This document shows positions 1 to 64,000 of a stretch of 64,000 nt of DNA, one piece after another (the first letter of the stretch is position 1; each line of letters starts with the position of its first letter). A program made the translations under genes and the position numbers. Origin of the DNA: an uncultured Trueperaceae bacterium. Lineage in GTDB: Bacteria > Deinococcota > Deinococci > Deinococcales > Trueperaceae. The notes beneath the pieces were generated by a model, which saw only the letters and a program-made list of their open reading frames with translations, was not told the DNA's origin and ran no database searches. The DNA lies in NCBI GenBank assembly GCA_963799485.1, contig CAWCXJ010000006.1, positions 1 through 64,000 of the forward strand, read 5' to 3'.

Positions 1-609
1 CGGTCACTGGAACAGCGTCTACAAGCGCTTTGACAGGTGGAGCGAACGAGGGATATGGCAGGAGATGTTTGAGCACTTTGCTGACGATCCTGATATAGAA
101 AATGTGATGCTGGACAGTAGCGTGATTCGGGCTCATGCGTGTTCGGCGGGTGCGACACGTAAAAAGGGGGGCAAAAGGCGCAAGCACTCGGCTATAGCCG
201 GGGCGGGTTTGGTACCAAAGTCCACGTCACCGTCGATGCGCTAGGCAATCCGCTACGGCTGCTTTTAACTGCGGGTCAAGTCCATGAAGCACCTTATGCT
301 AAAGCGTTACTCGAAGGTTATGAAGCCGAGTTTGTGCTGGGCGACAAAGCCTATGACGCCCAGCATAGCCGCGACACCATCACCGCGCTGAGTGCAGAAG
401 CGGTTATCCCACCCAAGCAAAACCGCAAAGAGCAACCTGAGTACGACCAAGAGCTGTACAAAGAGCGGCACCTCACCGAGTGCTTTATCGGCAAGCTCAA
501 ATACTATAGGCGTTGCTTCTCTCGCTTCGATAAGCTTGCTCGCAACTACCTTGGCTTCTTACACTTCGCTTCGGCACTCATCTGGCTGCGGTGAAATGTC
601 AACAGAACC
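1..609 (+). mobile_element. IS5-family insertion sequence (IS427/IS1031-like), 5' end outside window; transposase split over two frames
   Basis: Frame 2 (2-244) reads GHWNSVYKRFDRWSERGIW...MLDSSVIRAH. The -1 frame from ~181 to the TGA at 592-594 reads QALGYSRGGFGTKVH...GDKAYD...YKERHLTECFIGKLKYYRR...RFDKLARNYLGF. An A5G6 run at 161-171 sits at the junction. Putative right TIR (AATGTCAACAGAACC, 595-609) is followed by TAG. Confidence 0.9.
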
Positions 610-639
610 TAGGCCCACTAGGGCCGGGCTCGTTCCCGT

Positions 640-1144
640 ACTAGGACAGAGCCGCGAGTACGGCTGGGCAGCAAGCTGTGAGCGTGTTTGCAATACAAAA
701 GCTAAAGGCCAGAAAGAACGGGTTAGTTTGATTGCTGCAACCAGCTTGGACGGTATGATGGCAGAGCAAACGCTGGTCGTCTCGGACACGGTCAACAAAA
801 ATGCTTTCCTGGCTTTCCTCGAGTCCGTCCTGCTACCAACCCTTGCTAAAGGCAGCATTTTAGTTTTAGATAACTGGACTGTTCACCATGGTGAAGAGGT
901 TAGAGAACTGGTCGAACGCTTCGGTTGTGAACTCTTATATCTGCCGACCTACTCACCCGACCTAAACCCCATCGAACACCTTTTTGCTAAGCTCAAAGCC
1001 TTCATCAAAAGCCTGCGGCCTGACACGCAAGGCAACCTCATTCAAGCCTTTTGTGAAGCAGTCAAAACCGTGACTCCTATGCAAGTCCTCAATACCTTCG
1101 AGCATTGTGGTTATGAGGTGGAGCAGTAATTAGTGGAAATGCTA
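640..1144 (+). mobile_element. IS630-family transposase, C-terminal remnant (DDE_3), interrupted upstream by the IS5 element
   Basis: LGQSREYGWA...ILVLDNWTVHH...LYLPTYSPDLNPIEHLFAKLK are IS630 DDE motifs, stop at 1129. Putative right end CAGTAATTAGTGGAAATGC is followed by TA at 1143-1144 (IS630 targets TA). Confidence 0.85.
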
Positions 1145-2211
1145 AGCGTATAAATCTCCATTGCGACCCGTTCATTTGTGTGATCCAGACGTTTCGCGGT
1201 GATCTTCGGGCTGTAACGCCCTTCACGCAAAAGTTACGCCGTAAAATGGGTGTTGCTCACTTTACGCATCTCGTGCAGCGTGCTGGGCGTGAAGCCTAGC
1301 GCTTCTATCAGTGAGTCCCGCGCCCGGTAGACGTTTCGGGGTGTAAGCGAGTGCCCGTTCCAACTTGGAAACATGAGGTTGTTCGGTTCGTACCCTTCAC
1401 GCTCGGCAGCGCGGTTCATTCGGGCCATCTGGGTGCGGAACACCGCTGCAAGCTCGTCGGTGATCGGAATGACCCGGACGCTCGCCGGGGTTTTGGGTGT
1501 GTCGTGGTGTTCGCTCCCCTTGCCGTAATGCACGATCTGCTCGGTGATGTTCAGGACGAACTGAGCCCGACCCTTGACAGCGACACTTGAGAGCGCTTCG
1601 CGGCGCAGACCCAACAGCTCTCTACGGCGCAGCCCGGCCTCGAGCGCCGTAAAAAACAGCGGATACATGATGTTTTTAGGATGGGTGGGCCTCATAGCGG
1701 ACTCTCGCGAGGTTCAAAAATGCTTGCACCTGCTCGATACTCCATAGCGGATTGACCTTGCGCTTCGTTCCGGGCGGTCGTTTGATGTTATCCACGTCGT
1801 CACGTGAGACCAGGTGCAGGCGTCCGGCAGCCACCTCGGGCCGCTCTGTACCCGCTGCACGTCCTCGAGGGTCAGGGCCGAGAGCGCGAGTGAGCCGAGC
1901 GCAGGCTCGACGTTGCGGTTCCACATCTCGAGGTCGAAGATCGTCTTGGCCTTGTTGCCCTTGACCGAACGCTTATGCTGCACGAACTCGGCGAAGAGTT
2001 CTGTCACCGTATCGGCTTGTACGGGTACATTTTCGAGCCGCGCGACTTTCGCGTCGAGGTCTGCCGACGCTGCCGCTTTGGTCGGCCCGTAACCCGATAC
2101 CGGTTTAGAAGTCCCGTCCGGCAGGTGAGCCGTGCCCCGGTCGCGGTAGCGAGTGCCGGGGGTTCTGGCCTGAGCCCAGAGCTTAGCTGTTGATTTGCGG
2201 GCTCTGGGCAT
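1145..2211 (-). pseudogene. Tyrosine recombinase/phage integrase pseudogene
   Basis: Fragments in three frames: N-terminal arm/SAM-like part (1714-2211) and catalytic part (ALEAGLRRRELLGL...TPKTPASVRVIP...TLHEMR). After an in-frame TAA at 1234-1236 it continues LLREGRYSPKITAKRLDHTNERVAMEIYTL (catalytic H and Y), then is cut by the IS630 end. Confidence 0.85.
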
Positions 2212-2217
2212 GGGTGT

Positions 2218-2742
2218 TTAGGGGTTGGTCTCGGCGCTGTAGGGCTCGAGCCACGGTTGCGAATCGGCTTTTGCCGAGACCGGATTATCGCCTGGGTCGC
2301 CGACGTGGATATTTAGACCCGAACGAATCTGCACAAAGCCATTACCGCCAAAAACGTAATTCGGCGTAATCTCTAAAAACACACTGACGGCGCTTGCGGC
2401 GTCGAAGTCCAAACCGACAAAGCCGTCGATATAGACTCCCCCCGCGCTGCCCTCTGCGGCGTAACCGAGACCCGCACCGGTATAAAACACGATGCTGTCA
2501 CCAAAAGCGTAAAGCCCGTCAAGTCCTCCCTGCACAAACGAGTCCGCGCCATCTGAACCGAACTGCGCGAGCGCCCGGATTCCGAAGTCGTCATAAAGGT
2601 TGTAGGTGCCGAACTGAAGACCCGCAAGCCCGGTGGCGACTTCGCCGTTGTAGGCCACGCCGCCGGGAAAACCAAAGAAAAACCGCGCCTGCGCCGACGC
2701 AAAAAGAGCGAGCAGAACGGCGGCAAAAATGAGTTTACGCAT
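2218..2742 (-). CDS. Exported protein, probable small outer-membrane beta-barrel
   Basis: Signal peptide (MRKLIFAAVLLALFASAQA), Gly/aromatic alternating strands (FYTGAGLGY, VFLEITPNYVF), SD AAGGAG upstream. Confidence 0.65.
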   Translation of the reverse strand: MRKLIFAAVLLALFASAQARFFFGFPGGVAYNGEVATGLAGLQFGTYNLYDDFGIRALAQFGSDGADSFVQGGLDGLYAFGDSIVFYTGAGLGYAAEGSAGGVYIDGFVGLDFDAASAVSVFLEITPNYVFGGNGFVQIRSGLNIHVGDPGDNPVSAKADSQPWLEPYSAETNP

Positions 2743-3013
2743 AGGGACAACCCTCCTTAGGTTGTGCCTTAGGCGTAGGAATAAAGTGCAGGGCGGGTAG
2801 TAAAGAAGTTGGCATTTTTAAGAGTGGTTGCCGTTGATGACCTCGAGCCAGGTCAAGTGGTTCGAATAACTTTCGAGTAGCGCTTCCTCGCTTGTAATCC
2901 CACTCGAGCCCTGGTCCCGAGGGGTTGCCCGTAAAATCCCTACAGCGCGAGCAGCGGGTTGCGCTTTCCAAACGGCTACCAAAATCCACCTCAGCCCGTG
3001 CTAGCCTAAAGTC

Positions 3014-4483
3014 ATGCCAAGAGGCAGCAGGCTGACGTTCGACCGGGGAACGCTTGTGTTGCACCCGCCACCCAAAGGCAAAAGCTGGGTGGACTTTGTG
3101 ACGTGGGACGACCGCACCGAAAAGTTTCGGCTGCCTGCGTTTCACTACCGGGGTTTGCTCGAGGCCATGCGCGCCGAAGGTGTCGCGGTCACGGACAAAG
3201 CAAAGGGTTTTACGGCGCTTGAGCTTAAAGTGGGGCTCGAGCAAACCCCCTATCCGCACCAGCAAGAAGCACTAGCCGCGTGGCAGCAGGCCGGACGGCG
3301 CGGCGTCGTCGTCTTGCCGACGGGTGCGGGTAAAACCTATCTGGCACAGCTCGCCATGCAAACGACGCCCCGCAGCACGCTCGTTTTGGTACCTACCCTA
3401 GACCTGATGCATCAGTGGTACGCGCACCTCACCGCAGCTTTTCCCGACGCCGAGGTCGGACTGTTGGGCGGCGGCTCGAAAGACCGCACCGCAATTCTCG
3501 TCTCGACGTATGACAGCGCCGCGATTCACGCCGAAACGCTGGGCAACCGCTACGGTTTGCTGATTTTCGACGAATGCCACCACCTGCCGAGCGAATTTTA
3601 CCGGGTCGTCGCCGAGTACTCGCTCGCGCCCTACCGGTTGGGTCTAAGCGCCACACCCGAACGCAGTGACGGCAAGCACGAGACGTTAGGCGTGCTTATC
3701 GGGCCTATCGTTTACCGCAAAGAACCCGAAGATTTAGCGGGTGGTGCGTTGGCCGAACACCGCGTGGTGCAGCTCAAGGTCAAGCTCTCTGCGGAAGAAC
3801 GCAGCCGTTACGACGCGTGTATCGCTACGCGCAACGCTTTTTTGGGCAAACGTGGAATTCGGCTGGGGACGCTCGCGGGCTGGAGCTACTTCGTCCGCGA
3901 GAGCGCCCGCTCGTCAGAAGGCCGCGCCGCCATGCTCGCCCACCGTGAAGCGCGGACTTTGGCTTTCGGCACCGAAGGCAAACTGCGCGTATTGGCCGAC
4001 CTCTTGGCGCAGCACCACGGTGACAGGACGCTCGTTTTTACCGATGACAATGCGACCGTTTACCGTGTGTCGCAGGACTTTCTGCTCCCGGCGATCACCC
4101 ACCAGACCAAGGTCAAAGAGCGTCATGAAACGCTGAGCAAGTTTCGTTCGGGTGAGTATCCGGTACTTGTCACCTCGAAGGTCTTAAACGAAGGCGTCGA
4201 TGTGCCGGAGGCGAAAGTGGCGATTGTCCTTTCCGGGACGGGCTCGAGCCGCGAATACGTCCAGCGTTTGGGCCGTATTTTACGGCGGGGTGAGGGCAAG
4301 CTGGCGCTCTTGTACGAAGTTGTTGCCGAAGACACGAGCGAAGAGGGCGTGTCGAAACGGCGACGTGAACGGCCCGGTTCGGTTGCGGCTGCGTCCAAGG
4401 CCGCAGCCGGTAAATCGCCTGCCCAGCGCACGTTGTTCGCCCCCATTTCTGAAAGCGACGCGCTCGAGCTCGATGAGATTTGA
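3014..4483 (+). CDS. SF2 DEAD/DEAH helicase, XPB/Rad25 (Ssl2)-like
   Basis: LPTGAGKT, DECHH, LGLSATPER, LNEGVDVP and QRLGRILR motifs; adjacent to DUF790. Confidence 0.92.
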   Translation: MPRGSRLTFDRGTLVLHPPPKGKSWVDFVTWDDRTEKFRLPAFHYRGLLEAMRAEGVAVTDKAKGFTALELKVGLEQTPYPHQQEALAAWQQAGRRGVVVLPTGAGKTYLAQLAMQTTPRSTLVLVPTLDLMHQWYAHLTAAFPDAEVGLLGGGSKDRTAILVSTYDSAAIHAETLGNRYGLLIFDECHHLPSEFYRVVAEYSLAPYRLGLSATPERSDGKHETLGVLIGPIVYRKEPEDLAGGALAEHRVVQLKVKLSAEERSRYDACIATRNAFLGKRGIRLGTLAGWSYFVRESARSSEGRAAMLAHREARTLAFGTEGKLRVLADLLAQHHGDRTLVFTDDNATVYRVSQDFLLPAITHQTKVKERHETLSKFRSGEYPVLVTSKVLNEGVDVPEAKVAIVLSGTGSSREYVQRLGRILRRGEGKLALLYEVVAEDTSEEGVSKRRRERPGSVAAASKAAAGKSPAQRTLFAPISESDALELDEI

Positions 4484-4590
4484 AGATTCGGATACGGAGA
4501 CTTGGAACAGAAAAAGTCGTAACGGGGACAACATGACAGATTTAGACGTGATTTCAAAAGCAGCGCTGCCGACAAGTTCAGGACAAGCCT

Positions 4591-5817
4591 ATGCTCCCGA
4601 CTGAACTGCTGATGTTTCGCTACAGCGGCGAAGAGCTGTTGCCCAAACGCCTGAAGCACGACAAAACGACCCTGTTGATAGCGCAAGACATCATCGGTCT
4701 GTTCGAGCGGCATAAGGGGCAGCGGCGCGGCGAGCTGGATGAACAGTTGGAAGTGCTCGAGGGTGAAGCCACCGACTACCGCATGAAACGGGGTTTGGCA
4801 CATCTGCTCCGGAGTGGTTTTAGCACCTTTGAAACGGTGAGTCCTGTGGAGCCGCCCCTCCTGCGTGAACGCGTTTTCTCTCTTGCTGCCGCCGGGTTGC
4901 CGAGTCCGCAAAGAGCTAAAGCAACGCTTGAACGCGCCGCCGCCGCCCTCAGCGCCGAGCTTGGGCGCGAAGTTCACCCCGAAGAGGTCACGCGCGGGCT
5001 TTACGCCGACTTAGCCGAAAATCAGCGCCTGACCGACTTCGAGCCGCCCGACCCGAAAGCGCTCGTAGACCGTTACAACCTCTCGCAAGTGCAGGGCGTC
5101 TTGTACCGCGCCAAGCACGTGACGATCAACGCGCACCGCAACGACCCCGGTGAATATAAACTGCTCTTTCGTTACCTCAAACTGTTCGGCCTGATGAGCT
5201 ATATCGAAGGAGACGCCGACCACGGCTTTACGATTACTGTAGACGGCCCGGCGAGTCTTTTCGGCGGCAGCACCCGCTACGGGCTGGCGCTTGCCAAACT
5301 GCTTCCGGCGCTTTTACACGTCACCCGCTGGAGCCTCGAGGCCGACCTTATGCCGCGTACCCTTTACGACGGCACGACCACGCCCGCGAGGTTTACGCTC
5401 GAGTCGGGTTGTGGTCTCGTCTCCCACTACCCGCCCGGCAAGACGTACGACAGCATGGTCGAGGCGTCGTTCGCTGAGCGCTGGAGCAAAGCCAAAACCG
5501 AGTGGCAGCTCGAGCGTGAAGTCGACCTCGTGAGCATTCCCGGCAGTGTGATGGTTCCGGACTTTCGGCTCGTTCACCCCGACGGGCGTTCGTATCTGCT
5601 CGAGATCGTCGGGTACTGGCGACCTGAATACCTCAAAAAAAAGTTTGCCCAGGTCAAAAAAGCGCTGCGCGACGACCTCATCTTGGCGGTGTCTGAGAAG
5701 CTCAACTTGGGCGGAACAGGAATTAAACTCGACGACATCCCGGCAAAAATCGTCTGGTTTAAGGACAAACTGATTCCGAAGTCGGTGTTGTCGCTGTTGC
5801 CGCAAGACCCAGGCTAA
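4591..5817 (+). CDS. DUF790 family protein (Bax1-like PD-(D/E)xK endonuclease)
   Basis: MLPTELL start, LYADL, RYNLSQVQGVLY, DGPASLF...RYG, YDSMVEASFA, PDF...LEIVGYWRPEYL motifs typical of DUF790. Confidence 0.9.
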   Translation: MLPTELLMFRYSGEELLPKRLKHDKTTLLIAQDIIGLFERHKGQRRGELDEQLEVLEGEATDYRMKRGLAHLLRSGFSTFETVSPVEPPLLRERVFSLAAAGLPSPQRAKATLERAAAALSAELGREVHPEEVTRGLYADLAENQRLTDFEPPDPKALVDRYNLSQVQGVLYRAKHVTINAHRNDPGEYKLLFRYLKLFGLMSYIEGDADHGFTITVDGPASLFGGSTRYGLALAKLLPALLHVTRWSLEADLMPRTLYDGTTTPARFTLESGCGLVSHYPPGKTYDSMVEASFAERWSKAKTEWQLEREVDLVSIPGSVMVPDFRLVHPDGRSYLLEIVGYWRPEYLKKKFAQVKKALRDDLILAVSEKLNLGGTGIKLDDIPAKIVWFKDKLIPKSVLSLLPQDPG

Positions 5818-7640
5818 CCGACCGGTACAGTCTCTCCCCGAAACTGCTTTCGGTACAGCTCGGCGTACACGCCGCCCTGCGCCATAAGCTGCTCGTGCGT
5901 TCCCTGCTGCACGGTGCGCCCATCGTCTAGAACGATAATCTGGTCGGCGCTGCGAATCGTAGACAAGCGGTGAGCGATGACAAACACCGTGCGGCCTGCC
6001 ATCAGCGTATCTAGAGCTTCTTGTACCAAAGACTCGGATTCGGAATCGAGTGAACTCGTCGCTTCGTCCAGAATCAAGATGCGCGGGTCTTTAAGGAGTG
6101 CTCGTGCAATCGCCACGCGCTGACGCTGCCCGCCCGAGAGTTTGATGCCGCGCTCGCCCACAACCGTTTCGTAGCCGTCTGGAAACGCCGAGATAAAGCC
6201 GTGGGCGTTGGCAGCCTGTGCCGCAGATTCGACCTCCGCGTCCGTGGCGCCGGGCCTGCCGTAACGGATGTTGTCGCGCACCGTCCCCGAAAAAAGCTGC
6301 GTCTCTTGCGGGACGATACCGATGTGGGCGCGAAGCGCAAGCTCATCCAACTCGTGCAAATCCACGCCGTCCAAGGTGATGCGTCCGGCGGTCGGGTCGT
6401 AAAACCGGGGGATGAGCGACACCAGCGTGCTTTTGCCTGCGCCCGAAGGCCCGACGAGCGCCGTAATCTCACCGGGTTGGGCGGTGAGCGCGATGTGGTG
6501 AAGGACAGCCCGTTTGCCGCGCGTGTCGGCAGCGTCCGTTTCCGCGCCGTAACGAAACGACACGTTTTCAAAACGCACGAGGCCGCGCACTTTGTTCAGG
6601 GGCCGAGGTAAGGCGGGTGCGGACAGGTCACTCTTTTCTTCCAGAAGTTCAAAAATGCGTTTGGACGCGCCGAGCGCCTCTTGGAACTGGCTGTAAAGTC
6701 CGGTCAGTGAACCCACTGCGCCGGCGACGAAAAGCGTATAGAGGAGAAACTGCACCAGCTGTCCGGGCGTCAGTCCGCCACTTGTAACGAGCCGCCCGCC
6801 GACGTAGAGCACGACGCTAACCGCGCTGAACATGGCAAAGATGATACCGGAAAAAAACGCGGCCCGAAACGCGGCCCGTTTTAGGGCGATACGGTACGAG
6901 GCGTTGATTAAGGTGCCGTAACGCTCGGACTCGAGCCCTTCTGCCGTAAACGATTTGACGACCCGTACTGAGGTGATGGCCTCTTCCGCGCTTGCGTTCG
7001 CCTCGGCTATGCGGTCTTGAAACTCGGTGCTAAGAGCCCGCAGTTTGCGCCCGAAGATGCGCGCGCCGAACATCACCACCGGGACGACCAAAAGCATCAA
7101 TAAGGTCAACTGCCAGTTGGTCACGAACAAAAGCACAATACTGCCGACTAAAAGCGCCGTTTGATTGACAAGCTGCGCCAGCGCCTGCGACACCGCGCCC
7201 TGCACCACCGACGCGTCCGAGGTGAGCCGTGAGGTAATCTCCCCGGTGCGGCGCGTTTCAAAAAAACGAATCGGCAGGCTCATCAGGTGTTGGTAAAGAC
7301 GCCGGCGCAAATCGGCAACGACGCCCTCGCCGACCTGGGCAATCATATAGGTACGCAAAAAGTTAAACGCCGCTTGTACCAGAAATATCCCCAGCAAAAT
7401 CACGACGATACGGTTTAAGTTGGGCAGTGAAGCAGTATCCGACGCGACGAAGGTATCGAAAAAGCGCCGGACGACTTGCGGGACGGCGAGCGACAAGAGG
7501 CTTGCGACCCCCACGGCAAGCATCCCAATAATGAGTTGCAGCCGGTAGGGGCGGGTATAGGCGAAAAGCTTGCGGAGCTGACCGAAATCCGAAAATGAGC
7601 CTTTGGTTTCAGGGGAGGAGATACGGGGACGCGAACGCAT
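5814..7640 (-). CDS. ABC exporter, fused permease/ATPase (MsbA-like)
   Basis: Six-TM N-terminal domain, GPSGAGKS, LSGGQRQR, ILDEATSSLD. Confidence 0.93.
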   Translation of the reverse strand: MRSRPRISSPETKGSFSDFGQLRKLFAYTRPYRLQLIIGMLAVGVASLLSLAVPQVVRRFFDTFVASDTASLPNLNRIVVILLGIFLVQAAFNFLRTYMIAQVGEGVVADLRRRLYQHLMSLPIRFFETRRTGEITSRLTSDASVVQGAVSQALAQLVNQTALLVGSIVLLFVTNWQLTLLMLLVVPVVMFGARIFGRKLRALSTEFQDRIAEANASAEEAITSVRVVKSFTAEGLESERYGTLINASYRIALKRAAFRAAFFSGIIFAMFSAVSVVLYVGGRLVTSGGLTPGQLVQFLLYTLFVAGAVGSLTGLYSQFQEALGASKRIFELLEEKSDLSAPALPRPLNKVRGLVRFENVSFRYGAETDAADTRGKRAVLHHIALTAQPGEITALVGPSGAGKSTLVSLIPRFYDPTAGRITLDGVDLHELDELALRAHIGIVPQETQLFSGTVRDNIRYGRPGATDAEVESAAQAANAHGFISAFPDGYETVVGERGIKLSGGQRQRVAIARALLKDPRILILDEATSSLDSESESLVQEALDTLMAGRTVFVIAHRLSTIRSADQIIVLDDGRTVQQGTHEQLMAQGGVYAELYRKQFRGETVPVG

Positions 7641-7757
7641 TAATGGCAGTTTACGCCTGCTTATCTAAGAGTTTCGTTGCGGTGCTGCATAACGGGCGCG
7701 GGCGACGCTACCCGTGCGGGCGGGTTCACCCTGGACGGCTCTGCTTGTTAGGCTTAG

Positions 7758-9480
<1,723 letters not shown>

Positions 9481-9489
9481 GGCCAAACG

Positions 9490-9518
9490 AAAAGGGGGGA
9501 GACCGGCTCCCCCCTTTT
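9490..9518. terminator. Bidirectional intrinsic terminator
   Basis: AAAAGGGGGGAG-ACCGG-CTCCCCCCTTTT, perfect 12-bp inverted repeat between convergent genes. Confidence 0.85.
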
Positions 9519-9551
9519 ACTAAAAACGGAGGTTTACCCAACTTTCACTTC

Positions 9552-10397
9552 TTAGCCTTTAACCGCTCCAGCCGTAAGCCCGTCAACGATACGCGCTTGG
9601 AAGATGAGCACGAGAATCACCAGCGGAATCGACACGAGTACCGACGCCGCCATGATCTCACCGAACGGTTCTTGCCGCGCTATTCGCCCGGAAAGTTGCG
9701 CGATAGCAACCGGTACGGTTTGTGAAGCCTTATCGAACGCCGTAAAAGTCAGCGCGAACAGATATTCGTTCCACGCCCCGATAAAGGCCAGCAACCCGGT
9801 CGTGACCAGGGCAGGAGCGGTAAGTGGCAACAGAACTTGCCAGAATGTCTGCATCATGTTGGCACCGTCGACCTGCGCGGCTTGAAGCAGCGAGTCGGGT
9901 AGGGTGCGGAAAAAAGCCGTTAAGACCCATACGGTAAATGGCAAGGAGAAGAGCAGATAGGTCAGGATCAGGCTAAAAAGCGTCGGCATATTGAGAAAGC
10001 GAATAACCGCGTAAAGACCTGAAAGAATCGCGATTTGCGGAAACATGGTCATCGACAAGATGACGTAGAGCGAAACCTCTTTACCGCGAAAGCGCAGTTT
10101 GCCGAGTGCGTAACCGGCAAACGAACCGACGAGCAGTGCGAGCAGGGTCGTGATACCTGCGACGATGACGCTATTTAGCAGTCCACGTAGAAAAGCAGGG
10201 TTGCCGAGTACAGCCCGAAAGTTGATCAGACTGGGGTTGGTAGGCCACAAGGTAGCCGGGGTTTGAAAAAGCTCCCGCTCCGACTTGAGCGCCGAAACGA
10301 CCGCCCAGTAAAACGGAAACATCAGGTAGACAAAGATAAAAAAGATGAGAACCCAGAAGAGGATTCGCATCACCGGTGAGTTGTTGGCTTTGGTCAT
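9552..10397 (-). CDS. Carbohydrate ABC transporter permease (MalG/ThuG-like)
   Basis: EAA-type loop (LLQAAQVDGA), AFIGAWNEYLFAL, six TM segments. Confidence 0.92.
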   Translation of the reverse strand: MTKANNSPVMRILFWVLIFFIFVYLMFPFYWAVVSALKSERELFQTPATLWPTNPSLINFRAVLGNPAFLRGLLNSVIVAGITTLLALLVGSFAGYALGKLRFRGKEVSLYVILSMTMFPQIAILSGLYAVIRFLNMPTLFSLILTYLLFSLPFTVWVLTAFFRTLPDSLLQAAQVDGANMMQTFWQVLLPLTAPALVTTGLLAFIGAWNEYLFALTFTAFDKASQTVPVAIAQLSGRIARQEPFGEIMAASVLVSIPLVILVLIFQARIVDGLTAGAVKG

Positions 10398-11485
10398 TCT
10401 GTATCCACCTTCAGAAGACGAATGTATAAAAAGGCGAAGGCAAAGAGCACAATAAAGATAATCACGCTCGTTGCCGACGAAAAGCCCATCTGTCTGGCGC
10501 TGATAAGCTGGAAGTAGGCAAAACTTGCCATCGATTGCCGGGATTCACCGTAAATAATCTGAAAGGCGTCGAAGATACGCAGCGAGTCGAGCGTGCGGAA
10601 GACGAGCGCCACAGCGAGCGTCGGAGTCAAAAGCGGCAACGTCATCGAGAAAAACTGCTGCACCTTGGTTGCGCCGTCGATTTCAGCGGCTTCGTAAAGG
10701 TCGCTCGGGATGGTCGAGAGACCGGCCAACAAGAGGAGCGCCATAAAGGGCGTGGTTTTCCAGACCTCCATGGCGATAATCGCGGGAACCTGATACCTTG
10801 GATTACCCGTCCAGTCGACAAAACCGTCGCTGAGCCCGAGCCGGTTGAAGAGGGCGTTAAAAAAGCCTTTGCGGTCGGATGCCAGCATCCATTCCCAGAT
10901 GCGCGTCGAAACGACTGTGATAATCGCCCACGGTACCAGCATGGCGGCGCGCATGACGCCGCGTCCAAGGAACTTGGTGGCGAGTACGAGCGCAATCGCC
11001 ATACCCAAGATGGCCTCGAGCGCCACTGCAATCACAGCGACTAAGACCGTATCCCAGACCGCCTTGATAAACTCGGCGCTCGCCGCGCCCAGCACGTAGC
11101 GGTTGCCGCCAAAATTGAACTCCCAAAGAGAACTGTAACGGCGCGGTTCGCGGGGAAGAATACGAAAGGCGTTCTCGTACTGGGGTACACCGTCTTCGAC
11201 GACCGGTTGACCACTGTCGTCGAGTTCACGGGGCAGTTCGCGGATAGTAAAACTCAGCAGGTCGCGGTAGTTCGACCAGCCGACAAACTCGGTTGTTGCG
11301 TTGGGATCGGCAAAACGGGCGTTGGTAAAGCTGAGATAAAAGACCTGCCCGAGTGGATAGATGGCCAGCAGAAATAACATAGCGAAGGTAGGGAGGAGCA
11401 GCCAGAGGGCGGTGCGCTCTTCTGAGCGGGCCAGCTCCGAAGTTCCTTGAGTTTTAGTAACTGTTACCGGGTTTGCTTGAGCCAC
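10394..11485 (-). CDS. Carbohydrate ABC transporter permease (MalF/ThuF-like)
   Basis: WKTTPFMALLLLAGL...LYEAAEIDGA...FRTLDSLRIFD. Confidence 0.92.
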   Translation of the reverse strand: MAQANPVTVTKTQGTSELARSEERTALWLLLPTFAMLFLLAIYPLGQVFYLSFTNARFADPNATTEFVGWSNYRDLLSFTIRELPRELDDSGQPVVEDGVPQYENAFRILPREPRRYSSLWEFNFGGNRYVLGAASAEFIKAVWDTVLVAVIAVALEAILGMAIALVLATKFLGRGVMRAAMLVPWAIITVVSTRIWEWMLASDRKGFFNALFNRLGLSDGFVDWTGNPRYQVPAIIAMEVWKTTPFMALLLLAGLSTIPSDLYEAAEIDGATKVQQFFSMTLPLLTPTLAVALVFRTLDSLRIFDAFQIIYGESRQSMASFAYFQLISARQMGFSSATSVIIFIVLFAFAFLYIRLLKVDTE

Positions 11486-11511
11486 AGTGTGACCTCTCTT
11501 TATAGAAGACG

Positions 11512-11540
11512 TGCCGGACTCTCAAGCTATGAGTCCGGCA
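11512..11540 (-). other. Intercistronic stem-loop after the binding-protein gene (probable mRNA-stabilising hairpin)
   Basis: TGCCGGACTC-N9-GAGTCCGGCA, no U tract. Confidence 0.55.
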
Positions 11541-11554
11541 ACGACACAGTAGCT

Positions 11555-12886
11555 TTACTTGGCGGCGACCTTCACGCCGGAACGTGCGGCTACGGGAAGA
11601 CCCGTCAGGTCTTCGAGGTTGATTTCAAGTTCGCCCATCGCGGTTTCAGCGTCGTTCGTACCGGTCAAAACGTCATGCACGGCGTTAAAGAAGAGGTTCG
11701 AAACTTCGTTGTAGCGCGGCGCACTGACGGTCGAGGGACGGGCAACGGCGTTGCGGAAGACCGGCAGGAGGTCGGCGAACCAAGCTACCGGCGAATCGAG
11801 GAGCTGCTGATCTTGGTAGATCGCCTCGATGGTTGGGAGGTTGGACGCTTCGATGGCGCGTGCAAGCTGTTCGTCATATGAGGCCAAATAGCGGGCAACG
11901 TCAACGGCCACGTCGGGGTTGTTGCTGTACTTGTTGACGGCCATCTGCCAGCCGCCCAAGGTTGCAGCGGGCGCAGCGCCTTCGCCTTCACCGGCGGGCA
12001 AGGGCGCGATGCCGACAGAATCGGCGATGACGCTGTCTTCGGCGACAGCTAAGCTGTAAGCGTAGGGCCAGTTGCGCATAAAAGCAGCGTTGCCGTTTTG
12101 GAAGATCTGACGGGCGTCTTCTTCTTGGAAGCCCGTTACCGCCTGCGGCGAAATGGTGCCGACCCAGCCTGTAGCGGCCTCGAGCGCAGCGATAGCCTGG
12201 TCGTTGAAGACTTCGATTTCACCGTCGGGGCTGATAATCGTACCGCCACCGAACGAGGCGATCCACTCGAGCGCGTTAGTAGTCAGACCCTCATACGCGT
12301 CGCCCTGCCAAACGAAACCGGTAAAGTCGGGATTGTTCGCGCCTTCGCCCTCCATGATAGTCGTCGCCATATCCTGAAGTTCCGTCCAGGTTTGCGGAGG
12401 GCCGTCGAAGCCGTATTTTTCGAGCAGGTCGGTACGGTAGTAGAGGAGCCCGGCGTCGGTGAAAAAAGGAATACCGACAAGTTTGCCGTCAACCGTGTTG
12501 TTTTCGACAATCGCCGGGAAGTAGGCCTGCATGTCTTCTTGAACGCCGTCGTACTGGTAAAAATCGATAAGGTGCTGAGCTAAATCGCCGGGCCAGATGA
12601 CGTCGATCTCTAGGATGTCGGCGTCGGCGGACTGCGCCTCGAACAGCTGCAGATACAGGGCGTAGCGGTCGGTCGCCGACTGCGGCCCCTGCTGCACGTT
12701 GACTGTAACGTTGTATTCTTGTCCGTTGATCGTGCGCGGGTTGGTGTCCATGTAACGCTGGACGGCGGCGTTTGCGACCTGGATCGCTTGGGCGGTGTTA
12801 CCTGTCAACCAGGTGACCGATACGTTCTGCTGGGCAAACGCCATCCCTGCAGATAGAAGGGCTGCTGCTGCTAGATATTTTTTCAC
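11555..12886 (-). CDS. Sugar ABC transporter substrate-binding protein (trehalose/maltose type)
   Basis: Signal peptide; IDVIWPG, PFFTDAGLLYYRTDLLEKYG, WQGDAYEGLT, FMRNWPYAY, TLGGWQ motifs. Confidence 0.92.
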   Translation of the reverse strand: MKKYLAAAALLSAGMAFAQQNVSVTWLTGNTAQAIQVANAAVQRYMDTNPRTINGQEYNVTVNVQQGPQSATDRYALYLQLFEAQSADADILEIDVIWPGDLAQHLIDFYQYDGVQEDMQAYFPAIVENNTVDGKLVGIPFFTDAGLLYYRTDLLEKYGFDGPPQTWTELQDMATTIMEGEGANNPDFTGFVWQGDAYEGLTTNALEWIASFGGGTIISPDGEIEVFNDQAIAALEAATGWVGTISPQAVTGFQEEDARQIFQNGNAAFMRNWPYAYSLAVAEDSVIADSVGIAPLPAGEGEGAAPAATLGGWQMAVNKYSNNPDVAVDVARYLASYDEQLARAIEASNLPTIEAIYQDQQLLDSPVAWFADLLPVFRNAVARPSTVSAPRYNEVSNLFFNAVHDVLTGTNDAETAMGELEINLEDLTGLPVAARSGVKVAAK

Positions 12887-13117
12887 TACTCACCTCTTTC
12901 TCAAGTTTTCTCACGTCAAGACGACTGCTGGTTTAGGTGCCTCATCAGTCCAACAAATGTGCCCTGCTCGAGTCCTAAAACGTTACAGCCGTTTTGATAA
13001 AGCGACTATAGCAAGGTTTGCGCTACCTCTGCAAGACGCTTGGCTTACGGGTTTCTCACGCCAAAGTGTTCTTGTGATCTTATGTCACAATTTGTTGTTA
13101 CTGCGACAAACATGTTA

Positions 13118-13142
13118 AAAACCTGTCGCAACGACAGGTTTT
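13118..13142 (-). terminator. Intrinsic terminator downstream of ruvB
   Basis: AAAACCTGTCG-CAA-CGACAGGTTTT perfect inverted repeat with T runs. Confidence 0.75.
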
Positions 13143-13173
13143 ACAGGCTTTGATGTCGGGAGTAGAAAAATGC

Positions 13174-14226
13174 TCAGGCTGCGTGCTGATCTGCCGGGTC
13201 TTCGTCTTCAGTCACTTCGTCTGCGCTTTTTACGTCACCTTCCGGGCCGAACAACCCGGATTGTGCGGGCGGGGTGTAGGTGTAGCCGAGGTGCGTGTAC
13301 GCCCGCTCGGTAGCGACGCGGCCCCTTTGCGTCCGGTTTAGGAGACCGTTTTGAATGAGAAACGGCTCGTAGACCTCCTCGAGCGTGTTGCCGTCTTCAC
13401 CGACGGCGGTCGCCAAGGTATTCACCCCGGTCGGCCCCCCCGCAAACTTGGTGATGAGCGTTTCTAAAATGACGCGGTCACGGGCCTCGAGGCCGAGTTC
13501 GTCGATGTCGAGTTCGTTTAGGGCGCTTCGGGCGCGCGCCGGACTTACGGTGTCTTCACCGGCGACCTCGGCAAAATCGCGGACGCGGCGGAGCAGGCGT
13601 TTGGCGATTCGCATGGTGCCCCGCGCCCGCCGACCGATCTCTAAAGCGGCGTCGGGGTCGATCTTGAAACCGAGCAGGTCGGCGTCGCGGGAAACACCGG
13701 CGGCGAGCTCTGCGGTGGTGTAGTACTCCAAATGTTCGATGATCCCGAAACGGCTGCGCATCGGCCCGGTGATGAGCCCCGAACGCGTCGTTGCACCGAT
13801 GAGCGTAAAACGCGGCAAATCGAGCCGAATGGTGCGCGCCGCCGGGCCTTGACCCAAGATGATGTCTACCTTGAAGTCTTCCATCGCCGGGTAGAGGTGT
13901 TCTTCAGCGACGCGGCCTAAACGGTGAATTTCATCGATAAAAAGCACGTCGCCGTCGTCCAAGGCGTTGGTCAAGATAGCTGCCAAGTCGCCGGGTTTTT
14001 CGATGGCGGGGCCGCTCGTGACGCGGATATTGACGCCGAGCTCAAAGGCGACGATATGCGCGAGGGTCGTTTTGCCGAGTCCGGGCGGGCCGTAGAGCAG
14101 CACGTGGTCGAGGGCTTCGCCCCGGTTTTTAGCTGCGCTCAGATAAACGCCCAGCTTTTCTTTGAGCTTTTTTTGACCCACGTAGTCGGCTAGCGAGCGT
14201 GGGCGCAGCGCACCGTCGAGTTCCAT
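13174..14226 (-). CDS. ruvB: Holliday junction branch migration helicase RuvB
   Basis: [46 protein letters not shown]. Confidence 0.97.
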
Positions 14227-14324
14227 TAGCTATAGCGTAGCATGTACCAAGGGGGCTTCGGCTCATCCAACCGACCAAACCATAATGCGTGCAGGACGAG
14301 TTTTTTAGCGGTTTCTGCGTACTC

Positions 14325-15230
14325 TTACGTTACTCGCCGTAAATGTGCGGAAGTAGGGGTCTCGAGTTTTGCCAGAAGGGGCTCGAGCCCACTCGTATCG
14401 GTCAGTGCTAACAGGGGTGCCCTGGGATAACCGGCGTCAAGGCCCTGAAGCTTCATCGCCGCCTTGAGCCCCGGAATGCCGAACTTTGTCGTAACGGCCT
14501 GGGCGAGCGGGTTGAGGCTGAGCTGAAGCGCCCTCGCTGTCTCTAAATCCCCTTGCCTGAACGCATCGTAGAGCGCTCTATATTCTCGCGCCGCGACGTT
14601 GGCAACCGCCAAAATACCGCCCTGCGCGCCGAGGGCGAGCGCCGCCAAAAAGGTCGGGGCGCTCCCGGTCAGCACCTGGAAGTCTGCCGGTACCCGCTGC
14701 ATGGTGTCGGTCAGCGCGGCGACGTTGCCCGACGAGTCTTTCATGCCGACGATGTTTTCGTGTTGCGCGAGTTCGGCAATAAGCGCCGGACTCAGTGCGA
14801 GCGTCGTAACGCCCGGAAAATTGTAGAGCATGAGCGGGAGTGGACTCGCTTCGGCAAGTTTACGGTAATGCGTCCTGAGTACGGCTTCGGTCATCGCGGC
14901 GGTGTAGTAGTGCGGCGGTAATACGAGTGCTGCGTCTGCCCCAAGCGCGAGGGCTTCTCGGTTGCGCGCCGCCACCAGATGCGTCGCCTCGCCGCCCGTA
15001 CCGACGAGCAGCGGTTTGTCGGTGGGGATAACTGCGCGCGCCGTCCCTATAACTTCGCGGCGTTCGGCGTCGCTTAAAAAGGCTGCTTCGCCGGTGCTGC
15101 CCAAAATGAGAAAACCGTCTACCGTGGGCTCGAGCCGCCGTAAAAGTCGCTCGAGTGCCCCTGTATCGACGTCGCCGGTGTGGGTAAACGGGGTGGGAAC
15201 CGGTGGGATAATGCCTTGAAGCGTGACCAT
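14325..15230 (-). CDS. Dihydrodipicolinate synthase family aldolase
   Basis: GIIPPVPTPF, LGSTGE, LYNFP, GMKDSSG (Schiff-base Lys). Confidence 0.9.
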   Translation of the reverse strand: MVTLQGIIPPVPTPFTHTGDVDTGALERLLRRLEPTVDGFLILGSTGEAAFLSDAERREVIGTARAVIPTDKPLLVGTGGEATHLVAARNREALALGADAALVLPPHYYTAAMTEAVLRTHYRKLAEASPLPLMLYNFPGVTTLALSPALIAELAQHENIVGMKDSSGNVAALTDTMQRVPADFQVLTGSAPTFLAALALGAQGGILAVANVAAREYRALYDAFRQGDLETARALQLSLNPLAQAVTTKFGIPGLKAAMKLQGLDAGYPRAPLLALTDTSGLEPLLAKLETPTSAHLRRVT

Positions 15231-15437
15231 GACCAAGCTTACACGCTCCGCTTGTCCGAGTGCCTTTGTGTTCGCGTGTGTTTACGCTTTTACGCCGCCG
15301 TTACGGTAACTCGTCGTGTCGGGTGTCGTCACGCGCACCGCTAAAAGCGCAAATGGACAAACGTTCGGCAAACGTTCTGCCGCTGCACGTTCCCCGTAAA
15401 CGCATTTTTGTAAAATAGCGCAGAGAGCAGGTAAACC

Positions 15438-17021
15438 GTGGCCGACCACACCGCGTCACCGTGTAACGAAGATGTCATCCGCTCGGGTAAACATGACGCA
15501 GGTCACGCCGAAGCTCCGCGCCCGTGGGTGCTGGCAGCGACGATTTTGGGGTCTTCGCTGGCGTCGATTACCACCTCGGCGGTCAACGTCGCCCTGCCCA
15601 ACTTGCAAAACGCCTTAAACACGACTCTCGTCAACGCGCAGTGGGTCGTAAACGCCTACACGCTGTTTCTGGCGGCGCTGATTTTGCTGGGCGGTTCGCT
15701 CGGCGACCACTACGGGCGCAAACGGGTGTTCATTGTCGGCACCCTCATCTTCGGCGCAGCGTCGGTCTGGTGCGGCCTTGCGCCGAACGTCACGCAGCTT
15801 ATCGTCGCACGCGGTGTTCAGGGGATTGGCGGGGCGCTCCTCACACCCGGTTCACTCGCGATTATCAGCGCGGCGTTTCCTGAAAGTGAGCGCGGCAAGG
15901 CCATCGGTCTCTGGTCGGGATTTTTAGCGATTACGACGGCGGCGGGGCCGGTCTTGGGCGGGTTCGTCACCGACGCACTTTCATGGCGCTGGGTGTTTTT
16001 GATGGTCGTACCGCTCGCGCTGCTTGTTGTCCTGATTACGCTCTGGCGTGTGCCTGAGAGCCGCGACGAGGAGGCTACCGGCGGCCTCGATTACGGTGGG
16101 GCGCTCTTCGTCACACTCGGCTTGGGCGGACTGACGTTCGGATTATTGCGTTCCTCTACAACCTCGTGGGGCGATCCGGTGGTACTTGGTTCACTTGTAC
16201 TGGGCGTTCTGCTCTTGGGCGCGTTTTTGTGGCTCGAGGCGCGCGTCAAAGGCCCGATGATGCCGCCTGGGCTCTTTCGCTCTGCGACCTTCGCCGGGGC
16301 CAACCTCCTTACGCTGCTCTTATATGCGGCGCTCGGGGCGGCGCTGTTCTTTTTGCCGTACCACTTTCAGAGCGTGCAGGGTTACAGCGCGACGCGTACC
16401 GGTCTGGCGCTGTTGCCGATGATTCTCTTGATGACGCTGCTCGCACGTTGGGCCGGGGGTCTGGTTGACCGCGCAGGGGCGCGGTTGCCGCTCGTGGTCG
16501 GGCCGAGCATCGTCGCCGTGGGTTTTGCGCTCTTGGCGGTTCCCGGTCAGAACGCAAACTACTGGACAACCTTTTTTCCGGCGCTCTTGGTGCTGGGGCT
16601 TGGTCTGGCGGTGTCGGTCGCGCCGCTTACGACGACGGTGATGAACGCTGTGCCGACGCATCAGGCAGGGACGGCCTCGGGGGTGAATAACGCCGCGGCG
16701 CGGCTTGCCAATCTGCTGGCGGTCGCGGTGTTCGGGGTCGTGATTCTGCTTGTGTTTAATCCGGCGCTTACGGCGCGGCTGGCTCCGCTGTCGTTGCCGC
16801 AAAACGTTTCTAAACAGCTTGACGCCCAGCGCAATGATTTGGTCAGCATCCGCATCCCGGAGGCTTTGCCTGAGGCAGAGCGCGCCCGAGTCGAAACGGC
16901 GGTCAAGGGCGCGTTTGTCAGCGGCTTTCGGTTTGTTACCCTGACGTGCGCAGGGCTGGCGTTACTCAGCGCGTTCGTCGCCTGGCGGACTATCGGGGGC
17001 AAAGAAAACGCGCCAAGCTAG
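15438..17021 (+). CDS. MFS drug efflux transporter (DHA2/EmrB-QacA type)
   Basis: ~14 TM segments, GSLGDHYGRKR, RGVQGIGGAL, WRWVFL. Confidence 0.9.
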   Translation: MADHTASPCNEDVIRSGKHDAGHAEAPRPWVLAATILGSSLASITTSAVNVALPNLQNALNTTLVNAQWVVNAYTLFLAALILLGGSLGDHYGRKRVFIVGTLIFGAASVWCGLAPNVTQLIVARGVQGIGGALLTPGSLAIISAAFPESERGKAIGLWSGFLAITTAAGPVLGGFVTDALSWRWVFLMVVPLALLVVLITLWRVPESRDEEATGGLDYGGALFVTLGLGGLTFGLLRSSTTSWGDPVVLGSLVLGVLLLGAFLWLEARVKGPMMPPGLFRSATFAGANLLTLLLYAALGAALFFLPYHFQSVQGYSATRTGLALLPMILLMTLLARWAGGLVDRAGARLPLVVGPSIVAVGFALLAVPGQNANYWTTFFPALLVLGLGLAVSVAPLTTTVMNAVPTHQAGTASGVNNAAARLANLLAVAVFGVVILLVFNPALTARLAPLSLPQNVSKQLDAQRNDLVSIRIPEALPEAERARVETAVKGAFVSGFRFVTLTCAGLALLSAFVAWRTIGGKENAPS

Positions 17022-17026
17022 GGCTA

Positions 17027-17329
17027 TCACAGCGATAGCACGAGCGTTAAAACGATAAAAAATGCGTGCAGCGGCGGCGCTATTCCGTAAGAAATCCGAG
17101 TCAGCCGGCTGCGACTGCGCCTAAAACCGTGCGCGGATAGTGTGCGCAACCAAGGTTGCACCGCGCGGCAGTCTAACCGGGTATCCTCTAAGTCCGGCAG
17201 CGTCAACCGGACCAGCACGAACCAGCAGATAATCGACACCAGGTAGACCGAGGTGGTCAGGATAGGCCCTGAAAATCCAGCTGTTGCGGGCTGCCGGTGG
17301 TCTACGACAGGCTCACGAAAGTGCTGCAC
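17027..17329 (-). CDS. Hypothetical small membrane protein
   Basis: Two hydrophobic segments; TATACT 8 nt before a GTG; no recognised family. Confidence 0.3.
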   Translation of the reverse strand: MQHFREPVVDHRQPATAGFSGPILTTSVYLVSIICWFVLVRLTLPDLEDTRLDCRAVQPWLRTLSAHGFRRSRSRLTRISYGIAPPLHAFFIVLTLVLSL

Positions 17330-17552
17330 ACGCGCCGAGTATAGTATGGCTGAGTCGTGTGGTTCCAAAACTGTACAGTACCGTAAACTGCCTTTGACTG
17401 TGACCCGTAAAACCATGTTGCGGGTGACCATGCCTGCTTGGGCCGGCTTAAGGCGCAGTCTTTAGAAGCTTGAAGTACCGTTGGTCTTGGATTAGCATAA
17501 TGCCTGCTAGACCGCCCCAAAGCGGCCTGCGCCCGAGATTTACGGGCCGCTA

Positions 17553-18008
17553 CTACTTCAGGCTTTCCTGGGCTACCCGGCATACAGGACATATCCCCCG
17601 GTATTCTATCTGATTGCCTGTGACTTGCCATTGGCTCAGGTCTGAAACCGCTGCTGACAACTCGCGGGGGTAGAGCGACGCTTTAGGGCCGTCGGTAGCA
17701 ACGTCGACCATACGGTTACACACGCTGCAAACGATATGGTCGTGGCTCGAGATATTCGCGTCGTAGCGCAGCACGCCGTTAGGCCCGACAAGCTTGACCA
17801 GAATGCCGCGGTCGGCGAGCTGCCGCAAATTCTGGTAGAGCGTCGCAGCGCTCATGGCGTGGCCCCGTTCTTTTAAGACAGCCAGCATCTCGTCCGGCGT
17901 ATAGTGCCGGTTCTCCTGGTAGAGAAGTTCAAAGATGCGTAGCCGCGCACGGGTAACGCGCAGGCCGTGGCTTTCTATAAGCTTATGAACGTCAGGCGCA
18001 CGTTTCAC
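17553..18008 (-). CDS. Fur-family transcriptional regulator, probably PerR-like
   Basis: GLRVTRAR, HYT, SAATLYQNL, HDHIVCSVC, YRGICPVC; downstream of catalase. Confidence 0.88.
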   Translation of the reverse strand: MKRAPDVHKLIESHGLRVTRARLRIFELLYQENRHYTPDEMLAVLKERGHAMSAATLYQNLRQLADRGILVKLVGPNGVLRYDANISSHDHIVCSVCNRMVDVATDGPKASLYPRELSAAVSDLSQWQVTGNQIEYRGICPVCRVAQESLK

Positions 18009-18012
18009 AAAT

Positions 18013-18522
18013 TTACGTGGGTTCGGTTTGTGTGTCCGACGCAAGAAGTCGACTAAAGTCGTTGTGTCCGTTGTCTGCTGCGATATCCGCGGCAGTTCTG
18101 CCGTTAGGGTCGGTGAGCGTCGGGTCGGCCCCGTGCCCCAGCAGCATTTGGGCGAGCGTCACGCTGTTAAACAGGGCGCTCAGCATAAGCGGGGTAGACC
18201 CGGCGGCGTTACGCGCGTCCGGCGCTGCGCCGTGCTCGAGGAGCAGCAGACCGATTTCAGGATAGCCCTTAAAACAAACACCCATCAGGGGCGTACTGCC
18301 CTGGGCGTCCGGCAGGTCGGGGTCGGCGCCGTGCTCGAGCAGCAAAGACGTCAGCTCGTACTGCCCGTTATACGCGGCGATCATCAGCAGGCTGTGGCCC
18401 CGTTCGTCTCTCAGGTCGGGCTCGAGTCCGGCTTCTAAAAAAACGCGCATCACCTCTATGTCACCGCGCCGGACGATCTCGTGATAATCCACATTCTCTA
18501 AATTGATCGCTTCTTGGGTCAC
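18013..18522 (-). CDS. Ankyrin repeat protein (catalase-associated AnkB-like)
   Basis: Repeats GHSLLMIAAYNG, GSTPLMGVCFKG, GSTPLMLSALFN, GRTAADIA. Confidence 0.92.
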   Translation of the reverse strand: MTQEAINLENVDYHEIVRRGDIEVMRVFLEAGLEPDLRDERGHSLLMIAAYNGQYELTSLLLEHGADPDLPDAQGSTPLMGVCFKGYPEIGLLLLEHGAAPDARNAAGSTPLMLSALFNSVTLAQMLLGHGADPTLTDPNGRTAADIAADNGHNDFSRLLASDTQTEPT

Positions 18523-18564
18523 GTTGCCTCTTCGGTAAGTTACCCCGGACGTCCGGGAAAGATA

Positions 18565-18597
18565 AAAACCGAACCCGCCGTAAGCGAATCCGGTTTT
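18565..18597 (-). terminator. Hairpin/terminator between katA and ankyrin gene
   Basis: Minus strand AAAACCGGATTCGC-TTACG-GCGGGTTCGGTTTTT. Confidence 0.55.
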
Positions 18598-18603
18598 CGG
18601 TAT

Positions 18604-20109
18604 TTAAGACCTTACGGCTTCTTTGACGGGTACGTCGTCGTTAACGGCCAACTCAGCGTCTGCTGCCGCCTTTTCAAGCGCGGCGCGCACCCTGGCGCCG
18701 TAATCCGGGTCGGCTTTATCGAAGTGCGGCACCTGACGGTCGATGATCTCCTGGCGGCAACCGCCCAGGGCCGAAGCGATAGACTCTGCGAGTCGGTTTT
18801 TAGCGGCCTCGTCCATCATCCGGTAGAGGTTGCCGGCCTGCGTATAGTCGTCGTGCCCCTCACGCGAGTTGTAACGCTCTACACTTACGTCGCCTAAATG
18901 CCACGCGGGTTCGGCGTAGCTCGGGTCGGGCTGCGGCGCACCCGCGACGCTGTTGGGAAAGTAGTTGGGGTGACCCGTACCGTCGCTGACGAACATGTGT
19001 CCGTCTCGCTGATAGTGAGAGGCGCTGCTTCCCTTGGGCTGGTTGACGGGCAACTGCCGGTAATTCACCCCGATACGGTAGAGATGGGTGTCTTGGTAGC
19101 TCATCAGGCGGCCCTGCAACATCTTGTCCGGACTCGGGCCGATACCGGGAACCATCGTGCTCGGGTTAAAGGCGGCCTGCTCGATGTCGGTAAAGTAGTT
19201 TTCAGGGTTGCGGTTGAGTTCCATTTTACCGACTTCGATAAGCGGATAGTCGTCGTGCGGCCAGACTTTAGTCAGGTCAAAGGGATTCCACTGAAAGCTT
19301 TCGGCTTGAGCCTGGGTCATCACCTGAAAGTACAGCGTCCAGCTGGGAAACTCGCCTTTTTCCACCGCGTAGTACAGGTCGCGTTGATGGCTCTCACGGT
19401 CGGCGGCGATAATCTCGGCTGCCTCGTCGTTGGTAAGGCACGCGATACCCTGGTCGGTCTTGAAGTGGAATTTGCACCAGACGCGCTCCCCCTCGCTATT
19501 AATCAGCGAGTAGGTGTGGCTGCCGTAACCGTTCATGTGGCGGTAGGTTTTAGGCAGACCGCGGTCGCCGAAAAGCCAGGTCACCTGGTGAAGGCTTTCG
19601 GGGCAGAGGCTCCAGAAGTCCCACTGCATGTTGGCGTCGCGTAAGTTGGTCTGTGGGTGACGTTTTTGCGAATGGATAAAGCTCTGAAACTTGTACGGGT
19701 CTCTGACAAAAAAGACAGGTGTGTTGTTGCCCACCATGTCCCAGTTGCCCTCTTCGGTGTAGAACTTGACGGCGAAACCTCTGGGATCGCGTTCGGCGTC
19801 GGCTGCGCCGCGTTCACCGGCGACGGTTGAAAACCGGGCGACGAGTTCGGTCTTTTTGCCGACCTCTGAAAAAAGCGCAGCGCGGGTGTACTTGGTCACG
19901 TCGTGGGTCACCGTAAAAGTGCCGAACGCCCCCGAACCTTTGGCGTGAACGACGCGTTCAGGGATGCGCTCGCGGTTAAAATGTTGCATCTGCTCTTGCA
20001 ACTGGACGTCTTGCAGCAAGAGTGGGCCACGTGGTCCCGCCGTTAGTGAATTTTCGTTGTCTGCAATGGGTGCGCCGTCGGCGCTGGTCAAAAGCTTTTT
20101 GTCGGTCAT
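18604..20109 (-). CDS. katA: Monofunctional heme catalase
   Basis: FNRERIPERVVHAKG, RFSTVAGE, RGFAVKFYTEEGNWD, RLMSYQDTHLYR. Confidence 0.97.
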   Translation of the reverse strand: MTDKKLLTSADGAPIADNENSLTAGPRGPLLLQDVQLQEQMQHFNRERIPERVVHAKGSGAFGTFTVTHDVTKYTRAALFSEVGKKTELVARFSTVAGERGAADAERDPRGFAVKFYTEEGNWDMVGNNTPVFFVRDPYKFQSFIHSQKRHPQTNLRDANMQWDFWSLCPESLHQVTWLFGDRGLPKTYRHMNGYGSHTYSLINSEGERVWCKFHFKTDQGIACLTNDEAAEIIAADRESHQRDLYYAVEKGEFPSWTLYFQVMTQAQAESFQWNPFDLTKVWPHDDYPLIEVGKMELNRNPENYFTDIEQAAFNPSTMVPGIGPSPDKMLQGRLMSYQDTHLYRIGVNYRQLPVNQPKGSSASHYQRDGHMFVSDGTGHPNYFPNSVAGAPQPDPSYAEPAWHLGDVSVERYNSREGHDDYTQAGNLYRMMDEAAKNRLAESIASALGGCRQEIIDRQVPHFDKADPDYGARVRAALEKAAADAELAVNDDVPVKEAVRS

Positions 20110-20180
20110 GTTTCCCCCTTACGGCTCGAGAGCCGCCCAAGCGTAGCGCGCAGCCGGGTGCACGAGACTCTCGACTTCGC

Positions 20181-20209
20181 ACTATACATAATCATAACCG
20201 TTATGACAA
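20181..20209 (-). promoter_or_regulatory. katA sigma70 promoter with overlapping 7-1-7 Per/Fur-type box
   Basis: Minus strand TTGTCA-N17-TATAGT; perfect palindrome TCATAAC-C-GTTATGA at 20192-20206. Confidence 0.75.
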
Positions 20210-20310
20210 GGTGATGGTGCTCTGAAAACGGTTCTTTGAGGCAAGTGCAGTTTGGTGTCTAGCAGGGAAAACGCCGAGAATAATCAATCGCCGCAACCCC
20301 TACGCTCCGG

Positions 20311-20366
20311 TTGACCGGGCATGATTGACCGGGTACAAGTAGCTGGGTACAAGTAACTGGGCACAA
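20311..20366 (+). repeat. Degenerate 14-bp tandem repeat, 4 copies
   Basis: TTGACCGGGCATGA / TTGACCGGGTACAA / GTAGCTGGGTACAA / GTAACTGGGCACAA; GGG at exact 14-nt period. Confidence 0.7.
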
Positions 20367-20496
20367 GCAGGCAACGCCACTGCTGCAAGGCGCGGTAGAC
20401 GGCAAACTATTTTTAGTCCGCCTTCTCTGAACAAACCGAACTCGAGCAAAAGCGCGGTCCCCTGTTCCTGACTTGCAGGGGTATGCTGAGACCCGC

Positions 20497-21357
20497 ATGT
20501 CAGACGCTTCTACCGCCCGTTTACTTGTCTCTTGTCCCGACCGCCCCGGTATCGTCGCGGCAGTGTCGCAGTTTCTCTATAGTCACGGCGCAAATATCCT
20601 GGACGCGCAGCAGCACTCGACCGACCCGACCGGCGGTACGTTTCTGATGCGGATGGTGTTTCACCTAGAAGACCTGGACGTGTCCCGGACGCAGTTCGAG
20701 CGGGCCTTTGCCGAGGTCGTCGCGCGGCCTTTTACGATGAACTGGCGCGTCGCCTACGCCGACCGCCGTAAACGCATGGCAATTCTGGTCTCGAACACCG
20801 ACCACTGTTTGCTCGAGCTGTTGTGGCGCAGACAGAGCGGTGAGTTTGAAGTCGAGATTCCTTTCGTTATTTCCAACCACGAGAACCTGCGCGGCGTCAC
20901 CGAGTCATATGATTTGCCGTTTCACCATTTACCGGTTTCTAAAGACACCAAAACCGAGCAAGAGGCGCAGCTTTTAGAGCTGCTCGAGCAGCAGGTAGAC
21001 TTTATCGTCCTGGCGCGCTACATGCAGATTTTATCGCCCGAGTTCGTGGCGCATTTCCCTGCAAAAATCATCAACATCCACCACTCGTTTTTACCGGCGT
21101 TCGTGGGCGCAAATCCGTACCGTCAGGCGTACCGGCGCGGCGTCAAACTGATCGGCGCAACGGCGCACTTTGTCACCGACGACCTCGACGAAGGCCCGAT
21201 TATCGACCAGGACGTGGCACGGGTGTCGCACCGCGAGTCGGTTAAGGATTTGGTACAGGTGGGGCGGGGGCTCGAGCGCACCGTTTTAGCCAGGGCCGTC
21301 GCCGCGCAACTCGAGGACCGGGTGTTGCTAGTTGGGAACAAAACGGTGGTCTTTTAG
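20497..21357 (+). CDS. purU: Formyltetrahydrofolate deformylase
   Basis: [12 protein letters not shown] (ACT domain), [28 protein letters not shown]. Confidence 0.96.
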
Positions 21358-21460
21358 CTGTAGTCTTCAGGTGTGGTCTCTTGGCCAAGGGTGTTTTGGA
21401 GTATGGTAGAGCGAAAAGCTTTTGGGATGCACCCTTACCCTTGCTCGAGGAGACCCGTTC

Positions 21461-22018
21461 ATGACACAAACGCATCATCCGGCGCTCAGAACCCACGCTG
21501 TCACCATCGGTACCGAAACCCGCGACTTACCCATCGTTAGCGTCGGCCCGGTATCGGTCGCTCTGCTCAACCTTTTAGGCGACGCCCCGCTGACCGAGGC
21601 CGCCGCCGCCGAACTCGCCAAACGTCTACCCGAAGTCGATGTGCTCGTTACGCCCGAAGCCAAAGCCGTCCCGCTCGCGCATGCGCTTTCGGTGCGTACC
21701 GGCTTGCCCTATGTGGTCGCCCGTAAAACGCAAAAACCCTATATGGTCGGCGCAGTCCGTAAGACTGCCCTGTCGATTACCACCGGCAAACCGCAAGACC
21801 TCTTTTTGGACGGTACCGATTTGCCGAAACTTACCGGGCACCGGGTCGCTATCATCGACGATGTGGTGAGTACCGGCGGCACGCTCCGCGCCCTGTCCGA
21901 ACTGCTCACCGAAGTTGGGGCCGAGGTTGTGGCGACGCTTGCGGTGCTGACCGAAGGGGAAGAACGGGGCGATGTGATTTCGCTCGGGCATCTGCCGCTT
22001 TACGATAATCCGGCCTGA
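21461..22018 (+). CDS. Purine (adenine-type) phosphoribosyltransferase family protein
   Basis: PRPP motif [19 protein letters not shown] before ATG at 21461. Confidence 0.88.
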
Positions 22019-22333
22019 GGGTAAGAGAAGTAAGAAGCAGGAAGCTTGTACACGCGCCTGTTTACGGCGGTCGTGAGGTTAAACTTAGCCGTCAAAGACT
22101 GAAGTCAACAGAATTCAGTGTTGGTTCAGCATGATGTATTGACGCATTGAAGTTTGCGTGAGAGACGCTTTTCAAGCTTGCTATTCTCATAATCTACCGC
22201 GTTTCTGACGAGGTTTCTAATGGTGGCTCGAGCCCTTTTCAAAAGGGCCGATGTGCTACGATAGTCCACTACCCTGCGCCGCTACCCTTGCTGCGCTCCA
22301 TCTGTCTGCTGCCCCCTTTAGCCTGGAGTCCGT

Positions 22334-24166
22334 GTGCCGAGCGACGCCAAAGAACGTATCCGCGAACGCCTAGACATCGCCGAGGTCGTCGGTGAGGTCG
22401 TGGCGCTCAAAAGTGCGGGCAAAGGGCGGCTCAAGGGTTTGTGCCCGTTTCACGGCGAGAAAACCCCGTCGTTTCACGTGCTGCAAGACCGGGGCTTTTT
22501 TTACTGCTTCGGCTGTCAGGCCAAGGGTGACGTGTTCGATTTCGTGATGCGGACGCAGGGCGTCGAGTTCGGCGAAGCGCTGCAAGTCTTGGGGCAGCGG
22601 GCCGGGATCGAAGTTACGCCGAGTACGCCCAAAGACCTGCACAAGCGCGATCTGTACGAGGTCAACAAGCTGGCTTTGGAGTTTTTCAAGTCGCACCTGC
22701 CGGGGACGGCTGAAAACTATCTGTTGGGGCGCCACCTCACCGAAGAGAGCATCGCAGCGTTCGACCTGGGTTTTGCGCCTGAGAGCTGGGATGAACTCCT
22801 CAAATACGCGCTCACCAAAGGTATCAAAGACACCGAACTGTTGCGGGCCGGACTGTTGGCCGAAGCCGAGTCAGGGCGGCGTTACGACCGCTTCCGCAAC
22901 CGGGTGATGTTTCCCATTAAGGATTTTCTGGGCCGCGTGGTCGGGTTTTCCGGGCGCGTTTTGGACGACAGCCTGCCCAAGTACATGAACACGCCCGAAA
23001 CCGACGTGTTCCGCAAAGGCGAACTGCTCTACGGTCTAGATACAGCGAAGCACACCATCCGTGCAACCGGAGAATGTCTCGTCGTTGAAGGCTACATGGA
23101 CGTGATTGCGCTCCATCAGACCGGGTTTAGCAACGCGGTCGCGGCGCTCGGGGCAACCCTCACAGCGGAGCAAGCGGTACAGCTTTCACGCCTCGAGGTG
23201 CAAAAGCTCTACCTCGCCTTCGACGCCGACGAGGCGGGGCAGCGGGCGGTGCTGTCTGGCCTCGAGCAGTCCGTAGGCCGTCAGTTCCTGGTCAAAGCGG
23301 TGCGCGTCCCGCACGGCAAAGACCCGGCGGACGCGGTGTTGGGCGGCTACATCGAGGCGTTTCAGCAGGCGCTAGGTGCTGGGCTCTCCGAAGTCACCTT
23401 TCGCTTTCGCAGCGTTTTAGCCAAGCACGACGCGGGGAGCCTCGAGGGCAAAAAGAACATCTTGCAAGAACTCTTGCCCGCACTCCGCCCGCGTGACGTG
23501 TTCGATCCGGTAGCGAGCGAGATGCGCCGCCTGGTCATCGACGAACTTAAAATCGAAGGGCCACGCCTCGACGAGTGGGTGAGTTCTAAAACCAAACGGG
23601 CGCTCAACACCACGCAGCTTCGGGGGATGCAGCGGCCCCAAACAGGCGGCTCGCAGGTGGCGGTCATCGAACTCGAGCTTATCGCCCTCTTGTTACTCGA
23701 GCCGCACAAACTGGAAGAGCGCCTGTTGAGCGTTTCAGCGGCGCTCCCGAGCGAAGGGTCTGATTCACTCTTGCTCGAGTTCACAGACATCTGCCACGCC
23801 TGCGCCTTCGACGACCGCGCGATTCTCCGCAGATACCGGGAACGTGACGAAGGCCGCGTCTTGTTCGAGCGGCTTTTGACCCAGCAGCAGACCGAAGAGC
23901 ATCACATCGACGTCGACGCGAATCTGAACAAGTCTCTCTCACGCCTCCGCGAACTCTACCTGAGCGGTGAAAAAGAAGGCCAGCGCAAACGGCTTTTGGA
24001 GCGGATGCACGAGGTCTCGTCGTACCTGACCGACCCGAACTTGCCGACCGACAAGTTGCAGCACTACTACGCCGAACTCAAAGAGATTAACGCCATGCTC
24101 GCCGCCCGCGACGCCGAACGCCGGACGCGCGTTCCGGCGGGCTACGCCAACCGTAAACGCCGCTAA
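22334..24166 (+). CDS. dnaG: DNA primase
   Basis: CHC2 zinc finger CPFHGEKTPSF...CFGC, DRFRNRVMFPI, KYMNTPET, VEGYMDV, FDADEAG. Confidence 0.97.
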   Translation: MPSDAKERIRERLDIAEVVGEVVALKSAGKGRLKGLCPFHGEKTPSFHVLQDRGFFYCFGCQAKGDVFDFVMRTQGVEFGEALQVLGQRAGIEVTPSTPKDLHKRDLYEVNKLALEFFKSHLPGTAENYLLGRHLTEESIAAFDLGFAPESWDELLKYALTKGIKDTELLRAGLLAEAESGRRYDRFRNRVMFPIKDFLGRVVGFSGRVLDDSLPKYMNTPETDVFRKGELLYGLDTAKHTIRATGECLVVEGYMDVIALHQTGFSNAVAALGATLTAEQAVQLSRLEVQKLYLAFDADEAGQRAVLSGLEQSVGRQFLVKAVRVPHGKDPADAVLGGYIEAFQQALGAGLSEVTFRFRSVLAKHDAGSLEGKKNILQELLPALRPRDVFDPVASEMRRLVIDELKIEGPRLDEWVSSKTKRALNTTQLRGMQRPQTGGSQVAVIELELIALLLLEPHKLEERLLSVSAALPSEGSDSLLLEFTDICHACAFDDRAILRRYRERDEGRVLFERLLTQQQTEEHHIDVDANLNKSLSRLRELYLSGEKEGQRKRLLERMHEVSSYLTDPNLPTDKLQHYYAELKEINAMLAARDAERRTRVPAGYANRKRR

Positions 24167-24199
24167 CATCCAGCCGGCAAAACGTCTACACTGACCTCT

Positions 24200-24775
24200 A
24201 TGACTGCGCTGAAACTTTTGGAAACCATCCCGGTTGAGGAATACCTCGAGGGTGAAAAAGCTTCGCCCGTAAAACACGAGTATGTTCACGGGCGGGTCTT
24301 CGCGCTCGCCGGAACCAGCGACGTTCACAACCGCATCAGCATCAATCTGGTCGTCGGTCTAGACGCAGCCAGTACGGAGAAAGGCTGTCAGCTCTTTACG
24401 ACCGACCTGAAGCTGAGCATCTTCGGTGAACGCTACTACTACCCCGACCTGATGGTGACGTGTGAGCCTGACGGCGACCCGTACATCAAAGAAAAACCGT
24501 GTCTAATTGTCGAAATATTGTCTCGTTCAACGGCAAACACCGACCGCCGTGAAAAGGTAGACGCCTACTTGAGCCTGCCGACTTTACAGTCTTACATCCT
24601 GGTGGATTCGCAGATGAAACGGGTTGAAGCTTTCACCCGGACACCTGAAGGCTGGCGTGAAGAGAGTTGGCAGGGAAGCGGCGACGTACCCTTCGCTTGC
24701 CTGGACACCTCGCTCAACTTCGACGCCATCTACCGGGGTTTGGACGTGCCGGAATATCTCGAGCCTTTAGGGTAG
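24200..24775 (+). CDS. Uma2 family endonuclease (DUF820)
   Basis: EYLEGE...KHEYVHG...AG...HN, YPDLMV, IVEILSRST...DRREK. Confidence 0.9.
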   Translation: MTALKLLETIPVEEYLEGEKASPVKHEYVHGRVFALAGTSDVHNRISINLVVGLDAASTEKGCQLFTTDLKLSIFGERYYYPDLMVTCEPDGDPYIKEKPCLIVEILSRSTANTDRREKVDAYLSLPTLQSYILVDSQMKRVEAFTRTPEGWREESWQGSGDVPFACLDTSLNFDAIYRGLDVPEYLEPLG

Positions 24776-24850
24776 ACTTCAGAAAAGCAGCTGGTAACAC
24801 GTGGCGAGTGATTTTCGACTTGCCGTGACTTGCGCTTATGGAGGTAACAC

Positions 24851-26054
24851 ATGAAAATTACTGTGCTGACCAACGAATATCCGCCGCACATTTACGGCGG
24901 CGCGGGCGTCCACGTCGAGTACCTGACCAAAGAGCTGGTCAAGCTGAGCCCCGGCGAAATTGACGTTTTCGCGTTTGGCGACCAGGACGTTCACGAGGGT
25001 TCACTGCACGTCGAGGGTGTCGAACCCGAAACCAAGTTGGAGGCCCAAGACCCGCGTCACGCCAAAGTTTTGGACACGCTGCAACGCGACCTCATCATGG
25101 CGGGCAAAGCCGGGGCGAGCGACATCGTGCATTGCCACACGTGGTACACGCATTTTGCGGGCTGCCTGGTGCAGCAGTTGCAAGGGGCCAAACTCGTCTT
25201 GACGACGCACTCGTTGGAGCCGCACCGCCCCTGGAAAGTCGAACAACTCGGCAGCGCATATCACGTGAGCAGTTGGGTAGAGAAAACCGCCTTCCAAAAC
25301 GCCGACGGCGTAATTGCGGTGTCGCAGTCGATGAAGCGCGATGTGCATGAGCTTTACGGCGTACCCGAAGAAAAAATCGCGGTGATTCCCAACGGTATCG
25401 ACCTAGACGAATACCAGCCGACCTTCGACGAGGCGGTGCTGAAACACTACGGTATCGACCCGTCCCGGCCTTTTGTGCTGTTTGTCGGACGTATCACCCG
25501 GCAAAAAGGCATTTTGCACCTCGCCAACGCGCTCAAGTACCTGCCGAACGATACGCAGGTGGTGCTCTGCGCGGGCGCACCCGACACGCCTGAAATCGGT
25601 GAGGAGATGAAAGGCCGGGTCAAAGCGGCGCACGAAGCCGGGGCCGAACGGGTTATCTGGTTGCAGGAGATGGTGCCGCGTCGAAGACATCATCAAGCTC
25701 TACAGCCATGCGGCGCTGTTTGTGTGCCCGTCGGTGTATGAACCCTTTGGGATTATCAACTTGGAGGCGATGGCGTGCGAGACGCCGGTGGTGGCCTCGG
25801 CGGTCGGCGGCATCCCGGAAATCGTCGTACCCGGTGAGACGGGAACGCTCGTCTCGTTTGACGTGGGCGACGACTTCGAACCCGAAGACCCGGACAAGTT
25901 CGCGCATGATTTGGCCGACGCCATTCAAGAGTTGCTAGCCGACCCGGCGCAGCTTGAAAAGATGGGCAAAGCGTCTAGGGCGCGGGTCGAAGAGAAGTTC
26001 AGCTGGAAGGCGGTGGCGGAGGAGACGCTGACGTTTTATCGGTCGCTGCTCTAG
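24851..26054 (+). pseudogene. glgA: GT4 glycogen synthase/GlgM-type glycosyltransferase, one frameshift near 25678-25682 (possibly assembly error)
   Basis: TNEYPPHIYGGAGVHV, HCHTWY, HSLEPHRPWK, FVGRITRQKG; second frame CPSVYEPFGIINLEAMAC. Confidence 0.88.
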
Positions 26055-27663
26055 CTTTGCCCCGGTAGTAGCGCCTGTCGCGGAGCGAGTGGGCTGCCCG
26101 CCGTAAAACCGTACAGTCGGACTGGCTTAAACCAAGCTGTCCCCGTAAAAACACCCGGTCGGCTAAGTTTTGAGCCTCGTCAATCTTGCCCTGCCGTAAA
26201 AGTGCGTCTAGTTCAGCCTCGAGCCCCCCAAACTCGCCTTCCGGCGCGGCTATCAGCACCCGCCGCGCTTCGCCGGGCTCGAGCTTGAGCATCCCGCCGC
26301 CCAGAGCGTGACCTTCTAGTTCAACGCTTAAACTCGTCAGCGAAGTCTGCCAAAATGCCGCCAGGGCTCTCGCCGGAACCGTCACGTCGGGCCGAAAACG
26401 AACGACGTGCAGCGTATTCGGTGCAGCGGCTCCGGCGTCGTTCGCCACGAGTTGCGGTCTGAGCCCGCTCATATAGGTGAGAAACGCGTCCGGCGTGTAG
26501 ACGTGCGGGACGCGGTACCAGGGGGTTCGGACACGGCACTTGTACGCTTGCGGGACGCCCCCGGCTTCGCCTTGCTTCAGGTAAGTCTCGAGTCCCTTGG
26601 TCAGTACGTCGCCTGTGACGTTGAGGAGATACCCTGCATTTTTTGCTTCTGAAACCTTCCAGTCGGTTTCGGTAAACGCCAATCCGGTAAGTGCTGCACC
26701 ACGAAACACGGCGCGTTTGAGGTGTTCGTCGGAAAGTCCTAGTTCGGCCCCGCAAGCCGGACTCAGGTGAAAAAAGCTGTTCGCACCCGTAACGTAGCCG
26801 ATACCCACGTCGGCTAACGTGCCGAGTTTTGAAACTTGTGGATGCTCTAATAGCTTTTTGTACAACGCCCTCGCTTCGGGCGGTAAAAGCTGCATGATGA
26901 GCTTCTCCTGTCCACCGGCGAGCGCCGTAAAAGCTAGTTCGGTCGCATTTTGCAAAATCTTGTCTACGGGCTGAGCGAGCGTTTCACCTTTGTCCAGGTC
27001 GCGCCAGAAAAGGCTGTTTGAAACGCCACCTTTAGCTTCTGCCAGCAGCAGCAGCGTGTCCTGGCTGATGTCCGGGAAAAGCCGCTCCTTAAAGCTCAGC
27101 AGGGTAACGCACCCAAACGTTTGCGTGAGGTGCTCCAAAACAGGCCGCGCGTAAGCTGCGTGCGCCAGCTCCGCCGGAACGACCATTCCGAGTCGCCCGC
27201 CGGGTTTGAGAAACGCTGCGCTACAAACGACAAACGCAGCCCACGAACTTGCACGTTTAGTCAGCGTGACGCCCTGCGCTTTGGCCCGTGACGAGGCCAA
27301 GGTGCTGTTAAAACTTTGATAGCGGATAAAGGGGGGATTGCCGACAACGGCGTCCAAAGGGGGTAAACTACCGAGTGCTACCGTAAAAAAGTCAGACTTG
27401 ATGAGATTATCCGGTGAGATGCTTGTCAGCTCTTCGGAGACTCAAGCATGAACCTCGCCGTCCAATTCAACGCCGTAAACCTGCCGCTCGTCCCCGCCGA
27501 GGTCGCGTAAACGCGCCGCCGCCGCCGCTAGAAAAACACCACCGCCGAAACTCGGGTCTAAAACGGTTTCTCCCGGTTCACGCACCGCCCACCGCACTAA
27601 AAAGTCGGCAACCACCGCGTCCGTGTAGAACGCGCCGAACGCCTTGGCCCGCCCTGAGTCCAC
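25999..27663 (-). pseudogene. N6-adenine DNA methyltransferase, MamA(Rv3263)-like, orphan; single in-frame TGA at 27442-27444
   Basis: GAFYT, LDPSFGGGVF, GVEL, then after the stop in the same frame DFF...GNPPFIRY, VVPAEL, DVGIGYVTGANSFF, AYKCRVRTPW, GGGMLKLEP, LRDRR. No restriction endonuclease adjacent. Confidence 0.85.
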
Positions 27664-27682
27664 CTACGAATCCACGCCGGCC

Positions 27683-28342
27683 TCAGACGCCTAAGATAAC
27701 CTGCATCAATAGGGCCGTCACCCAGTTGATGAGGCCAAACACCTGCGCCCGAAACAGCACCAGCACCCCGATGACGAGTAGAAAACCGTAACGCTCGAGG
27801 TTCCACATTACCCGCTGCATACTGTCCGGCAAAAACGCCTGCAAGATTTTCGACCCGTCCAAAGGCGGAACCGGCAGCAGGTTGAAAACAGCCAGCAGGA
27901 TGTTGATTTGCGCCGCGACGAAGAGCCCGTAACGCAGCGAATCGCCGCCGCCGTTTGCACCCGGAAAGATGTCCCGCAAATTGCTCAGCGTCGTGCCGAG
28001 CGCCGCCAACGTCACGAGCGCAAGCACGGCTATCGTGAGGTTGACCAAAATTCCGGCGATGGATACCCAGAACATCCCGACCCGGTAGTTGCGAAAGTTG
28101 CCGGGTTGAATCGGGACGGGTTTGGCCCACCCAAAACCCACCGTCAGCAGCAAGAGCGTACCGATAAGGTCCAGGTGCTTGATAGGATTGAGCGTCACGC
28201 GGCCCAGGTTACGGGCGGTTTTGTCGCCCATTTTGTCCGCGACCCACGCGTGCCCGAGTTCGTGGAGCGCCAGACTGTAGAGCAGCACCACCGCGACAAT
28301 CGCAAAAGTCAGGGGCGCAGTTTGTAAAAGCTGTAAGAGCAT
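27683..28342 (-). CDS. Site-2 protease family (M50) metalloprotease
   Basis: HELGH, TLNPIKHLD, GWAKPVP, FNLLPVPPLDG. Confidence 0.92.
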   Translation of the reverse strand: MLLQLLQTAPLTFAIVAVVLLYSLALHELGHAWVADKMGDKTARNLGRVTLNPIKHLDLIGTLLLLTVGFGWAKPVPIQPGNFRNYRVGMFWVSIAGILVNLTIAVLALVTLAALGTTLSNLRDIFPGANGGGDSLRYGLFVAAQINILLAVFNLLPVPPLDGSKILQAFLPDSMQRVMWNLERYGFLLVIGVLVLFRAQVFGLINWVTALLMQVILGV

Positions 28343-28984
28343 CTAAAGGCCGGGAATCAGGCCGATGAGCGCGCGGATAATCCCTAAAAACAGGCTCTGC
28401 AGTGCGCCGGTTACGCCCAAATAACTCAGCGCAAAAAAGAACACGATAAAGCCCAATACGCCGAAAGAGGCGATCTGCTGGACAAAGCGGCGCACACTGG
28501 GGTTACCTGCGGCGAGCGCACCTTTGGCTCCGTCTAGCGGAAAGACCGGGAAGAGGTTGATAACCGCGTGTAAAACAGCGGTACTCGCAGCCAAAAAAAA
28601 TGAACGCGCCAAGATCGGGCTGCCGGCAGACGCAAAAATAGCGCCGACGAGCGTAGACACAAAGGCCACGATCAGATACGCGAGCGGCCCGCTGTACCAT
28701 ACCAGAGCCTCTTGTTGCCCACGCCCGCGGTAGTTACGGCTGTTGGTAGGGATAGACTGTGGCCAGCCGAAACCGAGCAAAAAGAGAAATATCACCCCGG
28801 TAGGGTCGAGCTGCCGCTGCAAGTCAAAGCTCATATAACCGGCAAAACGCGGGTTGGCGTCGCCGTAACGCGAAGCGACGTAAGCCTGAAAAACATTGTG
28901 AAATACCAGTGCCACGATCATCACTAGCGCTACGATGATGAGGTCGGTGGTGTTGTAAAAACCTTGAATATAGTTGACAATCAT
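28343..28984 (-). CDS. Site-2 protease-like membrane protein with degenerate zinc motif
   Basis: Aligns with the neighbour (LGFGW, NLFPVFPLDG) but has HNVFQ instead of HExxH. Confidence 0.8.
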   Translation of the reverse strand: MIVNYIQGFYNTTDLIIVALVMIVALVFHNVFQAYVASRYGDANPRFAGYMSFDLQRQLDPTGVIFLFLLGFGWPQSIPTNSRNYRGRGQQEALVWYSGPLAYLIVAFVSTLVGAIFASAGSPILARSFFLAASTAVLHAVINLFPVFPLDGAKGALAAGNPSVRRFVQQIASFGVLGFIVFFFALSYLGVTGALQSLFLGIIRALIGLIPGL

Positions 28985-28999
28985 GCCCGCTCCTGCTTG

Positions 29000-30133
29000 C
29001 TAGGTATCGTTGACGAGCCGTTTAGCCAGCGCCAGCTCGTCAGCAAAAGACGCGACCTGTGCGTCTTGCCGAGCCCGCTCCAAAAGCGCTAAGACCCTGC
29101 CGACCTCTGGCCCCGCCGATAGTCCCAAGCTTAGCACGTCGCTCCCGCTCACCCGGTGGTAGTCGGGACTACGTGGTTTTAGAATCCGGCTTACGGCCTT
29201 TTCGGCCTCGGTTTCGCCGCTTGCCGAGTTGCCCAGTAGCCGCGCCCTCGAGCCCAAAAGCCTCTTAGGTAAACTGAAGTTTTTAACGAACAGCTCCGCT
29301 TCAGTGGGGGAAAGCCCCAGCAGCAGCGCCAGCAGATAACTCTCGGAGGGGACGTTCAGCTCGGTTTTGAGCGCGTCGAGTCGTTTGACCAGCGGTGTAT
29401 CTGTGAGGCCGTAAAGTGCCGTAAGCGCACCTGATTTCGCTAACTCCGCCACGGCAGGGGCAACTTCGGGTTCGGCAAGGGTCAAAAGCAGCTCGTTTTT
29501 AAGGCGGCTGGGACTGACCTGCCGGTAGACCTCGGCGTCTAGAGCCTGAGTCAGCGCAGTTCGGGTCGGGTCGTCGTAATGAAACTCGAGCCTGCCCGCG
29601 AGCCGCGCGCCCCGAACGATACGGGTCGGGTCGTCGAAAAAAGAACGCGCGTGCAGGACGCGCAAGGTGTGGTGCTCCAAATCGCTCGCTGCATCCTTGA
29701 CACTCAGCAGCGTGTGCGGTTCGGTGAGCTTTAGCGCAAAGGTGTTGACCGAAAAGTCGCGGCGGTAGAGGTCGTCGCCAAGCGTACTCGCCGTCACTCG
29801 AGGAAGTGCGCCGGGGCGCGTATAAACCTCGCTGCGGGCGGTTGCAAGGTCGAGCGTGAGGTCGGGCAGCGTTAGCGTACAGGTCAAAAATACGTCGTGG
29901 CAAGTGAGGTTTCCGCCGAGCCGCCGTTGCAGCGCTGCCCCCAACGTTTTGGCGGGCGTCTCGCTCACAAAGTCGAGGTCGCGGCTGGGTCGTCGCAGCA
30001 GTAAATCCCTCACCGACCCGCCGACGAGGTAGACGTGCGGGTCGGTTGCTTTTACGGCGTTCAGGACTTTCCCAAGCTCAGGGTCTAGACCCGTCAGCAG
30101 TTCAGGTACACGCTGAGTGGCAACCGCGTTCAC
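29000..30133 (-). CDS. tRNA nucleotidyltransferase (probably A-adding type)
   Basis: LVGGSVRDLLL...DLDF, ARSEVYTRPGALP, DDLYRRDFSVN, SFFDDPTRIVR. Confidence 0.88.
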   Translation of the reverse strand: MNAVATQRVPELLTGLDPELGKVLNAVKATDPHVYLVGGSVRDLLLRRPSRDLDFVSETPAKTLGAALQRRLGGNLTCHDVFLTCTLTLPDLTLDLATARSEVYTRPGALPRVTASTLGDDLYRRDFSVNTFALKLTEPHTLLSVKDAASDLEHHTLRVLHARSFFDDPTRIVRGARLAGRLEFHYDDPTRTALTQALDAEVYRQVSPSRLKNELLLTLAEPEVAPAVAELAKSGALTALYGLTDTPLVKRLDALKTELNVPSESYLLALLLGLSPTEAELFVKNFSLPKRLLGSRARLLGNSASGETEAEKAVSRILKPRSPDYHRVSGSDVLSLGLSAGPEVGRVLALLERARQDAQVASFADELALAKRLVNDT

Positions 30134-30234
30134 AACCTCAACTATAAATTTTTTAGAAAGGCGGGTGGGGTGCTTTAACGTGCGCCGGTTGGGTATGCTG
30201 GAGAGCGTGACGACTTTAGTCTTGGTAGGACGCG

Positions 30235-31167
30235 ATGATTGAATACTACCGGAGTGTGCGCGGTACTTTGGTACGTCTCGAGGCGTACCAACCGGGGTGC
30301 TGGGTCAACGTCGTCGCGCCGACGCCGGACGAACTGACCTATTTGTCGCAGCAGCCGGGCGTCCCGCTCGACTACCTGCTCTATTCGCTCGACCTAGACG
30401 AGCGCCCGCGTTTTGAACGCAACGGCGAATATGTGCTTATCGTCATGCAGACCTCGTTTCCTTTCGGTGAAGAGGCCGACGTGCCTTTCGACACGCTGCC
30501 GCTGGGCATCGTCCACACGCCGAGCGCGCTGGTAACCGTGAGCACAACGGTCAATCCGGTGCTAGAAGAGTTTAAGGCCAACCGCATCCGGGGCGTCAGT
30601 ACCGTCAAACGCAACCGCTTTACCATGCAAATTTTTTTGCGGGTCGCGCAGCGTTACCTGCTCGACCTCAGACAGATAAATAGACAAGTTGACGCGATTG
30701 AGACGAAGCTCGAGACCTCGACTCGCAACCGTGAACTGCTGGGACTTTTACGTTATGAAAAAAGCCTGGTCTACTTCAAGACCGCACTTAAAGCCAACGA
30801 GCTGATGATGGAGCGAATTCGCCGCGACCGCGTGTTCGAGATGTACCCCGACGATCACGACCTCTTTGAAGACGTGCTGATTGAAAACCTGCAGGCAATT
30901 GAAATGACCGACATCGCTACGAACATCCTGGTTTCGATGATGGGCGCGTTCGCTTCGGTGATCTCAAATAATGTCAACGCGGTTGTTAAAGTCTTAACGG
31001 TGGCGACGATTATGGTGGCGATTCCGACCCTGATTACGGGTGTTTTCGGGATGAATGTGCCGCTCCCGCTGCGGGACAAACCGTGGGCTTTTTTGCTGAT
31101 AATCAGCCTCAGCGGGCTTTTGGCGCTGGGGCTGCTCGTCTGGTTCCGCGTCAAACGGTGGCTCTAG
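30235..31167 (+). CDS. corA: CorA family Mg2+/Co2+ transporter
   Basis: C-terminal two TM helices with FGMN motif. Confidence 0.9.
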   Translation: MIEYYRSVRGTLVRLEAYQPGCWVNVVAPTPDELTYLSQQPGVPLDYLLYSLDLDERPRFERNGEYVLIVMQTSFPFGEEADVPFDTLPLGIVHTPSALVTVSTTVNPVLEEFKANRIRGVSTVKRNRFTMQIFLRVAQRYLLDLRQINRQVDAIETKLETSTRNRELLGLLRYEKSLVYFKTALKANELMMERIRRDRVFEMYPDDHDLFEDVLIENLQAIEMTDIATNILVSMMGAFASVISNNVNAVVKVLTVATIMVAIPTLITGVFGMNVPLPLRDKPWAFLLIISLSGLLALGLLVWFRVKRWL

Positions 31168-31187
31168 ATTAATGGGGCTCTAGCGCG

Positions 31188-31793
31188 GTGGGCGCGTTCT
31201 GGCAGGGTCTCGGGCTGGGCGCCGGGTTGATTATCGCTATCGGCGCACAAAATGCCTTTGTCCTCCGGCAAGGACTTAAAAAACAGCATGTCTTTTTTAC
31301 GGCGCTCGTCTGTACGCTCTGCGACGCGGCGCTGATTACTTTGGGTGTCGCAGGGTTCGGGAGCGTAGTTGCAAGCTACCCTGTGCTAACGAACCTTGCG
31401 GCGTGGGGCGGGGCTGCCTTTTTATTCGTCTACGGCTGGCGGGCATTTTTAGCAGTGTTCAAGGCGGCGGGGCTCGAGGCTGAGGGTAGCGCGACACTTT
31501 CGAGACGCGACGCCGTTTTGACGGCCCTCGCCGTAAGTTTGCTCAACCCGCACGTCTACCTCGACACGGTGGTGCTGCTCGGCGGTATCGGTGGGCAGTT
31601 CGGCGGGCAAAACCGCGTGCTTTACGGCGCAGGTGCGGTGACGGCCTCGAGCGTCTGGTTTTTTAGCCTCGCTTACGGCGCGACCCGGTTGGGGCCGCTT
31701 TTTCGCCGCCCGTTATCCTGGCGGATTCTCGACGCGGTTATCGGACTCATCATGTGGAGCATCGCCTTTTCGCTCGTCCGTGAGGTTTTATAA
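31188..31793 (+). CDS. LysE/ArgO amino acid exporter
   Basis: LIIAIGAQNAFVLRQG, LNPHVYLDT. Confidence 0.92.
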   Translation: MGAFWQGLGLGAGLIIAIGAQNAFVLRQGLKKQHVFFTALVCTLCDAALITLGVAGFGSVVASYPVLTNLAAWGGAAFLFVYGWRAFLAVFKAAGLEAEGSATLSRRDAVLTALAVSLLNPHVYLDTVVLLGGIGGQFGGQNRVLYGAGAVTASSVWFFSLAYGATRLGPLFRRPLSWRILDAVIGLIMWSIAFSLVREVL

Positions 31794-32255
31794 GTGCTCT
31801 ACGTGGCGCTCTTAGAGCCTGAAATCGCCGGCAACGTCGGCAATATCGCCCGCACCTGTGTGGCAACCGGCGCGGAGCTGCACCTCATCCGGCCTTACGG
31901 TTTTCGCCTGACCGACGAGGCGGTGCGCCGCGCCGGGATGGACTACTGGGAGGACACCAAAGTGGTGCAGCACGTTTCTTTTACGGCGTTTCAAAGTGTA
32001 TTTAGTAAAAAGTTTACGGCAGGCAGAGTATTCGCTTTTACGACGAAAGCTTCGGGCTATCATAGCAGCGCCGGTTATCAAGCCGGGGACGTGCTGCTTT
32101 TCGGGCCGGAGTCGAGGGGATTGCCCGAAAGCGTGCGTCAAAGCTGCACTCAGGTAAGAATCCCGATGCTGCCGGAGGCGCGTTCGCTCAATCTGGCGGT
32201 GAGCGTCGGGATTGGGGTGTACGAGGCGTGGCGGCAGCTGGGACACGCAGCGTAA
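31794..32255 (+). CDS. trmL: tRNA (cytidine(34)-2'-O)-methyltransferase
   Basis: PEIAGNVGNIARTC, RRAGMDYW, FGPESRGLP, RSLNLAVS. Confidence 0.93.
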   Translation: MLYVALLEPEIAGNVGNIARTCVATGAELHLIRPYGFRLTDEAVRRAGMDYWEDTKVVQHVSFTAFQSVFSKKFTAGRVFAFTTKASGYHSSAGYQAGDVLLFGPESRGLPESVRQSCTQVRIPMLPEARSLNLAVSVGIGVYEAWRQLGHAA

Positions 32256-32720
32256 TTTCAGGAACCTGTTGCTTTTTCTTGGTCTTATTGTCGTCTTTCG
32301 GCAACTATGGACAGGTTTCTACTTTAACTCGAATAACTCGAGGTTAAAGTGTAAACCGATATACCCTGTTCCGCTGATTGTCCGCTAGCTCTTCGGTAAA
32401 GCCGCGCTTGGTTAGCTGCGCGCGGTGCGTTCGCTGTAATCTCAGGTACGGCTGAGGTGCGCTGCTGCCTTCTCGACGCTAAAGCTTGGCTGTTTGAACA
32501 AGAAAGTAGGCTTGGAGCCTTGATATCTTTATAACTGCTTGCGGCACGACCCTTTTGGCGAAAGGATTTCACGAGCCGTCGTTACTGTTTCTCGATTTAT
32601 CGGTGCGGACACCCGTCAGAAAAAACCTGAGCCAGCCCTCCCGGTCATCGTTACTGCGGGTCGCCGTAAGTCTGTTGCGCCAGCCCTTGCGCTCCAGCCT
32701 GCAGCTGTTTATAACAGGCT

Positions 32721-33410
32721 ATGACCCGGACTAAGACTCGCGGAACTTGTGCGCTCTGCGGTTATGAAAGCACCAAGGCTGGTATTACCCGGCATCTGAA
32801 AACGTGCCCCGGTACGCATGACGGCAAGGCGGGGAAGGCTACCAAACTCTGGCAACTCCGCATTCAAGACGCCTACAGCCCCCTGTACTGGCTCGACCTC
32901 GAGGTCAAAACGGGCGCGACGTTAGCCGCTGTGGACGCGTACTTGCGTGAGGTGTGGCTCGAGTGTTGCGGACACCTGAGCGCGTTTGATATCAACGGTG
33001 AGCGCTACGGGGGTTCACACGGTGGCGTTCCCGGTGGTTTCGACCTCGGCGAAAAGAGCCTGAACGTAAAGCTAAGTGGCGTGCTTTCTCCCGACCTCGA
33101 GTTCACACACGAATACGATTTCGGTAGCACCACCGAGCTGACCCTCAAAGTCACCGGGGAGCGCGAAGGGCGCGTCGGGCCGGCCCCGCTCCGACGCTTG
33201 GCGCGTAACGACGCCCCGACCTGGCCCTGCCGCGTTTGCGGCGAACCGGCGACGCAGCTGCACACCGAGATGTACGACGAGGAGAACCCGTTTTACTGCG
33301 ACCTTCACCGCGACCTTCACGCCGCGCAGCAGGGCGACGAATGGGCGTTTTTGCCGGTGGTCAACTCGCCGCGCATGGGGGTGTGCGGCTATACCGGACC
33401 GGCGGCGTAA
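32721..33410 (+). CDS. Cys-rich hypothetical protein, pRiA4b ORF-3-like core with zinc-finger motifs
   Basis: CALC...HLKTC, WLECCGHLSAF, HEYDFGSTT, CRVC, NSPRMGVCGY. Confidence 0.75.
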   Translation: MTRTKTRGTCALCGYESTKAGITRHLKTCPGTHDGKAGKATKLWQLRIQDAYSPLYWLDLEVKTGATLAAVDAYLREVWLECCGHLSAFDINGERYGGSHGGVPGGFDLGEKSLNVKLSGVLSPDLEFTHEYDFGSTTELTLKVTGEREGRVGPAPLRRLARNDAPTWPCRVCGEPATQLHTEMYDEENPFYCDLHRDLHAAQQGDEWAFLPVVNSPRMGVCGYTGPAA

Positions 33411-33434
33411 AGCGCACAAAAAAGTGGACAAAAG

Positions 33435-34766
33435 TTAATCGGTTGTCTCGGGCGGCGCTTCAACTCTATTTTCCAACGCCTCCGGTTCCGGCGACACGAG
33501 CAGTTTATCGACGCGCGAGCCGTCCATATCGACGACTTCAAAACGCCACCCTTCCGCCTCGAAGCTTTCCGAGGCCGACGGAATACGGTCCATATACGAG
33601 GTCACGAACCCGCCGAGCGTGCGAAAATCGCCTTCGTCCTCACGGGGTAACGCCTTGAGGTGCAAGAGGTCTTTGAGGTCTTCGACTTCCAAAAGCCCGT
33701 CTAGCAAGTAAGAGCCGTCCTCACGCTGTGAGACGTACTCGGAGTCTAGTTCGTCGGGCTCGGGCAGGTCGCCGACCAAACCCTCGAGCACGTCATTTAG
33801 CGTTACTAGTCCTTCGGTGTGTCCGTATTCGTTGACGACGACCGCAACGTGCGTCCCGCTCTCGCGGTACTGCTCTAAAAGCTTCAAAACAGGTAGCGTC
33901 TCTGGTACGAAGAGCGGCTTTTTACTCATGGCGGCAAGGTCGAGCCGTTCGTCGTCCATACAACCTTTAAGCAGGCTGCGGGTATGCACCATGCCGACAA
34001 TTTCGTCTAAGTTGTCGCGGCAGACCAGAATGCGCGAATAGCTGTAGGCGTCCAAATGTGCTTTCAAGGTAGCAGGGTCGCTGTCGACCTCCAACCAGCC
34101 GATGTCGCGCCGGGGCGTCATGATCGACGACACATACTGGTCGCCGAGCCAGAATAAATTTTCGACGATGGCCTGTTCGCTCGCCTCGAAGACGCCCGCG
34201 TCGGCCCCTTGTTGCAAGAGCGAGTTGATCTCTTCTTCGCTCACCGGCGGGTCGCTGCTCTGCCGCGCCCCGATAAGCCGCAGTAATCCTTCAGTCGAAA
34301 CCGACAGCAGCTTGACGAGGGGTGTGGCAATCCGTGATACCCGGCTCATCAGACCGGCGATCGACATCGCAATCCCTTCGGGATTGTTCAGCGCGACGCG
34401 TTTGGGAACGAGTTCACCAACCACGAGCGAGATGTAGGTGATGGCGACAATCAGCACGCCGAAACTGACCGGATAGCTGACTGCGCTGCTCAGACCGAGG
34501 CGGTTAAGCGACTGACTGAGCGGCTCCGCCAACGACGCGGCCCCGAACGCCCCCGAACCGACGCCGACAAGCGTGATGCCGACCTGTACGGTCGATAAAA
34601 AACGGTTAGGGTCTTGGGCCAACGTCAGGGCGTTGGCGGCGCGGCGGTTGCCCTCTTCCGCCAGTTTTTGCAGTTTGGGTTTGCGCGATGAGACGACCGC
34701 CATCTCGCTCATGGCAAAAAGTCCGTTGATTAAAATCAGCAAGAGTATAACCAGAACGTTAAGCAC
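33435..34766 (-). CDS. Hemolysin/CNNM-CBS-CorC family protein
   Basis: NGLFAMSEMAVVSSR, FLSTVQVGIT, GELVPK, CBS pair, CorC C-terminus. Confidence 0.93.
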   Translation of the reverse strand: MLNVLVILLLILINGLFAMSEMAVVSSRKPKLQKLAEEGNRRAANALTLAQDPNRFLSTVQVGITLVGVGSGAFGAASLAEPLSQSLNRLGLSSAVSYPVSFGVLIVAITYISLVVGELVPKRVALNNPEGIAMSIAGLMSRVSRIATPLVKLLSVSTEGLLRLIGARQSSDPPVSEEEINSLLQQGADAGVFEASEQAIVENLFWLGDQYVSSIMTPRRDIGWLEVDSDPATLKAHLDAYSYSRILVCRDNLDEIVGMVHTRSLLKGCMDDERLDLAAMSKKPLFVPETLPVLKLLEQYRESGTHVAVVVNEYGHTEGLVTLNDVLEGLVGDLPEPDELDSEYVSQREDGSYLLDGLLEVEDLKDLLHLKALPREDEGDFRTLGGFVTSYMDRIPSASESFEAEGWRFEVVDMDGSRVDKLLVSPEPEALENRVEAPPETTD

Positions 34767-34834
34767 GCACGTCCTCGAGCGGGGTTGGGTCTAAGTAGGG
34801 ATTCAAAAAGTAGGGGAAACTGGGGGGTTCTGCT

Positions 34835-35785
34835 TCAAGGGTATCGTTCATCTCTGCGTAGTGTAGCACCCCCCGGGGTCGCTGAACTGTACGCAGACGT
34901 CTTAAGGTAGTGGGCCCACAAACCCTGCTCGGAACCGTAACGCTCGGCGAGTTCACGGGCGCGGCCCGAACTGACCTCGAATCCGCCCGTATAGACCTTT
35001 GAAATTGCATTTAGCATCCCGGTATCTGTCCACGGTACGTGTTCGGTGCGGCCCAAGCCCCGGAGCATGATAAAGTCCACCGACCACGCGCCCAGGCCCT
35101 TGATACTTCCCAGCCACTTGGCAACGTCGCCGTAAGGGGCGCTCCGCAAAAACGGTTCATCTGCGGTGGCAAAGGCGCGAATCACGTGCAAGAGGCGCTC
35201 GGTTTTACGGGTATTGTTGGTCGCCGCTAAAACCCGCGCCTGCGGGTTTTCCACCATCGCCTGCGCCTCGGGAAACGCGGTGTAGGTCTTACCTTTATGC
35301 TCGAGAATGCCCCCAAAAAACCCAGCCAGCTTCGCCATCGTCTTGTGCGCAAACCCGTTGGGCGTGCGCTGCTGAACGAGCGCCCAACACGCCGCCTCGA
35401 ACGGCGTCAGGACTTTGAGCATGTGGTAGCCGTGCCAGGTTTTTATAACCCCTTCAAATATCGGGTCGGCGCGAGCGTAGAGCGGGTTTACGTCATCATC
35501 CAGCCCCAGATAAAAACGCACGCGCTCAGCAGTCGCTTTAACCAGTTCATCGCTCAGCCCTTCGGCGCAGAGGGTTAGCTCGAGCCCTCCCACCTCCGCC
35601 GCCCGAACCTCGAACAGCACCGGAGCGCCGTAAATACTGACGATACGCCGGAGCGTCTCCCCCCGAATTTGCCTGTGTGCCGGAACTCGCTCGTAGTCGC
35701 GGGCGTAAAACGCGCGGATAAAGGCGAGCGTCCGTTCAAACGAAAAAGGCGGAGTCGCGGTTAGGGTCAAGCGGTGCTGCTCCAT
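34835..35785 (-). CDS. AlkA-family DNA-3-methyladenine glycosylase
   Basis: TPFEAACWALVQQR, FPEAQAM, HhH IKGLGAWSVDFIMLRGLGR. Confidence 0.85.
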   Translation of the reverse strand: MEQHRLTLTATPPFSFERTLAFIRAFYARDYERVPAHRQIRGETLRRIVSIYGAPVLFEVRAAEVGGLELTLCAEGLSDELVKATAERVRFYLGLDDDVNPLYARADPIFEGVIKTWHGYHMLKVLTPFEAACWALVQQRTPNGFAHKTMAKLAGFFGGILEHKGKTYTAFPEAQAMVENPQARVLAATNNTRKTERLLHVIRAFATADEPFLRSAPYGDVAKWLGSIKGLGAWSVDFIMLRGLGRTEHVPWTDTGMLNAISKVYTGGFEVSSGRARELAERYGSEQGLWAHYLKTSAYSSATPGGATLRRDERYP

Positions 35786-36168
35786 CTTTACAGTCAAGCC
35801 TGTAGCGCGCGCCGTAAAAAGCTCCTGTCTTACGCTCGAGGTCGAACCGGGAACGCTTCAGAGTACACCGATTTTCGTCTCGGCCCCTACCCAAACCCCC
35901 TACGCGTGTGCTACACTCACCCAAGACGGTTAAAAGGGAGCGTGAAAGTTTCAAGACAACCCTAAAGTGTGAGTAGACCAAATGGAGCCGTTTGGGTTTC
36001 GGGAGGCGAAAACTCTCGCGTAAAGGTTGTGGAGAAGCAAAAGCCACAAAAGGACTGAGCATCAAGCACTTGCTTTTGGTCTTTTCGTCCGCCCTTGTTT
36101 TCCACAATACAGTACGAACTCATGCCAGCGAACACGTTGATTAGGGCATTGTCCAGAAACGTATCGTT

Positions 36169-36918
36169 ATGAAAGGCGCAGAAAGTTCTATAGAAGTTGC
36201 AACAGGTTTAGAGGTACAGGGCTCAGCCCGTACTGAAGCCGAATACCGGGTCAAGCAAGTCGGACCCGAACACGGTCGAAGTATTCACGAAGTCGTATGT
36301 TACGCCAACAAGTTTCCGGTCGGCACCAAAGGCTGCATCAACCAGGACAATATCACCGAGATGGTGCGGCGTTTTCCCGCAGGGCAATTCGTGGTCGTGA
36401 CCGACACGCCGGAAGGTGAAAAGGTCATCGGGTTGGCGCTCGCCATGCGAACGGACTACGCCCCGTCGGCGAGACCTCTGGGGTGGCTCGAGATGATCGG
36501 CGACTTGAACCTCGCCAAACACGACCCCGAAGGCGAGTGGCTTTACGGCGTCGAAAAAGCGGTACACCCCGAGTATCAGGGGCGCGGCGTCGCGTCGGCA
36601 CTCTACAAGGCGCAGTTTGCCCTTGCGGAGCGTTTGGGGCTGAAGGGGATGTACGCGGGCGGGATGCTCAAGGGTTATGAAAGCTACCGCGAACGCCTGT
36701 CGGTACGCGAATATGCGGGCAAGGTCATGCGCGGCGAGGTCTTCGACCCGACTGTCAGCGTGCAGATGCGGCGCGGCTTCGAGCCGCGCACCGTGATTGA
36801 AAACTACGCTTGGGACAGTCAAGCCGACCATACCGGGATGCTGATCGTCTGGGAGCGACCTGAAACGGTGCGCCCGGGACCGGCCCACGGCCTAGAACTC
36901 ACCCGCTTGCAGCGGTAA
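36169..36918 (+). CDS. GNAT family N-acetyltransferase
   Basis: FPAGQFV, HDPEGEWLYGVE..VHPEYQGRGVA, FDPTVSVQ. Confidence 0.85.
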   Translation: MKGAESSIEVATGLEVQGSARTEAEYRVKQVGPEHGRSIHEVVCYANKFPVGTKGCINQDNITEMVRRFPAGQFVVVTDTPEGEKVIGLALAMRTDYAPSARPLGWLEMIGDLNLAKHDPEGEWLYGVEKAVHPEYQGRGVASALYKAQFALAERLGLKGMYAGGMLKGYESYRERLSVREYAGKVMRGEVFDPTVSVQMRRGFEPRTVIENYAWDSQADHTGMLIVWERPETVRPGPAHGLELTRLQR

Positions 36919-36930
36919 CCCGGGAGCGCA

Positions 36931-38232
36931 ATGAAGGTTTTAATTCTCGGCGCAGGGATGGCAGGGCTGGCGGCGGCGCGGGCGCTTCAGGACGCCGGTC
37001 AACAGGTCGGCGTTCTAGAAGCGAAACACCGTCTGGGCGGACGTGTCCACACGAATTATGACTTTGCCGGTGTTCCGGTCGAGTTCGGCGCGGAGTTCGT
37101 CCACGGCGAGTGCGCCGCGACGTGGGAACTGGTACGCGAGCTGGGACTAGAGACGGTTCACTGGAACAAGCTGGACGACTCGCTGGTGAGGTTGGAGGAC
37201 GGCGCGTGGCTGAGCATGAGAGAGGCGTGCGCCACCTATCCCGACTTTGCCCAGACCCGTTCGTGGAACCTGCCCGAGGTTGACGCGCTGCCCAATGAGG
37301 ACTGGGGCAGCTACCTGCGGCGTATCGGTTTCGACCATCGGCAGCTCCGCTACGTCGAGCGCTCGTTTGCCAACGCGTGCGGCGAAGCGATGCGGTTTTT
37401 AAGTGCCAAGGCAGTTTTGGAGGGGCTCCGCGCCGAAGACGAGGGTGGGGGAGATTACCGTGTTCTGGGCGGCTACGACGCGCTCGTCAAGGCGTTGGCA
37501 GCGGGGCTGACGATTTACGGCGACGACCCTGTAACCGAACTCGTGTGGAAAGACGGCGTGCGCGTCTTGACCCTCGGCGGTGAAGTTTATGAAGCAGACG
37601 CCGCCGTCATCACCGTGCCGCTCGGCGTGTTGCAAGCCGACGCCATCCGTTTTACGCCTGAGCTACCCGAAACGAAACGCTCGGCATTTTTAGGTCTGCG
37701 GATGGGGCCGGTCATCAAGCTCGTCTACAGCTTTGACGAAGCGCCTGTTTCGCCCGATATCATGGCAGTTTACAGCCGCCTCAACCCGCCGATGTGGTGG
37801 TCGCCGTCTTACGGGTATGACACGAACCCACACGTCTGGACGGCGTTTGCGACCGGAGATTGGGCGGCTGAACTGCTGGCGCTCGGTGAAGAGGGGGCGC
37901 TTGAAGCGGGGCTCGAGTCCTTCAAAGAAGAGTTGGGCAAACCCGGTTTAGTAGCAAAAGCGGCGCGGCTCATCAACTGGCCCGACGATCCCTACACGCG
38001 CGGCGGCTACTCGTATGTGCTGCCGGGGCAGGACGGCGCACGGGAAAAACTGGCTGCGCCGACCCCGCCCCTTTACTGGGCCGGTGAAGCGGCGGCACCT
38101 GAACCCCGCGCTGCAACGGTTCACGGGGCGCTCCTGAGCGGAAGGCGGGCGGCGCTCAAGGTTCTCGCTCACACTGCTACGCCCCAAGCTAGTGCGCGTA
38201 ACGAATTACTCGAGGTTCCCAACTATGACTAA
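36931..38232 (+). CDS. Flavin monoamine oxidase family protein
   Basis: GAGMAGL, EAKHRLGGR, FGAEFVHG, TVPLGVLQ, W..DPYTRGGYS, TVHGALLSG. Confidence 0.9.
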   Translation: MKVLILGAGMAGLAAARALQDAGQQVGVLEAKHRLGGRVHTNYDFAGVPVEFGAEFVHGECAATWELVRELGLETVHWNKLDDSLVRLEDGAWLSMREACATYPDFAQTRSWNLPEVDALPNEDWGSYLRRIGFDHRQLRYVERSFANACGEAMRFLSAKAVLEGLRAEDEGGGDYRVLGGYDALVKALAAGLTIYGDDPVTELVWKDGVRVLTLGGEVYEADAAVITVPLGVLQADAIRFTPELPETKRSAFLGLRMGPVIKLVYSFDEAPVSPDIMAVYSRLNPPMWWSPSYGYDTNPHVWTAFATGDWAAELLALGEEGALEAGLESFKEELGKPGLVAKAARLINWPDDPYTRGGYSYVLPGQDGAREKLAAPTPPLYWAGEAAAPEPRAATVHGALLSGRRAALKVLAHTATPQASARNELLEVPNYD

Positions 38233-39508
38233 CACAGCACGTTTGCAACACCTTTCCCCCGTCTGGTCGCATCTAACGACCTTCGAGCCGGTTCGGGGCG
38301 AAGGTATCTATCTTTACGACGCGGCAGGCCACCGGCTGACCGATTTTACGTCGGGTATCGGCGTGACGAACGCAGGGCACGCGCATCCTAAAGTTGTCAA
38401 AGCCATTCAAACCCAGGCCGAGGCGCTGATCTTTGCCCAGATGAACTGCGTCGTGCCGCCCGCCGCCGTAAAACTTTCTGAACTGCTAGGCCGCATCACG
38501 CCGGAAAAGATTGACGCGTTTTTCTTCTCAAATAGCGGTGCGGAAGCCGTCGAGGGCGCGGTCAAGCTGGCGCGGCACGCCACCGGGCGAGATAACCTCA
38601 TCGTCTTTCAAGGTGGTTTTCATGGGCGCACCGCGCAGGCGATGGCGATGACGACGGCGAAAACGGGCTATCGGCATGGGTATCAGCCGCTCCCGGCAGG
38701 GGTTTTCGTCGCACCGTTTCCGTACGCGTATCAGTACGGTTGGGACGAGGTAGAGACGGTGGATTTTTGTCTGAAGCAGTTGGAACTTCTCTTCAAGACC
38801 CAAACCGCTCCGGACGAAACGGCTGCGTTGTGTCTCGAGCCCGTCCTCGGTGAGGGCGGCTACGTTCCGGCTCCGGCAGCGTTTTTACGGGCCTTGAGAG
38901 AGATTTGCGACCAACACGGTATCTTGCTCGTTTTAGACGAAGTGCAGACCGGCTTTGGGCGTACCGGCAAGCTGTTCGCGTTTGAACACGCGGGCGTGAC
39001 GCCGGATATTCTGGTGATGGCGAAGGGTTTAGGCGGTGGGTTGCCGATTAGCGCGGTGGGCGCGAGTCGCGCGCTGATGGAACGCTGGGAGACCGGCACG
39101 CACGGCGGCACCTACGGCGGCGGCAGCGCGGTGGTGCTGGCGGGCGCAAAAGCAAATGTCGAGGTCATCTTGGACGAACGTCTTTCTGAGAATGCAGCGC
39201 AAAGGGGCGAGCAATTAAGTGCCGGATTACGAGAATTGCAGGGGCGGTATCCGGTTATCGGTGAGGTGCGCGGGCCGGGGCTCATGGTCGCTACCGAGTT
39301 TACGGACGCCGACGGAAAGCCCGACAAGAAGACGTGTGAACGGGTACAGAAGGCATGTTTGGACGTGGGGCTGATGCTCCTGACCTGCGGCCCGTTTGAA
39401 AACGTCATCCGCTGGATTCCGCCGTTGGTCGTGACCAAAGCGCAGCTTGACGAAGCGTTGGGGGTTTTTACGGGGGCGTTGGCGCAAACTGCGACAGTTT
39501 CAGCTTAG
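38225..39508 (+). CDS. Class III aminotransferase (4-aminobutyrate/diamine type)
   Basis: NSGAEAVE, FHGRT, EPVLGEGG, DEVQTGFGRTG, AKGLGGG. Confidence 0.92.
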   Translation: MTNTARLQHLSPVWSHLTTFEPVRGEGIYLYDAAGHRLTDFTSGIGVTNAGHAHPKVVKAIQTQAEALIFAQMNCVVPPAAVKLSELLGRITPEKIDAFFFSNSGAEAVEGAVKLARHATGRDNLIVFQGGFHGRTAQAMAMTTAKTGYRHGYQPLPAGVFVAPFPYAYQYGWDEVETVDFCLKQLELLFKTQTAPDETAALCLEPVLGEGGYVPAPAAFLRALREICDQHGILLVLDEVQTGFGRTGKLFAFEHAGVTPDILVMAKGLGGGLPISAVGASRALMERWETGTHGGTYGGGSAVVLAGAKANVEVILDERLSENAAQRGEQLSAGLRELQGRYPVIGEVRGPGLMVATEFTDADGKPDKKTCERVQKACLDVGLMLLTCGPFENVIRWIPPLVVTKAQLDEALGVFTGALAQTATVSA

Positions 39509-39516
39509 GAGCGTGT

Positions 39517-39885
39517 ATGGTCATCGAAAAGGTCAATTTAGCAGACAAGTTTGCGTCGTTTTCCGAACACTGGAGTCCGAAAGTTATCGGTGAGGTCAAC
39601 GATGCGGCGGTCAAGCTGGCGAAGCTTTCCGGTGCGTTCGAGTGGCACTATCATGAGCGTGAAGACGAGCTGTTCTTGGTCGTTAAAGGTCAACTGGTTA
39701 TCAAATTGCGTGACCAGGATGACATTACGCTAAACGAAGGCGAGTGTGTGGTTATTCCCAGAGGCGTCGAGCATCTTCCCGTTGCCGAAAAAGAAGCGCA
39801 CGTCCTCTTTTTTGAACCCAAAACGACGCTCAACACGGGCAATGTTCAGAGTGAACGTACTGTGCGTGAACTGGAAAGGCTCTGA
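39517..39885 (+). CDS. Cupin domain protein
   Basis: WHYHEREDELF, IPRGVEH. Confidence 0.9.
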   Translation: MVIEKVNLADKFASFSEHWSPKVIGEVNDAAVKLAKLSGAFEWHYHEREDELFLVVKGQLVIKLRDQDDITLNEGECVVIPRGVEHLPVAEKEAHVLFFEPKTTLNTGNVQSERTVRELERL

Positions 39886-41243
39886 TGACCGTTATCCATC
39901 TCAAAACAGAAATCCCCGGCCCGAAATCTTTAGCACTCGTTGCCCGCCGCGAAACCTCGACGCCGAGGGGTGCAGCCAAGCTGACGCCGCTCGCGTTTAC
40001 CCACGCGCAAGGTGCTGCTATTACCGACGCCGACGGCAACACGCTGCTCGATTTTGCCGGTGGCATCGGAATGCTCGCCGTTGGGCACAATCACCCCAAA
40101 GTTGTCGAAGCCATTAAAGCCCAAGCCGACGCACTTATTCACCCCTGCGCCATCGTCGGCAGTTATGAGCCTTACGTTGCGCTCGCTGAAAAACTGACTC
40201 AAATTGTGCCCATTTCCGGGCCGAAAAAGGCGATTTTGCTCAACAGCGGGGCGGAAGCTGTGGAAACTGCCGTAAAAATCGCTCGAGCCCACACCGGACG
40301 CGCGGGCATCGTCGTCTTCGAGGGCGCGTATCACGGACGTACCAACCTGACGCTCGCCATGACGAGCAAATACGGGCTGTTCAAACTCGGCTTTGGGCCG
40401 TTTGCGCCGGAAGTGTACCGGTTGCCGTTTCCGAACGTTTACCGCCGCCCACAAGGGCTGAGTGAAGATGATTTTCTGACCTACGCCGTCGGTGAGTTGG
40501 AGCACGCCATGACCGCGCAGATTGACCCCTCGGCGATTGCGGCGTTCGTGCTCGAGCCCGTGCAGGGTGAAGGCGGCTTCGTCCCGATTTCCGGGCGGTT
40601 TTACCGGCGTATCCGCGAGTTATGCGACGCCCACGGTATCGTCTTGGTCGCCGACGAGATTCAGTGCGGGATGGGGCGCACCGGCAAGCTGTTCGCCTCG
40701 GAGCACTACGGCGTCGAGCCCGACCTCATGACGGCCGCAAAATCGCTGGCGGCAGGGATGCCGATTTCAGCGGTTGTCGGCAGAGCTGAGATGATGGACG
40801 CGCCGCATCCGGGCGGACTAGGCGGCACCTACAGCGGCAACCCGCTCGCGTGTGCAGCGGCCCTGGCAGCCGTAGACATTATTTCCGACCCGGATTTTTT
40901 GGCCCACGCAACTGAACTTGGAAAAAAGCTCGAGGCTCACCTGAGAGCCTTTCAGCGTGAGTTTCCGGCGATTGCCGACGTGCGCGGTCTGGGGCCGATG
41001 CTGGCGCTCGAGTTCGCCCAAAACGGTGTTCCCGACCCGGACACGACCGCTAAAGTTATCGGCGAGGCGCTCAAACGTGGCCTGATTGTTTTACGGGCCG
41101 GGTTATACAGCAACTGTTTGCGCTTTTTGCCGCCGCTCAACCTGACGGACGACGAGCTAAGCGAAGGCGTGAACGTGCTGCACGAGGCGCTTTCGGCGGT
41201 GTTTACAAATGTCTTGACAAAAGAGGCGGTCGCTAGTGACTGA
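39885..41243 (+). CDS. gabT: 4-aminobutyrate aminotransferase
   Basis: LDFAGGIG, YHGRTNLT, EPVQGEGGF, DEIQCGMGRTG, GGLGGTYSGNP. Confidence 0.9.
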   Translation: MTVIHLKTEIPGPKSLALVARRETSTPRGAAKLTPLAFTHAQGAAITDADGNTLLDFAGGIGMLAVGHNHPKVVEAIKAQADALIHPCAIVGSYEPYVALAEKLTQIVPISGPKKAILLNSGAEAVETAVKIARAHTGRAGIVVFEGAYHGRTNLTLAMTSKYGLFKLGFGPFAPEVYRLPFPNVYRRPQGLSEDDFLTYAVGELEHAMTAQIDPSAIAAFVLEPVQGEGGFVPISGRFYRRIRELCDAHGIVLVADEIQCGMGRTGKLFASEHYGVEPDLMTAAKSLAAGMPISAVVGRAEMMDAPHPGGLGGTYSGNPLACAAALAAVDIISDPDFLAHATELGKKLEAHLRAFQREFPAIADVRGLGPMLALEFAQNGVPDPDTTAKVIGEALKRGLIVLRAGLYSNCLRFLPPLNLTDDELSEGVNVLHEALSAVFTNVLTKEAVASD

Positions 41244-42684
41244 GTTTGCACGCACTGACTTTAAGCAGCTTATAGGCGGCTCATGGACGGACGCCCTCGG
41301 CGGCGGCACCTGGGATTTGCTCGACCCGGCAACCGAAACGTGTATTCAACCCATACCCTTCGGCGGTAAGGCCGACGCTGAGGCTGCCGTAAACGCTGCC
41401 TCCGACGCGTTTACGGCGTGGTCGCAAAAAACGCCCTACGAGCGCGGCGCAGTCTTAACGCAGGCGGCGGCGTGGCTTCGCCCCCATACCGACGACCTGG
41501 CCCGCATCACTACCGAAGAATCGGGTAAACCACTGGCTGAGTCCAAAGCGGAGTGGACGAGCGCGTGCGGGTATCTCGAGTGGTTCGCCGCCGAGGGCGT
41601 CCGGGCGTATGGGCGCGTGATTCCGGCACGGGTGGCGTCGCGCCGCACCCAAGTCATTCACCAACCGCTCGGCGTCGTCGGAACGATTACCGCGTGGAAC
41701 TTTCCGGTCTACAACCTCGTGCGGAGCTGGGCGGCGGCGCTCGCGGCGGGCTGTACGGTGGTCGGGCGACCTTCGGAATATACGCCGCGTTCGGGGATGC
41801 TGCTAGCTCGTGCACTTCAAGAGGGCGGTGCACCAGCAGGCGTTATCAACGTCGTTAGCGGCGACCCGGCGGAGGTCGCGGGCGTGCTGATGCGAGACGC
41901 CAGAGTCCGTAAAGTCGCGTTTACGGGTAGCCCCCGCGTCGGGAAACTGTTGATGGATCAGGCGAGCGAGACGGTGACGCGGTTGTCCTTGGAGCTGGGC
42001 GGTAACGCCCCGGTTTTGGTCTTTGACGACGTGGACGTTGAGCAGGCCGCCAAGTTAGCCGTGACCTGGAAAACGCGCAACTGCGGGCAGGTCTGCGTCT
42101 CGCCGCAGCGGTTTTACGTTCACGAAGCCGTTTACGGCGAGTTTACGGCGCGGGCGGCAGAGCACATGGCGGCGCTCAAAGTGGGCCGTGGGCTGGATGA
42201 AAAAACGCAGGTCGGGCCGCTGATCAATCAAACACAACGGGAGCGCGTTGAAGCTTTGGTCGCCCGGAGTGTAGACGCGGGGGCAAGGCTCGAGACCGGT
42301 GGCAGCCGCAAAAAGGGTAAAGGTTACTTCTACACGCCGACAGTGTTGAGTCACGTTTCGCCCGGTATGCCCGCCCACGACGAAGAGATTTTCGGCCCAG
42401 TGATGCCCCTGGTTCCGTTTAGCAGCACCGACGAAGCGCTAAAACTGGCGAACAGCACCGAGTACGGTTTAGCTGCGTTCGTCCTCACGAACGACCTCAA
42501 CACCAGCATTTTGGTAAGTGAAGGGCTCCAAGCTGGCATGGTCTGCATCAACGACTGGCTACCTGCCACGCCCGAAGCGCCTTTCGGCGGGGTCAAAGGC
42601 AGCGGGTTTGGGCGTGAGACCGGGAGCGAAGGGCTTTTGGAATATATGGAGACCAAAACCATCTTTACCGGCGGGGTGGTGTAA
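41236..42684 (+). CDS. gabD: Succinate-semialdehyde dehydrogenase family aldehyde dehydrogenase
   Basis: AWNFP, FTGS, LELGGNAP, NCGQVC, EEIFGPV, PFGGVKGSG. Confidence 0.88.
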   Translation: MTEFARTDFKQLIGGSWTDALGGGTWDLLDPATETCIQPIPFGGKADAEAAVNAASDAFTAWSQKTPYERGAVLTQAAAWLRPHTDDLARITTEESGKPLAESKAEWTSACGYLEWFAAEGVRAYGRVIPARVASRRTQVIHQPLGVVGTITAWNFPVYNLVRSWAAALAAGCTVVGRPSEYTPRSGMLLARALQEGGAPAGVINVVSGDPAEVAGVLMRDARVRKVAFTGSPRVGKLLMDQASETVTRLSLELGGNAPVLVFDDVDVEQAAKLAVTWKTRNCGQVCVSPQRFYVHEAVYGEFTARAAEHMAALKVGRGLDEKTQVGPLINQTQRERVEALVARSVDAGARLETGGSRKKGKGYFYTPTVLSHVSPGMPAHDEEIFGPVMPLVPFSSTDEALKLANSTEYGLAAFVLTNDLNTSILVSEGLQAGMVCINDWLPATPEAPFGGVKGSGFGRETGSEGLLEYMETKTIFTGGVV

Positions 42685-42725
42685 CCCTACAAAAACGTTA
42701 GACGTTCATCCGGTAGACTCGGCGT

Positions 42726-43682
42726 ATGAGCGTTTTACTTTTAGGATTTGCTGAAGACAAGTTCGACGACGACCAGAAAGAGGCGATTCGAGCGGCGGCG
42801 GGGGGGCTCGAGCTTCTCTACAGCAGAGATAAAGCCCAAATCGAAGCGCGGCTTGACAACATCGAGGTAGCAGTCGGGAGCTTTCCGAGGGATTTGATGC
42901 TAAAAGCGCCCAACTTCAAATGGCTCCAGCAGTGGGGCGCAGGGGCGGACTGGCTTCTAAAACACCCTGAGCTTGCCCAAAAAGATTTTACGCTGACCAA
43001 CGTTTCGGGGATTCACGAGATTCCTATCGGAGAGCAGATTATGGCGTACTTGCTGGCATTTGCGCGCGGTTTTCCGCAATCTGTGCGGGCGCAGGTGGCA
43101 AGTACCTGGTCTCAACAGAGCAAAACCTTTGAACTCGCCGGAAAAACCATGTTGCTTTTGGGTACGGGTGCGATAGGTGCGTACACTGCTAAACTCGCCG
43201 AAGCATTTGGCGTCGAAGTTGTCGGTGTGCGGCGGAGTCCAGAAAAAAGCGTTGAGCATATCGGCGAGATGGTTGCGTTAGCTGACCTGCACACAGCATT
43301 ACCTGACGCGGATTTTGTCGCCCTGACGTTGCCGCTAACAAACGACACGCGCCACATTATCGGCGAGGCTGAACTGAAGCTGATGAAAGCCTCGGCGATT
43401 CTGGTCAATATCGGGCGCGGCGGACTCATTGACGAACCCGCGCTGGTACGGGCGCTGCAAAACGGGACGATTGCCGGGGCCGGGTTAGACGTGTTTGAAA
43501 CCGAACCGCTGCCCCAAGATTCGCCGTTGTGGAAGCTGGAAAACGTCATCATCACGCCGCATATGGCGGGGGACACGCCGCATTACGACGGGCGGGCCTT
43601 GGAGATTTTCTTAAACAATCTGCGCCGTTACGTCAAGGGTGAGCCGCTGACGCATGTGGTTGATAAACAAGCTGGCTATTAG
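42726..43682 (+). CDS. D-2-hydroxyacid dehydrogenase
   Basis: GTGAIG, LVNIGRG, AGLDVFETEPL, ITPHMAG. Confidence 0.92.
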   Translation: MSVLLLGFAEDKFDDDQKEAIRAAAGGLELLYSRDKAQIEARLDNIEVAVGSFPRDLMLKAPNFKWLQQWGAGADWLLKHPELAQKDFTLTNVSGIHEIPIGEQIMAYLLAFARGFPQSVRAQVASTWSQQSKTFELAGKTMLLLGTGAIGAYTAKLAEAFGVEVVGVRRSPEKSVEHIGEMVALADLHTALPDADFVALTLPLTNDTRHIIGEAELKLMKASAILVNIGRGGLIDEPALVRALQNGTIAGAGLDVFETEPLPQDSPLWKLENVIITPHMAGDTPHYDGRALEIFLNNLRRYVKGEPLTHVVDKQAGY

Positions 43683-43685
43683 TCG

Positions 43686-44411
43686 TCAGGGATGGATGAA
43701 GGTGCCCTCGCGTCCACCCTCGCAAACCCTCGCCGCCGCCCCGACCTTCCCGATGTCGAACACATGCAGCGGCAATTGGTAGTCTCTCGCCAGAATAAAC
43801 GCCGCCGGGTCCATCACCCGCAGGTCGCGCCGGATGGCCTCGTCGAAACTGAGCGTAGGGAAAAACTCGGCGTCCGGGTCGCGGTTCGGGTCACGGTCGT
43901 AGACGCCGCTTACGCCACTTTTAGCGACGAGCAGCGCGTCACACTCCGTCTCGAGCGCCCGCTGCACCGACGGATAATCGGTCGTGACATACGGCTGACC
44001 ATTGCCACCCGCAAAAATGACCAAGTACCCTTTCTCGAGATGTTGCAACGCTTTAAGCCGGATGTACGGCTCGGCAACGCTCGAGATGGGCATCGCCGTC
44101 ATCACTCGCACCTCTCTGTCAGTGCGGTTTTGCAGTACACTTTTCAGCGCGCCGCGCAGCATCAGGCCGTTAATAACTGTCCCCAACATCCCGATGTTGT
44201 CGGCTTCGGTGCGCTCGACGCCCCACCGTTCGGCGGTATTGCCGCGTAAAATATTGCCGCCTCCAATGACCACGCCGACAGAAAGCCCCAGCTCTGCCAA
44301 CGACAAAACTTCGTTGACGAGATGGCCTAACTTTTCCTCACTAAAGCCGAATCCGCTCGCGTCTGCGAGTGCGCCGCCGCTGAGTTTGAGCATGACCCGC
44401 TTGTATTTCAT
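43686..44411 (-). CDS. pyrH: UMP kinase (probable second paralog)
   Basis: YKRVMLKLSGGAL, GGGNILRG, ADNIGMLGT, GNGQPYVTTD, GVYDRDP; SD GGAGG. Confidence 0.9.
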   Translation of the reverse strand: MKYKRVMLKLSGGALADASGFGFSEEKLGHLVNEVLSLAELGLSVGVVIGGGNILRGNTAERWGVERTEADNIGMLGTVINGLMLRGALKSVLQNRTDREVRVMTAMPISSVAEPYIRLKALQHLEKGYLVIFAGGNGQPYVTTDYPSVQRALETECDALLVAKSGVSGVYDRDPNRDPDAEFFPTLSFDEAIRRDLRVMDPAAFILARDYQLPLHVFDIGKVGAAARVCEGGREGTFIHP

Positions 44412-44423
44412 CCCAACCTCCAT

Positions 44424-44447
44424 AAAAAAAGACGCCGTAAAAGCGTC
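44424..44447 (-). terminator. Intrinsic terminator-like hairpin directly upstream of the pyrH SD
   Basis: Minus strand GACGCT-TTTAC-GGCGTC-TTTTTTT. Confidence 0.6.
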
Positions 44448-44475
44448 CTCGAGTCCCGTAAATTGCCCAACCTGT

Positions 44476-44853
44476 TCATCTATTCGTCCCCGAATCGTAA
44501 CGCGCCGCGCGTACCCGCTGCACGACGGCTTCGGGGTCGCGCACGTCTACGACAACACGGTCGTAAGGCAAATCTTCAAGCTCAAAAATAATGCTTCGGC
44601 CCGTGTAGTGAACGCACCAAAACTCTCGTCCGCCCTGAAGATAAAACGTCCCCGCTTGAGTGACGCCGGGAATGCTCGTTCCGGGTGCGCGGACGACCTT
44701 CCACCAAGCTTGACCGAAGGTTGGTTGAGGGTCGGCAAAGACGCGAACGATGTTGCCATGCAAAAGGGTGAGTTGGCTCTTAAACGCCCAAACTCTGTCC
44801 CAGCCGGTAAGCTCGAGCCTCACCTGACTTGGGCTGACCATCACCTCGACCAC
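44476..44853 (-). CDS. Hypothetical protein (RAPGTSIPG...AGTF motif, bacterial PH-like)
   Basis: Leaderless promoter TATACT-N6-GTG; conserved-looking motif. Confidence 0.7.
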   Translation of the reverse strand: MVEVMVSPSQVRLELTGWDRVWAFKSQLTLLHGNIVRVFADPQPTFGQAWWKVVRAPGTSIPGVTQAGTFYLQGGREFWCVHYTGRSIIFELEDLPYDRVVVDVRDPEAVVQRVRAARYDSGTNR

Positions 44854-44880
44854 GCCTAAAGTATAGCTGCTGACTGACCC

Positions 44881-44911
44881 AAAAAAAGAGGCGCAGCCAG
44901 CCGTGCACCTC
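44881..44911 (-). terminator. Intrinsic terminator after acyl-CoA dehydrogenase
   Basis: Minus strand GAGGTGCA-N8-TGCGCCTC-TTTTTTT. Confidence 0.7.
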
Positions 44912-44934
44912 CCCTTATCTACCAGAACAAATGC

Positions 44935-46287
44935 TTAGACAAACGCGCTGTACCCCGTCACGGCCCGTCCTACGACCAACGTATTGATCTCGTTGGTACC
45001 TTCATACGAATAGATGGCTTCGGTATCGGAAAAGTAGCGGGCAACGTGATGCTCCAACAAAATCCCTTTACCGCCGTGAAGTTCTCTTGCCAGAGCGACC
45101 GTTTCGCGGCAGCGTTTCGCCGTAAAAACTTTGGCGAGTGACGCCTGCTCGTCGCGCATCGTCCCGGCGTCCTGAAGTTGCGAAAGCCGTAGACACAGCG
45201 TCTGCATCGCCGTCACGTTGCCGAGCATCTGCACCAAGAGGTTTTGCACGAGCTGAAAGCCCGCAATAGGTCGTCCGAACTGTTGGCGTTTTTGCGCGTA
45301 GGCTAGAGACTTTTCGTATGCGCCCATCGCGCAGCCGACGCCTTGCCACGCAACCCCGGCCCGCGTCGCCCGGAGCACGTCGGCAGTTGTCCGAAATGAG
45401 TTGGCATTTTGCAAACGGTCGCTCTCGTCCACCCGGCAATCCGTCAGGGTGATGTGTCCGTTTTCCACGGCGCGCAGCGCGATTTTGCCCTGAATCTTTT
45501 CGACGCTAAAACCGGGCGTCTCTTTGCGGACGATAAAGCCCTTGACCTGATTGTCGGCCTCGTCTTTCGCCCAGATCACCGTAAAATCGCTGAAGGTCGA
45601 GTTGCCGATCCAGTATTTTTGCCCGTTTAGGATCCAACTGTCCCCGTCGCGGCGGCAGGTCGTGGTCATGCCCTGCGACACCGCCGAGCCCACGTCGGGC
45701 TCGGTCAGGCCGAACGCACCGATGACTTCAAAGTTACGCATTTTCGGGAGCCACTCGCGTTTTTGTTCTTCGGAGCCGCCCAGATAGATCGACCACATCG
45801 CCAGACCCGAATGGACGCCGAAGAATGTCGTCGTCGAAACGTCGATGCGGGCCATCTCCATGCCGATAATGCCCTCTAAAACGCTCGCATCGGGCCGCCG
45901 CTCGCCCTGCTCGTCGAACAGGGCGCTGATGATGTCCAGGTCTCTGAGTTTACCGATAAGCTGCTGCGGAAACTCGTCGCGTTGCCAGTATTCGTTGGCA
46001 ATCGGTTCGACTTCACGCTCCATAAAGTGCCGCACTTTGAGCTGTACCTCGCGCTGTTCGGGCGTCAGGAGCGCCGCAATATCGAAAAAGTCGCCGTCGA
46101 CTTCGGGCAATGCTTTGGGTTTTTTCGGGGCGGCGAGTTTCATCATCTGCTGCAAGCTGCGCTCGTCCATCGACGACACCATGCCCAGAAGCTGATTGAG
46201 GTCAACTTTCTCGGACAATCTAGCAACCTTCGCCATATCGACTTTGCTGGCTAGCGCCATGATCTTCGTCATATCTTTGATGGCCAT
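44935..46287 (-). CDS. Acyl-CoA dehydrogenase (glutaryl-CoA DH/ACX4-like)
   Basis: [38 protein letters not shown]. Confidence 0.92.
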
Positions 46288-46289
46288 AA

Positions 46290-48161
46290 CTACCTCTCGA
46301 GTTCAAGAATATGTGCTGAACCTTCTTCGGCTTTACTGTGTCCGTAAAGTGCAGCAATCTGCGTGTTGTAACGTTCTAAGACCGGTTTACGTTTGACTTT
46401 TAGGGTCGGAGTCAGGAGATTGTTGTCGATACTTAGGGTATCAGTCAGTAGCAACGCGCGTTTGGCTTGCGACCATTCGGGCAGAGCGCGGTTGGCCTCT
46501 TTTACGGTGCGTTTCAAGCCATCCGCAGCTTCATCCGGGTTGGTACCGGGCGCTAAAAAGAGGAGCGCGGCGCAGTATTTTTCACCTTCACCGATAACGA
46601 TGGCGTATTCGATGTGGGGGGCGGCCTCGAGCGCTTCTTCCAGCGGTTGCGGCATCACAAACTTGCCGGTTGAAAGCTTAAAGACATTTTTAGAACGCCC
46701 GGTAATCCTTAAAAAGCCGTCTTCCGAGACCTCGCCCAGATCGCCGGTGTGAAACCAGCCTTCCGGGTCGAGCGCTTCGGCGGTCGCCTCAGCGTTGCCG
46801 AAGTAGCCGCGCATCACCTGTGGGCCGCGGACGAGCAGTTCGCCACCCTTAGCAAACCGGACCTCGGTACCGGGGAGCAGTTCGCCGACGGTGCCGGGCC
46901 GGTTATGACCGGGCCGGTTGTAGGCGATGATCGGGCTCGTTTCGGTGAGGCCGTAGCCTTGCAGCGCGGCAACTCCGGCTGCGCCGAAAACCCGCACGAG
47001 CTCGGGGCGCAGGGCCGCGCCGCCGACGATAACGAGTTTGAGCCGTCCGCCCATCGCTTCACGCCAGCGCTCAAACACGAGTTTGGCGGCGGCGCGGTGT
47101 TGGGTGCTGTAAAACGTGTTGCTCAAGATATTTCCTGAAGGGGTGCTTTCCTCGGGTTCATAGCGCCGTGCAAGCGACATCGCCCAGTCGAAAATGGGTT
47201 TTTGGACGCCGCTCAGCTCGGCCCCGGCTTTTAAGATGCCCTCGTAAACGCGCTCCAGAACCCTCGGCACGGTTGCAAAGGTCGTCGGTTGCACCTCTTT
47301 TAAGTGGTCGCGAAGTTTGTCCGGGGTGGTAAAATACACCGCCGTACCCCACGCCAGATAGCCGTAGTGCAGCGTCCGGGCAAAGATATGCGTCAGCGGC
47401 AAAAACGATAGGGCGGTCTCTTGTCCGCGTTTAAGCTCAAGAATTCCCGCAAAGGCCGCCATCACGTTTGAGGAGATGTTTTCGTGCGTGAGCATCACGC
47501 CTTTGGGCGCCCCGGTCGTACCGGAAGTGTAGATGATGGTGGCGAGGTCGCCTGCCCGAACGCTCTGCCGGAGCGCTTTGCCCGCGTCCGCTGAGGCCTC
47601 TAGGAGCGTTTTGCCTCTTGTTATCAAAGTACCAAACGAGACAAAGCCCAGACCTTCGGGGGGTTGAGCCGCGCCCAGACTACGGATGACAACGGTGCGA
47701 ACGGCGGTGCCGTCCAGCATCGGCAACACAGTTTCCAGCAGGCCGGTGTCCGAAACGACGAGGACGCGCGCTTGTGTCTCTTGCAAGATAAACCGAACCG
47801 CGTCCGCACTCTGCGTCAGGTAAATCGGGACGCTGACGAGCCCTGCCATCAAGCAGGCCATATCGGGCAGGCAAAACGAGAGGTCGCTGTGAGTAAAAAA
47901 CGCGACGCGTTCACCTGCCTCAAGACCCATGTCACGCAGGGCGAGCGCCAATGCTTCGGCCTGGGTACGGAAGTCTTCGCTCGAGACACTTCTCCAGCCC
48001 GTTTCGCTCAGCTCGTTAAAGGCTTTTGGGTTCGGGTTGTTCGTACAAGCCTCGTCGAGCAGCGAGGGAAGCGTCCGGCCCAAAACGACCCGCCCGGTCG
48101 TAGCGGTATAGACGGGCTGAAAAGCTGGCGGCGTCGCCGCGTTAAGCGGGGCTACGGTCAT
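46290..48161 (-). CDS. Long-chain fatty acid--CoA ligase
   Basis: [31 protein letters not shown]. Confidence 0.93.
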
Positions 48162-48282
48162 GCAGTCTCCTTAACAGACAATCTCCTCGAACCAGATGAG
48201 TTCATTGTAGCGCACTTTCCTTTGTAAGCAGGTACACCGTGAAGAAAAGCTAAAGGCCCTACCGGTTACCGCTCCCACCGGC

Positions 48283-49509
48283 CTAACGGCTCCAGAAGGG
48301 CATCTCGCCGTCGGCGAGGACGGCGGGTTCTCCGGTCAGCGGAACCACGACGATTTTTGAACCGCCTTCACTTGACATCGGCAAAACGAGGGCCGTAGAG
48401 TCGGGCGACCAGACGCTATGGCTGAGCGCGTACTGGTCGAAAAAAGGCAAGAACTGGTCGATAAACAGGGGTGTGGGCGTAAAGGCGCTGAGCAAACGGT
48501 CTTCGCCGGTTTCAACGTCGACGACGCGCAGCTCGAGTAGAGGTATATCCTGCGCTACACGCACACCAACTTTTACGGCGCTCGGTGTGCCTATATCCGT
48601 AACGTCCCCGTCGTTCCGGCGTAGCGGCGCGATGTAAGCGATGTATTTGCCGTCCGGCGACCAGAAAAAAGCGATGACAGTCGTTTCGACGAGCGGGGTG
48701 AGGTCGCCGGTTTTGGCGTCTAACAGGCGAATCGGGCCGTAAGGGAGCCCTGTAGCGACAGGCGGGTTCATAACGGCGAGCTGGTCGGCGGCGGGGCTCC
48801 ACGACAAGACGCTGAAACCTTCGTAGGGGAGTTCGCGGCGAACCTCGGCGTTCTCCGGGGTGCTGCCTGCCAACACGGTGCGGGTAGCGCCCCCGCTGAG
48901 TTCGGCGTAGGCGAGATAGTCGCCGCTGGCGGAAAGCCCCGGTGCGTTGAATAGCCCCGGCGTAGCGAGCGGGTCGCCGGTCGGCCCGGTCAGCGAGTAG
49001 AGCGCGAGTTCGCCGCTGTCCAAAACGCCGGTGTGAACGAGCAGACCGTCTGAATCTCTGCTCCACTGCCAGTAGAGCGGGGTGCCGGACGCGACTTTTT
49101 GAGTGTCCTGTGCGTCATTCCTCCCGGTAGATGCGACCTGAAGCTCGAGTCCACCCTCACCCTGCGCCAAAAAGCCGACTTTTTCTCCGTCCGGCGACCA
49201 GTAGAGGTAAATCGCCGGGTTCTCGTAGAGTGTTTGAACCTCGGCGTCGGCGCGGTCTTCCACCGTAAAAACGCCGCTCCCCTCGGCGCTCGCCCCAATC
49301 ACGGCGACGTCGTTGCCGGCAGGCGACCACGCCGGAAACTGATACCGGCGGCCTTCCGGCGTCAGGGTACGCGAGTCGGTGCCGTCCGGCGCAACGGTGA
49401 CGAGCTGTCCGTCGGGGTTGATAAACGCAATGCGCTGCGCGGCTGCGCCCGTAACGAGGAGCAGGAACGCCAGCGGGGCCGCCCGTAAAAGAGATAAAAC
49501 AGGGTTCAT
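48283..49509 (-). CDS. Exported TolB-like beta-propeller protein
   Basis: Signal peptide; repeated WSP(D/A)G motifs. Confidence 0.8.
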   Translation of the reverse strand: MNPVLSLLRAAPLAFLLLVTGAAAQRIAFINPDGQLVTVAPDGTDSRTLTPEGRRYQFPAWSPAGNDVAVIGASAEGSGVFTVEDRADAEVQTLYENPAIYLYWSPDGEKVGFLAQGEGGLELQVASTGRNDAQDTQKVASGTPLYWQWSRDSDGLLVHTGVLDSGELALYSLTGPTGDPLATPGLFNAPGLSASGDYLAYAELSGGATRTVLAGSTPENAEVRRELPYEGFSVLSWSPAADQLAVMNPPVATGLPYGPIRLLDAKTGDLTPLVETTVIAFFWSPDGKYIAYIAPLRRNDGDVTDIGTPSAVKVGVRVAQDIPLLELRVVDVETGEDRLLSAFTPTPLFIDQFLPFFDQYALSHSVWSPDSTALVLPMSSEGGSKIVVVPLTGEPAVLADGEMPFWSR

Positions 49510-49686
49510 ATTCTAGAGTAGCAGCGCTGAGCCGGAGAAACTAGGGGCTGGGGCGTAGGTCTTTTGCTAATGTCGGGCTTAGGCCACCCTACAGATGGGC
49601 AACTCTTTGCACCCTGTAACGTGCAGGCAAAGCTGGCCCGGAAAGCTCGCGCGCCACCCCGAATTTCTGTGAAAAGCTTTTGGCTT

Positions 49687-50481
49687 TTACGGCGCGTCTG
49701 CCAGCGGGTCGGGGTAGCGAAACCCAAAGCCCAGGTGTGTCCCCAAGGCTTCGCTGCTGACGCGCTTGTACCCCTGAAGATGCGGCTCGACAAAGTGCGG
49801 CGGCGCTAACCCCAAACGCTCGGCCTGACGGGTATAGACCTCTCGCCGGGTCGGGTGCTGCGGCGCGCAGACGTTCAAGGTGACGCCCCTGACGCCGCGT
49901 TCGATTACCGCTAGAAGCACGTTCAGCACATCGTCTTGGTGAACCAAGTTGACCGGCGCACTGCCCCCTGAAACGTCACGTCCGGCTAAGCGGCGGCCCG
50001 GTTGCCGGTCGTAACCGTAAAGTCCGGCGAGGCGCAAGACAGTGGCGTTTCTGCGCCGTAAAAGTGTTTCAGCCGCTAGGATGGCCCGCCCCGACGCGCT
50101 GATGTTACCGCCCGCATCGGCTTCGGTGACGGTGCGGCCCAGGTCGGGATAAACCGAGGTCGAACCGGTGAAGATGACTTGTGTGGTTTCAGGTGTGGCA
50201 GCCAAAATAGCGGCGATCTGGGCCGGGTAACGCGTTTCTACATCCGGTTTACGGCGTCCGGGGGGCAGGGTGATGACGAGGGCGTCGGCGTCGAAAAACC
50301 CCTCAGCGTTTCCGGTCAGGGTGGGGGAAAGCTCGAGCCTGTATCCCTCAATTCCTGCTTCGGCTAAAACCCCTAGCTTCTCAGCGTGCGTGACCGAACC
50401 CCGGACGTTGTAACCGCGCGAAGCGAGTTCCGCGCCGAGCGGCAAGCCCAACCAGCCGCACCCCAAAATGCTGATGTTCAC
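49687..50481 (-). CDS. NAD(P)-dependent SDR/epimerase (YeeZ-like)
   Basis: ISILGCGWLG, STSVY, LRLAGLYG, VNLVHQDD. Confidence 0.88.
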   Translation of the reverse strand: MNISILGCGWLGLPLGAELASRGYNVRGSVTHAEKLGVLAEAGIEGYRLELSPTLTGNAEGFFDADALVITLPPGRRKPDVETRYPAQIAAILAATPETTQVIFTGSTSVYPDLGRTVTEADAGGNISASGRAILAAETLLRRRNATVLRLAGLYGYDRQPGRRLAGRDVSGGSAPVNLVHQDDVLNVLLAVIERGVRGVTLNVCAPQHPTRREVYTRQAERLGLAPPHFVEPHLQGYKRVSSEALGTHLGFGFRYPDPLADAP

Positions 50482-50495
50482 CCTAGTTCACACGC

Positions 50496-50843
50496 TTAAC
50501 TACGCCGTAACTCGGTTTTGGCGGCTTTTTCGGCAAACTCGCGGGCGAAGTGTTTGATGTCCGACATGATTTCATCGTTGTTGGTAGCGTTTTTGTAGGT
50601 GTCGGCGAGGGTTAAAAGCGTCTGAAAAAAGAAATCGTTCATGTCTTCGACGCTCATCTCTTTCGTCCACAAGTCGATACGCAGCGAGTTGCGTTCTCCG
50701 GCGTCCCAGAGCGCTAAAATCATCGCGCGGGCGTCTTGTTCACCGGGGCTCGGCGCGTCGGTCGCGCTCCAGCGAATAGAATCGATGTCGTTTCTGGCGT
50801 CGCGCACAACGCGGACATGAATATCTGCAGAATTCTGGCTCAT
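50496..50843 (-). CDS. gldC: GldC-family protein (gliding motility protein GldC homolog)
   Basis: IRWSATD...AMILALWD...LRIDLWTKEMSVEDM..FFFQTLLTLADTY..AT...F...FAEK matches my recollection of GldC; TATGAT-N6-ATG start. Confidence 0.8.
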   Translation of the reverse strand: MSQNSADIHVRVVRDARNDIDSIRWSATDAPSPGEQDARAMILALWDAGERNSLRIDLWTKEMSVEDMNDFFFQTLLTLADTYKNATNNDEIMSDIKHFAREFAEKAAKTELRRS

Positions 50844-50882
50844 AAGGGCATCATACCGAGCGCCTTCGGTTAAACTCGAGCC

Positions 50883-52138
50883 GTGATAAACCATAAGGCC
50901 GAAGTGCTGCTCCGTGAGGCGTTTCAGGTTGCGCTGCTAGCGGCAGACCCGGCGCGCGCCCTGAGCGCTTATCTGCCCCCGCCACCCGAAGGTCGGTTGG
51001 TCATCGTCGGCGCGGGCAAAGCGGCGGCGGCGATGGCCCAAGCCACAGAAACGTTTTACGGCGCGCGTTATCCAAAAGTGAGGCTCGAGGGTCTCGTCAT
51101 CACCCGCTACGGACACAGCGTCCCAACTGAACGCATCCGCGTGGTAGAAGCGGCGCATCCCGTTCCCGACGCGGCAGGCGTGGCGGCAACCGAGGAGATT
51201 TTGGCGCTTGCTGAGGGTTTGGGCGAAGACGACCTGCTGGTCTGCCTTATCTCCGGCGGCGGTTCGGCGCTGCTGTGTGCGCCGGACGGTGTGACGCTCT
51301 CAGAAAAAGCGGCGCTGACCCAGAAGCTTGTTGCGTTCCGGGGCGGACATCACCGAGATGAACGCGGTGCGGAAGCACCTCTCTAAAGTCAAAGGCGGCG
51401 GGCTCGCTAAAGCGGCCTTTCCCGCAGGAGTCGTCTCACTCATCGTTTCAGATGTTGCCGGGGACGACCTGAGTGTTATCGCGTCGGGGCCGACGGTGCC
51501 TGACGCCAGCACGCTCGCTGAGGCCAAGACGGTTTTCGGCGGTACGGCTTGGAAATCGCCCACACTTTAGCAGCGCCTCCGAAACCCCCAAACCCGGCGA
51601 CCCCATCTTTGAGCGCGTAGCAAACCAGCTCGTCGTCTCGGCCCAAGGGATGCTTGCGGCAACCGCAGCATTTTTTCGCGACCGGGGTATTGCGCCGCTG
51701 ATTTTAAGCGAATCGGTCACAGGTGAGGCGCGTGAAATTGCCAAAATGCACGCGGCAGTGGCGCGGCAAATCCGGACGCACGGGCAACCTTTAGCGCCGC
51801 CGTGTGTGCTTCTTTCCGGTGGTGAGACGACGGTTACGGTGCGCGGCAACGGGCGGGGTGGGCGTAACTGCGAGTTTGCGCTGTCGCTGTCGCTTGAGTT
51901 GAACGGACTCGAGGAGGTTTACGCGCTCGCCGCCGACACCGACGGCATCGATGGGGACACGGGCGCAGCCGGGGCACTCGTCACACCGCAAACGCTCGCT
52001 GCTATAGGCCGCGCCGAAGCGCGCCGTCACCTGGACAGCAACGACGCCTACAGCTTTTTTGAACGTGCAGGCGGCCTCATCCGTACCGGGCCGACGCTGA
52101 CGAATGTCAACGATGTGCGGCTGGTCTTGGTTCTCTAG
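50883..52138 (+). pseudogene. Glycerate kinase type 2 (TtuD/MOFRL), frameshifts near 51327 and 51535-51565 (possibly assembly errors)
   Basis: [47 protein letters not shown]...GGRNCE...DTDGIDG...TGPTLTNVND. Confidence 0.88.
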
Positions 52139-52166
52139 CGGCTCGAGCGTGCAGCAGCTTGCCTTC

Positions 52167-52694
52167 TCAAAAATCTTCTGCCGAAAGACCGAAGAGCAGT
52201 AAGTCGAGATAGGCCCCCTGTTGAAAAATCATCCGCTTTTGGGTTCCCTCGAGCTCAAACCTGAGTTTTTGGTGTAACGCAATCGACGCCTCGTTGTTGC
52301 TTTGAACGCTCACATGAACCTTTTGATACCTGAGTTCGCCGAAATAATAGCGCAGCACGAGCGAAACGGCTTCCGCCGCGTAGCCTTTGCGCCGCGCCGC
52401 CGCTGCAATATCGAGGGCGTAGCTAAAGGTGCCGTTTCTAGGATTACAAGTATGCGTGACGATAGACCCGACCCGTTCGCCTGCTTTGTTTTCGATAAGC
52501 CACTGGAAAGCGTCGTCTTCGAGCCCTTTTTGCGATTGTTCCCTGACCCAGACCTCGAGAGCCGCCAGAGACAAAGGCGGCGGCAGAAAATCGAGCAGTC
52601 GGTTGCGTTCGGTGTCCCTTTGCAGCCTAAAGAAGGCCGCGTCATCCGGTTCTATAGCTCTCAGCCTGACCCTTTCACCTTCCCAAAAGTTCAC
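52167..52694 (-). CDS. RimJ/RimL-type GNAT acetyltransferase
   Basis: VRLRAIEPDD, RRKGYAAEA, NEASIALHQKLRF..EG. Confidence 0.88.
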   Translation of the reverse strand: MNFWEGERVRLRAIEPDDAAFFRLQRDTERNRLLDFLPPPLSLAALEVWVREQSQKGLEDDAFQWLIENKAGERVGSIVTHTCNPRNGTFSYALDIAAAARRKGYAAEAVSLVLRYYFGELRYQKVHVSVQSNNEASIALHQKLRFELEGTQKRMIFQQGAYLDLLLFGLSAEDF

Positions 52695-52696
52695 AT

Positions 52697-54290
52697 TCAG
52701 CCCACACCTTCTTGCAACAGCCGCACCGCCGCTGTTGCTCCCGGCGACACTAGGGCGGTAATTTCATCCCCGGCCTCGAGCACCGTGTCCGCCGTGACGA
52801 CCCGTTCGGTCAGCGCCCGTTTGAGCGTCACCAAAATGCAGCCGTTCGGAAGTCCTAGCGTCCTCACCGCTTCGCCGTCAAAAGGTGAACCGGGTTGTAC
52901 CGTCAGCGTCAAGAGAAGCGCACCTTCGTCAGCGACGGGTACCGCGTCTGCTGGCACGTCGCGCTTGAGTTCGCGGGCTAGAGAGCGCTTCGTAAACGGG
53001 CGGTACGCCGAACCCTTCGGCGACCGCATACGCCGTAAAACACGCGAGCATTAAAGGCAGCATCTGCCCGTAGTTGCCGGTCATCTCGACGATAAGCACC
53101 AGACCCGTCAGGGGTGCCCGGACGACCCCCGTAAAAAGCGCCGCCATGCCGACGACCGCGAGCGCTTCGGGATTGATACCGAGCTGCGGAAAACCCATTT
53201 GCGACACCACGCCCAAACCCGTACCGAGCAGCGCCCCGAGCACGAGAATCGGCGCGAAGATACCCCCGGGCGTGCCGATGGCGTAGCTGCCGAGCGTCAA
53301 GACGTAGCGCAGCAGCAAAAGCGGCACGATGGCGATGAGCAGGGTGCGACCGGCGAGCGTCTGTTCGATCAAACCGTCACCGGCGCTGATAACGCCCGGA
53401 AAAAAGATACCGATAGCTGCGACGATGCCGCCGACGCCTGCCGCCGTCACGAGCGGGTTGAAAGGAATCTTGGCGACACCGTCTAGGGTCAAGAGGAGTC
53501 CTTGAGTAAAGGCGATGCTGACAAGACCCGCGAGCGCCCCGAGAACCGGATAGAGAAACAGGGTGCTGAGGGCGGGCGCGGCGTAAAAAGGGATGTCGTA
53601 AACGGGCTGCTGACCGTTGGCCAGGCGCGTCACCACGTCGGCAATCACCGAGGCGATGAGCGCCGCGCCGAAAACGTTCGGGGTAAAGCCGCGCTGGATT
53701 TCCTCGAGCACAAACACCACACCCGCCAAGGGCGCGTTAAACGCGGCGGCGAGGCCCGCACCGCTGCCCGCAGCAATCAGCGCCAGCCGTTCACCGGGAT
53801 TGCTCCGAAAAAACCTTGCCAGCGCCGACCCGAGCGCGCCGCCCATCTGCACCGTCGGCCCCTCGCGCCCGAGCGCCAGCCCGCCGCCGATAGCGAGCAC
53901 CCCACCGACGAACTTGACGGGTAAAAGCCGCCCCGGATTGAGACTCCGCAACCGGTAAAAAACCGCCTTGAGGTGCGGAATGCCGCTCCCGACCGCTTCA
54001 GGTGCAAAACGACGGACTAGAAAAACTGCCAGTGCCGCGCTTCCGGCTCCCCACAAAACGCTTGGCAGCCAGCCCCAGAAGTATTCGTGCGCGTAACTCC
54101 CCAAAACCCCGCGCAAAGCTGTACTCGCTTCCAAAAACCAGCGAAACGCCACGGCTAAAAGTCCGGTTCCGAGCCCCAACAGCGCCGCACGTGGGTAAAC
54201 CCGCCGCCGCTGCGTCCGCATCGCCAGGTAGGTGCGGATTTCGCGGTCGGCGCGGCGGGCGTTCGGGTCTAGCGGAGGCTTCGTTGCCAT
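52697..54290 (-). pseudogene. clcA: ClC H+/Cl- antiporter with C-terminal TrkA-C domain, one frameshift near 52980 (possibly assembly error)
   Basis: GSGIP, GREGPTVQ, AAFNAPLAG, GGIFAP, P.YEAL; -1 frame continues LARELKR...PGSPFDGE..RTLGLP..C.LV (TrkA-C). Confidence 0.88.
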
Positions 54291-54419
54291 CAGTGCATCA
54301 TAAGCCGTTCTACAGCGCCTTAACAGGGTGTTTTACCCGCCGGGCCTACGCCGAACCAGTGAACAGGCTAAAATGCGGATGGTTTTTTGCTACTCAACAT
54401 TTAGCTGATGGAGGCTGAA

Positions 54420-55355
54420 ATGACGTTAGCAGGCAAAGTGGCGGTCGTTGCCGGGGCGACGCGCGGCGCAGGGCGCGGTATCGCCGTAGAACTCGGCGCA
54501 GCGGGCGCAACCGTCTACTGCACGGGCCGCAGCGTGCGCGGGCGTCCGTCGGACATGAACCGCTCTGAAACCATCGACGAGACCGCCGAGCTGGTGACAA
54601 AAGCCGGGGGTCGAGGTATCGCAGTGCAGACCGACCACACGCACGAAACGGAGGTCAAAGCCCTTTTTGAGCGCGTCAAAACCGAGCAAAACGGGCAGCT
54701 CGACCTGTTGGTCAACGATGTCTGGGGCGGCGAGTCGCTTATCAGCTGGGGCAAGCCGTTTTGGGAACAGGACTTGGCAGCGGCGGCGAAGCTCATTGAA
54801 CGTGCCGTTTTCAGCCACATCATCACCAGCCGTTACGGGGTACCGCCGATGGTTGCGCGAGGCCGGGGACTCATCATCGAGATTACCGACGGGGACACCT
54901 TGGAGTACCGGGGCAACTTTTTGTACGACTTTGTAAAAACGTCGGTGATTCGCTTGGCGGTCGGGATGGCGGCTGACCTAAGTGGCAACACGACAACCGC
55001 CTCAGGTAGAGATGTTGCACAGCCCAAAACGAACGTCACAGCGTTGGCGCTGACGCCGGGATATTTGCGTTCGGAGGAGATGTTAGACCACTTCGGCGTC
55101 ACAGAAGAAAACTGGCAAGACGGCGCGAAAAAAGACCCATATTTTATTACATCAGAAACGCCTCTTTATACGGGGCGGGCAGTTGCAGCATTAGCAGCTG
55201 ATTCAAAGGTACACGAGAAAACAGGCAAGGCTTTTTACACGGGTAACTTGGCTACCGAGTACGGTTTTACGGATACAAACGGAACTCAACCCAACTTTCA
55301 AACTTTTTTCAAAGAGATGAAGCTTAAAGAGCCGGCGCTAGGGCAGGCTGAGTGA
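54420..55355 (+). CDS. SDR family oxidoreductase
   Basis: VAGATRGAGRGIA, LDLLVND, YDFVK; SD GGAGG. Confidence 0.9.
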   Translation: MTLAGKVAVVAGATRGAGRGIAVELGAAGATVYCTGRSVRGRPSDMNRSETIDETAELVTKAGGRGIAVQTDHTHETEVKALFERVKTEQNGQLDLLVNDVWGGESLISWGKPFWEQDLAAAAKLIERAVFSHIITSRYGVPPMVARGRGLIIEITDGDTLEYRGNFLYDFVKTSVIRLAVGMAADLSGNTTTASGRDVAQPKTNVTALALTPGYLRSEEMLDHFGVTEENWQDGAKKDPYFITSETPLYTGRAVAALAADSKVHEKTGKAFYTGNLATEYGFTDTNGTQPNFQTFFKEMKLKEPALGQAE

Positions 55356-55386
55356 GACCGCTCGAGCCGCTCGGAAATCCCGTAGG

Positions 55387-55755
55387 TTACTCGAGTTCTC
55401 CCCGCGTAAACCACGCCGCTTCCGGTTCGACCGTTTCGGCAACGGCGGGGCCGGTGTCGCTCCACGCCTGATTGTCCAGCGTCATCAGCGCCGTAACTTC
55501 CATATCGTGGTCGCACAAAAGCTGACACGACAAGCGGTATTCCGGCGCGTTGCTACCGGCGAGACCCAGCTTGGCAAACTCGGCTTTGGTGTATGTGTCC
55601 GGTTCACCCGAGGCGAACGTGACGCGGCAGGTGGTGCAGCGCGCCTTGCCGCCGCAGCGGTGCCCGATAGGAACGCCCGCAGCTTCTATAGCCCGGACGA
55701 GGCGCATATCTTCTGAAACCTCGAGGCTTTGACCCGCAACTTTAAGTGTCGGCAT
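55387..55755 (-). CDS. 2Fe-2S ferredoxin
   Basis: HRCGGKARCTTC...RLSCQ. Confidence 0.9.
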   Translation of the reverse strand: MPTLKVAGQSLEVSEDMRLVRAIEAAGVPIGHRCGGKARCTTCRVTFASGEPDTYTKAEFAKLGLAGSNAPEYRLSCQLLCDHDMEVTALMTLDNQAWSDTGPAVAETVEPEAAWFTRGELE

Positions 55756-55762
55756 AGTTCTC

Positions 55763-56536
55763 CTATTCGGACTGCGAGGCCCACAAAGTAGCCCCGACGA
55801 TACCCGCTTCGTTGAGCAGCTCCGCCGGAACGACGGGCGTCTCGAGTTTCAAAAACTCCGCAAATTTCTCGCTCTTTTTGCTGACGCCGCCGCCCAGAAT
55901 AAACAGGTCGGGCGAGAAGATGAACTCGAGGTGTTCCAGAAACTTGTTTACCCGTTTGCCCCATTTTTTCCACGAGAGGTCGTCGTCTTTACGTACCCGG
56001 TCGGCAGCCCACGCTTCGGCCTCCTGGCCTCCCTCTAAAAACAGGTGTCCGAACTCGGTGTTCGGGACGAGCTTGCCGTCCTGAAGCATTGCGCTGCCGA
56101 TGCCGGTACCGAACGTCAGGAGGATAACGACGCCCTCTTTGCCTTTGCCCGCACCGAAAGTCGCCTCGGCGATGCCGGCGGCGTCGGCGTCGTTTAAGAG
56201 ATGAACTTCGCAACCGGTCGTTTCGGTAAAGAGTGCGTCGGCGTCGAAACCGATCCAGCTTTTATCGACGTTCGCCGCCGAGAGCGTGACGCCGCGTTTG
56301 ACGATAGCCGGGAAGGTGCAGCCGACGACCCCCTTGTAATCAAAGAACTTGACGACTTCGGCGACCGTTTCGGCGACGGCTCCAGGGGTCGAGGGTTGCG
56401 GGGTCTCGATGCGGTGGCGCTCGGTTACGAGGTCGCCGGTGCCCGGGTCGACGAGCGCCCCCTTGATGCCCGAGCCGCCGATGTCGATACCGAGGAGCGG
56501 TTGCGTGTCTTTGGAGGATGCCTTTTTACGAGCCAC
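55763..56536 (-). CDS. ppgK: Polyphosphate glucokinase (ROK family)
   Basis: [42 protein letters not shown]; start at GTG 56536 after CATAAT-N6. Confidence 0.9.
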
Positions 56537-56698
56537 AGGAACATTATGCCTTATTCGCGGCGTGCCCGGTACAGGCCAGGACGTTTTTACGTGACGGACG
56601 CGCCCCAGGTCGTTCTTTGGGCAAGCTGTGGTGGCGAGTGCAAGGTAAGGCAACGTCCGGGGCGGCGCGTCCCCGTAAAGTAAGCCCTGGAGGGCAAG

Positions 56699-57511
56699 AT
56701 GAAATACGTCAACGTTCAAGGGGTGTCGGTGCCGGCGCTCGGTTTGGGTACCTGGGATTTGCGCGGCGAAAACTGTACCGAAGCGGTTTTGCACGCGCTT
56801 TCGCTCGGTTACCGGCACATCGATACGGCGCAAGGCTACGACAACGAAGAGTTTGTCGGCGAAGGGTTGCAAAAAGCCGGTATTTCCCGCGAAGAGATTT
56901 TTTTGGTAACGAAGATCAAACCGGACAACTTCAGCCGTGAACAGGTACTTGTCAGCACCGCCGAAAGCCTCGGCAAGCTGCAGACCGACTATGTAGACCT
57001 GCTGCTGCTGCACTGGCCCAACCCGGACGTACCACTGGGTGAAACGCTGGGGGCAGTTTTAGAGTTGCGCGAACAGGGTGCAGTGCGGCATATCGGCGTC
57101 AGCAACTTTCCCTCGAGGCTGGTGGGCGAAGCTCAGGAAATCGCGCCCATCTTTGCCAATCAGGTCGAGTATCACCCGTATTTGGGGCAAGAAGTGTTGC
57201 GCGAGCAGGCGAAAACGCAAGACTATCTGCTGACCGCTTACAGCCCCATCGCGCAAGGTAAGGTCACGGGCGACCCGGTACTTGAAGAAATCGGTGAGGC
57301 GCACGGCAAAAGTCCGGTTCAGGTGACGCTGCGCTGGCTGCTGCAGCAAGACCAGGTGGCGGCCATTCCCAAGTCCGCGTCGGAGAAAAATCGCGTCAGC
57401 AATTTTGAGATTTTCGACTTTGAACTTTCCGAAGGCGAGATGGCGCGTATCTTCGCTTTGGCGCGTGCTGAGCGGATGGTTGCGCCGGAGGACGGGCCGG
57501 ACTGGGATTAG
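56699..57511 (+). CDS. Aldo/keto reductase
   Basis: [41 protein letters not shown]. Confidence 0.93.
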
Positions 57512-57550
57512 CCGGGGTTAAACGTCGAAAGCCGGGGCTCGAGTCCTGCT

Positions 57551-57907
57551 TTAGTGCGGGTTCTCGAGCTTTAGCGGTGCTTCGACCTTTAGGTCGGGAG
57601 CGCGTGAATCTTGAATCACCTGATGAACCTCCAGCACGTTGCGCCCGGAAAACGCCTCTTTCGGCAGGGTACTGCTCTTGGCGTGCCCTTCACGAAACGC
57701 CTCAGAACTCGTCCACGTTTCAAAACTCGCGTAAGACTCCCAATAAGTGAGGACGATGTACGGTTGACCCGCGCTACTTGGACGCAGCACCTGATTAAAC
57801 AAAAACCCCGGCATACTGTCGACGAGTCCGGCACGGTTGGCAAAACGTTCTTCAAAGGCTTCGGCGTAGTCGGGATTGACGAAAATGCGGTTGGCGACGC
57901 TGATCAC
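57551..57907 (-). CDS. Antibiotic biosynthesis monooxygenase family (IsdG/HmoA-like)
   Basis: NRI.V......FEERF..R....PGF, WES...F..W..SEAF...H. Confidence 0.85.
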   Translation of the reverse strand: MISVANRIFVNPDYAEAFEERFANRAGLVDSMPGFLFNQVLRPSSAGQPYIVLTYWESYASFETWTSSEAFREGHAKSSTLPKEAFSGRNVLEVHQVIQDSRAPDLKVEAPLKLENPH

Positions 57908-58165
57908 AAGAACCTCCAGAACTTTAGCGTAGCACTGATTTTCTGTGCCTGAGCACTTTTACGACGAACCGTTGCCGCTCAGGGTCGGCTTCAGGGTGTG
58001 CCGGTTCTCACGGGGCTGTAAGTTAAGGGAAACTCGACGTTTCGGTAAGCACTCAAGACCGGAATCAGCTCAACAGAAAGACAACCCCCAAACTTCTACC
58101 GACAAGTTCAGGGTGACGTGTATAAGGTTTGGGCTCGAGCTGGCTTCAGGCTGTAGACTAAAATC

Positions 58166-59140
58166 GTGCCGGACGAACCTACTCAGCCGCAGGTAGCAAA
58201 ATCCTGCTGCGCGGTTTCTCGAGCCGCCGGCGACGTTCAGGTTCCTGCTAACGCCGCGCCGACACCTATTAAAGCGCGGAGCCGACTGGCAGAAGGCACT
58301 ACCGACATGGTGCAGCTTCCGGGCGGACGTTTTCTGATGGGTAGCGAAGACGACAGCTTTCCAGGAGACGGCGAAGGTCCGGTTCGTGAGGTTACGCTCA
58401 GACCCTTCTGGATCGACCGCTACGCCGTCACCAACGCTGCCTTTGCCGAGTTCGTCGAAGCGACAGGTTATCAGACCGAGGCGGAACACTTCGGCTGGTC
58501 GTTCGTTTTTTACGGCCTTTTGCCCGAGGACTTTCCGCCGACGCGCGGCGTCGCGCAAACCCCGTGGTGGCGACAGGTTTACGGCGCAAGCTGGGCGCGT
58601 CCGGAAGGGCCACAATCTTCTGTAAATAAGCGCCTCGACCATCCGGTCGTCCACGTTTCGTGGAACGACGCGGCGGCGTATGCAAGGTGGCTGGGTAAAC
58701 GGCTGCCGACCGAGGCCGAATGGGAGTTTGCCGCGCGGGGCGGTTTGGAAGGCAAACGCTATCCGTGGGGCGACCGGCTCACGCCGGACAAAAAACACCG
58801 CTGTAACATCTGGCAGGGGACGTTTCCGACAAAAAATACCGGCAAAGACGGATTTTACGGGACTGCGCCGGTTGACGCGTTCGAGCCGAACGGCTACGGA
58901 CTCTATAACGCGGTCGGCAACACCTGGGAGTGGTGCCGGGACTTCTGGAGCCCGGACTATCGCCTCGGCGGTGCCTGTGAAAACCCGTCAGGGCCGCCCG
59001 CAGGAGCAACGAGAGTCGTCAAGGGTGGGTCGCACCTTTGTCACGCGTCGTATTGCAACCGTTACCGCGTTGCGGCCCGGACGCACAACACGCCGGACAG
59101 CACACTCGGGCACACGGGGTTTCGGCTGGTACGCAGTTAA
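58166..59140 (+). CDS. Formylglycine-generating enzyme (sulfatase-modifying factor)
   Basis: HPVVHVSWNDA, RLPTEAEWE.AARGG, GNTWEW, GGSHLCHASYCNRYRVAAR (both catalytic Cys). Confidence 0.92.
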   Translation: MPDEPTQPQVAKSCCAVSRAAGDVQVPANAAPTPIKARSRLAEGTTDMVQLPGGRFLMGSEDDSFPGDGEGPVREVTLRPFWIDRYAVTNAAFAEFVEATGYQTEAEHFGWSFVFYGLLPEDFPPTRGVAQTPWWRQVYGASWARPEGPQSSVNKRLDHPVVHVSWNDAAAYARWLGKRLPTEAEWEFAARGGLEGKRYPWGDRLTPDKKHRCNIWQGTFPTKNTGKDGFYGTAPVDAFEPNGYGLYNAVGNTWEWCRDFWSPDYRLGGACENPSGPPAGATRVVKGGSHLCHASYCNRYRVAARTHNTPDSTLGHTGFRLVRS

Positions 59141-60072
59141 CTCCGAGCTTCGGCGAGCGCTCTCTCGGCTTCTGCCAACGTTGGTTGATAGGTCGTGCCG
59201 CCCGCGCCGCGCGCCGAAAGCGAACCGCACGCACAGGCAAGTCTTAGAGAACGCTCGAGCGCCCATCCCCCAAGGTACCCGTACAAAAAGCCGGCGTTAA
59301 ACGAATCACCCGCCCCGGTGGTATCGACGATTTCGACTTTCAGGGGCGGAGCCGTCACGCTCTGCTCACCCTGCCGCGCCACTGCGCCCTGCGCGCCTGC
59401 TTTGACGGCAATCGTCGGTACTTGTACGCCCAGAGTAGCCAACGCAGCCTCGAGTTCTGCTTGCCCGGTAATTTTGAGCAATTCTTGTTCGTTCGGCAAA
59501 AATACGTCGCAAACCGGCCAGAGCTTTGTCAAACCAGTGTCCCAGCGCCCGCTCGGGTCCCAGTTGGTATCTAACGAAGTGCTAAGGCCCTGCGCTTTGG
59601 CCCGCCCGAACAGCTCGGGCAGGTCGCGGCGGAGCGACTCGAGGAGAAAATAGCCACCGACATGAAGGTGGCGGGCGCGGGCCAGCACCTTCATGTCAAT
59701 GTCGCCGAGGCCGAGCCTGGCGATACTTCCGGGAAAGGTCAGGATGGCGCGGTCGGCGGGTTGCGAGAGGATGACGCTAAACCCCGTTTGTACCGAAGTG
59801 TCTACTTGGCAGCTCGCGGTGTCGATACCTCGAGCGCGCATCGCGTCCAGCATAAAGCGACCGAATATGTCGTCCCCGACAACCCCGGTAAATGCGGTTC
59901 GAAGCCCCAAACGCGCCGCGCCGCAGGCGACCATCACCGACGATGAGCCGATAGTGAGTAGGGCGTCGTCAACGAGCTTTTCAGCCTGCCCGAAGGCGGG
60001 CGTCAGGTCACCGCCGCGCAAGATGAGGTCGGGGTTGATTTCACCAACGACGAGGAGGTCGTACTCAAGCAT
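59137..60072 (-). CDS. PfkB family carbohydrate kinase
   Basis: VGDDIFG, FLPNEQE, DTTGAGDSFNAG; SD AAGGAG. Confidence 0.92.
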   Translation of the reverse strand: MLEYDLLVVGEINPDLILRGGDLTPAFGQAEKLVDDALLTIGSSSVMVACGAARLGLRTAFTGVVGDDIFGRFMLDAMRARGIDTASCQVDTSVQTGFSVILSQPADRAILTFPGSIARLGLGDIDMKVLARARHLHVGGYFLLESLRRDLPELFGRAKAQGLSTSLDTNWDPSGRWDTGLTKLWPVCDVFLPNEQELLKITGQAELEAALATLGVQVPTIAVKAGAQGAVARQGEQSVTAPPLKVEIVDTTGAGDSFNAGFLYGYLGGWALERSLRLACACGSLSARGAGGTTYQPTLAEAERALAEARS

Positions 60073-60109
60073 TACCAAGTCTCCTTTTGAAATCGTCACC
60101 TAAAAAGTC

Positions 60110-60506
60110 CCGGCACCCGCTCGAGAAGTTGTACTGCCAGCGCCGCTGCTTGGCTGCCGCGCCGTCTACAACTGTCCGCCGCAAGGTGTAGCTACCTGTA
60201 AAATGCCGCGCTCCGCCGGTCGTGGGCTGAGATAGTGACCGGGACGGTGACGTATCTCGAGCCCGCCGCCCCCTCCACCCGCCCCGGTTTGCCGACCTTT
60301 ACGGCGACGCGCGCCGTTTCTGCAAAGCCCGCCGTAAACTCTCTAAACGTCTGCCCACTCGCCGCGCCGTTTCCGCTCCACAAGTTGTAAGCCTGCCGAA
60401 ACTTATGAGCGTTGATGGCGGTGTAGTAGCTTTGGATGACGGCGACGGGTGAGGTTAGAGGCGTGGGGCTCGAGGTCACAGATACTTGGGACACTGGGGT
60501 ACACAT
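60110..60506 (-). pseudogene. Fragmented hypothetical (exported-type) protein
   Basis: YYTAINAHKFRQAYNLW...EGAAGSRYVTVPV; after a frameshift near 60215 a second frame reads HFTGSYTLRRTVVDGAAAKQRRW; no clear start. Confidence 0.5.
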
Positions 60507-60573
60507 CCAAAACTGAGTACGGAAAAAAGCAGACCGAAAAGCGTGTTCATCCCGGTATGTTAGCGCCTCGACC

Positions 60574-61905
60574 CTAAGCGTTCACTCTTTCCGGCTCCGG
60601 GTTCATAAACGCCGGTAAGTACGCCTTTTGCGCCGCCGCCATCTCGTCAAACATGCTGCGGATTTCCTCTAACGAACAAACCGCCGCCGTCAGCGGGTCA
60701 ATCATCAGGGCGTGAACGGCGGCTTCGCGGTCTCCCTCCAAAACTGCGGTCGCCACCAGGTCGTGAAACGCCATGTGCGGCTGGTCTAAGGCCGCCAGAT
60801 GCGTCGGCAGTGAGCCGAAATGCGTCGGTTGCACACCTTTCTTATCCACCAGACACGCCACCTCGACCACGCCTTGCGGCAAATTATCGATCAGGCCGGT
60901 GTTCGGCACGTTGCCGTAAATCACCTGCGGTTTGCCCGTTTCCATACTTTCGATGATGTACGACGCATATTCGGGGCCACGCGCCATGTCGAAGTCTTCT
61001 CTGCCTGCCATCGCGCTTTCCAACTCGTGAAGGTATTCTTCTCTCCACCTCGGCCAGTTGTTCGCGTAGTAGCCGCTCTCGCCCTCGTAGCCGCTCCGCA
61101 TGTACTTTTCGATGAGGTCGGGGCGTTTACGAAAGTAGGCGGTGTATTCGGACGTATGCCCGCTCGATTCGGTGACGAACGCGCCCAGGTGTTTCATCAT
61201 CTCGAAGCGCACCGGGTCGCGTTCGTAGATTTCGGGGTGTTGTTTGATGCGTTCCCGTAAAACAGGGTAGAGGTCTTGTCCGGCGCGCCCCAACCTCACA
61301 ATCCACGCCAGATGATTGATCCCCGCCCCCTGCCAGTCGATCTCTTCGTAAGGGATATCCAAGTATTCGGCGAGCTGATGCGTCGTGTGCTGAATGCTGT
61401 GGCAGAGTCCGACAATCGGCAATTTTGATGCTCTCACGCCGGTTAAAACGGTTAGTGACATCGGGTTGGTGTAGTTCAGCACCAGCGCGTTCGGTGCGAG
61501 CCTTTCGGTGTCCCGTAAAATCTCTATCCAGGCGGGCAACGTCCGCAAAGCCTTGAATAAACCCCCCGGCCCGATGGTGTCGCCGATGCACTGGTCAACG
61601 CCGTACTTTAACGGAATGTCGTAGTCGTGCCGGACGTTTTCCAGCCCCGAAACCTCAACCGAGTTAATCAGATAATCCGTACCGGGCAAGAGTTTCGTTC
61701 TATCGGTTGAGGCTTCGACGTTCCAGTTGCGACCCGTTTTGCTGACGAGCCACTCGGTCATCTTGTGAGCGACCTCGAGCCTACTTTCGTCTATATCAAC
61801 TAAGGCAAACGTTCCGGTCTCGAGTCCCGGCGTCGCCAGAATGTCTTTGATAATTTCGGCAGCAAATACAGCGCTGCCTGCGCCTATGAGCGTTACTTTG
61901 GGCAT
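60574..61905 (-). CDS. melA: GH4 NAD+-dependent alpha-galactosidase/glucosidase
   Basis: LIGAGSAVF, DIPLKYG, DTIGPGG, LNYTNP, GLCHS, GINH. Confidence 0.9.
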   Translation of the reverse strand: MPKVTLIGAGSAVFAAEIIKDILATPGLETGTFALVDIDESRLEVAHKMTEWLVSKTGRNWNVEASTDRTKLLPGTDYLINSVEVSGLENVRHDYDIPLKYGVDQCIGDTIGPGGLFKALRTLPAWIEILRDTERLAPNALVLNYTNPMSLTVLTGVRASKLPIVGLCHSIQHTTHQLAEYLDIPYEEIDWQGAGINHLAWIVRLGRAGQDLYPVLRERIKQHPEIYERDPVRFEMMKHLGAFVTESSGHTSEYTAYFRKRPDLIEKYMRSGYEGESGYYANNWPRWREEYLHELESAMAGREDFDMARGPEYASYIIESMETGKPQVIYGNVPNTGLIDNLPQGVVEVACLVDKKGVQPTHFGSLPTHLAALDQPHMAFHDLVATAVLEGDREAAVHALMIDPLTAAVCSLEEIRSMFDEMAAAQKAYLPAFMNPEPERVNA

Positions 61906-61999
61906 GAGGTTCCTTTCAGAAGTTAGGAGGAAGAAGGGAGAATACAGAATGCAGAATTGAGACTTTTACGTTCTCCCTCCTGTGTTCTACATTCTGCTT

Positions 62000-62830
62000 T
62001 TACTTCACCCCCGAGAGCGCAATCCCTTCGATAAACTGCTTTTGTGCGAAGAAAAAGACAATCACAATCGGCGCGATGCTGACCGTCACGCCCGCCATCA
62101 TCACCGCCCAGCGCCCGCTGTACTGCGCCTGAAAGAGTGCCAGCCCGACGGGTAGGGTGGTCTTCTCCAAATCGCTCGGCAGGTAGATTAGGGGGCCGAA
62201 GAGGTCGTTCCACGAGAACAAGAAGGTAAAAATCGCCAGCGCCGCCAGCGCCGGACGTGCCAGCGGCAGGTAGATACGCCAGTAGATTGTCCACAGCGAC
62301 GCGCCGTCAATCCGGGCCGCTTCTGCGAGTTCGCCGGGAATCGTCAGAAAGTATTGCCGTAAAAGAAACGTCCCGAACGCGCCGCCTAAAAATGCGGGTA
62401 GGTACAAGGGAATCTGCGTACCGTAAAGCCCCAAAAAGCGGTAGATGATGAAGTTGGGAATCAAGGTCACCTGAAAGGGGATCATCAGCGTCACCAGCAG
62501 CAAGACGAAGAGCGCGTTACGGCCCCGAAACTTTACGGCGGCAAAGGCGAAGCCCGCCATCGAACAGGTTAAAAGTTGGCCCAGCGCCGAGAGCGAGGCG
62601 ATTTTGAAGCTGTTCCAGATAAGCCGGGTAAACGGGAGTGCGTCCCAGAGGCCGGTGTAGTTATCAAGCGTCACCGGGTCGGGGATGAGCGTGCGCGAGA
62701 ACTGGTCGGCGGGTTCTTTGAGCGACGTTGAAATCATCCACACGAACGGCCCAGCCATGATGAGTGCGCCAAAAATGAGAAGCGTGTAGGTTAGGGCGTC
62801 GAATAAGCGGTCTCGAGTTTTTATGCTCAC
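62000..62830 (-). CDS. Carbohydrate ABC transporter permease
   Basis: LAEAARIDGA, FSWNDLFGPL. Confidence 0.92.
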   Translation of the reverse strand: MSIKTRDRLFDALTYTLLIFGALIMAGPFVWMISTSLKEPADQFSRTLIPDPVTLDNYTGLWDALPFTRLIWNSFKIASLSALGQLLTCSMAGFAFAAVKFRGRNALFVLLLVTLMIPFQVTLIPNFIIYRFLGLYGTQIPLYLPAFLGGAFGTFLLRQYFLTIPGELAEAARIDGASLWTIYWRIYLPLARPALAALAIFTFLFSWNDLFGPLIYLPSDLEKTTLPVGLALFQAQYSGRWAVMMAGVTVSIAPIVIVFFFAQKQFIEGIALSGVK

Positions 62831-62831
62831 A

Positions 62832-63713
62832 TCACACCACCCAGCGCCGCTGAATGCGGAAATACACAAGCGTCAGGACGAAGATGATCAGCGCCAGCAC
62901 GATAGCTTGGGCGCTCGCTTGGCCCATGCGGAAGTAGTTGAAGCCGTTGCGGTAGATGGTAAAAACCAGGGTCGGGGTGGTGGAGCCACCGCTCGAGGTG
63001 CGCGTCAGGATATAGATGTATTCAAAAACCTGAAACGCGTTGATGGTCGAAATCACCGCCTGAAAAAAGATGCTCGGGACGATTAAAGGCAAGGTAACGT
63101 TGGTGAGCCGTTGCCACCCGCTTGCCCCGTCGAGTTTGGCGGCTTCGTAGTAATCACGTGGGACTGCTTGCAGTCCGGCTAAGAAGATAATCATCCCTTC
63201 ACCGATTGCACCCCAGATATTGACGACCGTGACCGAATAGAGCGCCATATCGCGGCCCAGCCAGCGCACCGGACTACCGCCCAGAGACGTGATGAGGGTG
63301 TTTAACAGCCCGTTGTCTTGCGCGTAAATCCACGTCCACAAAAGCCCGATGGCCACCGACGACGAGATGACCGGCAAAAAGAACAACACCCGAAAAAAGC
63401 TGACGCCGCGAATTTTACGGTTTAGGAGCAGCGCCACGATAAGCGACAAGACGATGACGCCGGGCACGTACATGGCGGCGAACTGCGTGGTGATGCGTAA
63501 GGACTGCAAAAAGAGCCGGTCGGTCGGCAGCGCCAGATAGTTTTGCAACCCGGCCCACGTCGGCGGCGTTAAGAGGTCCCACTCGAGCAAGCTGATAGCA
63601 GCGCTCGCTACAACCGAGCCGACCGCGCCGAACAGAAGCCCCAAGAGCGTCGGTGCGAGCAAGAGGAGCAGCCAGAGCCGCTCACGTCCCAGAGGTTTAA
63701 TCCCGCTCTGCAT
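62832..63713 (-). CDS. Carbohydrate ABC transporter permease
   Basis: IFLAGLQAVP..YYEAAKLDGA. Confidence 0.92.
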   Translation of the reverse strand: MQSGIKPLGRERLWLLLLLAPTLLGLLFGAVGSVVASAAISLLEWDLLTPPTWAGLQNYLALPTDRLFLQSLRITTQFAAMYVPGVIVLSLIVALLLNRKIRGVSFFRVLFFLPVISSSVAIGLLWTWIYAQDNGLLNTLITSLGGSPVRWLGRDMALYSVTVVNIWGAIGEGMIIFLAGLQAVPRDYYEAAKLDGASGWQRLTNVTLPLIVPSIFFQAVISTINAFQVFEYIYILTRTSSGGSTTPTLVFTIYRNGFNYFRMGQASAQAIVLALIIFVLTLVYFRIQRRWVV

Positions 63714-63762
63714 CGTGCCCTCTCGTACCTAAAGTGCTGTAATAGCCTGTCAACGTCAGCAG

Positions 63763-64000
63763 CTACTGATTGGCGGCTAACACGTCGTCGGCAAGTGGAA
63801 CGAGTTCTTCTAACGCTTCGTCAATGCTCATATCGCCCGACCAGACGAGCGCTAACGTGTCACCGACCGCCGCCGACCACTCGCCGTAACCCCGAAACGA
63901 GGGTTTGGGGACGGCGTAGTCCAAAGCGTCCAGGTACACCTGCTGATTGACGGTGCTGCCCTCTTGATTCAAGAACACCGGACTCCGGGCAACGGACTCC
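63763..64000 (-). CDS. Sugar ABC substrate-binding protein, C-terminal part (runs off window)
   Basis: Open frame to the window end, VWSGDMSIDEAL tail, upstream of two permeases. Confidence 0.75.
   Translation of the reverse strand, partial: ESVARSPVFLNQEGSTVNQQVYLDALDYAVPKPSFRGYGEWSAAVGDTLALVWSGDMSIDEALEELVPLADDVLAANQ

Follow-up and report, generated by a model that had tools for sequence, protein, structure and literature searches.

HIP1 (GCGATCGC) and the alternate HIPs of cyanobacteria are short palindromes that occur at 1–2 per kb (PMC4390886, PMC5861425); for decades there has been no consensus on what HIP1 does, and it has been described as confined to cyanobacteria (PMC5861425). The CTCGAG palindrome analysed here resembles HIP1 in its density, in its occurrence in all reading frames and in intergenic DNA, in its conservation between genomes and in the presence of candidate orphan methyltransferases alongside it. 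The two differ in phylum and in the word itself (6 bases and 67% GC, compared to at least 75% GC for HIP1), and CGATCG is depleted to 0.08 in our source genome. HIP1 is enriched 15–300-fold, whereas CTCGAG is enriched 4.7-fold here and 15–20-fold at most in relatives, under a null model that differs from that of Xu et al. Likewise, HIP1 has a periodicity of 10–90 kb but CTCGAG has none on four contigs in a simple spectral test, and CTCGAG methylases, unlike those of HIP1, are interchangeable and dispensable.

Three other described systems share features with CTCGAG. The Chi sites of RecBCD/AddAB (E. coli GCTGGTGG, B. subtilis AGCGG; 10.1101/2021.07.08.451572) are also frequent short words, and our source genome likewise encodes AddAB. 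However, known Chi words are non-palindromic, orientation-dependent and unmethylated, while CTCGAG is a perfect palindrome, and thus unpolarised, and is methylated in some species. XhoI/PaeR7I-type and TaqI restriction-modification systems have the same or a nested target (CTCGAG, TCGA) and homologous methylases across the order, but restriction-modification targets are usually avoided whereas CTCGAG is enriched, and most of the nucleases here have been lost or are broken. Finally, the replication origin of Nocardia carries clusters of the same word together with an orphan methylase (PMC4752239); the Nocardia sites are clustered locally, in a setting of m5C and Vsr, while the sites described here are genome-wide, with no Vsr.

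The window, by which we mean the whole 64-kb stretch analysed from an uncultured Trueperaceae bacterium, contains 124 dispersed copies of CTCGAG (818..63587, no strand; the first starts at 818 and the last at 63582). Base composition predicts 20.2 copies and an order-2 Markov model 25.2, and no hexamer in the window is more frequent. Thus, the original prediction of ∼120 copies against ∼20 expected, at about 2 per kb, is borne out, and it extends to the source genome (G000), which has 7,252 copies, or 1.98 per kb (∼1 per 500 bases), 4.68 times the order-2 expectation. This density, 1,984 per Mb, lies within the HIP range of ∼1,000–2,000 per Mb (PMC4390886), and it varies from 1.51 to 2.07 per kb across all 15 contigs. 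The sites are not a repeat element, since 6,965 of the 7,252 have a unique 22-base context; nor do they reflect an RNA family, based on zero Rfam matches in the window. Clustering at promoters or terminators was also rejected: density around genes is flat at ∼2 per kb, with a dip near start codons and one raised bin right before stops. CTCGAG is scarce in lower-GC stretches with a low coding score.

CTCGAG is favoured at the DNA level, independent of codons. The 63 genes called in the window with a purpose-built dicodon gene caller contain 102 sites (87, 5 and 10 in the three frames), compared to a mean of 28.3 and a maximum of 43 in 300 synonymous-codon shuffles that kept the proteins; the other 22 sites fall in 7,843 bases of intergenic DNA. 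Because a dicodon-preserving shuffle retains in-frame CTC-GAG pairs by construction, we used off-frame and intergenic counts in its place. Genome-wide, the three frames have observed/expected ratios for CTCGAG of 3.2, 9.6 and 4.1, and intergenic density is 1.4–2.1 per kb, which is 4.6–6.9 times the expectation. The original claim that Leu-Glu codons alone do not explain the excess therefore holds in every frame, in intergenic DNA and above the shuffle, and all 11 positions that had been named as intergenic lie outside our gene calls. Use of CGA, a rare Arg codon, climbs from 4% to 42% where it completes CTCGAG; the Leu share among hydrophobic residues is 0.51 before Glu, compared to 0.39–0.42 before Asp, Gln, Lys and Arg; and all six positions of the word are preferred, with odds ratios of 3–35, transversions included.

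These results bear on the reading of CTCGAG as a by-product of Leu-Glu codon usage, of a repeat element or of Vsr repair of deaminated methylcytosine. Such a reading would accommodate the 82% of coding sites in the genome (4,654 of 5,691) that are in-frame Leu-Glu, the strong depletion of CTCGAA (0.12, the lowest of the in-frame neighbours) and the Vsr-linked CTCGAG m5C systems known in Nocardia. The results by frame, in intergenic DNA and for transversions refute it, and the CGA shift and unique contexts also oppose it; we consider it extremely improbable. For Vsr repair in particular, transversions are disfavoured like transitions, the source genome has no Vsr gene and the two strong m5C methylase matches look prophage-borne. 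The proposed extension of CTCGAG to a longer word was not upheld: the window has 25 copies of GCTCGAGC and 5 of GGCTCGAGCC, and GCTCGAGC stands at 0.96 times its maximal-order expectation. A G precedes in-frame CTCGAG at a frequency of 0.69, slightly over controls (0.57–0.65).

CTCGAG sites are conserved in two relatives (G217 and G160). In 385 aligned stretches pooled from both, with a 4-fold identity of 0.56–0.60, CTCGAG was identical at 0.81 where the dipeptide was retained, whereas none of 21 other dicodons exceeded 0.62; this conservation beyond codon controls fits selection or biased conversion alike. The sites also repel each other within ∼100 bases, with odds ratios of 0.28 at 9–15 bp, 0.73 at 18–30 bp and 0.80 at 33–60 bp, and no significant pairwise repulsion past 60 bp. 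Similarly, the coefficient of variation of gaps is 0.935, compared to 0.997 ± 0.009 in permutations. Repulsion is weak in pooled distant loci. An apparent rise in Leu-Glu occupancy out to at least 400 bp (0.27 to 0.62) came down to a short-range effect when sites were tested pairwise, and we therefore claim no long-range spacing.

The preference extends across the Deinococcales: CTCGAG is favoured in four families (f1, f3, f5 and the Thermaceae-like f4) and depleted in the Deinococcus family (f2). The median density is 0.096 per kb in f2, 1.32 in f1 and 6.2 in f5; observed/expected ratios are 0.12–0.61 in a sample of four f2 genomes and 1.3–15 in the 21 others, with f5 samples at 14–15. Most Trueperaceae loci, at 39% to 72% GC, have 0.7–2.7 sites per kb, and four genomes of g43 have ∼2.5–3.4. 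The taxonomic marker of the window, ruvB (13174..14226, minus strand), has its best named matches in Truepera sp. (87–97% identity). A literature search without subscription journals or REBASE found no paper on genome-wide CTCGAG enrichment in Deinococcota, and none tying such enrichment to AddAB. The order-wide spread, with depletion in the Deinococcus family, is new, and it provides a HIP1 counterpart in an order with cultured, transformable thermophiles, along a natural gradient from depletion to >6 per kb. The cause of enrichment is testable with existing addAB mutants and published methylomes, and the word may bear on DNA design for Thermus and Meiothermus genetics.

The spread of CTCGAG tracks AddAB more closely than any single methyltransferase, and as with Chi, presence of the word follows AddAB at the family level. 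Calling native AddA at E ≤ 1e-30 (PF12705 was rejected as a profile because it is too broad), we found that 174 of the 180 genomes from favouring families have it (f1 67/70, f3 22/23, f4 67/68, f5 18/19), as against 6 of 70 in the depleted f2, all of these weak matches (1e-31 to 1e-36). In agreement, two reports place addAB in Thermus and not in Deinococcus (PMC11143384, PMC9751324). This profile amounts to essentially one evolutionary loss, in the f2 ancestor, plus G121, an f1 genome (96% complete) with no native AddA and an observed/expected ratio of 1.25 at 48% GC, compared to 4.6–20 in 12 sampled loci or genomes of 39–52% GC. There are exceptions on both sides: G142 (1.58), G006 (1.17) and G136 (1.28) have AddA with little enrichment, and G241 (10-fold), G099 (3.2-fold) and G184, all fragmented assemblies, show enrichment or high density without a native AddA match. 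The source genome has an intact-looking addB-addA pair (C7:196,019-201,071), based on profile and fold matches; the five best folds for the AddB model are all B. subtilis AddB (E 9e-27), at 12–13% identity. AddB of the source genome is also much shorter (772 residues compared to ∼1,150 in B. subtilis, ∼380 fewer).

The codon-independent enrichment, six-position preference, conservation, short-range avoidance, addB-addA pair and matching family distributions support the idea that CTCGAG is a Chi-like but palindromic signal in the processing of DNA ends, with native AddAB as the leading candidate reader, an interpretation that we favour tentatively and rate below an even chance. CTCGAG would be a recognition word at the level of DNA that dates back to the ancestor of most Deinococcales and that the DNA-end-processing machinery of homologous recombination reads; as a palindrome, it would act in either direction. 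The AddAB helicase-nuclease would halt degradation at CTCGAG, and repair off another chromosome copy would then favour alleles carrying sites; selection would keep gaps short, and a second site within ∼100 bases would bring little extra. The methyltransferases may be interchangeable passengers left from decayed restriction-modification systems, perhaps modulating the signal, and retained because they would keep XhoI/TaqI-type nucleases away from thousands of sites. In the complete scenario, Deinococcales AddAB would stop at a palindromic Chi that became dense by biased repair between chromosome copies; three interchangeable methyltransferases would protect the word, and the Deinococcus family would have given it up on losing AddAB. 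As a whole, this scenario seems to us rather unlikely. If it is true, a highly iterated palindrome gains a named reader and Thermus AddAB gains a recognition word. In favour of a Chi-like signal, HIP1 itself boosts recombination-dependent transformation, also when unmethylated; against it stand the single-loss profile and its exceptions, the nature of known Chi words, the short AddB, the lack of significant repulsion past 60 bp and the persistence of the HIP1 effect in Synechococcus PCC 7002 after deletion of addAB homologues (10.1101/2024.09.10.611283).

The window also encodes a candidate CTCGAG methylase, MT-A (25999..27663, minus strand), a gamma-class m6A DNA methyltransferase with Eco57I (PF07669) and M_Eco57I_C (PF22837) domains that is now orphan and interrupted. 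An in-frame TGA at codon 74 (27442..27444, minus strand), between the SAM-binding motif and NPPF, is the sole internal stop among 30 orthologous MT-A loci and may be an assembly error. We found no partner nuclease of MT-A in the source genome, and neither of two other candidate methyltransferases, PaeR7I/XhoI-type MT-B and TaqI-type MT-C, to whose families MT-A is 19–24% identical. No XhoI nuclease was found there by direct tblastn or by a family search, which had no match in any control genome either. Clues to MT-A specificity were sought with no solved relative, no informative names and nothing from PADLOC; plasmid and phage homologues are at most 40% identical and unannotated, and the region of the M. 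extorquens AM1 megaplasmid with a predicted CTCGAG methylase matches B-type queries, not MT-A.

The original prediction had proposed a HIP-like system, with an orphan methyltransferase implied as its driver. The HIP-like part stands, based on DNA-level preference, conservation and density; the driver is supported in part. If methylation is the cause, as in Elhai's model for HIP, m6A in CTCGAG would guide which strand is chosen during repair or gene conversion, or would mark self DNA in transformation, so that the mark both creates and protects sites and enzyme-less genomes are recent losses on a slowly decaying legacy. Indeed, CTCGAG carries m6A at 94–99.5% in Marinithermus hydrothermalis, Meiothermus chliarophilus and M. 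ruber, where the orphan enzymes M.Mhy14884I, M.Mch9957IV and M.Mru1279II are listed without a cognate nuclease (Blow 2016, table S3, PMC4752239), but CTCGAG is absent from the five methylome motifs of Meiothermus silvanus. Our survey across the order covered the unrelated A, B and C families. The three families divide 62 of 68 f4 genomes without overlap (in genus g37, 19 A, 6 B, none with both and one with neither; Fisher P = 3e-5, although kin are not independent), and in G172 MT-A has lost 110 residues from its start, with MT-B immediately upstream. In f1, A or B is found in 20 of 22 genomes with a CTCGAG/GAGCTC ratio of at least 4, compared to 21 of 49 below 4. However, density in f1 does not differ with or without A or B (1.40 versus 1.29 per kb, P = 0.16), f5, the densest family, has no strong A, B or C match in 19 genomes and no common Eco57I-type gene among the 30 loci listed, none of the four g43 genomes has A, B or C, and five enriched genomes (G054, G129, G023, G038 and G208) have no Eco57I-family match at all. 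MT-A is broken in the source genome, and synonymous divergence around conserved sites is not reduced beyond 6 bp. Because several enriched genomes carry none of A, B and C, the role of methylation looks more like protection or modulation than cause, and a causal role seems rather unlikely.

There are two further alternatives to a Chi-like signal. CTCGAG could be the site of an abundant nucleoid or chromosome-organising protein that was lost in the Deinococcus family, with density under selection. The even spread over contigs and gene boundaries, the footprint-like avoidance below ∼18 bp and the persistence of the word across the GC range of Trueperaceae agree with this, and Xu et al. propose such a role for HIP1. 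However, we identified no candidate protein, and the four largest contigs (376–754 kb) show no 8–150 kb periodicity (P = 0.11–0.46; a simple spectral test, not the method of Xu), and we regard this role as improbable. Less probable still is a role as a DNA uptake sequence, one able to drive itself by way of natural transformation. CTCGAG is shorter than the known uptake sequences, and these are non-palindromic. The overriding of codon choice, the shift in amino acids and the sparseness of sites in low-coding-score, lower-GC stretches would fit self-driving, and non-homologous, methylated HIP1 helps transformation (10.1101/2024.09.10.611283), but the repulsion between sites spans tens of bases rather than fragment lengths, and the word is avoided by competent Deinococcus.

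CTCGAG was originally counted by eye at about 120 copies in the window against about 20 expected, and the recount bears this out: there are 124 copies, where 20.2 are expected from base composition and 25.2 from an order-2 Markov model. Genome-wide (G000; 3.66 Mb in 15 contigs), we find 7,252 copies, 1.98 per kb or 4.68 times expectation; CTCGAG is the most frequent hexamer, and the other six-base palindromes are mostly depleted. The word is six bases long, and the claim of a longer one had to be dropped, because the GCTCGAGC extension is not enriched. The longest CTCGAG-free gaps are mainly lower-GC stretches with low coding scores, plus one match to a 23S rRNA motif, and no long-range periodicity was found in G000. 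A repeat element was ruled out.

Leu-Glu codons alone are insufficient to account for the word, as had been argued. With our own gene calls for G000 (3,404 genes, of which 2,697 high-scoring genes were used in codon tests), CTCGAG exceeds synonymous shuffles 3.2-, 9.6- and 4.1-fold in the three frames, and in an intergenic-only count, one of the tests that had been named, the enrichment remains, at 1.4–2.1 per kb. The Glu codon following CTC is GAG in 97% of cases (35–81% after nine other codons), and CGA, at 4% a rare Arg codon, reaches 42% when it completes CTCGAG. The site base is favoured at degenerate positions, with odds ratios of 3–35 across all six positions of the word, for transversions and transitions alike, with the value for position 3 understated because its background includes the CTCGAG sites themselves.

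The sites are also conserved. Across 385 stretches aligned with two same-genus genomes (400 kb of each), CTCGAG was unchanged in 776 of 957 cases in which Leu-Glu was kept (0.81; both directions counted), whereas none of 21 other dicodons exceeded 0.62; an exchange between CTC-GAG and CTC-GAA was seen in 5 of 781, versus 10–43% for Glu after eight other codons. No drop in divergence was found around the sites. Gaps between sites are more even than in permutations (CV 0.935 versus 0.997 ± 0.009), and mutual repulsion is a short-range effect: the pairwise odds ratio is 0.28 at 9–15 bp, then 0.73 and 0.80 up to 60 bp (neither significant alone) and ∼1 farther out, with control dicodons mostly at or above 1. 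Both same-genus relatives have a matching dip (0.66–0.73 at 7–60 bp), and in pooled distant loci the repulsion is weak.

The enrichment is real and order-wide. The closest named RuvB relatives of G000 are Truepera and Trueperaceae, and among 251 genomes surveyed, with family labels inferred (f1 Trueperaceae, f2 Deinococcaceae, f3 Marinithermaceae-like, f4 Thermaceae, f5 uncultured; within f4, likewise inferred, genus g34 Thermus and g37 Meiothermus), the median CTCGAG per kb is 0.096 in f2 (n = 70), 1.32 in f1 (n = 71) and 6.2 in f5 (n = 19). Observed/expected ratios are 0.12–0.61 in four f2 genomes versus 1.3–15 in 21 others (25 genomes, samples of 18–400 kb); the strength varies widely, since many high-GC Trueperaceae loci reach only 1.1–2.8-fold. 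TCGA is avoided in g34, and CTCGAG makes up 84–96% of the remaining TCGA in three of four sampled genomes and 98% in a fifth; thus, with nearly all TCGA being CTCGAG in four of five (L305–L311, L403–L404), the word persists in spite of an apparent avoidance of TaqI sites. In Meiothermus phage MMP17, CTCGAG occurs 86 times (3.9-fold), and a 2026 hot-spring methylome preprint, in the part available, describes CTCGAG and TCGA as common to one host-phage group. In the literature searched, we found no description of genome-wide CTCGAG enrichment in Deinococcota. Judged from the available portions of PMC4390886 and PMC5861425, the predicted likeness to a highly iterated palindrome (HIP) stands in that CTCGAG behaves like one, but it differs from the cyanobacterial HIP1; next to Chi, as far as the accessible text of 10.1101/2021.07.08.451572 goes, it is a candidate analogue only.

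In f4, three unrelated methyltransferase families are found: MT-C, a TaqI homologue, is present in 34 genomes, MT-A (the Eco57I-type family of the window) in 19 and MT-B (PaeR7I/XhoI-type, a different family from MT-A) in 9, with zero overlap and 62 of 68 genomes covered; three of these genes are in pieces. The window MT-A (25,999–27,663) contains an in-frame TGA seen in this copy alone among 30 loci, possibly an assembly error, since about 8 distinct G000 genes have stops or frameshifts (211 relative proteins compared). Outside Deinococcales, an unclassified nuclease usually lies behind MT-A (a single BLAST-linked cluster accounts for 53 of 80 metagenome loci, a count slightly too high because opposite-strand ORFs are included). 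This widespread, distantly XhoI-like partner of about 230–290 aa (L092:848–1564; L173–L252) has an N-R-x-E-E-A-x-G-like motif in common with the XhoI family, to which it shows a weak match (E 0.13–0.23), matched no family in Pfam or PADLOC, occurs in 2 of 30 Deinococcales MT-A loci and was not found in G000. According to the available part of Blow et al. 2016 (PMC4752239), CTCGAG carries m6A in three species for which no cognate nuclease is listed, Marinithermus hydrothermalis, Meiothermus chliarophilus and M. ruber, and no such mark is given for M. silvanus; the single stand-alone Eco57I-family methylase of C. chliarophilus is MT-B (L134). Based on the m6A in relatives, the XhoI-like partner motif and the non-overlapping families in f4, CTCGAG is a reasonable but unproven candidate target of MT-A. 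Two loci appear caught midway: in G172, a truncated MT-A adjoins an intact MT-B (L103, L158), as in methylase replacement, and in one same-genus genome (G016), a frameshifted XhoI-like nuclease follows MT-B (L161), as in nuclease decay, the sole such remnant in 20 MT-B loci.

Methylation by an orphan methyltransferase is nevertheless unlikely to drive the enrichment: f5 and a further genus, g43, are strongly enriched without MT-A, MT-B or MT-C, five enriched genomes have no PF07669 match, and CTCGAG density in f1 is equal with or without MT-A/MT-B. A testable lead for the cause is AddAB, the content of which differs between the CTCGAG-favouring families and the avoiding one. G000 carries addB-addA on contig C7, and the predicted AddB structure (pLDDT 89) best matches B. 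subtilis AddB. Of the 180 genomes in f1, f3, f4 and f5, 174 have native AddA, versus 6 of 70 in f2 (weak matches only), in agreement with addAB being present in Thermus and absent from Deinococcus in the available text of PMC11143384 and PMC9751324. One genome, G121, has neither AddA nor enrichment. However, three (G142, G006, G136) keep AddA with slight enrichment and three (G241, G099, G184) have many sites without a native AddA match, so the correlation is mostly one event, and further genes lost in f2 could fit equally well.

If AddAB reads the word, it would degrade a broken DNA end as far as the first CTCGAG; a chromosome copy without the site would be resected beyond its position and then rebuilt from the site-bearing copy, and a copy with CTCGAG would retain it. 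In polyploid cells, such as those of T. thermophilus, conversion would be biased toward CTCGAG whatever the base change, and a nearby second CTCGAG would shield a site. Such a bias would fit the transversion and transition odds ratios and the short-range repulsion. Selection on CTCGAG as the binding site of a protein, which we consider quite improbable, would fit the odds ratios at all positions and the repulsion as well. The AddAB reading must also accommodate HIP1, whose sites increase transformation, more when methylated, an effect not abolished by deletion of plasmid-borne addAB homologues (Kamoku and Nielsen, 10.1101/2024.09.10.611283, as far as available); this finding speaks against a straightforward analogy with Chi.

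Also enriched genome-wide is a second word that is not a palindrome, CCGTAA (2.7-fold; GCCGTAAA, 6.7-fold), with 74 CCGTAA and 55 TTACGG in the window. Its copies cluster instead of repelling one another, 50-kb bins show no clear strand polarity, and in another genome (G160) the word likewise takes second place. TTTAAA is extremely avoided (22 sites in 3.66 Mb, 0.02-fold), as are CGGCCG (0.07), GGCGCC (0.08), CGATCG (0.08) and, less so, GATC (0.43); GAGCTC is almost missing from f5 (at most 25 copies in 16 of 19 genomes). The window also encodes, on the plus strand, an XPB-like helicase with a Bax1-like endonuclease behind it (3014–5817; models from archaea, both below cut-off). A frameshifted glgA (24851–26054; the X2 run contig is one base shorter at 25683) and a treC-like gene split across two frames (7791–9480) are possibly assembly errors. 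A split IS630 transposase lies at 334–1129, with ten more partial copies elsewhere in G000.

Follow-up and report, generated by a model that had tools for sequence, protein, structure and literature searches.

What is the short word that recurs along this stretch of DNA, and what has spread it? The window, meaning the whole 64,000-nt stretch of CAWCXJ010000006.1 that was analysed, holds 45 exact copies of the 8-mer CCGTAAAA (28 on the + strand, 17 on the − strand), compared with a mean of 3.0 and a maximum of 7 after dinucleotide shuffling. A count by eye in the earlier note had given about 43 (27 and 16), and all copy coordinates listed there were recovered. The span 1239..63420 contains 85 copies of the core CCGTAAA (47 +, 38 −), of which 45 reach CCGTAAAA, 20 reach CGCCGTAAAA and 40 are the 7-mer only. 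The word is absent from 1-1144, as had been remarked, in a sample that is trivially small. The single 8-mer copies and the closely spaced groups are the following.

1239..1246, +, CGCCGTAAAA-type 8-mer copy, antisense F-T-A in gene 1234-1695(-)
1647..1654, +, 8-mer, antisense F-T-A
2929..2936, +, 8-mer outside called genes
3208..3215, −, 8-mer, antisense F-T-A in the XPB-like helicase gene
4278..4285, −, 8-mer, antisense I-L-R (TTA codon)
9740..9747, +, 8-mer, antisense F-T-A
15138..15145, +, 8-mer, antisense L-L-R
17381..17412, +, same-strand pair at 24 bp spacing (17381 7-mer only, 17405 8-mer), outside called genes
19911..19918, +, 8-mer, antisense F-T-V in the catalase gene
21721..21728, +, 8-mer, sense A-R-K
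24267..24274, +, 8-mer, sense P-V-K
26101..26201, +, same-strand 8-mer triplet (26101, 26143, 26194; spacings 42 and 51 bp), antisense x-L-R in the Eco57I-like methylase gene
26925..26932, +, 8-mer, antisense F-T-A in the Eco57I-like methylase gene
27381..27388, +, 8-mer outside called genes
30050..30057, −, 8-mer, sense A-V-K
31295..31302, −, 8-mer, antisense F-T-A
31979..32019, −, same-strand pair at 33 bp spacing (31979 8-mer, 32013 7-mer only), antisense F-T-A
35203..35210, −, 8-mer, sense T-R-K
35812..35819, +, 8-mer outside called genes
38466..38473, +, 8-mer, sense A-V-K
38883..38890, −, 8-mer, antisense F-L-R
39466..39473, −, 8-mer, antisense F-T-G
40270..40277, +, 8-mer, sense A-V-K
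41089..41096, −, 8-mer, antisense V-L-R
42131..42148, −, same-strand 7-mer pair at 11 bp spacing, V-Y-G and F-T-A
44435..44462, +, 8-mer at 44435 within a terminator-like hairpin and 7-mer at 44456, 21 bp spacing
45120..45127, +, 8-mer, antisense F-T-A
45579..45586, +, 8-mer, antisense F-T-V
46500..46507, −, 8-mer, sense T-V-K
48571..48578, −, 8-mer, sense A-V-K
49263..49270, +, 8-mer, antisense F-T-V
49483..49490, +, 8-mer, antisense L-L-R
49685..49692, −, 8-mer outside called genes
50056..50063, +, 8-mer, antisense L-L-R
51054..51061, −, 8-mer, antisense F-Y-G
53033..53040, +, 8-mer, antisense F-T-A
53129..53136, +, 8-mer, antisense F-T-G
55265..55272, −, 8-mer, antisense F-T-D
58508..58515, −, 8-mer, antisense F-Y-G
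58853..58860, −, 8-mer, antisense F-Y-G
61255..61262, +, 8-mer, antisense V-L-R
61513..61520, +, 8-mer, antisense I-L-R
62357..62364, +, 8-mer, antisense L-L-R
63413..63420, −, 8-mer, sense N-R-K

The true unit of the repetition is the 7-mer CCGTAAA and not the 8-mer that had been proposed. The core occurs 3,274 times in the 3.66-Mb genome (0.9 per kb) and is embedded in the consensus [C/T][not T]CCGTAAA[A/C], the information content being confined to the 7 bp and three weak flanking positions. It is sharply bounded, with the perfect word at 6-10x expectation and one-off variants at 0.6-2.7x. The enrichment is 6x for the 7-mer and 26x for the 10-mer CGCCGTAAAA (540 genome copies), and the 8-mer is found 1,547 times (779 forward, 768 reverse). 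Markov models of order 1, 2, 3, 4 and 5 predict 158, 250, 322, 676 and 1,078 8-mers, respectively; a core of 7 bp lets the order-5 model swallow some of the signal, and the count is still above its expectation. In coding DNA, 1,175 8-mers are observed, compared with 205±10 after a synonymous-codon shuffle and 119±10 after a codon-order shuffle. The excess holds against these Markov and codon-shuffled nulls, which had been set beforehand as the test, and extends beyond the window. The copies are clustered (gap coefficient of variation 1.34), and no coupling with the CTCGAG word was detected.

CCGTAAA is present thousands of times in the chromosomes of one small Truepera group, where it has reshaped codons and even proteins. 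Both strands are used equally, all five stop-free frames are occupied, and the non-coding share is proportionate (364 of the 1,547 copies, 23.5%, vs 21.7% of the genome). Neither gene starts, gene ends nor terminators are preferred, barring 31 genes in which CCG-TAA serves as the stop. The word occupies 645 of 805 (80%) [FLIV]-Y-G sites, and its rare TTA-CGG form is used at 474 of 5,743 L-R sites. A codon or peptide artefact is rejected by the multi-frame use, the synonymous shuffle and this saturation, in agreement with the earlier note, which had argued the same from the word's varied reading frames and its intergenic copies. The observed/expected ratio of the [FLIV]YG tripeptide is 1.28 in G000 and 1.31 in G005, two genomes enriched in the word, and 1.00 in the non-enriched G002. 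At lineage-specific sites that differ by one base, the amino acids are unchanged in 147 of 244 cases (60%), compared with a 79% baseline, and the gain of a site often costs an amino-acid change. This protein imprint was missed by the earlier note, as was the helical phasing described below.

The word is confined to few genomes. CCGTAAA is enriched in 3 of 6 Truepera genomes (G000, G005, and G001) and in 0 of 25 other relatives, thus in 3 of the 31 searched, and a phylum-wide set of RuvB loci shows enrichment in only 2 of 80. The proposal of a lineage-specific word is upheld, the lineage belonging to the Deinococcota. The load is graded among sister species (observed/expected ~7, 5.5, 3, and 1.7), and no older dialect of the word was detectable in the Truepera genus-mates. 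Only 4.5% of the G000 sites are identical as the word in G002, compared with an 18% baseline. Over 103 kb, the three-way patterns of presence in G000, G005, and G001 are 111:15, 110:39, 100:40, 010:31, 001:22, 101:5, and 011:4, and the changes that create the word fall on each of the seven core positions. New copies are point substitutions in aligned orthologous DNA, with a gap touched at only 59 of 658. Gains outpace losses independently in each lineage, and the word is derived, with its accumulation ongoing. REP- or MITE-type repeats, which are longer, structured, mostly intergenic units spread as copies, are not what is seen. Systematic base-calling error is unlikely, as relatives differ at all positions and no one-off neighbor is depleted.

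Within the enriched genomes, the word is depleted in islands that bear integrases and transposases. Copy-free gaps of at least 7 kb number 29 vs 6 expected, and those that were inspected bear integrases and a transposase. CCGTAAA is usable as a marker of native vs acquired DNA in these genomes. Along 2 contiguous Mb of a 4-Mb contig, with 870 copies forward and 803 reverse, no 100-kb interval shows strand polarity, nor does G000, and the GC skew is too weak to locate an origin or terminus. Without strand polarity, the word is therefore not a classic Chi or KOPS, in line with the earlier note. Pairs within 30 bp are same-strand in 88 cases, convergent in 21, and divergent in 16, and inverted pairs at terminators are not seen genome-wide. 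The earlier remark on terminator loops is anecdotal; one 8-mer, at 44435, lies in a terminator-like hairpin, and there is no genome-wide hairpin association (27.5% vs 25.9% for control words). Between 34 and 53 kb of the window there are 22 terminator-like hits (chance expectation 25 hits), and a copy overlaps 2 of them.

Whole copies are phased on the DNA helix in two genomes, which is new in this analysis. Among same-strand copies, the period is 10.2 bp for G000, with a power of 31.5 at N=540, and 10.3 bp for G005, with a power of 14.5 at N=240; jitter nulls matched the observed power in 0 of 1,000 trials in each. The phasing extends to ~200 bp. The convergent and divergent phase offsets sum to one period with a common center on the A-tract, and weaker A/T-rich tracts follow on the A-tract side of the word, one or more helical turns away. 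In a stratified test that held the peptide fixed, realized and unrealized possible sites were compared by their phase to the neighboring copy, and a possible site was realized ~2.2x more often if in phase (odds ratio 2.2). An amphipathic-helix periodicity of the proteins is rejected as the cause on the same material, as unrealized sites near a copy are phase-neutral (699 in, 673 out) and only realization is phase-dependent. Tandem or paralogous duplicates are rejected as the cause as well; the power is still 30.7 after the removal of four duplicate pairs. G000-only and G005-only sites, which never lie on one molecule, show no phasing with each other (power 0.0, N=80), and pairs not inside one gene are phased more weakly (power 4.1, N=175). 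Non-coding DNA holds two arrays, and the genes adjoining them are housekeeping genes. The period lies below 10.5 bp and may be that of DNA wound around a protein. The phasing shows up even in the choice of synonymous codons and offers a physical clue, open to direct test, as to how the word is read.

The best fit, tentative and somewhat short of an even chance, is that CCGTAAA may act as a self tag akin to an uptake signal, its spread driven by biased transmission, by analogy with the Pasteurellaceae uptake signal sequences (USS) and the Neisseriaceae DNA uptake sequences (DUS), with which those bacteria tell their own DNA. In its favor stand the excess over composition and coding, the even use of strands and frames, the sharp core, the clade limits, the continuing gains, the saturation, the cost to proteins, the copy-free islands, and the competence genes. 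A sequence-biased transmission would push the word into long-resident chromosomal DNA, most likely through a preference for word-bearing DNA in uptake and recombination during natural transformation. Recognition would apparently be cooperative and dependent on the helix face, as copies and A/T-rich tracts at helical-turn spacing would favor one-sided binding or DNA bending. We infer uptake as the biased step, and any receptor for the word would be a putative one. Each of the 5 Truepera genomes examined has genes for ComEC, a ComEA-type HHH domain, DprA, a secretin, and pilin-like proteins; as the non-enriched G002 and G003 have them too, these genes leave the clade limit unexplained. Clustering, modest enrichment, and the lack of terminator pairs speak against the uptake reading. 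Enrichment of USS and DUS is far higher than 6x for a 7-mer or 26x for a 10-mer. USS are not known to have copies that reinforce each other in phase, and such positive cooperativity suits an array of a binding protein equally well. Thermus is not known to have any sequence preference in DNA uptake, which also counts against the reading. A wider formulation, which is itself doubtful, would have CCGTAAA recognized by a system so far undescribed, one that reads the copies cooperatively and from a single helix face, either an uptake or self-recognition machine needing in-phase, bendable arrays or a wrapping chromosomal protein; it would have arisen within one genus and would now be altering synonymous codons, along with some amino acids, across the genome.

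The phasing is also what recommends a rival in which the copies are binding sites of an abundant chromosomal protein (architectural, segregation- or repair-related) that reads one helix face and binds cooperatively, the phase being maintained by selection. The near-identical periods of G000 and G005 with their empty jitter nulls, the offsets centered on the A-tract, the preferred in-phase realization with a fixed peptide, the lack of phasing between sites of separate molecules, the two non-coding arrays, and the inferred likeness of the period to that of DNA on a protein surface are all in keeping with it. It is nevertheless unlikely, as selection at ~3,000 sites that overrides amino acids and reaches 80% saturation is hard to credit, no candidate protein turned up, the genes adjoining the arrays are housekeeping genes, and phasing is weaker outside single genes.

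Helical phasing is not predicted by a repair- or modification-linked biased gene conversion in the cell, in which, for example, a methylated or protein-marked word would be favored in heteroduplex correction between genome copies. Polyploidy and frequent gene conversion are known from Deinococcota, and this route would account for gains exceeding losses at all positions and for a word that sits in long-resident DNA; many methyltransferase genes are present. It is nonetheless improbable. A very-short-patch-type signature is lacking, as the T-for-C neighbors CTGTAAAA, TCGTAAAA, and CCATAAAA are not depleted (1.5-1.8x expectation). The Eco57I-like methylase of the window is rejected as the driver because it is conserved genus-wide, in G002 as well. 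The PF01555 methylase of G000 is likewise rejected, as G001 has only a broken version and none was found in G005. Of the two options in the earlier note, uptake-like or modification-linked, the former remains the best fit, while for the latter a search for a methyltransferase confined to the enriched clade found none. Least probable is a Chi-like role, in which the word would modulate a helicase-nuclease where double-strand breaks occur, with both orientations used because breaks arise randomly in stress-resistant bacteria. This 7-mer shares with computationally identified Chi sites its over-representation and its restriction to the core genome, and an uncharacterized open frame of ~900-970 aa with a PDDEXK domain is found in 5 of 5 genomes. 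The absent strand polarity argues against it, RecC was found in 0 of 5 genomes, and saturation, protein imprint, and phasing are not properties of Chi.

The uptake-like reading draws on resemblances to USS and DUS. The Truepera word is short and non-palindromic, occurs about once per kb on both strands equally and in coding as well as non-coding DNA; resident DNA accumulates it, acquired DNA is depleted of it, and encoded peptides are distorted. Inverted terminator pairs, which are common but not universal in such systems, are not seen. The Pasteurellaceae USS share this density and distribution, and PMC2817400 describes USS as inflating encoded peptides and as lacking from genes without homologs, which parallels the peptide inflation and the absence from recently acquired genes found here. 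According to PMC3458573, A/T tracts lie helically phased on one side of the GC-containing core, again as in Truepera. The Truepera word differs from USS in its Deinococcota lineage, 7-bp core, lower enrichment, mutually phased whole copies, and lack of terminator pairs. The Neisseriaceae DUS are likewise clade-specific, with dialects that track phylogeny (PMC3630211), and are described as a marker of native vs mobile DNA (PMC7371117). In contrast to DUS, the Truepera word arises inside a genus with no older dialect detectable in genus-mates, inverted-repeat terminators are not seen, and no ComP-like receptor is known for it.

The cyanobacterial HIP1 (GCGATCGC) is also hyper-abundant and conserved at orthologous sites and, according to PMC13756078, is now tied to transformation. 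HIP1 is palindromic and methylated, and the Truepera word, not being a palindrome, falls outside this type. The periodicity given for HIP1 in PMC5861425 is 18-94 kb, not the helix pitch as for CCGTAAA. Chi and KOPS are likewise core-genome words of 7-8 bp that occur in excess; their orientation strongly follows that of replication, whereas CCGTAAA is without polarity.

Among the matches listed in a literature search for the word there were only primers, and no paper on uptake sequences in Truepera was among those listed. If CCGTAAA is an uptake signal, it would add one more lineage to those that have such a signal, from a phylum where transformation is known but uptake specificity is not, and it would be a young signal, seen near its beginnings. 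Sister species that carry the word, lack it or differ in its load make it possible to dissect the receptor and how the drive proceeds.

The window contains 45 copies of the 8-mer CCGTAAAA (28 on the forward and 17 on the reverse strand), compared with 3.0±1.6 copies in dinucleotide shuffles, and an exact search finds it at every coordinate that the earlier note had quoted for it. In the whole subject genome (G000; 15 contigs, 3.66 Mb), of which the window is C6:1-64000, it totals 1,547 copies and ranks among the commonest 8-mers. Flank logos and one-off counts define a sharp 7-bp core, CCGTAAA, with 3,274 copies, against an expectation of 553 (order-1 Markov) or 961 (order-3 Markov). All single-base variants of the core are close to background, at 0.6-2.7 times the expected count. 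At position -1, G, A and C are used and T is rare (5%), C is favoured at position -2, and position +1 prefers A over C over G, with T again rare. The 10-mer extension CGCCGTAAAA is present in 540 copies, where 21-55 are expected.

Our own gene caller places 2,781 genes on 78% of G000, and 364 of the 1,547 CCGTAAAA copies lie outside of them, proportional to the share of that DNA. The copies use all five frames that lack an in-frame TAA. Within genes, CCGTAAAA is observed 1,175 times versus 205±10 after synonymous shuffling and CGCCGTAAAA 423 times versus 38±4. The multi-frame and non-coding use and the excess over the synonymous shuffle rule out a coding effect as the cause of the abundance. 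The protein permits CCGTAAA synonymously at 10,617 positions, and it is realised at 2,547 of them, including 645/805 [FLIV]-Y-G sites, 547/1,162 F-T sites and, via the rare TTA codon, 474/5,743 L-R sites.

The enrichment is shared by two close relatives, G005 and G001. The 10-mer and its reversed control number 540/24 in G000, 435/17 in G005 and 196/34 in G001, compared with 21/5, 25/17 and 16/15 in G002, G003 and G004. None of 25 further relatives stands out, G008 being mildly raised (49/21). In 400-kb samples, observed and expected CCGTAAA counts are 434/61 (G000), 330/60 (G005), 200/62 (G001) and 41/24 (G002), and no alternative non-palindromic word is seen in the G002 sample. DNA identity to the window is 77-84% for the enriched genomes and 72-74% for the others.

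Of the G000 sites, 50% have CCGTAAA at the orthologous position in G005, 29% in G001 and 4.5% in G002, where 7-mers in general reach 30%, 26% and 18%. A three-way alignment covering 103 kb, with presence in G000, G005 and G001 written in that order, yields the patterns 111:15, 110:39, 100:40, 010:31, 001:22, 101:5 and 011:4, and gains outnumber losses in each lineage. The 1.25-Mb G000-G005 alignment holds 595 shared, 658 G000-only and 501 G005-only sites. Many different one-off words stand in place of CCGTAAA in the partner genome, some requiring T-to-C or G-to-C, which rules out both AT pressure and a one-step mutation as the cause. Lineage-specific sites involve a protein change more frequently than ordinary differences: the amino acids stay the same in 60% versus 79% of cases where one base differs, and in 26% versus 54% where two do. 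The tripeptides encoded by CCGTAAA are inflated ~1.3-fold in G000 and G005, and no such inflation is found in G002.

The copies are unevenly spread. G000 has 29 copy-free gaps of at least 7 kb, compared with 6 expected, and the density falls to 0.25-0.27 copies per kb on contigs C2 and C3, versus ~0.9 elsewhere. The inspected gaps contain phage-type integrases, a Mutator-family transposase or a 24-kb island of 66% GC, and the density of the palindrome CTCGAG is normal in most copy-free gaps. Window bases 1-1144, a very small sample around a transposase at the contig end, hold no copy of the core, and neither does the island:
window 392-1129, forward strand: DDE_3 transposase
G000:C4:217359-241697: 24-kb island, 66% GC, genes all on one strand, CTCGAG density normal
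By eye, the island's gene content looks metabolic, and the island has the appearance of an import from a high-GC relative. Strand polarity is absent: each 50-kb window of G000 has roughly as many forward as reverse copies, and so does each 100-kb window over a contiguous 2 Mb of a 4-Mb G005 contig (870 forward versus 803 reverse). GC skew is almost lacking in G000.

The helical phasing of the copies is a new observation. In a periodogram of the distances between same-strand copies (8-200 bp), the top period in G000 is 10.2 bp (power 31.5, N=540; codon period 14.8), and four control words show period 3 only. The phasing persists when distances divisible by 3 are left out (power 10.3) and weakens past ~200 bp. 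In G005, 10.3 bp is the strongest period of all (power 14.5, N=240). Randomly shifted sites, whether the jitter is free or restricted to multiples of 3, match the observed power in 0/1,000 trials in both genomes. Other A-tracts in G000 show the usual faint ~11.1-bp periodicity, compared with 10.2-10.3 bp for CCGTAAA. Convergent and divergent pairs in G000 are periodic too, with offsets of ~4.4 and 6.0 bp that sum to one period, so that the common reference is the A-tract centre; in G005, only the divergent class of these two is significantly periodic. With the peptide fixed, sites near a realised copy are realised more often in phase, at 127/635 versus 43/534 for L-R and 136/144 versus 56/77 for [FLIV]YG (Mantel-Haenszel odds ratio 2.2; z=4.3 with each pair counted once; 0.67-1.19 at control periods). 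No mutual phasing (power 0.0, N=80) links the sites private to G000 with those private to G005, which never occur together on one molecule. Counting against phasing, pairs not inside one gene reach a power of just 4.1 (N=175), with the phase the same. On the A-tract side of isolated copies, A/T content oscillates weakly with a period of 10.7-10.8 bp and an amplitude of 1.3 percentage points, matching the phase of the A-tract centre (power ~30; opposite side power 6). Two arrays consist partly of 14-bp tandem units:
G000:C5:17250-17477: 8 copies, non-coding, flanked by genes for an ABC transporter and a membrane protein
G000:C6:454594-454671: 5 copies, non-coding, between uppP-like and gltX-like genes (by eye)

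CCGTAAA may serve as an uptake-signal-like self tag, a tentative reading that is ranked first for its parallels with known signals. The force behind CCGTAAA targets the DNA itself, prevails over weak protein constraints, operates on either strand, leaves recently arrived DNA untouched and is confined to one clade, and this is the pattern that uptake-signal drive produces (PMC2817400, PMC1939737). In the Haemophilus signal, T-tracts in helical phase flank the core on one side and are thought to help DNA kinking (PMC3458573), and CCGTAAA resembles it in its phased A/T tracts on one side. Genes for ComEC, a ComEA-type domain, DprA, a secretin and pilin-like proteins are present in 5/5 Truepera genomes tested, and RecC was not found in any of five. 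Cooperative phasing fits a putative face-specific binding protein equally well, although we consider such a protein a less probable explanation than the uptake-like tag. A polarity-free Chi-like site is improbable. Spread by repair or modification bias seems rather unlikely, and no methyltransferase restricted to the enriched clade was found. Two methyltransferase loci are of note:
window 25999-27651, reverse strand: Eco57I-like methylase gene, conserved in 5/5 Truepera genomes tested
G000:C4:100470-110583: defence-like island with an SNF2-type-looking helicase, a VapBC-like small gene pair, an N6_N4 methyltransferase and a Res-like protein
The Eco57I-like gene may be broken in the window; its N6_Mtase match passes through an in-frame TGA, and the open frame spans 480 aa versus 577-629 in kin. 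Four CCGTAAAA copies lie within it, and a fifth is found at 27381, a short way upstream. In the island, the 1,084-aa N6_N4 methyltransferase (GC 53%, domain assigned by family match) is disrupted in G001 and could not be found in G005; the SNF2-type, VapBC and Res-like names (the last for a 1,076-aa protein) were given by eye.

The palindrome CTCGAG is hyper-abundant in its own right across the window and the genome, with 7,252 sites in G000; in coding DNA 5,826 are counted, and synonymous shuffling gives 1,664±37. The palindrome is also enriched in most Trueperaceae and Thermaceae RuvB loci (L071-L150), low-GC ones included, and is a phylum-level iterated palindrome distinct from CCGTAAA. No description of it was found among the literature matches listed. 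Two further loci of the window are:
window 3014-5817, forward strand: XPB-type helicase including its damage-recognition domain, then a DUF790 protein
window 50883-52138, forward strand: DUF4147 and MOFRL domains in two adjacent open frames of 167 and 221 aa
The former looks like a bacterial XPB-nuclease pair. DUF4147 and MOFRL normally form one glycerate-kinase-type protein, and the latter may therefore represent a frameshift or a split gene.
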